From Candidatus Oxydemutatoraceae bacterium (GTDB lineage Bacteria; Pseudomonadota; Gammaproteobacteria; Poriferisulfidales; Oxydemutatoraceae), in contig CBDCOZ010000003.1 in the NCBI GenBank assembly GCA_965220085.1, forward strand, positions 1,792,001 to 1,856,000: DNA of 64,000 bases, written 5' to 3'. The translations under genes and the position numbers were made by a program. How positions within the stretch are numbered: position 1 is the first letter of the stretch; each line of letters starts with the position of its first letter. This document shows positions 1 to 64,000 of this stretch, piece after piece. The notes beneath the pieces were generated by a model. The model saw only the letters and a list, made by a program, of their open reading frames with translations. It was not told the origin of the DNA and did no database searches.

Positions 1-3000
1 TGTCGCATCAGTGTCCGCAATCTGCAACTGCGGCAGAGTCTCGTCAATATCTGTTACGGCGATGGTCAGAGATAGCTCATTGGAATCTATGCCGTCCCTG
101 CTCGCCTGCGCCCTGACCGTGTGTTGCGTTGCTGCCGCGTAGTCCAATGCGCCCTCTACGGTTATCACGCCGGTGTTACTCGTGATGGCAAACAAGCTGC
201 CTGCGTCATCGGTCAGGCTCCAGACCACTGCGCTTACCGTAGATCCACCCTCGTCTCTCACCGTCAAAGCAATGCCCGGTACCACGGTGCCGGCGGGCGC
301 ATTCTCCGCAATGGTATTGCCGCCAGTGTCGCTATCCGCTATCGTCAATGTCTCCAGCACATTCTCCACATCTACCGTTATTGAGAATGCGACCGAAGTC
401 ACTCCGTCTTTCGCGGCTTGCGCCATTAATGTGTGGCTCTCGCCGCCAGCCGCTTCAAAATCTAAATCGCCCGCCACACTGATTACGCCTGTGTTAGTCG
501 CAATCGCAAACAGGCCGCTTGCATCATCAGGCAGACTCCATGTCAGGTCGGTTACCGTAGCGCCACCTTCGTCTCTCGCCGACAGAGTGACGCCGATCAC
601 TTCGGCGCCAATCGTTGCGTTCTCCGCAATGGCATTGGCGCCGGCGTCGTTATCCGCTACCGTCAATGTCTCCAGCACATTCAATACATTTATTGCCAGG
701 GTCAGTGTGGCAGACTGATAACTGTCGACCTCGGCGGTTACCGTTACGCTATGGCTGCGCGCGGTTTCGTAGTCCAGTGTCTTGCCCGCAATCAATGTAA
801 TCTCTCCGTTAGCGCTGTCTATTGCAAATGAGCCGCTCGGATCGGTCAGGCTCCAGACCGCTCCGCTTACAACATTGCTATCAGCGTCTTGTGCCGCCAG
901 CGTTACATCCGCTATCGCAGTGCCTCCCGTTGCCGACTCCGCTATCGTCGCTGTGTTGGCATCGCCTGTCGCATCAGTGTCCGCAATCTGCAACTGCGGC
1001 AGAGTCTCGTCAATATCTGTTACGGCGATGGTCAGAGATAGCTCATTGGAATCTATGCCGTCCTTGCTCGCCTGCGCCCTGACCGTGTGTTGCGTCGCCG
1101 CCGCGTAGTCCAATGCGCCCTCTACGGTTATCACGCCGGTGTTACTCGTGATGGCAAACAAGCTGCCTGCGTCATCGGTCAGGCTCCAGACCACTGCGCT
1201 TACCGTAGATCCACCCTCGTCTCTCACCGTCAAAGCAATGCCCGGTACCACGGTGCCGGCGGGCGCATTCTCCGCAATGGTATTGCCGCCAGTGTCGCTA
1301 TCCGCTATCGTCAATGTCTCCAGCACATTCTCCACAGTTATCGTTATTGAGAATGCGACCGAAGTCACTCCGTCTTTCGCGGCTTGCGCCATTAATGTGT
1401 GGCTCTCCCCGCCAGCCGCTTCAAAATTCAATGCGCCCGCCACACTGATTACGCCTGTGTTAGTCGCAATCGCAAACAGGCCGCCAGCGTTATCAGGCAG
1501 ACTCCATGTCAGGTCGGTTACCGGACGACCGCCTTCATCACTCGCCGTCAGAGTGACACCGCTCACTTCGGCGCCGATCGTTGCGTTCTCCGCAATGGCA
1601 TTAGCGCCGGCGTCGCTATCCGCTATCGTCAATGTCTCCAGCACATTCTCCACAGTTACCGTTACTGAGAATGCGGCCGAAGTCACTCCGTCTTTCGCGG
1701 CTTGCGCCATTAATGTGTGACTCTCGCCGCCAACCGCTTCAAAATCCAAATCGCCGGCCACACTGATTACGCCTGTGTCAGTCGCAATCGCAAACAGGCC
1801 GCTTGCATCATCAGGCAGACTCCATGTCAGGTCGGTTACCGTAGCGCCACCCTCGTCGCTCACTGTCAGAGTGACGCCGGTCACTTCGGCGCCGATCGTT
1901 GCATTCTCCGCAATGGTATTGTCGCCAGTGTCGTTATCCGCTACCGTCAATGTCTCCAGCACATTCAATACATTTATTGCCAGGGTCAGTGTGGCAGACT
2001 GATAACTGTCAACTTCGGCAGTTACCGTGACGCTGTGGCGGCGCGCACTGCTGTCTTCGTAGTCCAGCGTGTTGCTCGCAACCAAAGTAATCTCGCCGTT
2101 GGCATTGTCTATTGCAAACAAGCCGCTCGGATCGGTCAGGCTCCAGACCGCTCCGCTCACAACATTGCTATCAGCGTCTTGTGCCGCCAGTGTCACATCC
2201 GCTATCGCAGCGCCTGCCGACGCATCCTCCGCTATCGTCGCTGTGTTGGCATCGCCTGTCGTATCAGTGTCCGCAATCTGCAACTGCGGCAGAGTCTCGT
2301 CAATATCTGTTACGGCGATGGTCAGAGATAGCTCATTGGAATCTATGCCGTCCTTGCTCGCCTGCGCCCTGACCGTGTGTTGCGTCGCCGCCGCGTAGTC
2401 CAATGCGCCCTCTACGGTTATCACGCCGGTGTTACTCGTGATGGCAAACAAGCTGCCTGCGTCATCGGTCAGGCTCCAGACCACTGCGCTTACCGTAGAT
2501 CCACCCTCGTCTCTCACCGTCAAAGCAATGCCCGGTACCACGGTGCCGGCGGGCGCATTCTCCGCAATGGCATTAGCGCCAGTGTCGCTATCCGCTATCG
2601 TCAATGTCTCCAGCACATTCTCCACAGTTATCGTTATTGAGAATGCGACCGAAGTCACTCCGTCTTTCGCGGCTTGCGCCATTAATATGTGACTCTCGCC
2701 GCCAACCGCTTCAAAATCCAAATCGCCGGCCACACTGATTACGCCTGTGTTAGTCGCAATCGCAAACAGGCCGCTTGCATCATCAGGCAGACTCCATGTC
2801 AGGTCGGTTACCGTAGCGCCACCTTCGTCTCTCGCCGACAGAGTGACGCCGATCACTTCGGCGCCAATCGTTGCGTTCTCCGCAATGGCATTAGCGCCGG
2901 CGTCGCTATCCGCTATCGTCAATGTCTCCAGCACATTCTCCACAGTTACCGTTACTGAGAATGCGACCGAAGTCACTCCGTCTTTCGCGGCTTGCGCCAT

Positions 3001-6000
3001 TAATGTGTGACTCTCGCCGCCAACCGCTTCAAAATCCAAATCGCCGGCCACACTGATTACGCCTGTGTTAGTCGCAATCGCAAACAGGCCGCTTGCATCA
3101 TCAGGCAGACTCCATGTCAGGTCGGTTACCGTAGCGCCACCTTCGTCTCTCGCCGACAGAGTGACGCCGATCACTTCGGCGCCAATCGTTGCATTCTCCG
3201 CAACGGCATTAGCGCCGGCGTCGCTATCCGCTATCGTCAATTTCTCCAGCACATTCTCCACAGTTACCGTTACTGAGAATGCGGCCGAAGTCACTCCGTC
3301 TTTCGCGGCTTGCGCCATTAATGTGTGACTCTCGCCGCCAACCGCTTCAAAATCCAAATCGCCGGCCACACTGATTACGCCTGTGTTAGTCGCAATCGCA
3401 AACAGGCCGCTTGCATCATCAGGCAGACTCCATGTCAGGTCGGTTACCGTAGCGCCACCCTCGTCGCTCACTGTCAGAGTGACGCCGGTCACTTCGGCGC
3501 CAACCGTTGCATTCTCCGCAATGGTATTGTCGCCAGTGTCGTTATCCGCTACCGTCAATGTCTCCAGCACATTCAATACATTTATTGCCAGGGTCAGTGT
3601 GGCAGACTGATAACTGTCGACCTCGGCGGTTACCGTTACGCTATGGCTGCGCGCGGTTTCGTAGTCCAGTGTCTTGCCCGCAATCAATGTAATCTCTCCG
3701 TTAGCGCTGTCTATTGCAAATGAGCCGCTCGGATCGGTCAGGCTCCAGACCGCTCCGCTTACAACATTGCTATCAGCGTCTTGTGCCGCCAGCGTTACAT
3801 CCGCTATCGCAGTGCCTCCCGTTGCCGACTCCGCTATCGTCGCTGTGTTGGCATCGCCTGTCGCATCAGTGTCCGCAATCTGCAACTGCGGCAGAGTCTC
3901 GTCAATATCTGTTACGGCGATGGTCAGAGATAGCTCATTGGAATCTATGCCGTCCTTGCTCGCCTGCGCCCTGACCGTGTGTTGCGTCGCCGCCGCGTAG
4001 TCCAATGCGCCCTCTACGGTTATCACGCCGGTGTTACTCGTGATGGCAAACAAGCTGCCTGCGTCATCGGTCAGGCTCCAGACCACTGCGCTTACCGTAG
4101 ATCCACCCTCGTCTCTCACCGTCAAAGCAATGCCCGGTACCACGGTGCCGGCGGGCGCATTCTCCGCAATGGCATTAGCGCCGGCGTCGCTATCCGCTAT
4201 CGTCAATGTCTCCAGCACATTCTCCACAGTTACCGTTACTGAGAATGCGGCCGAAGTCACTCCGTCTTTCGCGGCTTGCGCCATTAATGTGTGACTCTCG
4301 CCGCCAACCGCTTCAAAATCCAAATCGCCGGCCACACTGATTACGCCTGTGTCAGTCGCAATCGCAAACAGGCCGCTTGCATCATCAGGCAGACTCCATG
4401 TCAGGTCGGTTACCGTAGCGCCACCCTCGTCGCTCACTGTCAGAGTGACGCCGGTCACTTCGGCGCCAACCGTTGCATTCTCCGCAATGGTATTGTCGCC
4501 AGTGTCGTTATCCGCTACCGTCAATGTCTCCAGCACATTCAATACATTTATTGCCAGGGTCAGTGTGGCAGACTGATAACTGTCGACCTCGGCGGTTACC
4601 GTTACGCTATGGCTGCGCGCGGTTTCGTAGTCCAGTGTCTTGCCCGCAATCAATGTAATCTCTCCGTTAGCGCTGTCTATTGCAAATGAGCCGCTCGGAT
4701 CGGTCAGGCTCCAGACCGCTCCGCTTACAACATTGCTATCAGCGTCTTGTGCCGCCAGCGTTACATCCGCTATCGCAGTGCCTCCCGTTGCCGACTCCGC
4801 TATCGTCGCTGTGTTGGCATCGCCTGTCGCATCAGTGTCCGCAATCTGCAACTGCGGCAGAGTCTCGTCAATATCTGTTACGGCGATGGTCAGAGATAGC
4901 TCATTGGAATCTATGCCGTCCTTGCTCGCCTGCGCCGTTATCGTGTGGCTCTCTGCCGTCTCAAAATTCAATGCGCCAGCCACCGTGACCTCGCCGCCAG
5001 TGCTAATCGCAAACAGGCCGCCAGCGTTATCAGGCAGACTCCATGTCAGGTCGGTTACCGGACGACCGCCTTCATCACTCGCCGTCAGAGTGACACCGCT
5101 CACTTCGGCGCCGATCGTTGCGTTCTCCGCAATGGCATTAGCGCCGGCGTCGCTATCCGCTATCGTCAATGTCTCCAGCACATTCTCCACAGTTACCGTT
5201 ACTGAGAATGCGGCCGAAGTCACTCCGTCTTTCGCGGCTTGCGCCATTAATGTGTGACTCTCGCCGCCAACCGCTTCAAAATCCAAATCGCCGGCCACAC
5301 TGATTACGCCTGTGTTAGTCGCAATCGCAAACAGGCCGCTTGCATCATCAGGCAGACTCCATGTCAGGTCGGTTACCGTAGCGCCACCCTCGTCGCTCAC
5401 TGTCAGAGTGACGCCGGTCACTTCGGCGCCAATCGTTGCATTCTCCGCAATGGTATTGTCGCCAGTGTCGTTATCCGCTACCGTCAATGTCTCCAGCACA
5501 TTCAATACATTTATTGCCAGGGTCAGCGTGGCAGACTGATAACTGTCGACTTCGGCGGTTACCGTTACGCTATGGCTGCGCGCGGTTTCGTAGTCCAGTG
5601 TCTTGCCCGCAATCAATGTAATCTCTCCGTTAGCGCTGTCTATTGCAAATGAGCCGCTCGGATCGGTCAGGCTCCAGACCGCTCCGCTTACAACATTGCT
5701 ATCAGCGTCTTGTGCCGCCAGCGTTACATCCGCTATCGCAGTGCCTCCCGTTGCCGACTCCGCTATCGTCGCTGTGTTGGCATCGCCTGTCGCATCAGTG
5801 TCCGCAATCTGCAACTGCGGCAGAGTCTCGTCAATATCTGTTACGGCGATGGTCAGAGATAGCTCATTGGAATCTATGCCGTCTTTGCTCGCCTGCGCCG
5901 TGACCGTGTGTTGCGTTGCCGCCGCGTAGTCCAATGCGCCCTCTGCGGTTATCACGCCGGTGTTACTCGTGATGGCAAACAAGCTGCCTGCGTCATCGGT

Positions 6001-9000
6001 CAGGCTCCAGACCACTGCGCTTACCGTAGATCCACCCTCGTCTCTCACCGTCAAAGCAATGCCCGGTACCACGGTGCCGGCGGGCGCATTCTCCGCAATG
6101 GTATTGCCGCCAGTGTCGCTATCCGCTATCGTCAATGTCTCCAGCACATTCTCCACAGTTATCGTTATTGAGAATGCGACCGAAGTCACTCCGTCTTTCG
6201 CGGCTTGCGCCATTAATGTGTGACTCTCGCCGCCAACCGCTTCAAAATCCAAATCGCCGGCCACACTGATTACGCCTGTGTTAGTCGCAATCGCAAACAG
6301 GCCGCTTGCATCATCAGGCAGACTCCATGTCAGGTCGGTTACCGTAGCGCCACCCTCGTCGCTCACTGTCAGAGTGACGCCGGTCACTTCGGCGCCGATC
6401 GTTGCGTTCTCCGCAATGGTATTGGCGCCAGTGTTGCTATCCGCTATCGTCAATGTCTCCAGCACATTCAATACATTTATTGCCAGGGTCAGTGTGGCAG
6501 ACTGATAACTGTCGACTTCGGCGGTTACCGTTACGCTATGGCTGCGCGCGGTTTCGTAGTCCAGTGTCTTGCCCGCAATCAATGTAATCTCTCCGTTAGC
6601 GCTGTCTATTGCAAATGAGCCGCTCGGATCGGTCAGGCTCCAGACCGCTCCGCTTACAACATTGCTATCAGCGTCTTGTGCCGCCAGCGTTACATCCGCT
6701 ATCGCAGTGCCTCCCGTTGCCGACTCCGCTATCGTCGCCGTGTTGGCAGCGCCTGTTGCATCGGTGTCCGCAATCTGTAGCTGCGGCAGGGTCTCATCAA
6801 TATCTGTTACGGCGATGGTCAGAGATAGCTCATTGGAATCTATGCCGTCTTTGCTCGCCTGCGCCGTGACCGTGTGTTGCGTTGCCGCCGCGTAGTCCAA
6901 TGCGCCCTCTGCGGTTATCACGCCGGTGTTACTCGTGATGGCAAACAAGCTGCCTGCGTCATCGGTCAGGCTCCAGACCACTGCGCTTACCGTAGATCCA
7001 CCCTCGTCTCTCACCGTCAAAGCAATGCCCGGTACCACGGTGCCGGCGGGCGCATTCTCCGCAATGGTATTGCCGCCAGTGTCGCTATCCGCTATCGTCA
7101 ATGTCTCCAGCACATTCTCCACAGTTATCGTTATTGAGAATGCGGCCGAAGTCACTCCGTCTTTCGCGGCTTGCGCCATTAATGTGTGGCTCTCGCCGCC
7201 AGCCGCTTCAAAATCTAAATCGCCCGCCACACTGATTACGCCTGTGTCAGTCGCAATCGCAAACAGGCCGCCAGCGTTACCAGGCAGACTCCATGTCAGG
7301 TCGGTTACCGGACGACTGCCCTCGTCGCTCACTGTCAGAGTGACGCCGGTCACTTCGGCGCCGATCGTTGCGTTCTCCGCAATGGTATTGGCGCCGGCGT
7401 TGCTATCCGCTATCGTCAATGTCTCCAGCACATTCTCCACAGTTATCGTTATTGAGAATGCGACCGAAGTCACTCCGTCTTTCGCGGCTTGCGCCATTAA
7501 TGTGTGACTCTCGCCGCCAACCGCTTCAAAATCCAAATCGCCGGCCACACTGATTACGCCTGTGTCAGTCGCAATCGCAAACAGGCCGCTTGCATCATCA
7601 GGCAGACTCCATGTCAGGTCGGTTACCGTAGCGCCACCCTCGTCGCTCACTGTCAGAGTGACGCCGGTCACTTCGGCGCCGATCGTTGCATTCTCCGCAA
7701 TGGTATTGTCGCCAGTGTCGTTATCCGCTACCGTCAATGTCTCCAGCACATTCAATACATTTATTGCCAGGGTCAGTGTGGCAGACTGATAACTGTCGAC
7801 CTCGGCGGTTACCGTTACGCTATGGCTGCGCGCGGTTTCGTAGTCCAGTGTCTTGCCCGCAATCAATGTAATCTCTCCGTTAGCGCTGTCTATTGCAAAT
7901 GAGCCGCTCGGATCGGTCAGGCTCCAGACCGCTCCGCTTACAACATTGCTATCAGCGTCTTGTGCCGCCAGCGTTACATCCGCTATCGCAGTGCCTCCCG
8001 TTGCCGACTCCGCTATCGTCGCTGTGTTGGCATCGCCTGTCGCATCAGTGTCCGCAATCTGCAACTGCGGCAGAGTCTCGTCAATATCTGTTACGGCGAT
8101 GGTCAGAGATAGCTCATTGGAATCTATGCCGTCCCTGCTCGCCTGCGCCCTGACCGTGTGTTGCGTTGCTGCCGCGTAGTCCAATGCGCCCTCTACGGTT
8201 ATCACGCCGGTGTTACTCGTGATGGCAAACAAGCTGCCTGCGTCATCGGTCAGGCTCCAGACCACTGCGCTTACCGTAGATCCACCCTCGTCTCTCACCG
8301 TCAAAGCAATGCCCGGTACCACGGTGCCGGCGGGCGCATTCTCCGCAATGGTATTGTCGCCAGTGTCGTTATCCGCTATCGTCAATGTCTCCAGCACATT
8401 CTCCACAGTTATCGTTATTGAGAATGCGACCGAAGTCACTCCGTCTTTCGCGGCTTGCGCCATTAATGTGTGGCTCTCGCCGCCAGCCGCTTCAAAATCT
8501 AAATCGCCCGCCACACTGATTACGCCTGTGTTAGTCGCAATCGCAAACAGGCCGCTTGCATCATCAGGCAGACTCCATGTCAGGTCGGTTACCGTAGCGC
8601 CACCTTCGTCTCTCGCCGACAGAGTGACGCCGATCACTTCGGCGCCAATCGTTGCGTTCTCCGCAATGGCATTGGCGCCGGCGTCGCTATCCGCTATCGT
8701 CAATTTCTCCAGCACATTCGTCACGTTTATTGTCAGTGTCACTACGGCAGGCTGATAACTGTCGACTTCGGCAGTTACCGTGACGCTGTGGCTGCGCGCA
8801 CTGCTGTCTTCGTAATCCAGCGTGTTGCTCGCAACCAAAGTAATCTCGCCGTTAGCGCTGTCTATTGCAAACAAGCCGCTCGGATCGGTCAGGCTCCAGA
8901 CCGCTCCGCTCACAACATTGCTATCAGCGTCTTGTGCCGCCAGTGTCACATCCGCTATCGCAGCGCCTGCCGACGCATCCTCCGCTATCACCGCAGTGTT

Positions 9001-10330
9001 GGCATCGCCTGTCGCATCGGTGTCCGCAATCTGCAACTGCGGCAGGCTCTCGTCAATATCCGTTACGGCGATGGTCAGAGATAGCTCATTGGAATCTATG
9101 CCGTTTTTCGCGGCTTGCGCCATTAATGTGTGGCTTTCGCCGCCAGCCGCTTCAAAATCCAAATCGCCCGCCACACTGATTACGCCTGTGTTAGTCGCAA
9201 TCGCAAACAGGCCGCCAGCGTTATCAGGCAGACTCCATGTCAGGTCGGTTACCGCATTGCTGCCTTCGTCACTCGCCGTCAGAGTGATGCCGCTCACTTC
9301 AGTGCCGATCGTTGCATTCTCCGCAATGGCATTGGCGCCGGCGTTGCTATCCGCTATCGTCAATGTCTCCAGCACATTCTCCACAGTTACCGTTATTGAG
9401 AATGCGGCCGAAGTCACTCCGTCTTTCGCGGCTTGCGCCATTAATGTGTGGCTCTCCCCGCCAGCCGCTTCAAAATCCAAATCGCCCGCCACACTGATTA
9501 CGCCTGTGTCAGTCGCAATCGCAAACAGGCCGCCAGCGTTACCAGGCAGACTCCATGTCAGGTCGGTTACCGCATTGCTGCCTTCGTCACTCGCCGTCAG
9601 AGTGATGCCGATCACTTCGGCGCCAATCGTTGCGTTCTCCGCAATGGCATTGGCGCCGGCGTTGCTATCCGCTATCGTCAATGTCTCCAGCACATTCTCC
9701 ACAGTTACCGTTATTGAGAATGCGGCCGAAGTCACTCCGTCTTTCGCGGCTTGCGCCATTAATGTGTGGCTCTCGCCGCCAGCCGCTTCAAAATCCAAAT
9801 CGCCCGCCACACTGACTACGCCTGTGTCAGTCGCAATCGCAAACAGGCCGCCAGCGTTACCAGGCAGACTCCATGTCAGGTCGGTTACCGGACGACTGCC
9901 CTCGTCGCTCACTGTCAGAGTGACGCCGGTCACTTCGGCGCCGATCGTTGCGTTCTCCGCAATGGTATTGGCGCCAGTGTTGCTATCCGCTATCGTCAAT
10001 GTCTCCAGCACATTCTCCACAGTTACCGTTACTGAGAATGCGGCCGAAGTCACTCCGTCTTTCGCGGCTTGCGCCATTAATGTGTGACTCTCGCCGCCAA
10101 CCGCTTCAAAATCCAAATCGCCGGCCACACTGACTACGCCTGTGTCAGTCGCAATTGCAAACAGGCCGCTTGCATCATCAGGCAGACTCCAGATCAGGTC
10201 GGTTACCGGACGACTGCCTTCGTCGCTCACTGTCAGAGTGACGCCGGTCACTTCGGCGCCGATCGTTGCGTTCTCCGCAATGGCATTGTCGCCGGCGCCG
10301 CTATCCGCTATCGTCAGTGTCTCCAGTACA
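1..10330. repeat. Mosaic higher-order array of ~318-330 bp cadherin-coding units, base period ~966 bp
   Basis: The same unit recurs at 121, 1087, 2377, 3979, 5908, 6874 and 8158. Spacings are 966, 1290, 1602, 1929, 966 and 1284, i.e. 966 plus roughly whole 318-bp units. Confidence 0.9.
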
Positions 10331-13300
10331 TTCGTTACGGCGATGGTCACTTCTAACGTAACCGTAACCGGATCGTCGCTGTCCGGAATTTGCTCGGCAG
10401 GCACCGTAGCCGATACCGTCACCTTGTAACTGGCATTCGCCGACATCTCAAAATCCAGCTCACCCGCTGTCATCAACAGAATCGCGCCATTCTCGTCTAT
10501 CCGAAACGGCCCGCCATCTGTCAGACTCCAAGTCACTCCGCTAATCAACTCGCCGCGCTCGCTCACCGCCAAATCCACATTGCTCACCGCCGTGCCCGCC
10601 GCCGCATTCTCGGCTATCTCGTTTGCGCCCTCGTCGTTGTCTGTCAGAGCGATATTGGCCGCCTCTGTCACATTTGCCACCTCGACAGTCAGGTCGATGG
10701 TTGCCGTGCGCAAACCACCCGCCGTTGCCTGCGCCCGCAATGCATATGTGCGCGTTGATTCAAAGTCCAGCGCGTGATCCGCCGCCAGCAAAGTGATGGC
10801 TCCGATCTCGCTAATCGCAAACTGACCGCCGGCATCATCGCTCAGCTCCCATGCGATGTCCTCTGTCAGCGTCTCGGTGTTCGTGCCGTCACTCAGTCGC
10901 ACCTGCAACGCAATGCCCGCCACCGCGTCGCCGACCGCCGCGGTTTCCGCTATCGTGCCAGTCGTGCCGCCCAATGCATTCACAATCTCTATGTCCGGTT
11001 CGGCAATCGTAGCCACACTGCGCACCGCCTCTCCGCCATTGATGACAGCCGCGACATGGTATGCGTATCCGGCGCCGGTACGCGCGGTGGCGTCGGCATA
11101 ATTCGTGTCACTTAAACCACTCTCCAACAGGACTTTGTCACGATAGACGCTGTACGTAATCGCCGGCGGGTTGGTCCATTCGGCGGGAACGCTCGGCGCA
11201 CTCCAACTCAATTCTCTGGACGAACCAAATCCGCTCGCTGTCAGCTCTGGCAAGTCGCGCAACTGGTAGCCGAACTCTTGCCAACTCGCCGTGCCGTCGT
11301 TGTCAAAGTCAACCTTCAGCGCGGGGTATTGGCTCGCGCTGCCAAAGTCCCAATTATCGGCGCCGTCCGCATTCCAATCGGCGTAGATGCCGTCATAGCC
11401 GGGCGGGGTTTGCAACTCGTCGGTCGTCCGACCGGCTTGATAATTTATGGCGCCGGAGTAGAAGTTCCCAATGATTTGAGTCGCAGCGGATGTCTCGGTA
11501 TCCCAATAAACCGCAACGTATGAGAGACGTGTGGTTTGAGACCGGTCGCCCACAATGCCGCCTTGATTGCCATCTTCATCATCACCGCGAACCAGAGCGG
11601 TGGAATAACCGTAATTCAGCATCTCTCGGTCAACTCTCACGCCAATCAAACCGCCGCCATCATCCGCATTGACGCTGCCGGTCGCATAGATATGATCCAT
11701 TCTGGCAACCCTGCTGATGCTCGGCGCTACCAAACCGACCAAACCGCCGCCGGCACCCGCCGGCGCCGATACATTGCCGCTCGCATAACTCGTCCGCAAC
11801 CCGCTCCCCACAAGCCGCCCGGCTAAGGCGCCGGCTGCGCTGCCGCCTTGTGCCGTTACCGAAGACCAACTGTTTGCAACCTCGGCCTGACCGCCAGTCA
11901 CCGCGCCGACCAGACCGCCGACTTGAGCATCGCTGCCCGCAGCCGTCACCGAGCCGGTCACGCCGACATTGCCAAGCTCCGCAGCGCTATCGCCGACCAC
12001 GCCAATCACACCGAACAAGCCAAGCGCCCCTTCCGTCGCGGCGCTGTTGATGTAGAGGTTGTCAATCGTATTGCCATTGCCGTCAAACCGCGCCGCAAAA
12101 CGGTGGCCCGAAACCCCGATCGGTTTCCAACCCGCTCCGCCTTCGCCTGCGCTCCAGCCTTTGTTAACGGCGCCGGAGGCGTAGTCGTCCCCGGCATCAA
12201 AATCCAAATCATTCGCCAATTCGTAGCCGATGCAAGACGTAATCGTCGGGTCGTCGTCAGCCGGATGCGCGGGCGTCGGGCAACCCGAAGCGCCGGCGCC
12301 GAAAGCCATCAGATACACATCGGTGCTTGTCGAAGCAATGCCATCGCCGTCCAAGTCCCAGCGCATCGCGTCCAATTGTTCCAGCGTCGTAATCTCAATC
12401 AGGCCGTCGCGGTCGCTATCACGCGCCCGTTGCACCGCTATCGTCAGCGACAGCGGGCTTGATACCACCGTGTCGGTTGTGGCTTGCGCCGTTATCGTGT
12501 GCGTCTGTGCCGTCTCAAAATCCAATGTGCCCGCCACCGTAACTTCGCCGCCAGCGGAACTAATCGCAAACAGGCCGCCCGCATTATTGGTCAGACTCCA
12601 TGTCATGTCGGTTACCGGACGACCGCCTTCATCACTCGCCGACAGAGCGATGCCGGTTACTTCGGCTCCAATCGGCGCGTTCTCGGCAATGGCATTGGCA
12701 ACGGCATCGCTATCGGCAATCGTCAGTCTCTCCAATACATTGGTTACGGCAATGGTCAGGCTGAGGTCGCCGGAATCCACGCCGTCCTTGCCGGCTTGCA
12801 CGGTCACCGCATAGCTGTTCGGCAGGGTCTCGTAATCCAATGAGCCCGAATTGATGAGGCTGATCGCGCCGGTGGCGCTGTCTATTGCAAATAAGCCGCT
12901 TGCATCGGTCAGGCTCCAGGTCACTCCGCTTACCGCATTGCCATCCTCGTCGGTCACGGTCAGAGCAATGCCCGGTACCGGCACACCGGCGGTCGCATTC
13001 TCGACCAGCTCTATCGCGCCGCTGCCGCTATTCGCCGCCGTCAATGTCTCCAACACATTCTCCACCGCTATCGTCAGCGCTATCGTGTTCGCGATGGCGG
13101 CGGTTGAGGCTTGCGCCGTTATCGCGTGGCTCTGCGCCGTCTCAAAATCCAATGCGCCCGCCACCGTTACCTCGCCGCCGGCGCCAATCGCAAACAAGCC
13201 GCCGGCATCATTAGTCAGACTCCATGTCAGGTCGGTTACCAAACGATTGCCTTCGTCACGCACCGTCAGAGTGACGCCGGTCACTTCGTCGCCGATCGTT

Positions 13301-16300
13301 GCGTTCTCCGCAATGGTATTGTCGCCGGCGTTGCTATCCGCTATCGTCAAAGTCTCCAGCACATTCGTCACGTTTATTGTCAGTTCCAGCGGGTCCGGCT
13401 CATAACCGCTTGCGGCGGCGGTTACCGTCACGGCGTGAGTGCGCGCGCCCGTATCTTCGTAATCCAGCGTGTTGTCCGCGATTAAAGTGATTGCGCCCGT
13501 GTCGGTCGCTATTGCAAACAAGTCGTTCGGATCGCTCAGGCTCCAGGTCGCTCCGCTCACCGCGGCGCCATCGGGGGCTTGTGCCGCCAGCGTCACACCC
13601 GCTATCGCCGTGCCAGCCGTTGCGTTCTCGGCTATCGTCGCCGTGTCGGCACCGCCCGTCTCATCGGTATCCGCAATCCGTAGCTGCGGCTCATCGACAT
13701 CGGTCACCGCTATCGTCAGCGCCAATTCGTTTGAATCTATGCCATCCCCCGAGGCTTGCGCCGTTATCGTGTGGCTCCGCGCTGTTTCAAAGTCCGGCGG
13801 GGCAGCGGCGCTTACTTCGCCGGCGGCGGCAATCGCAAACAGACCGCCGGCATCATCGGTCAGGCGCCAGGTCACGCCTGTCACCGGTATGCTCCCTTCG
13901 CTCGCTGTCAGAGCGATGCCCGGCACCGGCGCGCCGACGGGCGCATTCTCGGCAATCTCTATCGCACCCGTGCCGCTGTTCGCTATCGTCAGCGTCTCCA
14001 ATACATTGGTTATGGCGATAGTCAGGCCCAGATTGTTTGAGTTTATGCCGCCCTTTGAGGCTTGCGCTGTCACCGCATAGCTATTCGGCGGTGTCTCATA
14101 ATCCAATGCGTCCGAAGCGAGGCTGATTGCGCCCGTGTCAGCCGCAATCGCAAATAAGCCGCTTGCATCGGTCAGGTTCCAAGTCACGCCGCTCACTGGG
14201 TTACCGCCCTCGTCGGTCGCGGTCAGAGCGATGCCCGGCACCGTGGCGCCCGCCGTCGCGTCCTCGGCAAGATCTATCGCGCTGCTGCCGCCGTTCGCTA
14301 TCGTCAGCATCTCCAGTATGTTGGTTACGGCAATGAGCAGGAACTCCTCGTTTGAGGATACGCTGTCCTTTGAGGCTTGCGCCGTGACCATGTGTTGCGT
14401 CGCCGCCTCGTAATCCAATTCGCGCTCTACGGTAACCTCGCCGCTGTCGCTGTCTATTGCAAACAGGCCGCCCGCATCATTGTTCAGGCTCCAGGTCACT
14501 CCGCTTACCGCAACCTCATTCTCGTCGGTCGCCTCCAGAACAACGTCCGATACCGTCGTGCCAATTGCCGTATCCTCGGCAAGCTCTATCATAGCGACGC
14601 CGGTGTTCTTTATCCCCAGTATCTCCAGCACATTCGTTACAGCGATGGTCAGGTCGAGGCCGCTTGAACTCACATCGCCTTTATCGGCTTGCACTCTCAC
14701 CGGATAGCCGGTTTGTGTCTCATAATCCAATGTGTCCGAAGCGAGGCTGATGACCCCGTCGGGGCCTATTAAGAACAAGCCGCTCGGATCGATCAGGTTC
14801 CAGAGCACGTCGCTTACGGCGCTGCCGCTCTCGTCGCTCACCGTCAGGGCAATGCCCGGCACCGCCGTATTGACGTCCGCATCCTCGGCCAGCTCTATCG
14901 CGCCGCTGCCGGTATTCGTTATCGTCAAAGTCTCCAGCACGTTCACCACTTCCACTTGTACATTAATCTCCGCGCTATCCGCCCCTCGCGTCGCGCGCAC
15001 CGTCAAGACATGCTCGCGGGCTGTCTCGTAGTCCAATGCGCCCGCCACCGTGATTGCGCCGCTGGCGCTGTCTATTGCAAACAGGCCTCCCGCATCATCG
15101 CTCAGGCTCCAGGTCACTCCGCTCAGAGAGTTGTTATCGGCATCTCTCGCTTCCAGACCCAGACCCGATACCACCGTGCCCGAAGTCACCGACTCCGATA
15201 TCTCTGTCCGATTGTCCATATCCGGCAAATCAACAATCACAAGGTTCTCGTTGATTTCTCCCACGTTTATCACCAGACTTACTTCGTTTGAATTTACGCC
15301 GTCTCCCGAAGCTCGCGCTGTCACCGTGTGTTGCGGGGATGTCTCGTGGTTTAACGAGTTCGCAGCAACCAGAATGATAGCGCCGGCGGAGTCTATCAAA
15401 AATAAATTATTCGGGTTAGCGGTCAGAGTCCATGACAGATCGCTCGTCACCGCGTTATTTGCTTCGTCTTTTGCTTCCAGCGCTATGCCCAAAACCTGAC
15501 TGCCTGCGGCCGCGTTCTCGGCTATCGTATTGGCGGCGGCGTTTCTGTCTCTGATCGTCAGCGCCTCCAGCACATTCGTTACGGCGATGGTCAGGGTTTC
15601 CTCGCTTGACGTGATGTCGCCTTTTGTGACTTGCACTGTCACCGCGTAACTATTCGGCGGTGTCTCGTAATCCAATCTGTCCGAAGCGATGAGGCTGATT
15701 GCGCCGCTGGCGCTGTTTATTGCAAACAGGTCGGGGTCGGCCGGATCGCTCAGAGTCCATGTCACGCCGCTCACTGTGTCACCAATCTCGTCGGCCACCA
15801 CCAGAGCAATGCCCGATACCGCCGTGTCGGCTTCCGCATTCTCGGCGATGGCATTGTCGTCGGCATCTTCATCGACAATCGTCAGTGTCTCCAGCACATT
15901 GGTTACGGCGATAGTCAGGGTTAATTCATCCGAATCTATGCCGTCCTTTGACGCGCGCGCGCCGACCGTGTGTTGCGTTGCCGCCTCGTAGTCCAATGCG
16001 CCCGCCACCGTGATTGCGCCGCTGGCGCTGCCTATTGCAAACAGGTCGGGGACATCCGGATTGCTCAAAGTCCATGTCAGCCCGCTCACCGGGTTATCGC
16101 TCTCGTCGGTCGCGGTCAGAGCGATGCCCGGCGCCGCTGTGCCGGTTGGCGCATTCTCGGCAAGTTCTATCGCGCCGCTGCCGCTATTCGCTATCGTCAA
16201 CGTCTCCAATACATTCGTCACGGCAATGGTCACTGCTATGGCGCCGCTGACAACGCCGGTTGAGGCTTGCGCCGTTATCGTGTGACTCTCTGCCGTCTCA

Positions 16301-19300
16301 AAATCCAACGCGCTCGCCAACGTGACGACTCCGCTATCAGAACTAATCGCAAACAAACCGCCCGCGTCATTGCTCAACTCCCATGTGAAGTCTGTGCCGC
16401 CGACCAGAGGCAGACTGCCTTCGCTCGCGGTCAAGGTGATGCCCGGCACCGCTGTGCCGGTTGGCGCATTCTCGGTCAGCTCTATCGCGCCGCTGGCGGT
16501 ATTCGCTATCGTCAGTGTCTCCAATACATTGGTGACATCGATTGTCAGTGTCAGCGCATTAGACACCACAGTCTGCGAACTTGCCTGTGCGATTATCGTG
16601 TGGCTCGGCGCCGTCTCAAAATCCAATGCGCTCGCCAACGTTACCTCGCCGTCGGCGCTAATCGCAAACAAGCCGCCAGCGGCATCGGTCAAACTCCAAG
16701 TCACATCGCTCACTGCGTCACCGCCCTCGTCGGTCGCGGTCAAGGTGATGCCCGGCGCCGCTGTGCCGGTTGGCGCATTCTCGGTCAGCTCTATCGCGCC
16801 GCTGTCGGTATTCGCTATCGTCAGTGTCTCCAATACATTGGTGACATCGATTGTCAGTGTCAGCGCATTAGACACCACAGTCTGCGAACTTGCCTGTGCG
16901 ATTATCGTGTGGCTCGGCGCCGTCTCAAAATCCAATGCGCTCGCCAACGTTACCTCGCCGTCGGCGCTAATCGCAAACAAGCCGCCAGCGGCATCGGTCA
17001 AACTCCAAGTCACATCGCTCACTGCGTTATTGCCCTCGTCGGTCGCGACCAGAGTGATGCCCGGCACCGTGTCGCCCGCCGGCGCATCCTCGGCAAGCTC
17101 TATCGCGCCGCTGTCGGTATTCGCTATCGTCAGTGTCTCCAATACATTGGTGACATCGATTGTCAGTGTCAGCGCATTAGACACCACAGTCTGCGAACTT
17201 GCCTGTGCGATTATCGTGTGGCTCGGCGCCGTCTCAAAATCCAATGCGCTCGCCAACGTTACCTCGCCGTCGGCGCTAATCGCAAACAAGCCGCCAGCGG
17301 CATCGGTCAAACTCCAAGTCACATCGCTCACTGCGTCACCGCCCTCGTCGGTCGCGGTCAAGGTGATGCCCGGCGCCGCTGTGCCGGTTGGCGCATTCTC
17401 GGTCAGCTCTATCGCGCCGCTGTCGGTATTCGCTATCGTCAGTGTCTCCAATACATTGGTGACATCGATTGTCAGTGTCAGCGCATTAGACACCACAGTC
17501 TGCGAGCTTGCCTGTGCGATTATCGTGTGGCTCGGCGCCGTCTCAAAATTCAATGCGCCAGCCACCGTCACTTCGCCGCCGGTGCTAATCGCAAACAGGC
17601 CGTCAGCGTTATCAGGCAGACTCCATGTCAGGTCGGTTACCGGACGACCGCCTTCGTCGGTCGCGACCAGAGCGATGCCCGGCACCATGGCGTCGGCTGT
17701 CGCAGTCTCGGCAAGCGCTATCGCGCCGCTGCCGGCATTCTCTATCGTCAGGTTCTCCAGCACATTCAATACATTGATTGTCAGTTCCAGCGGCGGGCCC
17801 GGTTCATAACCGGCGGCTTCGGCGGTTACCGTCACGATATGACTGCGCGCGCCCGTATCTTCGTAATCCAGCGTGTTGTCCGCGATTAAAGTGATGATGC
17901 CCGTGTCGGTCGCTATTGCAAACAAGTCGTTCGGATCGCTCAAGCTCCAGGTCACTGTCACTCCGCTCACCGCAACGCTAGCGGGGTCTTGCGCTTCCAA
18001 CATCACACCCGCTATCGCCGTGCCCGCCGTTGCGTTCTCGGCTATCGTCGCCGTGTCGGCACCGCCCGTCGCATCGGTATCCGCAACCTGTAACTGCGGC
18101 TCATCAACATCGGTCACTGTTATCGTCAGCGCCAACTCGTTTGAGTTTATGCCGTCCTTTGAGGCTTGCGCCGTTATCGTGTGGCTCTGTGCCGTTTCAA
18201 AGTCCGGCGGGGTTGCGACTCTTACTTCGCCGCCGGCGCTAATCGCAAACAGACCGCTCGCATCGCTCAGGTTCCAGGTCACTCCGGTTACGGCATTGCC
18301 GCTCTCGTCGCTCGCCGTCAGAGCGGTCACTGCTGTGCCGGCTGGCGTATTCTCGGCGAGTTCTATCGCGTCGCTGCCGGTATTCTCTATCGTCAGCTTC
18401 TCCAGCGCATTCAATACATTAATCGTCAGTTCCAGCGTCGCCGTCGCAAAACCGGCGGCGGCAGCGGTTACCGTTACGGCATGGGTGCGCGCATCCGTGT
18501 CTTCGTAATCCAGCGTGTCGCTCGCAATAAAAGTAATTGCGCCCGTGTCAGTCGCTATTGCAAACAAGCCGTCGGCATCATCGCTCAGGCTCCAGGTCAC
18601 ATCGCTCACATCAGCGCCGTCGGGGCCTCTTGCCGCCAACATCACACCCGCTATCGCCGTACCCATCGGCGAATTCTCAATGATGGTATTGTCGCCGTCG
18701 GCGCGATCGACTATCGTCAGTGTCTCCGGCACATCCGTTACGTCGATGATCAGGGACAGTGTCGAGGTTGCGCCGTCCTTTGAGGCTTGCACCGTAATCG
18801 TGTGTTGCTCTGAGGTCTCAAAGTCCAATTCGTCCGCTACGGTAATCGCGCCGACGGCATCTATTGCAAACAAACCGCCCGCGTCATCGCTCAGCATCCA
18901 TTCCGCTCCGGTTATCACCTCGTCATTCTCGGTCGCTACCAGATTGATGCCCGCTACCTCTGTGTCGATCTGCGCATCCTCGGCGATGGCATTGGCGTCG
19001 GGGTCGCTATCGGTAATCGCCAGAGCCTCGACCACATTCAGCACATTTATCGTCAGCGTAAGCCTGACAAAAGAATTGGAACTGACCGTATCGGCGGTTA
19101 CCACTACGGTGTGTTGCGTTGATGCTTCGTAGTTCAGCATTTTGCCCGCAGCCAAAGTGATTACGCCCGTGTCAGCCGCTATCGCAAACAAGCCGTCGGC
19201 ATCATCGGTCAGGGACCATACCGCATCGATTGCAACCGCGTTATTGCGGAGGAATGCCCCCAGATCCACATCCGCCACCGGAGTACCCGCCGTGGCGTCC

Positions 19301-21000
19301 TCGGCTATCGTCGCCGTGTCGGCATCGCCGGCGGGGTCGGCATCGACTATCGTCAGTATATTGACGCTCACCTTTGCGGAACGGGCTGCCTCGCCGCCGT
19401 GAATGACCGCCGCGACATGATAGGCCAAGGGAACCACAAAGCCCTCGGGGATAGTTCTGTCAAGATGGCCTCTGTCCGCTGTGGGCGTCCTGCCGACAGT
19501 GTCACTCCTCACCGCCGCCCCGTCGCGGTAGATGTGGTACGTAATCGTCGGCGGCGGGTTCCATTCCGGCGGTATCGACGGTGCGAGCCAAGCCAATGCC
19601 ACCTCCTCGCGATTCTCAAACGCAAGCAACTCTTGCGGGCCTTCGCGCAGTTGGAAACCGAACTCTTGCCAACTCGCCGTGCTGTCGCCGTTAAAGTCAA
19701 CCTTCAGCGCCGGGTATTGCGAGGCGGTGCCGAAATCCCAGTGCTCGTTACTGGTCGGGTTCCAGTCTGCATAGATACCGGTGCGCGTCGTCGGCGCCTG
19801 TAACTCGGCGGTCGCATGACCGCTGATGCCGGTGATGGCAACGCCGTTGCCGGCGGCATTGTCCTTGCCCGATGTCTTGGTATCCCAGACGATGGCGGTT
19901 GCATCAAGGCCAAAATAAGCGCCGATGACACCGCCGCCGTCAGCCGCGGGCGCGATCAGGGCGGTGGAATAACTGCGGCGTATCGGGACAGCCGCCTCAT
20001 TGTTCCTGCCAAGCAAGCCGCCGGAGGCAGGCGCCGCGCCATCCGATGCATCGACATAACCGGTGGCGTAAGAATCTTCCAGAAAGGAACCATCCCTTCC
20101 GTCCAAATTGCCAATCAGACCGCCGGTCCAATTGGTACGAACCTGTGTTGATCCGTTGCCGTCGCCATACGCGCGCGTTCTGCCGGTGGCATAACTCCTG
20201 ACTACTTCAAGACCGCGACCAAAGCCGACCAAGGAACCGACTTCGTTGCCGCCCTCTATCCTGACCGCCGACCAGCTGTTCTCAATCCGTGCGCGAAGAC
20301 CGCTTTGTCCGTTCATCAAACCCGCTATGCCGCCAATCCGGTTCGCATTGGTGCTGCCGGCAGGACCCCCATCGCCCGTGCCCGCGGTTATCAAACCGGT
20401 TACGCCGAGGTTGGAAATACATCCTTTGTCGCATGCGCCGGCGGCGCTAGTCCCCCCCGTAACCGCGCCAAATAAGCCGCCCTGACCGCGCCCGGTGATA
20501 TTGGCCTGAAACAGGTTATAAATCGTGTGACCATTGCCCTCAAACTTTCCGCTCCACCGGTTGGTTGCGGTGCCAATGGGCGGAAAGCCGTCTCCGCTTG
20601 TCCATGCCGTGTTGACTGCGTCATCGCCGTAACTGTTCGGATCGTTAAAATCCAAATCATTCATCAATTCATAGCCGATGCAACCGCTGACCCCGCCCGG
20701 GCAACTGTCCCCGTTCGTGCCGAACTGTCGCTCCCAAGCAAAATAAGCGGAAGTGCCCGAGGACGGAACCGCTCCCGCAAGGTTAAAGCGCAACGCATTG
20801 AGTTGTTCCAGTGTCGTGATTTCTATCAGACCGTCGTCGTCGGTATCGTAGTCGGCCGGCGTTTGTGCGATTGCGGATGTGTGAAAGAGCGAAACTGCGA
20901 GCGCTAGAATCAGCGCGCCCGTTTTTAGCAACGGGCAAGGGAATCCGGAGAGCGCATGGAACATACGCCTCGCGTGGTTGATTGTAACTATTGTTGGCAT
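1..21000 (-). CDS. Giant secreted cadherin-repeat adhesin A, 3'-truncated by the window edge (>=7000 aa): signal peptide, GLUG/FN3 head, ~22 cadherin-like repeats, second internal GLUG/FN3 module (~11000-12425), then >=34 more cadherin-like repeats
   Basis: ATG at 21000 gives MPTIVTINHARRMFHALSGFPCPLLKTGALILALAVSLFHTSAIA|QTPADYDTDDDGLIEITTLEQL, homologous to the next gene's N-terminus. Spot checks at ~19300, ~11900, ~10400 and 1-60 (AVTDIDETLPQLQIADTDAT) are all in the same frame. Its absence from the ORF track fits having no stop inside the window. Repeats carry IAENA, WSL and LDYE/LDFE motifs. Repeat counts are estimated from length. Confidence 0.9.
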   Translation of the reverse strand, partial: MPTIVTINHARRMFHALSGFPCPLLKTGALILALAVSLFHTSAIAQTPADYDTDDDGLIEITTLEQLNALRFNLAGAVPSSGTSAYFAWERQFGTNGDSCPGGVSGCIGYELMNDLDFNDPNSYGDDAVNTAWTSGDGFPPIGTATNRWSGKFEGNGHTIYNLFQANITGRGQGGLFGAVTGGTSAAGACDKGCISNLGVTGLITAGTGDGGPAGSTNANRIGGIAGLMNGQSGLRARIENSWSAVRIEGGNEVGSLVGFGRGLEVVRSYATGRTRAYGDGNGSTQVRTNWTGGLIGNLDGRDGSFLEDSYATGYVDASDGAAPASGGLLGRNNEAAVPIRRSYSTALIAPAADGGGVIGAYFGLDATAIVWDTKTSGKDNAAGNGVAITGISGHATAELQAPTTRTGIYADWNPTSNEHWDFGTASQYPALKVDFNGDSTASWQEFGFQLREGPQELLAFENREEVALAWLAPSIPPEWNPPPTITYHIYRDGAAVRSDTVGRTPTADRGHLDRTIPEGFVVPLAYHVAAVIHGGEAARSAKVSVNILTIVDADPAGDADTATIAEDATAGTPVADVDLGAFLRNNAVAIDAVWSLTDDADGLFAIAADTGVITLAAGKMLNYEASTQHTVVVTADTVSSNSFVRLTLTINVLNVVEALAITDSDPDANAIAEDAQIDTEVAGINLVATENDEVITGAEWMLSDDAGGLFAIDAVGAITVADELDFETSEQHTITVQASKDGATSTLSLIIDVTDVPETLTIVDRADGDNTIIENSPMGTAIAGVMLAARGPDGADVSDVTWSLSDDADGLFAIATDTGAITFIASDTLDYEDTDARTHAVTVTAAAAGFATATLELTINVLNALEKLTIENTGSDAIELAENTPAGTAVTALTASDESGNAVTGVTWNLSDASGLFAISAGGEVRVATPPDFETAQSHTITAQASKDGINSNELALTITVTDVDEPQLQVADTDATGGADTATIAENATAGTAIAGVMLEAQDPASVAVSGVTVTWSLSDPNDLFAIATDTGIITLIADNTLDYEDTGARSHIVTVTAEAAGYEPGPPLELTINVLNVLENLTIENAGSGAIALAETATADAMVPGIALVATDEGGRPVTDLTWSLPDNADGLFAISTGGEVTVAGALNFETAPSHTIIAQASSQTVVSNALTLTIDVTNVLETLTIANTDSGAIELTENAPTGTAAPGITLTATDEGGDAVSDVTWSLTDAAGGLFAISADGEVTLASALDFETAPSHTIIAQASSQTVVSNALTLTIDVTNVLETLTIANTDSGAIELAEDAPAGDTVPGITLVATDEGNNAVSDVTWSLTDAAGGLFAISADGEVTLASALDFETAPSHTIIAQASSQTVVSNALTLTIDVTNVLETLTIANTDSGAIELTENAPTGTAAPGITLTATDEGGDAVSDVTWSLTDAAGGLFAISADGEVTLASALDFETAPSHTIIAQASSQTVVSNALTLTIDVTNVLETLTIANTASGAIELTENAPTGTAVPGITLTASEGSLPLVGGTDFTWELSNDAGGLFAISSDSGVVTLASALDFETAESHTITAQASTGVVSGAIAVTIAVTNVLETLTIANSGSGAIELAENAPTGTAAPGIALTATDESDNPVSGLTWTLSNPDVPDLFAIGSASGAITVAGALDYEAATQHTVGARASKDGIDSDELTLTIAVTNVLETLTIVDEDADDNAIAENAEADTAVSGIALVVADEIGDTVSGVTWTLSDPADPDLFAINSASGAISLIASDRLDYETPPNSYAVTVQVTKGDITSSEETLTIAVTNVLEALTIRDRNAAANTIAENAAAGSQVLGIALEAKDEANNAVTSDLSWTLTANPNNLFLIDSAGAIILVAANSLNHETSPQHTVTARASGDGVNSNEVSLVINVGEINENLVIVDLPDMDNRTEISESVTSGTVVSGLGLEARDADNNSLSGVTWSLSDDAGGLFAIDSASGAITVAGALDYETAREHVLTVRATRGADSAEINVQVEVVNVLETLTITNTGSGAIELAEDADVNTAVPGIALTVSDESGSAVSDVLWNLIDPSGLFLIGPDGVISLASDTLDYETQTGYPVRVQADKGDVSSSGLDLTIAVTNVLEILGIKNTGVAMIELAEDTAIGTTVSDVVLEATDENEVAVSGVTWSLNNDAGGLFAIDSDSGEVTVERELDYEAATQHMVTAQASKDSVSSNEEFLLIAVTNILEMLTIANGGSSAIDLAEDATAGATVPGIALTATDEGGNPVSGVTWNLTDASGLFAIAADTGAISLASDALDYETPPNSYAVTAQASKGGINSNNLGLTIAITNVLETLTIANSGTGAIEIAENAPVGAPVPGIALTASEGSIPVTGVTWRLTDDAGGLFAIAAAGEVSAAAPPDFETARSHTITAQASGDGIDSNELALTIAVTDVDEPQLRIADTDETGGADTATIAENATAGTAIAGVTLAAQAPDGAAVSGATWSLSDPNDLFAIATDTGAITLIADNTLDYEDTGARTHAVTVTAAASGYEPDPLELTINVTNVLETLTIADSNAGDNTIAENATIGDEVTGVTLTVRDEGNRLVTDLTWSLTNDAGGLFAIGAGGEVTVAGALDFETAQSHAITAQASTAAIANTIALTIAVENVLETLTAANSGSGAIELVENATAGVPVPGIALTVTDEDGNAVSGVTWSLTDASGLFAIDSATGAISLINSGSLDYETLPNSYAVTVQAGKDGVDSGDLSLTIAVTNVLERLTIADSDAVANAIAENAPIGAEVTGIALSASDEGGRPVTDMTWSLTNNAGGLFAISSAGGEVTVAGTLDFETAQTHTITAQATTDTVVSSPLSLTIAVQRARDSDRDGLIEITTLEQLDAMRWDLDGDGIASTSTDVYLMAFGAGASGCPTPAHPADDDPTITSCIGYELANDLDFDAGDDYASGAVNKGWSAGEGGAGWKPIGVSGHRFAARFDGNGNTIDNLYINSAATEGALGLFGVIGVVGDSAAELGNVGVTGSVTAAGSDAQVGGLVGAVTGGQAEVANSWSSVTAQGGSAAGALAGRLVGSGLRTSYASGNVSAPAGAGGGLVGLVAPSISRVARMDHIYATGSVNADDGGGLIGVRVDREMLNYGYSTALVRGDDEDGNQGGIVGDRSQTTRLSYVAVYWDTETSAATQIIGNFYSGAINYQAGRTTDELQTPPGYDGIYADWNADGADNWDFGSASQYPALKVDFDNDGTASWQEFGYQLRDLPELTASGFGSSRELSWSAPSVPAEWTNPPAITYSVYRDKVLLESGLSDTNYADATARTGAGYAYHVAAVINGGEAVRSVATIAEPDIEIVNALGGTTGTIAETAAVGDAVAGIALQVRLSDGTNTETLTEDIAWELSDDAGGQFAISEIGAITLLAADHALDFESTRTYALRAQATAGGLRTATIDLTVEVANVTEAANIALTDNDEGANEIAENAAAGTAVSNVDLAVSERGELISGVTWSLTDGGPFRIDENGAILLMTAGELDFEMSANASYKVTVSATVPAEQIPDSDDPVTVTLEVTIAVTNVLETLTIADSGAGDNAIAENATIGAEVTGVTLTVSDEGSRPVTDLIWSLPDDASGLFAIATDTGVVSVAGDLDFEAVGGESHTLMAQAAKDGVTSAAFSVTVTVENVLETLTIADSNTGANTIAENATIGAEVTGVTLTVSDEGSRPVTDLTWSLPGNAGGLFAIATDTGVVSVAGDLDFEAAGGESHTLMAQAAKDGVTSAAFSITVTVENVLETLTIADSNAGANAIAENATIGAEVIGITLTASDEGSNAVTDLTWSLPGNAGGLFAIATDTGVISVAGDLDFEAAGGESHTLMAQAAKDGVTSAAFSITVTVENVLETLTIADSNAGANAIAENATIGTEVSGITLTASDEGSNAVTDLTWSLPDNAGGLFAIATNTGVISVAGDLDFEAAGGESHTLMAQAAKNGIDSNELSLTIAVTDIDESLPQLQIADTDATGDANTAVIAEDASAGAAIADVTLAAQDADSNVVSGAVWSLTDPSGLFAIDSANGEITLVASNTLDYEDSSARSHSVTVTAEVDSYQPAVVTLTINVTNVLEKLTIADSDAGANAIAENATIGAEVIGVTLSARDEGGATVTDLTWSLPDDASGLFAIATNTGVISVAGDLDFEAAGGESHTLMAQAAKDGVTSVAFSITITVENVLETLTIADNDTGDNTIAENAPAGTVVPGIALTVRDEGGSTVSAVVWSLTDDAGSLFAITSNTGVITVEGALDYAAATQHTVRAQASRDGIDSNELSLTIAVTDIDETLPQLQIADTDATGDANTATIAESATGGTAIADVTLAAQDADSNVVSGAVWSLTDPSGSFAIDSANGEITLIAGKTLDYETARSHSVTVTAEVDSYQSATLTLAINVLNVLETLTVADNDTGDNTIAENATIGAEVTGVTLTVSDEGGATVTDLTWSLPDDASGLFAIATDTGVISVAGDLDFEAVGGESHTLMAQAAKDGVTSVAFSITITVENVLETLTIADSNAGANTIAENATIGAEVTGVTLTVSDEGSRPVTDLTWSLPGNAGGLFAIATDTGVISVAGDLDFEAAGGESHTLMAQAAKDGVTSAAFSITITVENVLETLTIADSDTGGNTIAENAPAGTVVPGIALTVRDEGGSTVSAVVWSLTDDAGSLFAITSNTGVITAEGALDYAAATQHTVTAQASKDGIDSNELSLTIAVTDIDETLPQLQIADTDATGAANTATIAESATGGTAIADVTLAAQDADSNVVSGAVWSLTDPSGSFAIDSANGEITLIAGKTLDYETARSHSVTVTAEVDSYQSATLTLAINVLNVLETLTIADSNTGANTIAENATIGAEVTGVTLTVSDEGGATVTDLTWSLPDDASGLFAIATNTGVISVAGDLDFEAVGGESHTLMAQAAKDGVTSVAFSITITVENVLETLTIADSDTGGNTIAENAPAGTVVPGIALTVRDEGGSTVSAVVWSLTDDAGSLFAITSNTGVITAEGALDYAAATQHTVTAQASKDGIDSNELSLTIAVTDIDETLPQLQIADTDATGDANTATIAESATGGTAIADVTLAAQDADSNVVSGAVWSLTDPSGSFAIDSANGEITLIAGKTLDYETARSHSVTVTAEVDSYQSATLTLAINVLNVLETLTVADNDTGDNTIAENATIGAEVTGVTLTVSDEGGATVTDLTWSLPDDASGLFAIATNTGVISVAGDLDFEAVGGESHTLMAQAAKDGVTSAAFSVTVTVENVLETLTIADSDAGANAIAENATIGAEVSGVTLTASDEGGRPVTDLTWSLPDNAGGLFAISTGGEVTVAGALNFETAESHTITAQASKDGIDSNELSLTIAVTDIDETLPQLQIADTDATGDANTATIAESATGGTAIADVTLAAQDADSNVVSGAVWSLTDPSGSFAIDSANGEITLIAGKTLDYETARSHSVTVTAEVDSYQSATLTLAINVLNVLETLTVADNDTGDNTIAENATVGAEVTGVTLTVSDEGGATVTDLTWSLPDDASGLFAIATDTGVISVAGDLDFEAVGGESHTLMAQAAKDGVTSAAFSVTVTVENVLETLTIADSDAGANAIAENAPAGTVVPGIALTVRDEGGSTVSAVVWSLTDDAGSLFAITSNTGVITVEGALDYAAATQHTVRAQASKDGIDSNELSLTIAVTDIDETLPQLQIADTDATGDANTATIAESATGGTAIADVTLAAQDADSNVVSGAVWSLTDPSGSFAIDSANGEITLIAGKTLDYETARSHSVTVTAEVDSYQSATLTLAINVLNVLETLTVADNDTGDNTIAENATVGAEVTGVTLTVSDEGGATVTDLTWSLPDDASGLFAIATNTGVISVAGDLDFEAVGGESHTLMAQAAKDGVTSAAFSVTVTVENVLEKLTIADSDAGANAVAENATIGAEVIGVTLSARDEGGATVTDLTWSLPDDASGLFAIATNTGVISVAGDLDFEAVGGESHTLMAQAAKDGVTSVAFSVTVTVENVLETLTIADSDAGANAIAENATIGAEVIGVTLSARDEGGATVTDLTWSLPDDASGLFAIATNTGVISVAGDLDFEAVGGESHILMAQAAKDGVTSVAFSITITVENVLETLTIADSDTGANAIAENAPAGTVVPGIALTVRDEGGSTVSAVVWSLTDDAGSLFAITSNTGVITVEGALDYAAATQHTVRAQASKDGIDSNELSLTIAVTDIDETLPQLQIADTDTTGDANTATIAEDASAGAAIADVTLAAQDADSNVVSGAVWSLTDPSGLFAIDNANGEITLVASNTLDYEDSSARRHSVTVTAEVDSYQSATLTLAINVLNVLETLTVADNDTGDNTIAENATIGAEVTGVTLTVSDEGGATVTDLTWSLPDDASGLFAIATDTGVISVAGDLDFEAVGGESHTLMAQAAKDGVTSAAFSVTVTVENVLETLTIADSDAGANAIAENATIGAEVSGVTLTASDEGGRPVTDLTWSLPDNAGGLFAIATNTGVISVAGALNFEAAGGESHTLMAQAAKDGVTSVAFSITITVENVLETLTIADSDTGGNTIAENAPAGTVVPGIALTVRDEGGSTVSAVVWSLTDDAGSLFAITSNTGVITVEGALDYAAATQHTVRAQASKDGIDSNELSLTIAVTDIDETLPQLQIADTDATGDANTATIAESATGGTAIADVTLAAQDADSNVVSGAVWSLTDPSGSFAIDSANGEITLIAGKTLDYETARSHSVTVTAEVDSYQSATLTLAINVLNVLETLTVADNDAGANAIAENATIGAEVIGVTLSARDEGGATVTDLTWSLPDDASGLFAIATNTGVISVAGDLDFEAAGGESHTLMAQAAKDGVTSVAFSITVDVENVLETLTIADSDTGGNTIAENAPAGTVVPGIALTVRDEGGSTVSAVVWSLTDDAGSLFAITSNTGVITVEGALDYAAATQHTVRAQASRDGIDSNELSLTIAVTDIDETLPQLQIADTDAT
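16430..17570. repeat. About 4 tandem near-identical 300-bp cadherin-coding repeats
   Basis: 'gcattagacaccacagtctgcga' recurs every 300 bp (near 16556, 16866, 17166-17176, 17476-17486). Confidence 0.85.
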
Positions 21001-21139
21001 AAAAATTTCAGGCGCCTTCTCCCAAGGCTGAGCACCGCAACGATGCAATAGGGGGTTATTGTACCTAAAAACGAGGAGATGTGTATGCCGCCACATTCCG
21101 TATGGCTATCTGACTGATTCTGCGGCCTTGCCCCCTGCG

Positions 21140-21627
21140 GGAGGTATTGCCGGGGGGCTTCCGGGAAGAGACGCGGGCAGGGCTTTGGCGCCGGCTCGGA
21201 ATCGGGCGGGTTGGTTCTGTCATCATCTCCCGCGCGACACCGCGCTCGCTATGATTGCCGGCGCTGACTCGTTTGAATCTCGCCGTCCTTATTCGCTTGC
21301 GCCGTCACTGTGTGTTGCGATGATGTTGCGCAGTTCGATGGGGACGGGCAATGAGGCTGAGCGCGACGCTGTCTATTGCAAATGGGCGGGGTCGGCCGGG
21401 TCGGTTAATCTCCGTGTCACAGAAGTCACCGGATTACCCGCTTCATCGCGCGCTGTCAATCTGATGCCGGATGCTGTCGTGTCGGTCGTTGCATTCGCGC
21501 CAATGGCAATGGCCAAATGAGCGACCAAAGAAGAACCGGTCAAGTTGGCGACCAAGAGGGAGCTGGCCGAGCGCAAGCCGGATGCCAAAGAGGAGTTTGC
21601 TGATCGTCGCGCCATGGGCATGGTCAA
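21140..21627 (-). pseudogene. Decayed, collapsed paralog of the cadherin adhesins (one frameshifted cadherin repeat plus a degenerate C-terminal motif)
   Basis: Minus-strand fragments in shifting frames read AIGANATTDTTASGIRLTARDEAGNPVTSVTRRLTDPADP, FAIDS and SQHTVTAQANKDG. The end reads SEPAPKPCPRLFPEAPRQ versus PEPALKLRLRLFLEGPLR in the intact neighbour. The downstream spacer (21091-21145) matches 34105-34160. Confidence 0.8.
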
Positions 21628-21744
21628 ACAACGCCCGACAATCCGCGGCGCGGTTGATATGCGGGCTATAAGGGGGCTTGACGGCAGCCAGTCGGCCCCA
21701 AAGGAGCGTACGGCGCGAGCGCTTCCCCTGAGGAAAAGAGTGAT

Positions 21745-24700
21745 TTATCGCAACGGGCCTTCAAGGAAGAGCCGCAAGCGGAGTTTGAGCGCCGGTTCGG
21801 GCGGCTCTGTGCCGTCGTCGTCGGTCGGGTCGTTCAAAACCTCTATTGTCATCTCCAGATCATCGGATGCCACGGCGTCTTTTGTCGCCCGCACGATTAC
21901 CGTGTGGGCGGTTGATGCCTCGTAATCTAGCGCACCCGCCACGGTCACCTCGCCGCTATCGGGGTCAATCGCGAACAAACCGTTCGGGGCGCTCGCTAGG
22001 CTCCAAGTCATTCCGCTTACCGCGCGATTGCCCTCATCGCGCACCGTCAGCGTGATGCCGGTCACCGCCGTGCCGGTCGCCGCATTCTCAACAACCGTAT
22101 TGGTCGTGGCATTGCTGTCGGCAATCGCCAGACTCTCCAGCACATTGATCACGCGTATCCTCAGCGGCATGGTAACGGGCTCATAACCGGCGGCTGCGGC
22201 TGTTACCGTTACGCTATGGCTGTGCGCGGTTTCGTAGTCCAGCGCGCCGCTCGCAATCAAAGTGATGATGCCGCCGCCGGCGCTTATGGCGAACAAGTCG
22301 GGGTCGTTCGGGTCGCCCAAACTCCACGTCACACTGCCTACGGTAGCGCCGCCGACAACCTGTGCCGCCAGCGCCACGCCCGCTATCGCCGTGCCCGACG
22401 TTGCGTCCTCCGCTATCGTCGCCGTGTAGGCGACCTGTGGCGACGGGGTCTCGTCAATATCGATTACGGCAATGATTACGTCTATTGTGGCGCTGACAGC
22501 GCCCGTTGAGGCGCGCGCCGTTATCGTATGCGTCGGCGTTGTCTCATAATCCAATTCGCCCGCCAACGTGACCACGCCGCTATCGGGGGCAATCGCAAAC
22601 AGGCCTCCCGCGTCATCGCTCAGCCCCCATATAAAGTCTGTGCCGCCGGTCAGAGGCAGACCGTCTTCGTGCGCTCGCAGGGCGATGCCCGGCACCGCCG
22701 TGCCGACCGGCGCATCCTCGGCAAGCTCTATCGCGCCGTTGCCGCTGTTTGCTACTGTCAGCGCCTCCGCCACATTCAAAACGCTTATCGTCAGCGCCAA
22801 GTCATTCGATACCACGGCGCCCGCCACAGCCCGCACCGTCACGCTATGGGTCGGCGCGCTCTCGTAATCTAACGCGCCCGCCACGATGAGTAGCGCGCTG
22901 TTAGCGGAGCTGATTGCAAACAAGCCGGCCGGGGCGCTCGCTACGCTCCATGTCACGGCAGTCACCGGCATGCCCATCTCATCGCGGGCTTGCAGTGTGA
23001 TGCCGGTCACCGCCGTGCCGGTCGCCGCATTCTCAACAACCGTATTGGTCGTGGCATCGCTATCGACTATCGTCAATGCATCCGGCGCATCCAAAATATT
23101 TATCGTCAGCGCCAAGTCATTCGATACCACGGCGCCCGCCACAGCCCGCACCGTCACGCTATGGGTCGGCGTACTCTCGTGATCTAACGCGCCCGCCGCC
23201 GTTATCTCACCGCTAACCGGGTCAATCGCGAACAGGTCGGCGGCGGTATCTGTCATCTCCCATGCGAAGCCCGCGCCGCTAGTCAGGGGCAGACTGCCTT
23301 CGTGCGCTCGCAGGGCGATGCCAGTCACCGCTGTGCCGGGCGGCGCATTCTCGGCGATGGCGTTGGCATCCGTATCGCTATCAACAATCGTCAAACTCTC
23401 CGCTACATTTCGCACCTCTATCGGCAGATCGAGCGCGACGATGCTGCCGTCGGCGGCGATGGCGACCGCCGTTACGCCATGGCTCGCAGCCGCTTCGTAA
23501 TCCGGCGCACGGTCGGTCGCGGTTTTGATAACGCCGGTGGCGGCGGCAATCGCAAACAAGCCGTCGGCATCGTCGGTCAGTATCCATGCGATGCCGCTTA
23601 GCGGGTTGCCGTCTCGTGTCGCCGCCAGCATTATTCCGCTGACTATCGTGTCCGTACTGTTCTCGGCGATGGCGTTGGGGGCTGGATCAGCATCGCTTAC
23701 GGTCGGCGGGACAATCGTCTCATCAAAGTCGGTCACCATGATGGTCAGCGGCAATGGGTCGGACCGTATGCCGCTTGCCGTGGCCCGCGCCTCTGCCGTG
23801 TGGGCGGTCGATGTCTCGTAATCCAAGGTGTTTGAGGCGCTCAGCCTGATAGCGCCGTCGGCATCTATCGCGAACAGGCCGGGCGGAGCGCTCGCTATGC
23901 TCCAGGTCACGGCGCTCACCGCATCACCCGCTTCATCGAGGGCTTGCAAGGCGATGCCGGTTACCGGCATGTTCGCCACCGCATTCTCGGCGATGGCATT
24001 GGCGGCGGTATCGCTATCAATAATCGTCAAGGGCTCCGGCGCATTCAAAATGTTTATCGTCAGGGTCAGGGTGTCGACAACGGCGCCGGTTGATGCCCGC
24101 GCCTCTATCGTGTGGCTCGTTGCCGTCTCATAATCCAATGCGCCCGCCGCCGTTACTTCGCCGCCGGTGGTAATCGAAAACAGACCGCCGGCATCGTCGC
24201 TCAAGCTCCAGAGGAAGTCTTCGCCGGCAGTCAGAGGCAAACTGCCTTCGTGCGCTTGCAGATTGATGCCGGTCACCGCCGTGCCGATTGCGGAATTCTC
24301 GGCGATGGTGTTGGCGCTCGTATCGCTATCAATAATCGTCAAGCTCTCCGGCACATTCCCAACCGCTATGGTCAGGGTCAGGTCATCGGATACCACGGCG
24401 CCCGCCACAGCCCGCACCGTCACGCTATGGGTCGGCGTGCTCTCGTAATCCAATGCGCCCGCCGCCGTTACTTCGCCGCCGGTGGTAATCGCAAACAGAC
24501 CGCCGGCATCGTCGCTCAATCTCCAGAGGAAACCTTCGCCGGCAGTCAGAGGCAGACCGTCTTCGTGCGCTCGCAGGGCGATGCCGGTTGCCGCCGTGCC
24601 GGGCGGCGCATTCTCGGCGATGGCGTTGGCATCCGTATCGCTATCAACAATCGTCAAACTCTCCGCTACATTTCGCACCTCTATCGGCAGATCGAGCGCG

Positions 24701-27700
24701 ACGATGCTGCCGTCGGCGGCGATGGCGACCGCCGTTACGCCATGGCTCGCAGCCGCTTCGTAATCCGGCGCACGGTCGGTCGCGGTTTTGATAACGCCGG
24801 TGGCGGCGGCAATCGCAAACAAGCCGTCGGCATCGTCGGTCAGTATCCATGCGATGCCGCTTAGCGGGTTGCCGTCTCGTGTCGCCGCCAGCATTATTCC
24901 GCTGACTATCGTGTCCGTACTGTTCTCGGCGATGGCGTTGGGGGCTGGATCAGCATCGCTTACGGTCGGCGGGACAATCGTCTCATCAAAGTCGGTCACC
25001 ATGATGGTCAGCGGCAATGGGTCGGACCGTATGCCGCTTGCCGTGGCCCGCGCCTCTGCCGTGTGGGCGGTCGATGTCTCGTAATCCAAGGTGTTTGAGG
25101 CGCTCAGCCTGATAGCGCCGTCGGCATCTATCGCGAACAGGCCGGGCGGAGCGCTCGCTATGCTCCAGGTCACGGCGCTCACCGCATCACCCGCTTCATC
25201 GAGGGCTTGCAAGGCGATGCCGGTTACCGGCATGTTCGCCACCGCATTCTCGGCGATGGCATTGGCGGCGGTATCGCTATCAATAATCGTCAAGGGCTCC
25301 GCTACATTGGTTACGACGATAGTCAGGTTTGGCTCGTTTGAGTCTATGCCGTCCTTTGTCGCTCGCACCGTAACCGGGTGTTGCGTTGATGCCTCGTAGT
25401 TCAATTCGCCCTCTGTGGTAATCGCGCCGGTGTTACTCGTGATTGCAAACAGGCCGCCCGCATCATCGGTCAGATTCCATTCCACTCCGCTTACCGCATT
25501 GCCGCCCTCGTCGGTCGCCGTCAGAGTGATGCCCGGCACCATGGTGCCGGTTGTCGCATTCTCGGCAATCTCTATCGCGCCGATGCCAGCATTCGCTATC
25601 GTCAATGTCTCCAGTACATTCAGTATATTTATTGTCAGTGTTACTACGGCAGGCTGATAACCGGCGGTTTCGGCGGTTACCGTTACGCTATGGCTGCGCG
25701 CGGTTTCGTAGTCCAGCGTGTCGCTCGCAACCAAAGTGATTGCGCCGTCGGCGCTGTCTATTGCAAACAAATCGGGGTGCGCCGGATCGGTCAGGCTCCA
25801 TGTCACTCCGGTCACCGAAGCGCCGCCGGGGTCTTGTGCCGCCAGCGTCACATCCGCTATCGCCGTACCCGTCGTTGCGTTCTCGGCTATCGTCGCCGTG
25901 TTGGCATCGCCCGTCGCATCGGCGTCCGTAATCCGCAACTGCGGCAGGCTCTCGTCAATATCCGTTACGGCGATGGCGAGGGTTAATTGATTCGAATCTA
26001 TGCCGTCCTTTGTCGCTTGCGCCACAACCGCGTGTTGCGTTGCCGCCTCGTAGTTCAATTCGCCCGCTACGGCAATCACGCCGGTGTTACTCGTGATTGC
26101 AAACAGGCCGCCCGCATCATCGGTCAGGCTCCATTCCACTCCGCTTACCGCAGCGCCGCCTTCGTCGCTCGCCGTCAGAGCGATGCCCGGCACCGCCGCG
26201 CCGACCGGCGCATTCTCGGCAAGCTCTATCGCATCAGCGTCGGCATTCGCTATCGTCAATGTCTCCGGCACATTCTCAACCGCTATCGTCAGCGCTAGCG
26301 TGTTCACGACAGTGCCGGTTGAGGCTTGTGCCGTTATCGTGTGGCTCTGTGCCGTCTCAAAATCCAACGCAGCCGCCACCCTCACCTCACCGCCGATGGT
26401 AATTGAAAACAGGCCGCCGGCATCATCGGTCAGGCTCCATTCCACTCCGCTTACCGCAGCGCCGCCCTCATCGCTCGCCGTCAGAGCGATGCCCGGCACC
26501 ACGGCGCCGACCGGCGCATTCTCGGCGATGGCATTGTCGCCGGCATTGCCATCGGCAATCGTCAAGCTCTCCGGCGCATTGGTTACGCCTACGCTGATTA
26601 CGCCGATGCTCAGGCTCAATATGTTTGAGTCTATGCCGTCCTTTGTCGCTTGCGCCATGACCGCGTGTTGCGTTGCTGCCTCGTAGTTCAATTCGCCCGC
26701 TACGGCAATCACGCCGGTGTTACTCGTGATTGCAAACAAGTTGCCCGCATCATCGGTCAGGCTCCATTCCGCTCCGCTTATGAGATTGCCGCCTTCATCG
26801 CTCGCCGTCAGAGCGATGCCCGGCACCACCGCGCCGACCGGCGCATTCTCGGCAATCTCTATCGCGCCGCTGCCGCCGTTCGCTATCGTCAAAGCCTCCA
26901 GCACATTCTCTACTCGCACTTCCGCTTCAATCTCTGCGCTCACCCCTCCCAGCGTCGCGCGCACTCTCAATCTATGCTCGCGGGCCGTCTCGTAGTCCAG
27001 CGCCGCTGCCACAGCGATGACACCGCTGCTCCCATCTATCGCAAACAGACCGCCCGCGTTATTCGGCAGGCTCCAAATCACGCTCAGGCGAGCGCCATCG
27101 GCGCCTCTTGCGACCAACTCCAGACCCGATACCGCCGTGCCGGTCGCCGCCGACTCCGATACCCTCGCCAGATTGTCATTGTCCGTTATGTCAACAATCG
27201 CAATGTCCTCGTTGATGTCTCCCACGCTGATAACCAGACTCGCTATGTTTGAATGGATGCCCTCTTTTGAAACTCGCACGGTCACCGTGTGTTGCGATGA
27301 TGCCTCGTAGTCCAATGAATTCGCGGCAACCAACCTGATAATGCCGGCGCTGTCCACAGAAAACAAACCATTCGGGTTATCGATCAGACTCCAGACCAGA
27401 CCGCTCGTCACCGCAACATTCGCTTCGTCCTTTGCCTCCAGCGATATGCCCAACACCCGACTGCCGGCGCCCGCGTTCTCGGCGATAGTGTTGGCATCTG
27501 CGTTTCTGTCTCTGACCGTCAGCGTCTCCGGCACATTCTCCACCGCTATCGTCAGCGACAGAGTCGCTACCGCGGTGGCCGTTGAAGCTCGCGCCTCTAT
27601 CGCATGGCTCGTATCCGTCTCGTAATCCAATGCGCCCGCCACCGTCACTTCGCCGCCGGTCGTAATCGCAAAGCGACCGCCGGCATCATTGCTCAGGCTC

Positions 27701-30700
27701 CATTCCGCTCCGCTTATGAGATTGCCGCCTTCATCGCTTGCCGTCAGAGCGATGCCCGCTACCACGGCGCCGACCGGCGCATTCTCGGCGACGGTATTGT
27801 CGGTAGTGTCGCTGTCCGTAATCGTCAGCGTCTCCGGCACATTCTCCACCGCTATCGTCAGCGACAGAGTCGCTACCGCGGTGGCCGTTGAAGCTCGCGC
27901 CTCTATCGCATGGCTCGTATCCGTCTCGTAATCCAATGCGCCCGCCACCGTCACTTCGCCGCCGGTCGTAATCGCAAAGCGCCCGCCGGCATCATTGCTC
28001 AGGCTCCATTCCGCTCCGCTTATGAGATTGCCGCCTTCATCGCTTGCCGTCAGAGCGATGCCCGCTACCACGGCGCCGACCGGCGCATTCTCGGCGACGG
28101 TATTGTCGGTAATGTCGCTGTCCGTAATCGTCAGCGTCTCCGGCACATTCTCCACCGCTATCGTCAGCGACAGAGTCGCTACCGCGGTGGCCGTTGAAGC
28201 TCGCGCCTCTATCGCATGGCTCGTATCCGTCTCGTAATCCAATGCGCCCGCCACCGTCACTTCGCCGCCGGTCGTAATCGCAAAGCGACCGCCGGCATCA
28301 TTGCTCAGGCTCCATTCCGCTCCGCTTATGAGATTGCCGCCTTCATCGCTTGCCGTCAGAGCGATGCCCGCTACCACGGCGCCGACCGGCGCATTCTCGG
28401 CGACGGTATTGTCGGTAGTGTCGCTGTCCGTAATCGTCAGCGTCTCCGGCACATTCTCCACCGCTATCGTCAGCGACAGAGTCGCTACCGCGGTGGCCGT
28501 TGAAGCTCGCGCCTCTATCGCATGGCTCGTATCCGTCTCGTAATCCAATGCGCCCGCCACCGTCACTTCGCCGCCGGTCGTAATCGCAAAGCGCCCGCCG
28601 GCATCATTGCTCAGGCTCCATTCCGCTCCGCTTATGAGATTGCCGCCTTCATCGCTTGCCGTCAGAGCGATGCCCGCTACCACGGCGCCGACCGGCGCAT
28701 TCTCGGCGACGGTATTGTCGGTAATGTCGCTGTCCGTAATCGTCAGCGTCTCCGGCACATTCTCCACCGCTATCGTCAGCGACAGAGTCGCTACCGCGGT
28801 GGCCGTTGAAGCTCGCGCCTCTATCGCATGGCTCGTATCCGTCTCGTAATCCAATGCGCCCGCCACCGTCACTTCGCCGCCGGTCGTAATCGCAAAGCGA
28901 CCGCCGGCATCATTGCTCAGGCTCCATTCCGCTCCGCTTATGAGATTGCCGCCTTCATCGCTTGCCGTCAGAGCGATGCCCGCTACCACGGCGCCGACCG
29001 GCGCATTCTCGGCGACGGTATTGTCGGTAGTGTCGCTGTCCGTAATCGTCAGCGTCTCCGGCACATTCTCCACCGCTATCGTCAGCGACAGAGTCGCTAC
29101 CGCGGTGGCCGTCGAAGCTCGCGCCTCTATCGCATGGCTCGTATCCGTCTCGTAATCCAATGCGCCCGCCACCGTCACTTCGCCGCCGGTCGTAATCGCA
29201 AAGCGCCCGCCGGCATCATTGCTCAGGCTCCATTCCGCTCCGCTTATGAGATTGCCGCCTTCATCGCTTGCCGTCAGAGCGATGCCCGCTACCACGGCGC
29301 CGACCGGCGCATTCTCGGCGATGGTATTGTCGGTAGTGTCGCTGTCCGTAATCGTCAGCGTCTCCGGCACATTCTCCACCGCTATCGTCAGCGACAGAGT
29401 CGCTACCGCGGTGGCCGTCGAAGCTCGCGCCTCTATCGCATGGCTCGTATCCGTCTCGTAATCCAATGCGCCCGCCACCGTCACTTCGCCGCCGGTCGTA
29501 ATCGCAAAGCGCCCGCCGGCATCATTGCTCAGGCTCCATTCCGCTCCGCTTATGAGATTGCCGCCTTCATCGCTCGCCGTCAGAGCGATGCCCGCTACCA
29601 CGGCGCCGACCGGCGCATTCTCGGCGACGGTATTGTCGGTAGTGTCGCTGTCCGTAATCGTCAGCGTCTCCGGCACATTCTCCACCGCTATCGTCAGCGA
29701 CAGAGTCGCTACCGCGGTGGCCGTTGAAGCTCGCGCCTCTATCGCATGGCTCGTATCCGTCTCGTAATCCAATGCGCCCGCCACCGTCACTTCGCCGCCG
29801 GTCGTAATCGCAAAGCGCCCGCCGGCATCATTGCTCAGGCTCCATTCCGCTCCGCTTATGAGATTGCCGCCTTCATCGCTCGCCGTCAGAGCGATGCCCG
29901 GCACCACCGCGCCGACCGGCGCATTCTCGGCAATCTCTATCGCGCCGCTGCCGCCGTTCGCTATCGTCAAAGCCTCCAGCACATTCTCTACTCGCACTTC
30001 CGCTTCAATCTCTGCGCTCACCCCTCCCAGCGTCGCGCGCACTCTCAATCTATGCTCGCGGGCCGTCTCGTAGTCCAGCGCCGCTGCCACAGCGATGACA
30101 CCGCTGCTCCCATCTATCGCAAACAGACCGCCCGCGTTATTCGGCAGGCTCCAAATCACGCTCAGGCGAGCGCCATCGGCGCCTCTTGCGACCAACTCCA
30201 GACCCGATACCGCCGTGCCGGTCGCCGCCGACTCCGATACCCTCGCCAGATTGTCATTGTCCGTTATGTCAACAATCGCAATGTCCTCGTTGATGTCTCC
30301 CACGCTGATAACCAGACTCGCTATGTTTGAATGGATGCCCTCTTTTGAAACTCGCACGGTCACCGTGTGTTGCGATGATGCCTCGTAGTCCAATGAATTC
30401 GCGGCAACCAACCTGATAATGCCGGCGCTGTCCACAGAAAACAAACCATTCGGGTTATCGATCAGACTCCAGACCAGACCGCTCGTCACCGCAACATTCG
30501 CTTCGTCCTTTGCCTCCAGCGATATGCCCAACACCCGACTGCCGGCGCCCGCGTTCTCGGCGATAGTGTTGGCATCTGCGTTTCTGTCTCTGACCGTCAG
30601 CGTCTCCGGCACATTCTCCACCGCTATCGTCAGCGACAGAGTCGCTACCGCGGTGGCCGTCGAAGCTCGCGCCTCTATCGCATGGCTCGTATCCGTCTCG

Positions 30701-33700
30701 TAATCCAATGCGCCCGCCACCGTCACTTCGCCGCCGGTCGTAATCGCAAAGCGCCCGCCGGCATCATTGCTCAGGCTCCATTCCACCCCGCTTATGAGAT
30801 TGCCGCCTTCATCGCTTGCCGTCAGAGCGATGCCCGGCACCACTGTGCCGACCGGCGCATTCTCGGCGATGGTATTATCGCCGGTATCGCTATCGGCAAT
30901 CGTCAGGGTCTCCGGCGCATTAGGCGCGCCCACATTGGTTACGCCGATGCTCAGGCTCAATATGTTTGAGTCTATGCCGTCCTTTGTCGCTTGCGCCATG
31001 ACCGCGTGTTGCGTTGCTGCCTCGTAGTTCAATGCGCCCTCTAAGGTAATCACGCCGGTGTTACTCGTGATTGCAAACAGGCCGCCCGCGTCATCGGTCA
31101 GGCTCCATTCCGCTCCGCTTACCGCATTGCCACTCTCGTCGCTCGTCGTCAGAGCAATGCCCGGCACCGCCGTGCCGGTTGTCGCATTCTCGGCAAGCTC
31201 TATCGCGCCGTTGCCGCCGTTCGCTATCGTCAAAGTCTCCAGTACGTTCAATACATTGATTGTCAGCGTCACCCCCGACGAAGCATAACCGCTCGCCATG
31301 GCGGTTACCGTTACGGCGTGTCGCGTTGATGCTTCGTAGTTCAGTGTGTTGTCCGCAGCCAAAGTGATGGCGCCGTCGGCGCTGTCTATTGCAAACAGGC
31401 CGCTCGGGTCGGTCAGACTCCAGGTCGCACTGCTCACGGCAACGCCGGCGGGGTCTTGTGCCGCCAATGTCACGCCCGCTATCGCCGTATCCGCCGTCGC
31501 GTTCTCGGCTATCGTCGCCGTGTTGGCATCGCCCGTCGTATCGGTGTCTATAATCCGCAACTGTGGCAGGGTATCGTCAATATCCGCTTCGGCAATGGTC
31601 AGGCCCAGGCCGATTGAAATCACGCCGTCTTTAGCGGCCCGCGCTACCACCGCGTAGTGATTAGGCAGTGTCTCGTAATCCAATGAGCCCGAAGCGATGA
31701 GGCTGATCACGCCGCTGGCGCTGTCTATTGCAAATAAACCGCTTGCATAGGGCAGGCTCCAGGTCACTCCGCTTACCGCAGCGCCGCCCTCGTCGCTCAC
31801 CGTCAGAGCGATGCCCGGCACCACCGCGCCGGCTGTCGCATTCTCGGCAATCGCTATCGCGCCGCTGCCTCTGTTCGCTATCCTCAACTCCTCCAGCACA
31901 TTCAATACATTTATTGTCAGCTCCAGCGCGCCCGTTATATAACCGTCGGCTTCGGCGGTCACCGTTACGGTGTGTCGCGTTGATGTTTCGTAGTCCAGCG
32001 TGTTGTCCGCAATCAAAGTGATGACACCGCTGGCGCTGCTTATTTCGAACAAGTCTTCCGCATCGATCAGGCCCCATGTCACATCGCTTACGACATTGCC
32101 ATCGGGGTCTCGCACCTCCGGCATCACACCCGTTGCCGCAACGCCCGCCGTTGCGTTCTCGGCTATCGTCGCCGTATTGACATCGCCCGTCGCATCGGTA
32201 TCGGTTATCCTCAACACATCGACGCTAATCGTTGCGGAACGGGCTGCCTCGCCGCCGTGAATGACCGCCGCGACATGATAGGCGTATCTGGCGCCCGCGG
32301 TGATGCTGTCGTCAACATAGATTGTGTTCGTTGACGGTGTTCCGGCAGTGTCATTCGCCAGCGCCGCCTCGTCGCGGTAGATGTGGTATGTAATAATCGG
32401 GGGCGGGTCCCATTCCGGCGGTATCGGCGGCGCGGTCCAAGCCAATGCCGCATGCCCGCCGATCCCAAATGCAATCAGGTCTCGCGGGCCTTCGCGCAGT
32501 TGGAAACCGAACTCTTGCCAGGTCGGCTCGCCGTCGCCGTTAAAGTCAACCTTCAGCGCCGGGTATTGCGAGGCGGCGCCGAAATCCCAGCGTTCGTTGG
32601 CGGTCGGGTTCCAGTTCGCATAGATATCGGCGCGCGTCGTCGGCGCCTGTAACTCGGCGGTCGCATGACCGCTGATGCCGGCGATGGCGATGCCGTTGCC
32701 GGCGGCATTGTCCTTGCGCGATGTCTCGGTATCCCAGACGACGGCGGTTGCGTCAATGCCGACATAAGCGCCGATGACGCCGCCGCCGTTCTCGTCGGCG
32801 GGCGCGATCCGGGCGGTGGAATAACTGCGGCGTATCGGGACAGATGTCCGACTGTTTGTGCCAAGCAAGCCGCCGGAGGCGGGCATCGCGCCATCCGATG
32901 CATCGACATAACCGGTGGCGTAAGAATCTTCCAGAAAGGAACCACCCCTTCCGTCCAGATTGCCAATCAGACCGCCGGCCCAATTGGTAGTGACCTGTGC
33001 TGCGGCGCCGTCGCCATACACACGCGCTCTGCCGGTGGCATAACTCGCGACCACTTCAAGACCGCGCCCGAAGCCGACCAGAGAACCGACTTCGTTGCCG
33101 CCCTCTATCCTGACCGCCGACCAACTGTTCTCAATCCGCGCGCGAAGACCGCCTTGTCCGTTCATCAAACCCGCTATGCCGCCAATCCGGTTCGCATTGG
33201 TGCCGCTGGCAGGAACCGAAGCGCCACTGCCCGAAGTTATTGAGCCGGTTACGCCGAGGTTGGAAACACATCCTTTGTCACACGCACCGGCGGCGCCGTC
33301 GGTTCCCCCTGAAATTCCGCCAAATAAGCCGGCATTACCGCGCCCGGCGATATCGTTCTGGAACAAGTTATAAATCGTGTGACCATTGCCCTCAAGCTTT
33401 CCGCCCCATCGGGCAAACGCATCGCCAATGGGCTGAAAGCCTTCTATGGGCCCGCCGCGATCCGCGTCTGTGTAGTACGGGAGGACTATGCCGCCGCCGT
33501 AACTGGCCGGATCGGTGAAATCCAAATCCTTTGTCAATTCATAGCCGAGGCATTCGCCGGCCCCGCCCGGACAACTGCTCTGGTTGTTGCCGAACTCTCT
33601 TGACCACACACGATAAGAGGAGGAATCATCTTTGCTCAGGCCCGTCCCCGCAGGGTCAAAGCGCATTACATTGAGTTGCTCCACCGTTGTGATGTCTATC

Positions 33701-33873
33701 AGACCGTCGTCGTCAATGTCGTAGTCTCTCGGCGCTTGCGCGACCGCGGATGTGTGAAAGAATGAGACTGCGAGCGCCAGAATCAGCGCGCCCGTTTTCG
33801 GCAACAGGCAGAGGAATCCGGAGAGGGCATGGAATATGCGCCTTGCGCGGTTGATTTTAGCCATTACTTGCAT
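21745..33873 (-). CDS. Giant secreted cadherin-repeat adhesin B (4042 aa): signal peptide, one GLUG/FN3 head, ~33 cadherin-like repeats, C-terminal LKLRLRLFLEGPLR
   Basis: ORF 21745..34053. Start moved to the ATG at 33873 (MQVMAKINRARR...TSAVA|QAPRDYDIDDDGLI) because it aligns with gene A's start and has GGAG upstream. Shows GNGHTI.NL and GGLIG repeats, an FN3-like LAWTAP..YHIYRD..YHVAAV segment and LDYE cadherin motifs. Confidence 0.92.
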   Translation of the reverse strand: MQVMAKINRARRIFHALSGFLCLLPKTGALILALAVSFFHTSAVAQAPRDYDIDDDGLIDITTVEQLNVMRFDPAGTGLSKDDSSSYRVWSREFGNNQSSCPGGAGECLGYELTKDLDFTDPASYGGGIVLPYYTDADRGGPIEGFQPIGDAFARWGGKLEGNGHTIYNLFQNDIAGRGNAGLFGGISGGTDGAAGACDKGCVSNLGVTGSITSGSGASVPASGTNANRIGGIAGLMNGQGGLRARIENSWSAVRIEGGNEVGSLVGFGRGLEVVASYATGRARVYGDGAAAQVTTNWAGGLIGNLDGRGGSFLEDSYATGYVDASDGAMPASGGLLGTNSRTSVPIRRSYSTARIAPADENGGGVIGAYVGIDATAVVWDTETSRKDNAAGNGIAIAGISGHATAELQAPTTRADIYANWNPTANERWDFGAASQYPALKVDFNGDGEPTWQEFGFQLREGPRDLIAFGIGGHAALAWTAPPIPPEWDPPPIITYHIYRDEAALANDTAGTPSTNTIYVDDSITAGARYAYHVAAVIHGGEAARSATISVDVLRITDTDATGDVNTATIAENATAGVAATGVMPEVRDPDGNVVSDVTWGLIDAEDLFEISSASGVITLIADNTLDYETSTRHTVTVTAEADGYITGALELTINVLNVLEELRIANRGSGAIAIAENATAGAVVPGIALTVSDEGGAAVSGVTWSLPYASGLFAIDSASGVISLIASGSLDYETLPNHYAVVARAAKDGVISIGLGLTIAEADIDDTLPQLRIIDTDTTGDANTATIAENATADTAIAGVTLAAQDPAGVAVSSATWSLTDPSGLFAIDSADGAITLAADNTLNYEASTRHAVTVTAMASGYASSGVTLTINVLNVLETLTIANGGNGAIELAENATTGTAVPGIALTTSDESGNAVSGAEWSLTDDAGGLFAITSNTGVITLEGALNYEAATQHAVMAQATKDGIDSNILSLSIGVTNVGAPNAPETLTIADSDTGDNTIAENAPVGTVVPGIALTASDEGGNLISGVEWSLSNDAGGRFAITTGGEVTVAGALDYETDTSHAIEARASTATAVATLSLTIAVENVPETLTVRDRNADANTIAENAGAGSRVLGISLEAKDEANVAVTSGLVWSLIDNPNGLFSVDSAGIIRLVAANSLDYEASSQHTVTVRVSKEGIHSNIASLVISVGDINEDIAIVDITDNDNLARVSESAATGTAVSGLELVARGADGARLSVIWSLPNNAGGLFAIDGSSGVIAVAAALDYETAREHRLRVRATLGGVSAEIEAEVRVENVLEALTIANGGSGAIEIAENAPVGAVVPGIALTASDEGGNLISGAEWSLSNDAGGRFAITTGGEVTVAGALDYETDTSHAIEARASTATAVATLSLTIAVENVPETLTITDSDTTDNTVAENAPVGAVVAGIALTASDEGGNLISGAEWSLSNDAGGRFAITTGGEVTVAGALDYETDTSHAIEARASTATAVATLSLTIAVENVPETLTITDSDTTDNTIAENAPVGAVVAGIALTASDEGGNLISGAEWSLSNDAGGRFAITTGGEVTVAGALDYETDTSHAIEARASTATAVATLSLTIAVENVPETLTITDSDTTDNTVAENAPVGAVVAGIALTASDEGGNLISGAEWSLSNDAGGRFAITTGGEVTVAGALDYETDTSHAIEARASTATAVATLSLTIAVENVPETLTITDSDITDNTVAENAPVGAVVAGIALTASDEGGNLISGAEWSLSNDAGGRFAITTGGEVTVAGALDYETDTSHAIEARASTATAVATLSLTIAVENVPETLTITDSDTTDNTVAENAPVGAVVAGIALTASDEGGNLISGAEWSLSNDAGGRFAITTGGEVTVAGALDYETDTSHAIEARASTATAVATLSLTIAVENVPETLTITDSDITDNTVAENAPVGAVVAGIALTASDEGGNLISGAEWSLSNDAGGRFAITTGGEVTVAGALDYETDTSHAIEARASTATAVATLSLTIAVENVPETLTITDSDTTDNTVAENAPVGAVVAGIALTASDEGGNLISGAEWSLSNDAGGRFAITTGGEVTVAGALDYETDTSHAIEARASTATAVATLSLTIAVENVPETLTVRDRNADANTIAENAGAGSRVLGISLEAKDEANVAVTSGLVWSLIDNPNGLFSVDSAGIIRLVAANSLDYEASSQHTVTVRVSKEGIHSNIASLVISVGDINEDIAIVDITDNDNLARVSESAATGTAVSGLELVARGADGARLSVIWSLPNNAGGLFAIDGSSGVIAVAAALDYETAREHRLRVRATLGGVSAEIEAEVRVENVLEALTIANGGSGAIEIAENAPVGAVVPGIALTASDEGGNLISGAEWSLTDDAGNLFAITSNTGVIAVAGELNYEAATQHAVMAQATKDGIDSNILSLSIGVISVGVTNAPESLTIADGNAGDNAIAENAPVGAVVPGIALTASDEGGAAVSGVEWSLTDDAGGLFSITIGGEVRVAAALDFETAQSHTITAQASTGTVVNTLALTIAVENVPETLTIANADADAIELAENAPVGAAVPGIALTASDEGGAAVSGVEWSLTDDAGGLFAITSNTGVIAVAGELNYEAATQHAVVAQATKDGIDSNQLTLAIAVTDIDESLPQLRITDADATGDANTATIAENATTGTAIADVTLAAQDPGGASVTGVTWSLTDPAHPDLFAIDSADGAITLVASDTLDYETARSHSVTVTAETAGYQPAVVTLTINILNVLETLTIANAGIGAIEIAENATTGTMVPGITLTATDEGGNAVSGVEWNLTDDAGGLFAITSNTGAITTEGELNYEASTQHPVTVRATKDGIDSNEPNLTIVVTNVAEPLTIIDSDTAANAIAENAVANMPVTGIALQALDEAGDAVSAVTWSIASAPPGLFAIDADGAIRLSASNTLDYETSTAHTAEARATASGIRSDPLPLTIMVTDFDETIVPPTVSDADPAPNAIAENSTDTIVSGIMLAATRDGNPLSGIAWILTDDADGLFAIAAATGVIKTATDRAPDYEAAASHGVTAVAIAADGSIVALDLPIEVRNVAESLTIVDSDTDANAIAENAPPGTAATGIALRAHEDGLPLTAGEGFLWRLSDDAGGLFAITTGGEVTAAGALDYESTPTHSVTVRAVAGAVVSDDLTLTIAVGNVPESLTIIDSDTSANTIAENSAIGTAVTGINLQAHEGSLPLTAGEDFLWSLSDDAGGLFSITTGGEVTAAGALDYETATSHTIEARASTGAVVDTLTLTINILNAPEPLTIIDSDTAANAIAENAVANMPVTGIALQALDEAGDAVSAVTWSIASAPPGLFAIDADGAIRLSASNTLDYETSTAHTAEARATASGIRSDPLPLTIMVTDFDETIVPPTVSDADPAPNAIAENSTDTIVSGIMLAATRDGNPLSGIAWILTDDADGLFAIAAATGVIKTATDRAPDYEAAASHGVTAVAIAADGSIVALDLPIEVRNVAESLTIVDSDTDANAIAENAPPGTAVTGIALRAHEGSLPLTSGAGFAWEMTDTAADLFAIDPVSGEITAAGALDHESTPTHSVTVRAVAGAVVSNDLALTINILDAPDALTIVDSDATTNTVVENAATGTAVTGITLQARDEMGMPVTAVTWSVASAPAGLFAISSANSALLIVAGALDYESAPTHSVTVRAVAGAVVSNDLALTISVLNVAEALTVANSGNGAIELAEDAPVGTAVPGIALRAHEDGLPLTGGTDFIWGLSDDAGGLFAIAPDSGVVTLAGELDYETTPTHTITARASTGAVSATIDVIIAVIDIDETPSPQVAYTATIAEDATSGTAIAGVALAAQVVGGATVGSVTWSLGDPNDPDLFAISAGGGIITLIASGALDYETAHSHSVTVTAAAAGYEPVTMPLRIRVINVLESLAIADSNATTNTVVENAATGTAVTGITLTVRDEGNRAVSGMTWSLASAPNGLFAIDPDSGEVTVAGALDYEASTAHTVIVRATKDAVASDDLEMTIEVLNDPTDDDGTEPPEPALKLRLRLFLEGPLR
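23298..25300. repeat. Near-identical ~740-bp block duplicated at 1263-bp offset
   Basis: 23298-24040 matches 24561-25300; shadow ORFs at 23381/24644 and 23525/24788 are identical. Confidence 0.9.
26757..30783. repeat. About 8 tandem 306-bp repeats (27520-29900) bracketed by a ~950-bp block duplicated at 3078-bp offset
   Basis: The unit recurs at 27604, 27910, 28216, 28522, 28828, 29134, 29440 and 29746. 26757-27705 matches 29835-30783. Confidence 0.92.
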
Positions 33874-34161
33874 GAAATTTCCGGACACTTTCTCCCTGCC
33901 CCTCGGGGGGCGAACGGCTATGCTGATGATGATGGTGATGATGACGATTTTCTCCCCGCCCCTTCGGGGGGCGAACACTGCGACGATGCAATGGGAGTCA
34001 TTGTACCTTGATTTGTGGCGGAAGGCGCATGGAGCATTGAGCGAACACTGCAACGACGCAATGGAATCCGTTGTGCTTCAGAGCGAGGAAAGCGGCTCAC
34101 ATCGGCATATTCCGTATGGCTATCCGACTGACTCCACAGCCCTTCTCCCTGCGGGAGAGTA
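33874..34161 (-). promoter_or_regulatory. Conserved spacer/leader of adhesin B, with an internal direct repeat and a TACAAT -10-like box
   Basis: 'gcgaacactgc(g/a)acga(t/c)gcaatgg' occurs at 33971 and 34041. A homologous 'gcaacgatgcaata..ttattgtacct' lies upstream of gene A (21037-21066). On the minus strand both genes have AGGTACAAT. Confidence 0.5.
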
Positions 34162-37100
34162 TTATCGCAGGGGGCCTTCCAGGAAGAGGCGCAGACGCAA
34201 CCTCAGCACGCTGGCTGCCTCTTGCACAGTTATTGTCAGCGACAATTCGTTTGAGTCTATGCCGTCCTTGCTCGCCTGCGCCCTGACCGTGTGTTGCGTT
34301 GCCGCCGCGTAGTCCAATGCGCCCTCTGCGGTTATCACGCCGCTGTTACTCGTGATGGCAAACAAGCTGCCTGCGTCATCGGTCAGCATCCATTCCGCTC
34401 CGGTTATCACCTCGTCATTCTCGGTCGCTACCAGATTGATGCCCGGCACTACGGTGCCGGCGGGCGCATTCTCGGCCAGTTCTATCGCACCGCTGCCGCC
34501 GTTTGCTATCGTCAATGTCTCCAGCACATTCAATACATTGATTGTCAGTTCCAGCGTCGCTGTCATAAAACCGGCGGCGGCGGCGGTTACCGTTACGCTA
34601 TGGTTGCGCGCACCTATGTCTTCGTAGTCCAGCGTGTCGCTCGCTGCCAAAGTGATGACACCGCTGGTACTGCCTATCGCGAACAAGCTGCTCGGATCGG
34701 TCAGGCTCCAGGTCGCACTACTTACGGCAGTGCCATCGGTATCTTGTGCCGCCAATGTCACACCTGCTATCGCCGTGCCCGCCGTCGCATCCTCCGCTAT
34801 CGTCGCCGTGTTGGCAGCGCCTGTCGTATCGGTGTCCGCAATCTGCAACTGCGGCAGGGTCTCGTCAATATCTGTTACGGCGATGGTCAGGGTTAGTTGA
34901 TTCGAATCTATGCCGTCTTTGCTCGCCTGCGCCGTGACCGTGTGTTGCGTTGCCGCCGCGTAGTCCAATGCGCCCTCTGCGGTTATCACGCCGGTGTTGC
35001 TCGTGATGGCAAACAAGCTATCCGCGTCATCGGTCAGGCTCCATGTCAGGTCGGTTACCGGACGACCGCCTTCATCGCTCGCCGTCAGAGCAATGCCCGG
35101 CACCACGGTGCCGACGGGCGCATTCTCGGCCAGTTCTATCGCACCGCTGCCGCCGTTTGCTATCGTCAATGTCTCCAGCACATTCTCCACAGTTACCGTT
35201 ATTGAGAATGCGACCGAAGTCACTCCGTCTTTCGCGGCTTGCGCCATTAATGTGTGGCTCTCCCCGCCAGCCGCTTCAAAATTCAATGCGCCAGCCACCG
35301 TCACTTCGCCGCCGGTGCTAATCGCAAACAGGCCGCCCGCGTTATCAGGCAGACTCCATGTCAGGTCGGTTACCGGACGACCGCCTTCGTCGCTCACTGT
35401 CAGAGCAATGCCCGGCACCACGGTGCCGACGGGCGCATTCTCGGCCAGTTCTATCGCACCGCTGCCGCCGTTTGCTATCGTCAATGTCTCCAGCACATTC
35501 TCCACAGTTACCGTTATTGAGAATGCGACCGAAGTCACTCCGTCTTTCGCGGCTTGCGCCATTAATGTGTGGCTCTCCCCGCCAGCCGCTTCAAAATTCA
35601 ATGCGCCAGCCACCGTCACTTCGCCGCCGGTGCTAATCGCAAACAGGCCGCCAGCGTTATCAGGCAGACTCCATGTCAGGTCGGTTACCGGACGACCGCC
35701 TTCGTCGCTCACTGTCAGAGCAATGCCCGGCACCACGGTGCCGGCGGGCGCATTCTCGGCCAGTTCTATCGCACCGCTGCCGCCGTTTGCTATCGTCAAT
35801 GTCTCCAGCACATTCTCCACAGTTACCGTTATTGAGAATGCGACCGAAGTCACGCCGTCTTTCGTGGCTTGCGCCATTAATGTGTGGCTCTCCCCGCCAG
35901 CCGCTTCAAAATTCAATGCGCCAGCCACCGTCACTTCGCCGCCGGTGCTAATCGCAAACAGGCCGCCCGCGTTATCAGGCAGACTCCATGTCAGGTCGGT
36001 TACCGGACGACCGCCTTCGTCGCTCACTGTCAGAGCAATGCCCGGCACCACGGTGCCGGCGGGCGCATTCTCGGCCAGTTCTATCGCACCGCTGCCGCCG
36101 TTTGCTATCGTCAATGTCTCCAGCACATTCTCCACAGTTACCGTTATTGAGAATGCGACCGAAGTCACTCCGTCTTTCGCGGCTTGCGCCATTAATGTGT
36201 GGCTCTCCCCGCCAGCCGCTTCAAAATTCAATGCGCCAGCCACCGTCACTTCGCCGCCGGTGCTAATCGCAAACAGGCCGCCCGCGTTATCAGGCAGACT
36301 CCATGTCAGGTCGGTTACCGGACGACCGCCTTCGTCGCTCGCCGTCAGAGCAATGCCCGGCACCACGGTGCCGGCGGGCGCATTCTCGGCCAGTTCTATC
36401 GCACCGCTGCCGCCGTTTGCTATCGTCAATGTCTCCAGCACATTCTCCACAGTTACCGTTATTGAGAATGCGACCGAAGTCACTCCGTCTTTCGCGGCTT
36501 GCGCCATTAATGTGTGGCTCTCCCCGCCAGCCGCTTCAAAATTCAATGCGCCAGCCACCGTCACTTCGCCGCCAGTGCTAATCGCAAACAGGCCGCCAGC
36601 GTTATCAGGCAGACTCCATGTCAGGTCGGTTACCGGACGACCGCCTTCGTCGCTCACTGTCAGAGCAATGCCCGGCACCACGGTGCCGGCGGGCGCATTC
36701 TCGGCCAGTTCTATCGCACCGCTGCCGCCGTTTGCTATCGTCAATGTCTCCAGCACATTCTCCACAGTTACCGTTATTGAGAATGCGACCGAAGTCACTC
36801 CGTCTTTCGCGGCTTGCGCCATTAATGTGTGGCTCTCGCCGCCAACCGCTTCAAAATTCAATGCGCCAGCCACCGTCACTTCGCCGCCAGTGCTAATCGC
36901 AAACAGGCCGCCAGCGTTATCAGGCAGACTCCATGTCAGGTCGGTTACCGGACGACCGCCTTCGTCGCTCACTGTCAGAGCAATGCCCGGCACCACGGTG
37001 CCGACGGGCGCATTCTCGGCCAGTTCTATCGCACCGCTGCCGCCGTTTGCTATCGTCAATGTCTCCAGCACATTCTCCACAGTTATCGTTATTGAGAATG

Positions 37101-40100
37101 CGGCCGAAGTCACTCCGTCTTTCGCGGCTTGCGCCATTAATGTGTGACTCTCGCCGCCAACCGCTTCAAAATCCAAATCGCCGGCCACACTGATTACGCC
37201 TGTGTTAGTCGCAATCGCAAACAGGCCGCTTGCATCATCAGGCAGACTCCATGTCAGGTCGGTTACCGCATTGCTGCCTTCGTCACTCGCCGTCAGAGTG
37301 ACACCGCTCACTTCGGCGCCGATCGTTGCATTCTCCGCAATGGTATTGGCGTCGGCGTCGCTATCCGCTACCGTCAGCGTCTCCAGCACATTCGTTACGT
37401 TTATTGTCAGTGTCACTATGGCAGGCTGATAACCGTCGGCTTCGGCGGTTACCGTTACGCTATGGCTACGCGCGGTTTCGTAGTCCAGCGTGTTGCTCGC
37501 AACCAAAGTAATCTCGCCGTTGGCACTGTCTATTGCAAACAAGCCGCTCGGATCGGTCAGGCTCCAGACCGCTCCGCTCACAACATTGCTATCAGCGTCT
37601 TGTGCCGCCAGTGTCACATCCGCTATCGCAGCGTCTGCCGACGCATCCTCCGCTATCGTCGCAGTGTTGGCATCGCCTGTCGCATCGGTGTCCGCAATCT
37701 GCAACTGCGGCAGGCTCTCGTCAATATCCGTTACGGCGATGGTCAGAGATAGCTCATTGGAATCTATGCCGTCCTTTGTCGCTTGTACCATAACCGTGTG
37801 GTGCGTTGATGTCTCGTAATCCAGTTCGCCTGTCACTGTGATGACACCGCCGGTATCAATCCCGAACAAACCGGTCGGGGCGCTCGCCAAGCTCCAAATC
37901 AGCCCTTCTGTCAGCGGCCTGCCGCCTTCGTCGGTCACTGTCAGAGCAATGCCCGGCACCACGGTGCCGGCGGGCGCATTCTCAGCCAGTTCTATCGCAC
38001 CGCTGCCGCCGTTTGCTATCGTCAATGTCTCCAGCACATTCTCCACAGTTACCGTTATTGAGAATGCGACCGAAGTCACTCCGTCTTTCGCGGCTTGCGC
38101 CATTAATGTGTGGCTCTCCCCGCCAGCCGCTTCAAAATTCAATGCGCCAGCCACCGTGACCTCGCCGCCAGTGCTAATCGCAAACAGGCCGCCAGCGTTA
38201 TCAGGCAGACTCCATGTCAGGTCGGTTACCGGACGACCGCCTTCGTCGGTCACTGTCAGAGCAATGCCCGGCACCACGGTGCCGACGGGCGCATTCTCAG
38301 CCAGTTCTATCGCACCGCTGCCGCCGTTTGCTATCGTCAATGTCTCCAGCACATTCTCCACAGTTACCGTTATTGAGAATGCGACCGAAGTCACTCCGTC
38401 TTTCGCGGCTTGCGCCATTAATGTGTGGCTCTCCCCGCCAGCCGCTTCAAAATTCAATGCGCCAGCCACCGTCACTTCGCCGCCAGTGCTAATCGCAAAC
38501 AGGCCGCCAGCGTTATCAGGCAGACTCCATGTCAGGTCGGTTACCGGACGACCGCCTTCGTCGCTCACTGTCAGAGCAATGCCCGGCACCACGGTGCCGG
38601 CGGGCGCATTCTCCGCAATGGCATTGGCGCCAGTGTCGCTATCCGCTATCGTCAATGTCTCCAGCACATTCTCCACAGTTATCGTTATTGAGAATGCGAC
38701 CGAAGTCACTCCGTCTTTCGCGGCTTGCGCCATTAATGTGTGGCTCTCGCCGCCAGCCGCTTCAAAATCCAAATCGCCGGCCACACTGATTACGCCTGTG
38801 TCAGTCGCAATCGCAAACAGGCCGCTTGCATCATCAGGCAGACCCCATGTCAGGTCGGTTACCGCATTGCTGCCTTCGTCACTCGCCGTCAGAGTGATGC
38901 CGCTCACTTCAGTGCCGATCGTTGCATTCTCCGCAATGGCATTGTCGCCAGTATCGCTATCCGCTACCGTCAGTGTCTCCAGTACATTCAATACATTTAT
39001 TGTCAGTGCCAGTGTCGCAGACTGATAACCGCTGGCTTCGGCTGTTACCGTTACGCTATGGCTGCGCGCGGTTTCGTAGTCCAGTGTCTTGCCCGCAATC
39101 AATGTAATCTCTCCGTTAGCGCTGTCTATTGCAAATGAGCCGCTCGGATCGGTCAGGCTCCAAGTCACTCCGCTTACAACATTGCTATCAGCGTCTTGTG
39201 CCGCCAGCGTTACATCCGCTATCGCAGTGCCTCCCGTTGCCGACTCCGCTATCGTCGCTGTGTTGGCATCGCCCGCCGCATCGGTGTCCGCAATCTGCAA
39301 CTGCGGCAAGGTCTCGTCAATATCTGTTACGGCGATGGTCAGAGATAGCTCATTGGAATCTATGCCGTCCTTGCTCGCCTGCGCCCTGACCGTGTGTTGC
39401 GTTGCCGCCGCGTAGTCCAATGCGCCCTCTGCGGTTATCACGCCGGTGTTACTCGTGATGGCAAACAAGCTGCCTGCGTCATCGGTCAGGCTCCAGACCA
39501 CTCCGCTTACCATATTGCTACCTTCGTCGCTCACTGTCAGAGCAATGCCCGGCACCACGGTGCCGACGGGCGCATTCTCAGCCAGTTCTATCGCACCGCT
39601 GCCGCCGTTTGCTATCGTCAATGTCTCCAGCACATTCTCCACAGTTATCGTTATTGAGAATGCGACCGAAGTCACTCCGTCTTTCGCGGCTTGCGCCATT
39701 AATGTGTGGCTCTCCCCGCCAGCCGCTTCAAAATTCAATGCGCCAGCCACCGTCACTTCGCCGCCGGCGCTAATCGCAAACAGGCCGCCAGCGTTATCAG
39801 GCAGACTCCATGTCAGGTCGGTTACCGCGTTGTTGCCTTCGTCACTCGCCGTCAGAGCAATGCCCGGCACCACGGCGCCGGCGGTCGCATTCTCGGCAAG
39901 CTCTATCGCACCGCTGCCGCTGTTTGCTACTGTCAGCGTCTCCAATACATTCAATACATTTATTGTCAGGGTCAGCGTGGCAGACCGATAACTGCCGGCT
40001 TCGGCTGTTACCGTTACGCTATGGCTACGCGCACCGGTGTCTTCGTAGTCCAGCGTGTCGCTCGCAATCAAAGTGATTGCGCCACTGGTACTGTTTATTG

Positions 40101-43100
40101 TAAATAGGTCGGGGTCAGCCGGATCGCTCAGGCTCCAGGTCACTCCGCTTACAACATTGCCATCGGGGCCTTGTGCCGCCAGCATCACATCCGCTATCGC
40201 AGTGCCTCCCGTTGCCGACTCCGCTATCGTCGCTGTGTTGGCATCGCCCGTCGTATCGGTATCGACCACCTTCAGCGCCTCGACGCTAACCGTTGCGGAA
40301 CGGGTTATCTCGCCGCCGCGAATGACCGCCGCGACATGATAGGTTTGACCGACGCTCGCGGTGATGCTGTCGTCAATATAGCTTGTGTTCGTTGACGGCA
40401 TCCCGGCAGTGCCATTCGCCAGCGCCGCCCCGTCGCGGTAGATGTGGTACGTAATCGTCGGCGGCGGGTTCCATTCCGGCGGTATCGTCGGTGCGGTCCA
40501 ATCCACTGTCACCCGCCCGCTGCTCTCAAGCGCGACCAGGTCTTGCGGGCCTTCGCGCAACTGGTAGCCGAACTCTTGCCAACTCACCATGCCGTCGTTG
40601 TCAAAGTCAACCTTCAGCGCCGGGTATTGGCTCGCGCTGCCGAAGTCCCAGTAATCGCTGTTCCCGCCGTCGTTCCAACCGACGTAAATGCCGTCATAGC
40701 CGGTCGGTGTTTGCAACTCGGCGGACGTCTTGCCCTCAATTCCGGATGCAGAGCCAAGCAATATCTCACCAATCGCAACCGTCTTGCCCGATGTTTCGGT
40801 ATCCCAATATATCGCCGTCGTTACAAAGTTACTGCTGATACTCGTTCCGCCCAAACCGCCACCCTCCGTTGTGTCAGAGACAACCAATCCAGTGGCATAA
40901 GCGTACTTCAGTTGCAACTGCCCTATACTGCCTAACAGACCACCAGCCACACTCAAAGTATCCGGCGCACTGACAAAACCAGTCGCGTAGACATGCTCTA
41001 CTTGAGCACTGGACAAACGACCTTGAGCATTACCTATCAGGCCACCCATATTGTCGATGCCACTTACAATACCGCTTGCATAACTCAAACGCACTGTGCC
41101 ACCATCGTTAAGACCCAGCAGCGAACCAGCATTTGTGCCGCTTACCGACACCGTTGAGTACGATTGCTCTATCGTGCCTGCGCCCAACTCTCCGACCAAG
41201 CCACCGACACTGTCGCCATCGCCCAAGACCGAACCGGTCACGCCGATATTTGACACCGTACTGTTACGGCCAATAGAATCAAATAAACTCAGATTTCTTC
41301 CGGGGCCGCGGTTAATATAGAGGCTATATATGGTGTGACCGTTGCCGTTGAATGTTGCCATAAAGTTATCAGAGTCATCCCCTATCGGTATCCAGCCCGG
41401 GTCACTCGTCCAGCCGCTCTTGTTCTCGGCGGCATCGCTGTAGCTGGCATCGTCGTCAAAGTCCAAATCATTCAGCAACTCGTAGCCGAGGCAGACATCG
41501 GGGCAGCCCATGTTGGCTCTGGCATCAGGGAATGCCTTCGTATATGTCGATGTGCTCTCGCTAGGTACTCCGTTACCGTCAAGGTCAAACCGGATTGCAT
41601 CAAGTTGCTCTAAAGTTGTCACTTCAATCAAGCCATTTTGGTCTTGATCATAGACTATCGTAATCGGCACGGCAAATTGAACCGCAGTGCGAACCGCCTC
41701 GCCGCCGTTGACAACAGCGGCAACGCTGTAGCTGATGTCAGAACCTTCGGCCACTTCGGTATCATCGGCATAACTCAATGTCGTAATGCCAATGGCGGTA
41801 GTGGCAACACCGTTGCGATACACGTTATAAGTAATCTCCGGCGCGGGCGACCAGTGGCTTGTGTCGGGCGCCGTCCAACTCAATGTTCTGGATGCGGCGC
41901 TGCCGATTGTCGTCACCGTCGGGCCTTCGCGTAACTGATAACCGAATCTCTGCCAACTCGGATCCGTATTGGGGTCGCCATCAAAGTCAACCTTCAATGC
42001 CGGGTATTGATTGGCATCGCCGAAGTCCCAGTAGTCGGTGGGATTGCCATGAGAGTCATTCGCATTCCAGTCGGCGTAGATGCCGCTGTAGCCGGTCGGC
42101 GCTCGTAACTCGGCACTCGTCGCACCGATGATTCCGGCCGCGGTTGAGGCATCCGTCCCAATCGCCTGCGCTTGCCCGGATGTGTCCGTATCCCAATAAA
42201 CCGAAGTGAAGGCCACATCAAAGTCAAAATTATTAGGAGCCAGTGCCAAAGAACTGACCAGTCCGATAACACCGCCACTTACCGCTTCGGCGTGAACCAG
42301 AGCAGTGGAATAACTGTGCCTGATATCTATATTCCCCGCATAAGATAACAAGCCGCCCGATTCGACACCGCCATGAACATGCCCGGTCGCATAGACATGC
42401 TCTACGCTGTCTCCGCCATAGCTAAACGCAATCAAACCGCTTTGATATGCGGCATCGTATACGCTGCCGCTCGCATAACTCGTACGCACCGTGCTATCCA
42501 AGCTGAAACCGACCAGCGAACCGATATAAGCTCCCTCGCTTTGGGCGGGACGCAACGATACCGTTGAATAACTGTTCTCAATAACCGTATCAGAAACAGT
42601 GCCCGCTAAGCCACCGCCGCCCCAAAAGTTACTGTTCTCACTGGTGACTTCTCCGCTTATACCGATGTTACTAATCGTCGTATCACCGATGCCGCCAAAC
42701 AAGCCGAGGGAGGCGGTGACTCTGACATTCCTCTTGATGTAAAGGTTGTGGATTGTGTGACCGTTGCCGTTGAATACCCCCGTAAAACGATCCTTTATAT
42801 CATCTCTGGTATATGTGCTGATTGGGTACCAGCCGCTCCCGCCTTCGCCCTTGCTCCAACCTTTGTCAACAGCGCCCGATGCGTAGTCAGTCGCATCGTC
42901 AAAATCCAGATCGTTCATCAACTCGTAGCCGATACAAGTGTCAGGGCAGCCCATGTTGTCGGCGGCATCGGGGAATGCCGCTACATATGTCGGCGTACTC
43001 TCGCTAGGTATCCCGTTACCGTCCAAATCAAACCGGATTGCAGCAAGTTGCTCTAAAGTTGTCACTTCAATCAAGCCATTTTGGTCTTGATCATAGACTA

Positions 43101-46100
43101 TCGTAATCGGCACGGCAAATTGAACCGCACTGCGAACCGCCTCGCCGCCGTTGACAACAGCGGCAACGCTGTAGCTGATGTCAGAACCTTCGGCAACTTC
43201 GGTATCATCGGTATAGCCCAATGTTGTGATAGCAATAGCGGTAGTAGCAACACCGTTGCGATACACGTTATAAGCAATCTCCGGCGGGGGCGTCCAGTGG
43301 CTTGTGTCGGGTGCCGTCCAACTCAATGTTCTGGATACGCTGGTACCGGTCGTTGCGACCGTCGGGCCTTCGCGTAACTGATAACCGAATCTCTGCCAAC
43401 TCGGATCCGTATTGGGGTCGCCATCAAAGTCAACCTTCAATGCCGGGTATTGATTGGCATCGCCGAAGTCCCAGTAGTCGGTGGGATTGCCATGAGAGTC
43501 ATTCGCATTCCAGTCGGCGTAGATGCCGCTGTAGCCGGTCGGCGCTCGTAACTCGGCACTCGTCGCACCGATGATTCCGGCCGCGGTTGAGGCATCCGTC
43601 CCAATCGCCTGCGCTTGCCCGGATGTGTCCGTATCCCAATAAACCGAAGTGAAGGCCACATCAAAGTCAAAGTTATTGGGAGGCCCCAGTGCCAAAGCAC
43701 TCACCAGTCCGATAACGCCTCCGCTTGGCATTTCGGCGCGAATCAGGGCGGTGGAATAACTGTGCCTGATATCCAGATTCCCCGCATAAGCTAACAAGCC
43801 GCCCGATTCGAGCCCGCCATGGACATGCCCGGTCGCATAGACATGCTCTACGCTGTCTTCGCCATAGCTAAACGCAATCAAACCGCTTTGATATGCGGCA
43901 TCGTATACGCTGCCGCTCGCATAACTCGTACGCACCGTGCTATCCAAGCTGAAACCGACCAGCGAACCGATATAAGCTCCCTCGCTTTGGGCGGGACGCA
44001 ACGATACCGTTGAATAACTGTTCTCAATAACCGTATCAGAAACAGTGCCCGCTAAGCCACCGCCGCCCCAAAAGTTACTGTTCTCACTGGTGACTTCTCC
44101 GCTTATACCGATGTTACTAATCGTCGTATCACCGATGCCGCCAAACAAGCCGAGGGAGTTGATGCTTGTGACATCCCGCTTGGTGTATAGGTTGTGGATT
44201 GTGTGACCGTTACCATTGAATACCCCACTAAAAACACCGCTTAGATTACCTCCGGAGGAATATGCGCTAATCGGGTGCCAGCCGCTCCCGCCTTCGCCCT
44301 TGCTCCAACCTTTGTCAACAGCGCCCGATGCGTAGTCAGTCGCATCGTCAAAATCCAGATCGTTCATCAACTCGTAGCCGATACAAGTGTCAGGGCAGCC
44401 CATGTTGTCGGCGGCATCGGGGAATGCCGCTACATATGTCGGCGTACTCTCGCTAGGTATCCCGTTACCGTCCAAATCAAACCGGATTGCAGCAAGTTGC
44501 TCTAAAGTTGTCACTTCAATCAAGCCATTTTGGTCTTGATCATAGACTATCGTAATCGGCACGGCAAATTGAACCGCACTGCGAACCGCCTCGCCGCCGT
44601 TGACAACAGCGGCAACGCTGTAGCTGATGTCAGAACCTTCGGCAACTTCGGTATCATCGTCATAGGTCAATCTTGTAATGTCAATGGCGGCAGTGGCAAC
44701 ACCGTTGCGATACACGTTATACGTAATCTCCGGCGGCGACTTCCAGTGGCTTGTGTCGGGCGCTGTCCAGCTCAAGGTTCTGGATGCGGTGCTGCCGGTT
44801 ATCGTCACCGCCGGGCCTTCGCGCAACTGATAACCGAATTCCTCCCAACTCGCCGTGCCGCTGTTGTCAAAGTCAACCTTCAATGCCGGGTATTGATTGG
44901 CGCTGCCGAAGTCCCAGTAATCGCTGCGATTGTCGTTCCATTCGTCGTAAATGCCGTTATAGTCCGTCGGCGCTTGCAACTCGGCGGTCGTCGCGCCGAT
45001 GATGCCGGTCGCGGTCGAGGCATCCGTCCCAATCGCCCGCGCCTGCCCGGATGTGTCCGTGTCCCAATAAACCGAAGCAAAGTCCAAATCAAAGTCAAAG
45101 TTATTCAACGCAAAAGAACTGACCAGTCCGATAACGCCTCCGCTTACTGTTTCTTCGGCGCGGATCAGGGCGGTGGAATAACTGTGCCTGATATCCAGAT
45201 TCCCCGCATAAGCTAACAAGCCGCCCGATTCGATCCCGCCATGGACATGCCCGGTCGCATAGACATGCTCTGCGCTGTCTCCGCCATAGCTAAACGCAAT
45301 CAAACCGCTTTGATATGCGGCATCGTATACGCTGCCGGTCGCATAACTCGCAAGCACCGCGCTATCCAAGCTGAAACCAACCAGCGAACCGATATAAGAG
45401 TTCGCGCTTTGGGCCGTGCGCAACGATACCGCTGAATAACTGTTCTCAATCCTCGTGCCGACAACATCGCCGGCTAAGCCGCCTCCGCCCCAAGGAGAGC
45501 TGTTCTCGCTATTGACTTCTCCGCTTATGCCGATGTTGCGAATCGTCGCATTGTCGGTGCCGCCAAACAAGCCGAGGGAGGAGATGCTTGTGACATCCCT
45601 CTTGATGTAAAGGTTGCGGATTGTGTGACCGTTGCCGTTGAATACCCCGGTAAAACGAGCGCTTATATCGCCTGCGGAATATGCGCTGATCGGGTGCCAG
45701 CCGCTCCTGTCTTCGCCCTTGCTCCAACCTTGGTCAACAGCGCCCGAGGCGTAGTTGGCGGCATCGTCAAAGTCCAAATCGTTCATCAACTCGTAGCCGA
45801 TACAGGTGCCGGGGCAACCCATGTTGTCGGCGGCATCGGGGAATGCCGCTACATATGTCGGTGTGCTCTCGCCGGGCACTCCGTCACCGTCAAGGTCAAA
45901 CCGGATTGCGGCAAGTTGCTCCAAAGCGCTGATCTCTATCAGACCGTTGTTGTCGCTATCATAATCAATGAACTGCTGCGCTTGCACTATGTTGCACAGT
46001 GTGAAACCTAAAATAGGTGCGACAAAAGACAGTCTGCCGATTCGCTTATACTGTGATGTCGCCGTCTTTGAAAAAGTCGGCAACTGAGTCCCGACAAATT

Positions 46101-46155
46101 TAAGTAGGGTTATCAGCCCTCCTATCTTTGCCCTCTTAATGCTTTTACCTCTCAT
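34162..46155 (-). CDS. Giant secreted adhesin C (3997 aa): long signal peptide, four tandem GLUG/FN3 head modules, ~19 cadherin-like repeats, C-terminal LRLRLRLFLEGPLR
   Basis: Complete ORF with AAGGAGG RBS 8 nt upstream of the ATG and a VQA|QQ cleavage-like site. Four YDxDxNGLIE..LEQL...QYPALKVDF...QLREGP modules precede the cadherin repeats. Confidence 0.93.
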   Translation of the reverse strand: MRGKSIKRAKIGGLITLLKFVGTQLPTFSKTATSQYKRIGRLSFVAPILGFTLCNIVQAQQFIDYDSDNNGLIEISALEQLAAIRFDLDGDGVPGESTPTYVAAFPDAADNMGCPGTCIGYELMNDLDFDDAANYASGAVDQGWSKGEDRSGWHPISAYSAGDISARFTGVFNGNGHTIRNLYIKRDVTSISSLGLFGGTDNATIRNIGISGEVNSENSSPWGGGGLAGDVVGTRIENSYSAVSLRTAQSANSYIGSLVGFSLDSAVLASYATGSVYDAAYQSGLIAFSYGGDSAEHVYATGHVHGGIESGGLLAYAGNLDIRHSYSTALIRAEETVSGGVIGLVSSFALNNFDFDLDFASVYWDTDTSGQARAIGTDASTATGIIGATTAELQAPTDYNGIYDEWNDNRSDYWDFGSANQYPALKVDFDNSGTASWEEFGYQLREGPAVTITGSTASRTLSWTAPDTSHWKSPPEITYNVYRNGVATAAIDITRLTYDDDTEVAEGSDISYSVAAVVNGGEAVRSAVQFAVPITIVYDQDQNGLIEVTTLEQLAAIRFDLDGNGIPSESTPTYVAAFPDAADNMGCPDTCIGYELMNDLDFDDATDYASGAVDKGWSKGEGGSGWHPISAYSSGGNLSGVFSGVFNGNGHTIHNLYTKRDVTSINSLGLFGGIGDTTISNIGISGEVTSENSNFWGGGGLAGTVSDTVIENSYSTVSLRPAQSEGAYIGSLVGFSLDSTVRTSYASGSVYDAAYQSGLIAFSYGEDSVEHVYATGHVHGGLESGGLLAYAGNLDIRHSYSTALIRAEMPSGGVIGLVSALALGPPNNFDFDVAFTSVYWDTDTSGQAQAIGTDASTAAGIIGATSAELRAPTGYSGIYADWNANDSHGNPTDYWDFGDANQYPALKVDFDGDPNTDPSWQRFGYQLREGPTVATTGTSVSRTLSWTAPDTSHWTPPPEIAYNVYRNGVATTAIAITTLGYTDDTEVAEGSDISYSVAAVVNGGEAVRSAVQFAVPITIVYDQDQNGLIEVTTLEQLAAIRFDLDGNGIPSESTPTYVAAFPDAADNMGCPDTCIGYELMNDLDFDDATDYASGAVDKGWSKGEGGSGWYPISTYTRDDIKDRFTGVFNGNGHTIHNLYIKRNVRVTASLGLFGGIGDTTISNIGISGEVTSENSNFWGGGGLAGTVSDTVIENSYSTVSLRPAQSEGAYIGSLVGFSLDSTVRTSYASGSVYDAAYQSGLIAFSYGGDSVEHVYATGHVHGGVESGGLLSYAGNIDIRHSYSTALVHAEAVSGGVIGLVSSLALAPNNFDFDVAFTSVYWDTDTSGQAQAIGTDASTAAGIIGATSAELRAPTGYSGIYADWNANDSHGNPTDYWDFGDANQYPALKVDFDGDPNTDPSWQRFGYQLREGPTVTTIGSAASRTLSWTAPDTSHWSPAPEITYNVYRNGVATTAIGITTLSYADDTEVAEGSDISYSVAAVVNGGEAVRTAVQFAVPITIVYDQDQNGLIEVTTLEQLDAIRFDLDGNGVPSESTSTYTKAFPDARANMGCPDVCLGYELLNDLDFDDDASYSDAAENKSGWTSDPGWIPIGDDSDNFMATFNGNGHTIYSLYINRGPGRNLSLFDSIGRNSTVSNIGVTGSVLGDGDSVGGLVGELGAGTIEQSYSTVSVSGTNAGSLLGLNDGGTVRLSYASGIVSGIDNMGGLIGNAQGRLSSAQVEHVYATGFVSAPDTLSVAGGLLGSIGQLQLKYAYATGLVVSDTTEGGGLGGTSISSNFVTTAIYWDTETSGKTVAIGEILLGSASGIEGKTSAELQTPTGYDGIYVGWNDGGNSDYWDFGSASQYPALKVDFDNDGMVSWQEFGYQLREGPQDLVALESSGRVTVDWTAPTIPPEWNPPPTITYHIYRDGAALANGTAGMPSTNTSYIDDSITASVGQTYHVAAVIRGGEITRSATVSVEALKVVDTDTTGDANTATIAESATGGTAIADVMLAAQGPDGNVVSGVTWSLSDPADPDLFTINSTSGAITLIASDTLDYEDTGARSHSVTVTAEAGSYRSATLTLTINVLNVLETLTVANSGSGAIELAENATAGAVVPGIALTASDEGNNAVTDLTWSLPDNAGGLFAISAGGEVTVAGALNFEAAGGESHTLMAQAAKDGVTSVAFSITITVENVLETLTIANGGSGAIELAENAPVGTVVPGIALTVSDEGSNMVSGVVWSLTDDAGSLFAITSNTGVITAEGALDYAAATQHTVRAQASKDGIDSNELSLTIAVTDIDETLPQLQIADTDAAGDANTATIAESATGGTAIADVTLAAQDADSNVVSGVTWSLTDPSGSFAIDSANGEITLIAGKTLDYETARSHSVTVTAEASGYQSATLALTINVLNVLETLTVADSDTGDNAIAENATIGTEVSGITLTASDEGSNAVTDLTWGLPDDASGLFAIATDTGVISVAGDLDFEAAGGESHTLMAQAAKDGVTSVAFSITITVENVLETLTIADSDTGANAIAENAPAGTVVPGIALTVSDEGGRPVTDLTWSLPDNAGGLFAISTGGEVTVAGALNFEAAGGESHTLMAQAAKDGVTSVAFSITVTVENVLETLTIANGGSGAIELAENAPVGTVVPGIALTVTDEGGRPVTDLTWSLPDNAGGLFAISTGGEVTVAGALNFEAAGGESHTLMAQAAKDGVTSVAFSITVTVENVLETLTIANGGSGAIELAENAPAGTVVPGIALTVTDEGGRPLTEGLIWSLASAPTGLFGIDTGGVITVTGELDYETSTHHTVMVQATKDGIDSNELSLTIAVTDIDESLPQLQIADTDATGDANTATIAEDASADAAIADVTLAAQDADSNVVSGAVWSLTDPSGLFAIDSANGEITLVASNTLDYETARSHSVTVTAEADGYQPAIVTLTINVTNVLETLTVADSDADANTIAENATIGAEVSGVTLTASDEGSNAVTDLTWSLPDDASGLFAIATNTGVISVAGDLDFEAVGGESHTLMAQAAKDGVTSAAFSITITVENVLETLTIANGGSGAIELAENAPVGTVVPGIALTVSDEGGRPVTDLTWSLPDNAGGLFAISTGGEVTVAGALNFEAVGGESHTLMAQAAKDGVTSVAFSITVTVENVLETLTIANGGSGAIELAENAPAGTVVPGIALTVSDEGGRPVTDLTWSLPDNAGGLFAISTGGEVTVAGALNFEAAGGESHTLMAQAAKDGVTSVAFSITVTVENVLETLTIANGGSGAIELAENAPAGTVVPGIALTASDEGGRPVTDLTWSLPDNAGGLFAISTGGEVTVAGALNFEAAGGESHTLMAQAAKDGVTSVAFSITVTVENVLETLTIANGGSGAIELAENAPAGTVVPGIALTVSDEGGRPVTDLTWSLPDNAGGLFAISTGGEVTVAGALNFEAAGGESHTLMAQATKDGVTSVAFSITVTVENVLETLTIANGGSGAIELAENAPAGTVVPGIALTVSDEGGRPVTDLTWSLPDNAGGLFAISTGGEVTVAGALNFEAAGGESHTLMAQAAKDGVTSVAFSITVTVENVLETLTIANGGSGAIELAENAPVGTVVPGIALTVSDEGGRPVTDLTWSLPDNAGGLFAISTGGEVTVAGALNFEAAGGESHTLMAQAAKDGVTSVAFSITVTVENVLETLTIANGGSGAIELAENAPVGTVVPGIALTASDEGGRPVTDLTWSLTDDADSLFAITSNTGVITAEGALDYAAATQHTVTAQASKDGIDSNQLTLTIAVTDIDETLPQLQIADTDTTGAANTATIAEDATAGTAIAGVTLAAQDTDGTAVSSATWSLTDPSSLFAIGSTSGVITLAASDTLDYEDIGARNHSVTVTAAAAGFMTATLELTINVLNVLETLTIANGGSGAIELAENAPAGTVVPGINLVATENDEVITGAEWMLTDDAGSLFAITSNSGVITAEGALDYAAATQHTVRAQASKDGIDSNELSLTITVQEAASVLRLRLRLFLEGPLR
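35040..37140. repeat. About 6-7 tandem 315-bp cadherin-coding repeats
   Basis: Units at 35254, 35569, 35884, 36199, 36514 and 36829, with further copies at 38110 and 38425. Confidence 0.92.
40270..45965. repeat. Four ~1.44-kb head-module repeats (three closely related, the fourth divergent)
   Basis: The same junction sequence sits at 41638, 43081 and 44530 (spacings 1443 and 1449). Confidence 0.9.
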
Positions 46156-46470
46156 GAAAAATGCCTCCTTGGCATAGCAACTTGAAGTTAATCAAGTTGT
46201 CTAAAATTATTTATTCTTACTAAATGTTTTTCTTAAGTTAGTTATGTATCCCTAAACAAAGAGGAAACATACTACCATATTATTAACATATTATGCACAC
46301 ATTATTAACATCTTACTAATAAGTTACTTATCTGCTTGTTTTTACTATGTTTTTTCCCTGATTAGCCATGTTCCAAGGCTAAATCCGGCCAGTAGCAAGG
46401 CAGTGCCTCATATTTCGGTCATATGCTATATTGAGGCGGTTTCAAACCACAATAAATACCTCAGATACGC
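46156..46470. promoter_or_regulatory. AT-rich divergent promoter region with a palindrome and a direct repeat
   Basis: CAACTTGA-N6-TCAAGTTG at 46178-46199; ATTATTAACAT at 46279 and 46301. Confidence 0.55.
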
Positions 46471-46476
46471 TTGACC

Positions 46477-47244
46477 ATGACCGCAACACAGATGCTTGCC
46501 AGCGTGCGCAACGCACAAGAAGCTCAGACCGTGCTTGATGCAGCTGATATCGGCGTGCTTGATATGAAAGAGCCGGATGCGGGCGCCCTCGGCGCCTTAG
46601 CCGCCGAGGACATCACAGAGATCAATGCCATCGCCAACGGGCGGTGCGCGACCAGCGCCACCGTCGGGGATTTGCCGCCGCAACCGGAGTTGATGTTTGA
46701 TGCGGTACAAAAAACTATCGCGCTAAATGTTACTTATGTCAAAGTCGGATTGTTTGGCAGCGATTACTTGTCCGAATGCCTTGCCGCTTTGCGGCAACTG
46801 GCAACGCAGACAAAACTGATTGGCGTGTTGTTTGCCGGGCACTTCGAGCAGTTTGACGGGCCTTGCCGGCTGTTAAAAGCCGCCGGCTTCCACGGTGCGA
46901 TGATTGACACCGCGGATAAACAAGCGGGCAGCCTGCTTGAAATCATTGGCCGTTCGGTACTGTCTGACTTTGTGGCACAAGCGCGTCGGCTTGACCTGCT
47001 GTGCGGCCTCGCCGGTTCCTTGCGGGCCGACGACATAGATGCGTTGATGCCTTTGAGGCCCGATTATCTGGGGTTTAGAAGCGCTTTATGCGAGCAGGGC
47101 GCGCGGTCGGCGCCTGTCAGCGCCGCTGCCGTCGGCGAGATTGCGACGCGGATTGCCGCTTTCAAACAAACGCCGCAGTCGCTTCGTAGTCCGCAAAATC
47201 ATTCGCTGAGCGCAGGTCAAGCCATTCCTGCGGAGTCACAATAA
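46477..47244 (+). CDS. mfnB: (5-formylfuran-3-yl)methyl phosphate synthase (DUF556, methylotroph Orf22)
   Basis: MLASVRN..EA, LDMKEPDAGALGAL, SATVGDLP, YVKVGL, MIDTADK, GLAGSLR and PDYLGFR are DUF556 hallmarks; gene context agrees. Confidence 0.85.
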   Translation: MTATQMLASVRNAQEAQTVLDAADIGVLDMKEPDAGALGALAAEDITEINAIANGRCATSATVGDLPPQPELMFDAVQKTIALNVTYVKVGLFGSDYLSECLAALRQLATQTKLIGVLFAGHFEQFDGPCRLLKAAGFHGAMIDTADKQAGSLLEIIGRSVLSDFVAQARRLDLLCGLAGSLRADDIDALMPLRPDYLGFRSALCEQGARSAPVSAAAVGEIATRIAAFKQTPQSLRSPQNHSLSAGQAIPAESQ

Positions 47245-47770
47245 CAACGCGCGAACCAAACCGCGCGCACAACGCAGGGAAGCGCTCATCAACCAGATCA
47301 CGCGCGCAAGAAACCCGCCGCGCTGATACGGGCTTTATCAAAACAAGCCACTGTGCCCGCACACGGGCGGCGATGCACAAAGCGATAGAATCCGACGTGA
47401 GTTGCCAGTCCATCCGCATATCCGCTGCGTCGTCCGGCTGCCAGATACCCTGGTTTTCAGACGGGAGCCAGATAGCGCAGGTGTCGGTCGCAAGGCGCTC
47501 TGTGGTCGGCAGGTTTGATTTGGCGGACAAAAGGTAGCCATATTGGCGCATCGCAAGCAACGCCATATTGTGCGCGGTCGCATCGTCAAATCCCCAGCGC
47601 TTTTGCGCACTGCGTACCTGATCGGCGAACACCGCGCCGCCCGGGACGACCAATGCCTTACGCTCAGCAAACAGATGTGCAAGATGCGTCATCACGTGCG
47701 CAAGCGATGGCTGGCGATAGATACTGCCGCCAACTTTAATGACTGTGATTGCGTCATTGCCCGCCGCCAC
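47162..47770 (-). CDS. mfnE: Amino-acid-kinase family protein (Orf21 / MfnE-like furan phosphate kinase)
   Basis: VIKVGGS, VVPGGAVFADQVR, AHNMALLAMRQYG, WQLTSDSIA; gene context agrees. Confidence 0.75.
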   Translation of the reverse strand: MAAGNDAITVIKVGGSIYRQPSLAHVMTHLAHLFAERKALVVPGGAVFADQVRSAQKRWGFDDATAHNMALLAMRQYGYLLSAKSNLPTTERLATDTCAIWLPSENQGIWQPDDAADMRMDWQLTSDSIALCIAARVRAQWLVLIKPVSARRVSCARDLVDERFPALCARFGSRVVIVTPQEWLDLRSANDFADYEATAAFV

Positions 47771-47776
47771 TGCAAC

Positions 47777-49165
47777 TTATCCTTCGGCTTTGGCCAGTTG
47801 GCGGAAAAGCTTAACGATAGAAGACACTTTATCCAGCGTCTCCTGATACTCGGAGTCGGCTTCGGAGTCGGCAACGATACCGCCGCCGCCGAAGAATACG
47901 AACTTGCCATCACGGTAGACCGCCGTGCGGATGGCAATGTTCAGATCCATCTCGTTGCCACCGCCGATGTAACCGATTGCACCGCAATATACGCCGCGGC
48001 GGTCGGGTTCCAACTCTTCAATCACTTCCATTGCCCGCAGTTTCGGCGCGCCGGTGATGGAGCCGCCGGGGAAACACGCCTGCAAAAGGTCAATCGCGTC
48101 CTTATCCGCGGCGAGCTCGCCCTCAATCGTGCTGACCATGTGGTGGACATTGGCAAAACTTTCCACTTCAAACAGGCGGCTGGCTACAACCGAGCCAATC
48201 TTGCAGACCTTGCCGATGTCATTGCGCAAGAGATCCACAATCATCAGATTTTCAGCGCGGTCTTTGTCGCTTGTCCGCAAGGCTGTCTTCTCGCGCTCGT
48301 CCTCCGATGCATTCTCGCAACGCGGACGTGTGCCCTTGATCGGTCGGGTCTGTACTGTGCGGTCTTGCAGGTAGAGAAACCGCTCGGGTGACACACTCAG
48401 CACTTGCAATTCATCAAAGCCGAGGTAGGCGGAGAACGGTGCCGGATTTAACGTGCGTAATTCTTTGTACACTTCGCGCGGGTCGCACGCTACTTCCACA
48501 GAGAACTTCTGTGCCAGGTTGACCTGATAACAATCACCCTCCTTTATATAGTGCTTTATCTTGTTGAAACATCTGACGTATTCGTCCTTGTCTATATTTG
48601 ATACCAACTCGCCCAGCACGCGACACGGAGCGGGGGCGACAGCGGCGGGGGGCGGTGCCGACAGCATCTTGTGCACAGCATCAAACTCCTTTTGCCCGAA
48701 GTCATCATCCGCATATCCTGTCAGCAGTGTCTCGCTACGGCGATGATCGACAACGATTGCCCAGTTATAAATGCCAAGTAATATCTCCGGTATGTTTTCC
48801 TTATCGGATGTCAGTTCGGGCAGATGTTCTATGCGCCGCCCGAGGTCATAAGAGAAATAGCCGATCGCACCACCACTGAAAAGTGTATGCGGTTTATCTT
48901 TGATTTGCGGCAGGTGCGCGCGCACGACATCAAGCGGATTGTCTTTATATATCGCCCGCCTGCCATCGGCTTCGGTGACCACAGTCTCGCCGTCACGGCT
49001 GCGTATCAGCCGGCGGGGGTTAGCCGCCAGAATGTCACAACACTCCCCGGTGCTATCCAACCCGCCGTGGTCCAGAAAGACAATGTTGCGCTCCCCTGCC
49101 AGCCGGTCAAACAGACCGGTGCTGTCTCTTTCATACGGCAATGCTTGCGGTTGGAAAGCTTTCAT
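47777..49165 (-). CDS. pabB: Aminodeoxychorismate synthase component I
   Basis: GAIGYFSYDLG, EGDCYQVNLAQ, SPERFL, TRPIKGTRPR, KDRAENLMIVDLLRND, FPGGSITGAPK. The ATG at 49165 overlaps the upstream TGA (ATGA). Confidence 0.93.
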   Translation of the reverse strand: MKAFQPQALPYERDSTGLFDRLAGERNIVFLDHGGLDSTGECCDILAANPRRLIRSRDGETVVTEADGRRAIYKDNPLDVVRAHLPQIKDKPHTLFSGGAIGYFSYDLGRRIEHLPELTSDKENIPEILLGIYNWAIVVDHRRSETLLTGYADDDFGQKEFDAVHKMLSAPPPAAVAPAPCRVLGELVSNIDKDEYVRCFNKIKHYIKEGDCYQVNLAQKFSVEVACDPREVYKELRTLNPAPFSAYLGFDELQVLSVSPERFLYLQDRTVQTRPIKGTRPRCENASEDEREKTALRTSDKDRAENLMIVDLLRNDIGKVCKIGSVVASRLFEVESFANVHHMVSTIEGELAADKDAIDLLQACFPGGSITGAPKLRAMEVIEELEPDRRGVYCGAIGYIGGGNEMDLNIAIRTAVYRDGKFVFFGGGGIVADSEADSEYQETLDKVSSIVKLFRQLAKAEG

Positions 49166-50214
49166 TGCACACAACCTTGCGCGCGGGCGAGTTGCGCCAG
49201 GCTGAACGCCGTAGCACACTCTGCGAGTTGCGCACTATCCGTTCCTGTGTGCGCAGGCAGTAATTCATCAAAGCGGATGAACGGGCGCGCCAGTTTTTTT
49301 GCAATGGCCTTGACCACAAAGCTGCCGACGCCGGCACCGACCAGCGGTGCATCGCTGCCGATCATTGATGACGCGCTGACTTTCTCAAGGCCTTCAGCAA
49401 TCTTTTGTTGCTGGGCATCGGCAATCGCAGCCGCCGCCCGACGATACAGATCAAACTCCCCGGCATAGTCGTGCCCGAACATGCGAGCGAGCCGTCTGGC
49501 ACTTGCGTGTTCGTCTTTGTCGGCACCATCACAAGTTGGATACATATCCGCGTGCGGGGGCAGCTGCTTCAGCACCCGATAAACATCGGCCGCGGTGGCA
49601 AACATCTCAGCCATGACCGCTTGTTCCCGCCCATCCACATTGAAGCGGTCGCCGAGTGCCATCACCGGCGTCCTTACCACACCGGTATAAACGAGCTCAC
49701 CGGCGAGCAGGCGATCGGCATCGGTCAGTGCGGATGTTTTAACCCGCCCCGATTGAAACGGAATCAAATCGCAAGTCGTACTGCCGATATCAACCACGAC
49801 ACCCTCGGCAAGACGACCGGCGGCAAAGGATGCGGTCGCATACCAGTTCGCCGATGCGATATCCGGTGCATATTGCGCTACCACCGTGCGCTTAACGAAG
49901 CCTGCGGCACCGGCATAGATGGCAAAATCCTGTTGCAACCGTCTTGCCATTGCGGCGACAATCTCTGCGACACCGGTGTTGCGATCGACAAATGCATCGG
50001 TCAGCTCGCCGGTCATCGTCACGGCGTGCCGACTCGCGCTGAGATCGCGCGCATCCGCAATAGCACCCAATACGCCATCAAGCCGATCCATACCTTCCCA
50101 CAACGGGCATGCTTCCTGCGCTACCCACTCGAGCGCGCCATCGTGCGCCACACACACCGCTTTGATATGCGCGCCGCCGACATCCCAGCCGATATGTGTC
50201 GTCTTATCTGTCAT
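49162..50214 (-). CDS. mfnF: Hydantoinase/oxoprolinase-family H4MPT-linked C1 protein (Orf9 / MfnF-like)
   Basis: IGWDVGGAHIK, CPLWEG, VTMTGELTDAF, IASANW, DIGSTTCDLIP, ELVYTGVVRTP, RRLARM. Confidence 0.85.
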   Translation of the reverse strand: MTDKTTHIGWDVGGAHIKAVCVAHDGALEWVAQEACPLWEGMDRLDGVLGAIADARDLSASRHAVTMTGELTDAFVDRNTGVAEIVAAMARRLQQDFAIYAGAAGFVKRTVVAQYAPDIASANWYATASFAAGRLAEGVVVDIGSTTCDLIPFQSGRVKTSALTDADRLLAGELVYTGVVRTPVMALGDRFNVDGREQAVMAEMFATAADVYRVLKQLPPHADMYPTCDGADKDEHASARRLARMFGHDYAGEFDLYRRAAAAIADAQQQKIAEGLEKVSASSMIGSDAPLVGAGVGSFVVKAIAKKLARPFIRFDELLPAHTGTDSAQLAECATAFSLAQLARAQGCVQ

Positions 50215-60573: not shown

Positions 60574-61710
60574 TTAATTATTCTCCCTCATACGAGTGCT
60601 GTATGTATCTCTCAGGTGACAAATCTCTGTCCATTCGCCGCTCTCATTTTTGTATTGCCATTTAGACCACCCGTTTCTAGAACGAGCTTCTGGACTAACC
60701 TTTTGTACTACAATACATGCTGCTTTGGAGGGGGTCCCGTAGGAAGTGCCATCAACTTCAATTTCACCATTGCCCGTAACCCTACCCCAAAAAACTTCAC
60801 CTTTGCTAACAAGCTTCCAACTATCTCCCTCGGCTACTAAGCCGGAGGAAATTAAATCTGCAATGGAAACCCTTTTCTTCTTTTTTACATTGCTCTCTGA
60901 ATCATCCTTTCCCTCTTTATTATGAGCAACACTAGCTATTACCGTATCGTCATCCTCCAAAGTACCAGAAGACATATCTATTTGTATCTTTCCCTCTTCA
61001 TCTGCAATGTCTTCCAAGTAAGAGATTATTCTCTTTACAGGAATCTTAATGTCCTCAACCGTACCTACCCTTTCTTCTTTAAACTCCTTTTTGATAGCTT
61101 TAGCCAAAGTATCAAAAGGTTCGGACATGAGCGATGCCATTGCATTCTCAATCTGATAGTCAACCATGTGCTCTTTATATGTCTTCTGTATATCTTTATT
61201 TTCCAGACATCCTCTGCTTAGAAGACCCACAAACTTTTCTGCTAACTCTTGAGTTGGCAATCCATCATCGGTATCCATATCTTCAATAGATAAAGTCATG
61301 AACCTCCAACTCTCATAAGAACCTCCCGCTTTAGAGTTGTACATTACATAGCGACTTCCATTTGACAGAACACCCCATTGCGTCCCCGCCTCTCCCAGAT
61401 AAGTACACAATTGCTTAATATATTTAGGATTATTTAAATCGCTACCAAATGCCTTAGCTTCCAGAATTAACAGAGGAGTTTCTTTGTCTTTCTGAGAGAA
61501 AAAGGCATAGTCTGCCGGATCCTTATAGTTGCCGAACTTACACTCGCTTTTCACAGACTCAAAGTCTCCAAAATCCCAGCCCATAGCCCTGAACAAAGGG
61601 TTAATCAGGCCCTGTCTTGTATCCATCTCGGAGATATTGCTACTAGACTTCTTCAGGTTTAATATTTTTTCTTTTAACTCTTTCAGGCTTTGTTCTACTT
61701 CTTTCGACAT
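60574..61710 (-). CDS. HsdR_N-type PD-(D/E)xK nuclease with a C-terminal RAMA-like domain
   Basis: SEMDTRQGLINPLFRAMGWD, ADYAF..ILEAK, QLCTY, WGVLSNG; C-terminal SIADLISSGLV..G...YGTPSKAA...SRNGWSKW. Confidence 0.75.
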   Translation of the reverse strand: MSKEVEQSLKELKEKILNLKKSSSNISEMDTRQGLINPLFRAMGWDFGDFESVKSECKFGNYKDPADYAFFSQKDKETPLLILEAKAFGSDLNNPKYIKQLCTYLGEAGTQWGVLSNGSRYVMYNSKAGGSYESWRFMTLSIEDMDTDDGLPTQELAEKFVGLLSRGCLENKDIQKTYKEHMVDYQIENAMASLMSEPFDTLAKAIKKEFKEERVGTVEDIKIPVKRIISYLEDIADEEGKIQIDMSSGTLEDDDTVIASVAHNKEGKDDSESNVKKKKRVSIADLISSGLVAEGDSWKLVSKGEVFWGRVTGNGEIEVDGTSYGTPSKAACIVVQKVSPEARSRNGWSKWQYKNESGEWTEICHLRDTYSTRMRENN

Positions 61711-61792
61711 GTTTACTCCTCCAAACCTTATGACTAAGTGGAATACGATTATAAGTTAACCAAGAGCGCGACCAAATAAAATGTGTGGAAGC

Positions 61793-61951
61793 TTACTTGT
61801 CTTTCTTAGAAAGCTTTGCGGCGGCTTCAATCACTTTATTTTGCTCTCTGATGGATTTGTCAATAATCTTTTTGAATGCCTTGTTTTGCTCTCCGGCGCT
61901 TGCCCGCATAAACCTGGAAAAAGAGTTCCCGTCTTTGTCTTTTTTCGCCAT
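61793..61951 (-). CDS. Small basic helical hypothetical protein (52 aa)
   Basis: MAKKDKDGNSFSRFMRASAGEQNKAFKKIIDKSIREQNK; GGGA upstream and a promoter-like sequence nearby. Confidence 0.55.
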   Translation of the reverse strand: MAKKDKDGNSFSRFMRASAGEQNKAFKKIIDKSIREQNKVIEAAAKLSKKDK

Positions 61952-61985
61952 TTTGATATCCCGTAAATTTAACAATTGAAACTGT

Positions 61986-62013
61986 ATTCTAGCCAAAATC
62001 CGCCCGTTGACAA
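61986..62013 (-). promoter_or_regulatory. Sigma70-like promoter for the small gene (and possibly the nuclease)
   Basis: TTGTCA, 16-nt spacer, TAGAAT. Confidence 0.45.
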
Positions 62014-62300
62014 TTAGATGTTTGATGCCATGACATACCGGACACCCGGGGCAAATATTGCGCGTGGCATGGGCGCTTGAATCTTCAGCCCCATAGCGTG
62101 GTCGTCGGATGTCAAACCATAACGGATACTTATCCGACGATCATTAAATGTCCGCAGGTCGTCAGCAACAAACCCGCTTCAAATTCCGCAGACTATTCCC
62201 GAAGAGTGCGGTTAAAGCACTCATTGGATGCATTCATTTATATCCTGTCTCACCCTTGCACACCTCATAACACCCCCTTCTCCGCCGCAGGGCGCTTGCG

Positions 62301-64000
62301 CTATCGCAGCGGGCCTTCAAGGAAGATGCGCAACCGCAGACGCAGGTCCCGTTGGCGAATGCATTCCGGGGGTTCCGGGACTTCCGAGGGGTCCGCCAAG
62401 TCTACCGTGATGACACCTCTGTTGGCGCTGGTCGCTCTGGCGCTGCCATCGGCGGCGGCGGTAGTCACGCGAAATTCAAAACTGTTGTAGCCCATGGTCG
62501 GCACGGCGTTGGCATTGGGGGCGAAGCAGATGCCGCCTGCGCCTGCGAAGTCTCCTGTGGCGTCTAGGGGTACGGGGGTCCCCGAACCTGAGAGGCTTCG
62601 TGCCAAGCCGTCTTCTCCCAGCGGGACCCCAAATCCTTCGGTGCCGATCTCAGGATACACGGTCAATTCCACAAGGTTGTCGCCGTCCTCATCGCTAAAG
62701 GTGAAGTCGCACGGGCTGAAGCAGTGGGGGTTAGAGTTGTCTGCGGACGAAGGCACAAAAACTCTGTTGTTCAGAGCCATCGGCGCATCGTTGACATTGC
62801 GCACCCGGGCGACGGCGGAACACAGCGGCCCCTCTTCGGCGGGGGTTGCGTGCTCGTCCATAAAAGAGACGCAGACGCGGATGTACAACCCCACATGGGC
62901 CTGCAATGGAGTAAATGTGCGGCTGGTGGCGCCGGCTATGGCGGCGTAGGCATCGGCGGCCGGAGCGCCGCTGGCCGGGGCCGGGGCGGACTGCCACTGC
63001 CATTGCAGCGTACTCTGATTTATGACATTGGGTTCCACTATGCTGGCGGTGTTGGCAGTCAATTCGGTGTCTTCGGCGTGGGTGGGGTTCTGAGCGCTGG
63101 TGGCCGGGGTGATGCCGGACGCGCCGGTAGCTTTAATCTGTTGGTCGGTGAACAGATTGATGGTGAGGGTGTAGGCATCCACAGATCTTCTGTCGGAGCC
63201 CGTGCCGGTGTCCTCTATCCTATAGTCGAAGCTGTCGTAGTTATTCCGTGCCGAGGCGCCGGGATTCGGATAGTATGCCAGGGCGTTGAGTTCGGTCAGG
63301 GTCAGTTGGCTGCTGGCGGTCAGGGTCCGGGTCTCGCCCGCCACCACCAGAGTGCCCGCCGTCGGCAGACTGGCCAAGCGTATGCCCTTGAGGGTGTCGC
63401 CATCTTCGTCGGTGATGGGAAAGTCGTTTATGTCAAAGTCGTGCGGATTAGCGGCGTTGGCGGTGATGGGCACATCCACGGCGGTGTCGCGGCCCTCCGG
63501 CGCATCGCTGACATTGGCTATGATGTTGCCGTCGGTGCATCGCATCTCGCTGGCCGGGGTGGGATGCAGATCCCTGAAAGAGGCGCAGACGCGAATGTAT
63601 GTCCCCACATCTGCCTGCCGGGGAGTGAATCTGGCAGAGGTAGCGCCGCTGATGGCGGCGTAGGCATTGGCGGCCGGGGCGCCGCTGGCCGGGGCCGGGG
63701 CCGATTGCCATTGCCAGCGCAGGGTGCCGGTGTTTATGACATTGTTGTCGGCTATGGCGCCGATGGCGGCGGTGATGGTCACATCCTCGTTCCAGACTGT
63801 GGTGCCGGCGGCGGCGGACACTGCGGGCTTGCCGGTGGCGGCCTCCTGAGTGGGATTGAACAGATGGATGGTCATGGTGCCCCGCGCGATGTTGGCGGGA
63901 GTTCCTGCGGCGGTGACATAGAAGAAGAATGTGTCGTAGTTGCGCGTCTGCGCCTGGCCCGTGGGCGGATAGTAGCTGATGGTGGATATGGCATTTGCGG
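62301..64000 (-). CDS. 3' part of surface protein D (Ig/cadherin-like repeats of a different type), ending DLRLRLRIFLEGPLR; 5'-truncated by the window edge
   Basis: The frame stays open from 63875 to 64000 (ANAISTISYYPPTGQAQTRNYDTFFFYV...). It has repeated WQWQSAPAP..YAAI.GAT...FTP.QA.VG.YIRVC and NV(S/N)DAP...DEDGD units. Confidence 0.88.
   Translation of the reverse strand, partial: ANAISTISYYPPTGQAQTRNYDTFFFYVTAAGTPANIARGTMTIHLFNPTQEAATGKPAVSAAAGTTVWNEDVTITAAIGAIADNNVINTGTLRWQWQSAPAPASGAPAANAYAAISGATSARFTPRQADVGTYIRVCASFRDLHPTPASEMRCTDGNIIANVSDAPEGRDTAVDVPITANAANPHDFDINDFPITDEDGDTLKGIRLASLPTAGTLVVAGETRTLTASSQLTLTELNALAYYPNPGASARNNYDSFDYRIEDTGTGSDRRSVDAYTLTINLFTDQQIKATGASGITPATSAQNPTHAEDTELTANTASIVEPNVINQSTLQWQWQSAPAPASGAPAADAYAAIAGATSRTFTPLQAHVGLYIRVCVSFMDEHATPAEEGPLCSAVARVRNVNDAPMALNNRVFVPSSADNSNPHCFSPCDFTFSDEDGDNLVELTVYPEIGTEGFGVPLGEDGLARSLSGSGTPVPLDATGDFAGAGGICFAPNANAVPTMGYNSFEFRVTTAAADGSARATSANRGVITVDLADPSEVPEPPECIRQRDLRLRLRIFLEGPLR

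Follow-up and report, generated by a model that had tools for sequence, protein, structure and literature searches.

Genes and features of the locus

The window, that is, the whole 64,000-nucleotide stretch of DNA analysed, belongs to the genome denoted G000 (G001 and higher numbers denote the other genomes compared). All or part of four genes in it encode proteins ending in the same short peptide, called the tail below, and a sequence resembling the tail lies between two of them.

1..21096, minus strand: gene A, 5′ part; 14,212 aa in all, the rest outside the window
21147..21190, minus strand: candidate for a decayed copy of the tail, ...PCPRLFPEAPRQ..., in the interval from gene A to gene B (translated, and aligned as DNA to the three tails)
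21745..34053, minus strand: gene B, giant cadherin-repeat protein, 4102 aa counted from the first TTG (ORF list)
21748..21789, minus strand: gene B tail, LKLRLRLFLEGPLR, one of the 215-copy set (translation); stop codon 21745-21747
34162..46155, minus strand: gene C, giant cadherin-repeat protein, 3997 aa, signal-peptide-like N-terminus (ORF list)
34165..34206, minus strand: gene C tail, LRLRLRLFLEGPLR, one of the 215-copy set (translation); stop codon 34162-34164
62301..64000, minus strand: gene D, 675 aa, extending beyond the window to G000:C3:1856328 (ORF list)
62304..62345, minus strand: gene D tail, LRLRLRIFLEGPLR, one of the 215-copy set (translation); stop codon 62301-62303

The translated C-termini of genes B, C and D are ...EPPEPALKLRLRLFLEGPLR, ...QEAASVLRLRLRLFLEGPLR and ...CIRQRDLRLRLRIFLEGPLR*, which confirms the LRLR[LI]FLEGPLR-stop ending that the initial annotation had described for them. 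Gene A is also tail-bearing and ends ...VLRLRLRLFLEGPLR* at G000:C3:1770458, outside the window. Gene B likely starts near 33873 (MQVMAKINRARR...), where a signal-peptide-like stretch follows, and it matches Pfam Cadherin (PF00028) with E 3.5e-63 in its last 999 aa and E 7e-21 in its first 1000 aa; gene C matches the same family with E 1.9e-53. Gene D is the last of four tandem tail-bearing genes and has only a weak ZirU-like match in NCBIfam. The signal peptides proposed for A, B and C are recognizable, by eye and by a crude heuristic, from a hydrophobic core that lies between a basic N-region and an AQA-type end. The sequence between genes A and B that had been called a decayed copy reads ...EPAPKPCPRLFPEAPRQYL, without a stop. 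Its status as a remnant is plausible: about 10 of 17 positions resemble the tail of gene B by eye.

The tail is conserved as a peptide

In a six-frame scan of the whole 2,492,841-base genome, 215 frames end F[LIVM]EG[PA]LR-stop. The corresponding DNA pattern gives 214 matches, against 0 in a reversed control, so that the tail is far more abundant than chance would allow. The shared peptide is 12-14 residues long, with the consensus [LIV]R[LIV]RLR[LIV]FLEGPLR, an alternating Leu/Arg strand. Compared codon by codon, the 215 copies show invariant first and second positions (2.0 bits) against 0.57-1.77 bits at the third, and every copy has F, E and G. The stop codon is TAG in 136, TAA in 51 and TGA in 28, and conservation ends two codons past it. 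The tail is therefore conserved as protein and not as a DNA element, as had been proposed from the synonymous codon differences among B, C and D, which our DNA alignment bears out.

About 180 of the 215 frames are ORFs of at least 186 aa, and the carriers together occupy 19% of the genome. The motif had been assigned to giant surface proteins; giants do carry it, but most carriers are 240-950 aa long. As suggested earlier, the bodies differ and include Cadherin, Cadherin_4/Big_9 and He_PIG proteins as well as some that match no family. Two paralogous groups hold 152 of the 180 carriers, so much of the tail count reflects gene-family expansion and the carriers are not independent of one another. 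An N-terminus resembling a signal peptide was found by a crude heuristic in 100 of 166 carriers and in 307 of 1269 other ORFs, an enrichment among the carriers.

The large paralogous groups, together with 35 short tail-bearing fragments, some in tandem arrays with spacings of ~156 and ~168 nt and duplicated 3′ flanks (C3:513720-514160 and 908934-909314), might suggest that the conserved 3′ end, with the signal-peptide 5′ end, merely aids cassette shuffling or gene conversion and that the peptide has no function. We consider this very improbable. Free third positions next to invariant first and second ones, the use of all three stops, the loss of conservation just beyond the stop and the same peptide written in quite unlike codons in other genera point to selection on the peptide rather than on the DNA. 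Equally, the tails could be non-functional stubs left by deletion of an ancestral module and copied along with expanding families, as most carriers are paralogues. This is the least credible explanation: a neutral stub would decay, yet the tail is near-invariant on bodies with a median identity of 66% to the nearest paralogue, the decayed copies that exist look different, and one truncation point is retained in several genera.

The final residue is Arg in all 215 copies, and the sequence ...LEGPLR might be recognized or produced by a dedicated trypsin-like protease, with the tails either left over from processing or directing it. Three G000 proteins bear the same strand near their N-terminus, followed by GGSS linkers, and one of them (...FLEGPLR-GGSG...) has a weak Trypsin_2 match, below threshold at E 0.019. 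A processing site is nevertheless improbable, because the genes stop exactly at the Arg and leave nothing downstream to cleave, the tails of relatives end in Q, IP or VR, and the remaining two proteins with an internal motif are PPC-repeat proteins, not proteases. These N-terminal copies also indicate that a free C-terminal carboxylate is unnecessary.

The tail corresponds to no catalogued signal. Four 30-aa tails gave 0 matches in NCBIfam and 0 in Pfam at E<=10, so that the initial annotation's caveat that the motif might already be modelled does not apply to Pfam-A or NCBIfam. Known C-terminal sorting signals were ruled out, as ...EGPLR has no hydrophobic helix with basic cluster, no 70-100-aa CTD and no curated model. 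The β-signal of outer-membrane proteins was likewise ruled out, given a final residue that is not aromatic.

Homology of the tail to the first strand of a larger module

The initial annotation mentioned a similar xKVFLEGP strand opening a larger C-terminal domain in some secreted proteins of Bacteroidota. Such a domain exists in thousands of proteins: a C-terminal module, KVFLEGP...DWVLVELR...HRNHL followed by a dockerin-like part, occurs in at least 15,020 representative proteins, and the best 150 of these 15,020 library relatives read ...LKVFLEGPFNGT.M.T.LN...PL.QPY...DWVLVELR. In the relative G001, all 19 fused modules, each at the end of a giant ORF, begin V.ARV[YVFWL]LQGA[YL] and continue M..L..LP..QPY ... 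DWVLVELR ... HRNHL. The tails (LRLFLEGP) fit the first-strand pattern h-[KR]-h-[FY]-L-[EQ]-G-[PA]. In addition, hhalign matches the tail profile to the columns of the module alignment that hold the first strand (probability 75.9%, E 2.3e-5, 16 columns). By these alignments, the tail and the module's first β-strand (...LKVFLEGPF...) are homologous. The remainder of the module (M..L..P..PY, DWVLVELR, HRNH and the Ca-loop part) is absent after the tail in the 215 frames, which stop two residues past GP. With no fused copy in G000, this means that the tail proteins carry a fragment of the module and not the module itself.

The AF2 model of a fused relative's module has pLDDT 96.2 and pTM 0.92, and ...NIK of NIKAFLEGPF forms its first strand. 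Searched with Foldseek, this model (of the relative, not of a G000 protein) gave eight PDB matches at E<=1e-3, and all eight are X-module-type II dockerin chains. The top match, 4u3s_B, has E 1.8e-5, probability 1.00, TMq 0.46 and TMt 0.61; with TMq of 0.45-0.49 and 11-14% identity, the matches are at the level of fold only. Pfam Dockerin_1 (PF00404) scores 15.8 and 18.6 bits on the dockerin-like half, below its cut-off of 22.9, and gives no match for the free-standing G000 module protein described below. Among G000 proteins the best cohesin match (PF00963) has E 0.056 and 14.4 bits, against a cut-off of 24.1, which leaves room for a divergent cohesin. The module family, which has no Pfam or NCBIfam model, resembles an X-dockerin pair in its predicted fold.

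A separately encoded module without its first strand

The initial annotation had raised the possibility of a lone donor strand docking into a separately encoded acceptor. G000 has exactly one gene for such a strand-less module, found by tblastn with a protein of the sister genus 'Ca. Porisulfidus' (E 1.3e-20).

G000:C3:469169-470134: strand-less module protein, 322 aa; signal peptide, then the module from just past the missing strand

Nothing else in the genome matches the module profile. In the alignment, it lacks the first strand and retains the invariant residues D105, W106, H194, R195, N196 and H197. After its signal peptide the protein reads QRS-MNTGLSDFIPADDPYC..., and it thus begins with the stretch that comes directly after the strand. 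If the signal peptide is cleaved after ANA, as judged by eye, a composite junction P-(LR|QRS)-M would have 5 residues from Pro to Met, like the common fused form P-FNGTD-M. Left uncleaved, the hydrophobic N-terminus could fill the protein's own groove or anchor it to the inner membrane. The gene's neighbours encode a genuine rhombosortase and a GlyGly-CTERM-like protein; the tail proteins themselves carry no GlyGly-CTERM signal.

Tail and module occur together within one family

With a profile built from the tail alignment (A4, the tail of gene B as first row) at E<=0.005, tails were found in 14 of the 18 other genomes of the family and in 0 of 22 from the order's three other families. A single-protein search detected the module in 13 of the 18 and in none of the 22, and a profile search, which covered five family genomes, added three more. 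A strand-less module is present in 13 of the 14 tail-bearing genomes; the other, G014, is 85% complete and in 230 contigs. In G001 the modules are fused and tails are absent, G008 lacks both tail and module, and G004 and G009 have the module with no tail at that threshold, G009 showing only weak ...LKVFLGGMVR* matches. The related genomes are not independent samples, and the co-occurrence is essentially a single family-level trait.

The tail variant differs genus by genus. Tails of relatives end ...GPLQ, ...GALQ, ...GAVIP or ...GVVR, so that the terminal residue is Q, P or R and the Arg is dispensable. In 'Ca. Porisulfidus' (G015, G017, G002), a gene for a strand-less module of 264-276 aa lies ~30 nt downstream of a giant tail-bearing gene, and five such pairs were found. 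The family appears to hold an evolutionary series, from fused (G001) through split with the acceptor adjacent (Porisulfidus) to a single acceptor in trans (G000).

An alternative is that the tail, although descended from the first strand, now acts without the free-standing module, either as an export or retention signal that a secretion or outer-membrane machine would read, or as an amphipathic Arg/Leu strand that sticks to LPS or membrane. The Leu/Arg alternation and the signal-peptide enrichment of the carriers agree with this, one acceptor for ~215 cargos is stoichiometrically awkward, and tails are few or absent in the module-bearing G004 and G009. However, it would leave unexplained why the strand-less module is retained in nearly all tail-bearing genomes, why it lies directly downstream of the Porisulfidus tail genes and why the split falls precisely at the strand boundary, and the tail matches no known signal model. 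We regard an autonomous signal as unlikely, though deserving serious consideration.

Predicted complex of tail and acceptor

Complex prediction, for which the initial annotation had proposed AlphaFold-Multimer, puts the tail of gene B into the strand-less acceptor. The ipSAE values in three runs were 0.84, 0.82 and 0.84, and the best of 3 controls reached 0.00; for comparison, 58 of 80 solved complexes attained the ipSAE mark, as did 2 of 110 mismatched pairs. At least 90% of contacts are common to the runs, and the partner has a pLDDT of at least 59. Tail residues 24-40 contact acceptor residues 30-35, 104-111, 127-139, 170-175, 190-197 and 208-219, and the lowest-error pairs adjoin the homologues of canonical strands 95-97 and 139-143. 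The two halves of a split domain would be expected to score well through likeness. In addition, the acceptor alignment included fused relatives, and the result speaks for compatibility of fold more than for binding.

Discussion

The analysis establishes the strand homology, the splitting of the domain between genes, the ratio of many tails to one acceptor and the co-occurrence of tail and module. We assign a probability of roughly 0.55 to a reading that takes the tail for the first strand and turn, detached from a split module with an X-module and a dockerin-like domain, and thus for a donor captured in trans by one adaptor. An ancestral C-terminal domain, fused to large secreted proteins in many bacteria, would have been split in this symbiotic gammaproteobacterial family, the cargo proteins retaining the strand alone and the remainder being secreted as a separate protein. 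In G000, the single acceptor would serve all ~215 tails. As modeled, the amphipathic tail would insert into the incomplete β-sandwich by strand complementation in trans, and we infer that tail and acceptor bind. The acceptor may then work at the cell surface as a common adaptor and anchor, its dockerin-like half tying cargo to a putative surface partner. The invariance of F, E and G, on bodies with a median identity of 66% to their nearest paralogues, is what would be expected if one acceptor must fit all tails. Against the split-domain reading count the lack of a cohesin above cut-off, the sub-threshold dockerin score and the module without tail in G004 and G009; one acceptor gene against ~215 cargo genes also raises a problem of stoichiometry.

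The pair seems to be a fresh variation on principles already known. In cellulosomes, the scaffoldin is attached to the cell surface via its XDoc dyad and a type II cohesin. In predicted fold the module resembles such cellulosomal chains (4u3s_B, 2b59_B, 3kcp_A): an Ig-like β-sandwich appears to lead into a dockerin-like segment with a Ca-loop, which closes the C-terminus of large extracellular proteins. In contrast, the G000 host is Gram-negative, no cohesin was found among its proteins, and the X-like module is divided, with other proteins bearing its first strand. In chaperone-usher pili (Fim/Pap), another polypeptide supplies a short alternating-hydrophobic strand that fills the gap in an Ig-like fold in trans. 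A comparable completion may take place here: the acceptor lacks its first strand by alignment, and the model seats the tail in the sandwich. Here, however, the missing strand is the module's first, there is one acceptor and no polymer, and the donors are C-terminal tags (N-terminal in three cases) on ~215 different cargos. Like PEP-CTERM/exosortase, GlyGly-CTERM/rhombosortase, LPXTG/sortase and the T9SS CTD, the tail is a C-terminal tag common to a large lineage-specific secreted set, with a dedicated gene elsewhere. Unlike them, it is a strand of a structural domain and implies no processing enzyme. In engineered split tags of the SpyTag/SpyCatcher type, a peptide tag completes a β-sandwich catcher, whereas the tail system is natural, presumably non-covalent, and has one catcher for a whole secretome.

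The display of a secretome of more than 200 proteins by a non-covalent tag and catcher, with strand-tagged cargo and a single strand-less X-dockerin adaptor, is possibly an undescribed sorting principle in bacteria, a suggestion we make tentatively. If the split-domain reading is true, Gram-negative bacteria would have a C-terminal sorting tag of a new kind, and nature a split-domain display in which many cargos share one acceptor. In an invertebrate-associated relative of sulfur oxidizers, around a fifth of the coding capacity would be under the control of the tail, and the split would spare each gene some 250 codons in a symbiont genome that is reduced. The giant cadherin-like adhesins on the surface of such symbionts presumably mediate contact with the host, and a small acceptor with a 14-residue peptide would offer a testable handle on the organization of the symbiont surface. 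The pair might also provide a compact natural peptide and catcher for protein engineering.

The number of proteins with an X-dockerin-like module that Pfam and NCBIfam do not model suggests that dockerin-type anchoring outside cellulosomes is far commoner than annotated. As a lead only, the Atlas clusters nearest the module are commonest in Bacteroidota and Ignavibacteriota.

Tail-bearing genes of the window

The C-terminal tail LRLR[LI]FLEGPLR-stop shared by genes B, C and D of the window is best explained as the donor strand of a split X-dockerin-like module, whose single strand-less copy in the genome under study (G000) would act as acceptor and adaptor. Three tails were read from translation:

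21745..34053, minus strand, gene B, ending ...EPPEPALKLRLRLFLEGPLR-stop
34162..46155, minus strand, gene C, ending ...QEAASVLRLRLRLFLEGPLR-stop
62301.., continuing beyond the window, minus strand, gene D, ending ...CIRQRDLRLRLRIFLEGPLR-stop

Both B and C encode giant proteins with cadherin repeats, Pfam Cadherin matching the last 999 residues of each (E 3.5e-63 for B and 1.9e-53 for C). By eye, the N-termini of A, B and C are signal-peptide-like, in line with the Sec-type signal peptides claimed in the initial annotation, and alignment of the DNA of B, C and D bears out its observation that the tail codons differ at synonymous sites. The proposed decayed copy translates as ...PCPRLFPEAPRQYL, with no stop present. 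The stretch separating C from D contains a complete bacterial 16S rRNA gene (window 56049-57607, minus strand; Rfam RF00177, 1554.9 bits), and a small hairpin-like palindrome is visible by eye 3' of the B and C stops.

Conservation of the tail in G000

The genome of G000 comprises 2,492,841 bases in 3 contigs at a GC content of 55-56%, and F[LIVM]EG[PA]LR-stop closes 215 of its frames. Of these copies, 180 are ORFs of 186 to 15,193 aa, summing to 159,595 codons, or 19% of the genome; the other 35 are short fragments, including tandem copies of gene 3' ends spaced by ~156 and ~168 nt. Over the last ten residues of the 215 copies, codon positions 1 and 2 are invariant and position 3 is variable, and therefore selection acts on the peptide, not on the DNA. 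That the tail is an inert vestige is scarcely credible. The stops are TAG in 136 tails, TAA in 51 and TGA in 28, and beyond them conservation is weak and limited to two codons (consensus CGC GAG). We therefore rejected a nucleotide-level element (REP, terminator or recombination site), because the third position varies, all three stops are used and nothing is conserved past about two codons 3' of the stop. The short tail-ending fragments suggest frequent duplication or recombination at gene 3' ends; a role of the tail as a recombination handle is very improbable.

Tandem arrays of three such fragments lie 3' of full-length tail genes at C3:513720-514160 (~156 nt) and C3:908934-909314 (~168 nt). 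Subsets of tails have ~30 nt of 3' flank in common, translating for example as RE-stop-PAAEK, WETHFMYK or REQSHRKT. The ORFs at C3:1442649-1488230, 1344695-1384405, 1400132-1429462 and 1770458-1813096 encode 15,193, 13,236, 9,776 and 14,212 aa, and each ends in the tail. Two frames read through it, the stop being replaced by Gln or Trp (C3:629125-629934 and C3:1859487-1859726); the former enters a region with a CxxxxCxxC ferredoxin-like motif. Both are probably decayed copies or overlaps rather than real fusions.

Distribution of the tail

Searches of ten whole carriers and of 30-aa tails (E<=10) against Pfam-A and NCBIfam gave no match on the tail. Full-text literature searches turned up no account of the tail, or of an X-dockerin that is split, in the text that they covered. 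As a DNA pattern, FLEGP[LF]R-stop matches 214 times in G000 and 15, 2, 2 and 1 times in one other genus of the family, where the tails use different codons (IRVRVKVFLEGPLR-stop, LLRVKLFLEGPFR-stop). It is absent from the other 36 relatives, and a reversed control gave 0 matches. Beyond the family, the pattern scan covered two forms, the R-form and the K/AGR-form. None of the 400 other genomes in a sample of the phylum has the stricter R-form. In one genome for each of 185,579 species, the K/AGR form marks real tails only in two 'candidatus Porisulfidus' MAGs; the other seven matches read as chance, five having TGG for the stop and two lying in ORFs of 38 and 42 codons. The tails in these MAGs identify the family as the Porisulfidus family. 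Porisulfidus has been described as a sulfur oxidiser that is associated with sponges and stands near SUP05.

A profile built on the tail alignment (A4, E<=0.005) finds tails in 14 of the 18 other family genomes and in none of 22 genomes from the three other families of the order. The tail variant is particular to each genus: ...FLEGPLQ-stop is present in 36 copies in G007, and others read ...RIRVFLEGALQ-stop, ...RIRVFLEGAVIP-stop and ...LKVFLSGVVR-stop. We consider a protease site quite improbable as the explanation, because the terminal residue differs between genera.

The tail is the first strand of a module

About 30 nt downstream of every giant tail gene in the Porisulfidus genome G015 lies an ORF of 276 aa, which encodes a signal peptide, the motifs M..D...P.QDPYC ... 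VVDWVLMELR ... ARKPAFLLSNGRVVD ... YLVVRHRNHLDVIS, and dockerin-like loops. The tail gene and the downstream module gene are also adjacent in G017 and G002. The single G000 homologue, the putative acceptor, is a 322-aa protein at C3:469169-470134 (tblastn E 1.3e-20; one profile match at E<=1) and belongs to no Pfam or NCBIfam family. In G001, which has no tails, 19 giant ORFs close with the module in fused form, and all 19 copies start V.ARV[YVFWL]LQGA[YL], followed by ...M.T.L...LP..QPY.

Neither Pfam-A nor NCBIfam contains a model of the module. Among 1.84 billion representative proteins, a profile search picked up 15,020 relatives at E<=1e-3, of which 9,441 reach E<=1e-10; the fused KVFLEGP...DWVLVELR...HRNHL plus dockerin-like C-terminal module counts at least 15,020 representative proteins. 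In a regex census of the best 150 of the 15,020, a strand-like motif, typically ...LDLKVFLEGPFNGT.MNT.LN, lies upstream of the DWVLVELR core in 94 long and 11 short proteins, two of the short matches falling inside the signal peptide by eye. Another 32 short proteins have a signal peptide and no strand, three long ones missed by the regex read VNLEGAW, VKIEGAV and VNLEGPF, seven are without the core motif and three are truncated N-terminally. The Atlas clusters closest to the module are unnamed and most frequent in Bacteroidota and Ignavibacteriota; this is a lead only, but it agrees with the statement in the initial annotation that a similar xKVFLEGP strand begins a larger C-terminal domain in some Bacteroidota secreted proteins.

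In hhalign, the tail profile falls over 16 columns on the first strand of the module alignment (probability 75.9%, E 2.3e-5). Together with the fused readings, this identifies the tail as the first strand of the module. The free-standing proteins start, past the signal peptide, exactly at the segment after the strand (alignment A2). In G000 the residues between Pro and Met, LR on the tail and QRS on the free-standing protein, total 5; FNGTD, the common fused form, has the same number. This presumes cleavage after ...ANA (by eye). The homology of tail and strand, the split arrangement, its numbers and its distribution are firm observations. That the tail descended from the strand and now serves as an autonomous signal is unlikely; the split module, with the tail as donor strand, accounts for the data best. 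The tail would thereby bind the acceptor, which would have an adaptor or anchoring role, and the proteins would be located at the cell surface.

Fold and complex model

An AF2 model of the fused relative P0091, built on a 60-row alignment (A6), has a pLDDT of 96.2 and a pTM of 0.92, with the segment before FLEGP as the first strand (residues 5-10). Foldseek gives eight PDB matches at E<=1e-3, every one an X-module-type II dockerin chain from a cellulosomal scaffoldin; 4u3s_B ranks first (E 1.8e-5, TMq 0.46, TMt 0.61). The likeness to these cellulosomal modules is at the fold level only. Pfam Cohesin gave nothing above the cut-off in G000.

For complex prediction, mature acceptor residues 29-320 (alignment A5) were paired with the last 40 residues of B (A4). 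The ipSAE was 0.84, 0.82 and 0.84, and 0.00 for the best of three controls; the mark applied is attained by 58 of 80 solved complexes and 2 of 110 mismatched pairs. The runs share at least 90% of their contacts, with a partner pLDDT of at least 59. Tail residues 24-40 are predicted to contact acceptor residues 30-35, 104-111, 127-139, 170-175, 190-197 and 208-219, and the pairs with the lowest error lie next to the homologues of canonical strands 95-97 and 139-143. Since the partners are two halves of a split domain and A5 includes fused relatives, a pass by likeness is expected; the model shows that the tail is compatible with the acceptor fold and is not proof of binding.

Co-occurrence and surroundings of the putative acceptor

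A single-protein search detects the module, free or fused, in 13 of the 18 other family genomes, to which a profile search adds three; beyond the family it is found in 0 of 22 genomes by single-protein search, the profile search having covered five family genomes only. Tails and module coincide in 13 of 14 tail-bearing genomes, the exception being G014 (85% complete, 230 contigs). G008 has neither, G001 has fused modules only, and G004 and G009 have the module with tails absent or weak. Because the genomes are kin, this co-occurrence counts as hardly more than a single trait of the family, with a few informative exceptions.

The acceptor and its surroundings (C3:469169-475608; L052:9170-15608) lie outside the window. 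A T2SS M gene (PF04612), ~3 kb away, and two rhodanese-like ORFs lie upstream. Directly downstream is a 1369-aa protein with a GlyGly-CTERM-like end (a run of Gly, a hydrophobic helix, then RRQRRYE), followed by a rhombosortase (TIGR03902, 96 bits; the cut-off is 84). The 1369-aa protein is not supported as an anchor, its first 400 aa being without a match in 18 relatives; when it was compared with the G009 neighbour, the match reached only E 7e-4 over 67 aa, and the Atlas was uninformative, with scores of at most 0.79. No link of it or the rhombosortase to the tail system was found.

Carrier proteins

The tail is not confined to recent paralogues of one gene, as carrier bodies match Cadherin, Cadherin_4/Big_9, He_PIG or no family. 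Carriers are heavily paralogous, with a median nearest-paralogue identity of 66%. Grouping at a coverage of at least 60% gave 21 groups, the two largest with 111 and 41 members; single linkage had joined 177 of 180. A crude signal-peptide heuristic, positive for 100 of 166 tail ORFs and for 307 of 1269 others, agrees in direction with the suggested enrichment, but overstates the difference because paralogues are not independent.

A long leader at the N-terminus is also common to many carriers: M[KN]RQIFNT.P, in many cases a Pro run, then R.TLTRLSLRSL.LPALFVVCAQAQAQ, as in D (window 62301-64000 and on) and at C3:584775-586298. With leader and tail both shared, both gene ends are conserved and the bodies differ. 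Three G000 proteins have in common an N-terminal cassette of a signal peptide, NPMTVPQDVLT.AQA... and PLRLRLRVFLEGPLR-GGSS; behind it come PPC repeats (PF04151, E 4.6e-20 and 8.2e-35) or a weak trypsin-like region (E 0.019). The strand is thus found as a tag at the N-terminus too, and does not need a free C-terminus.
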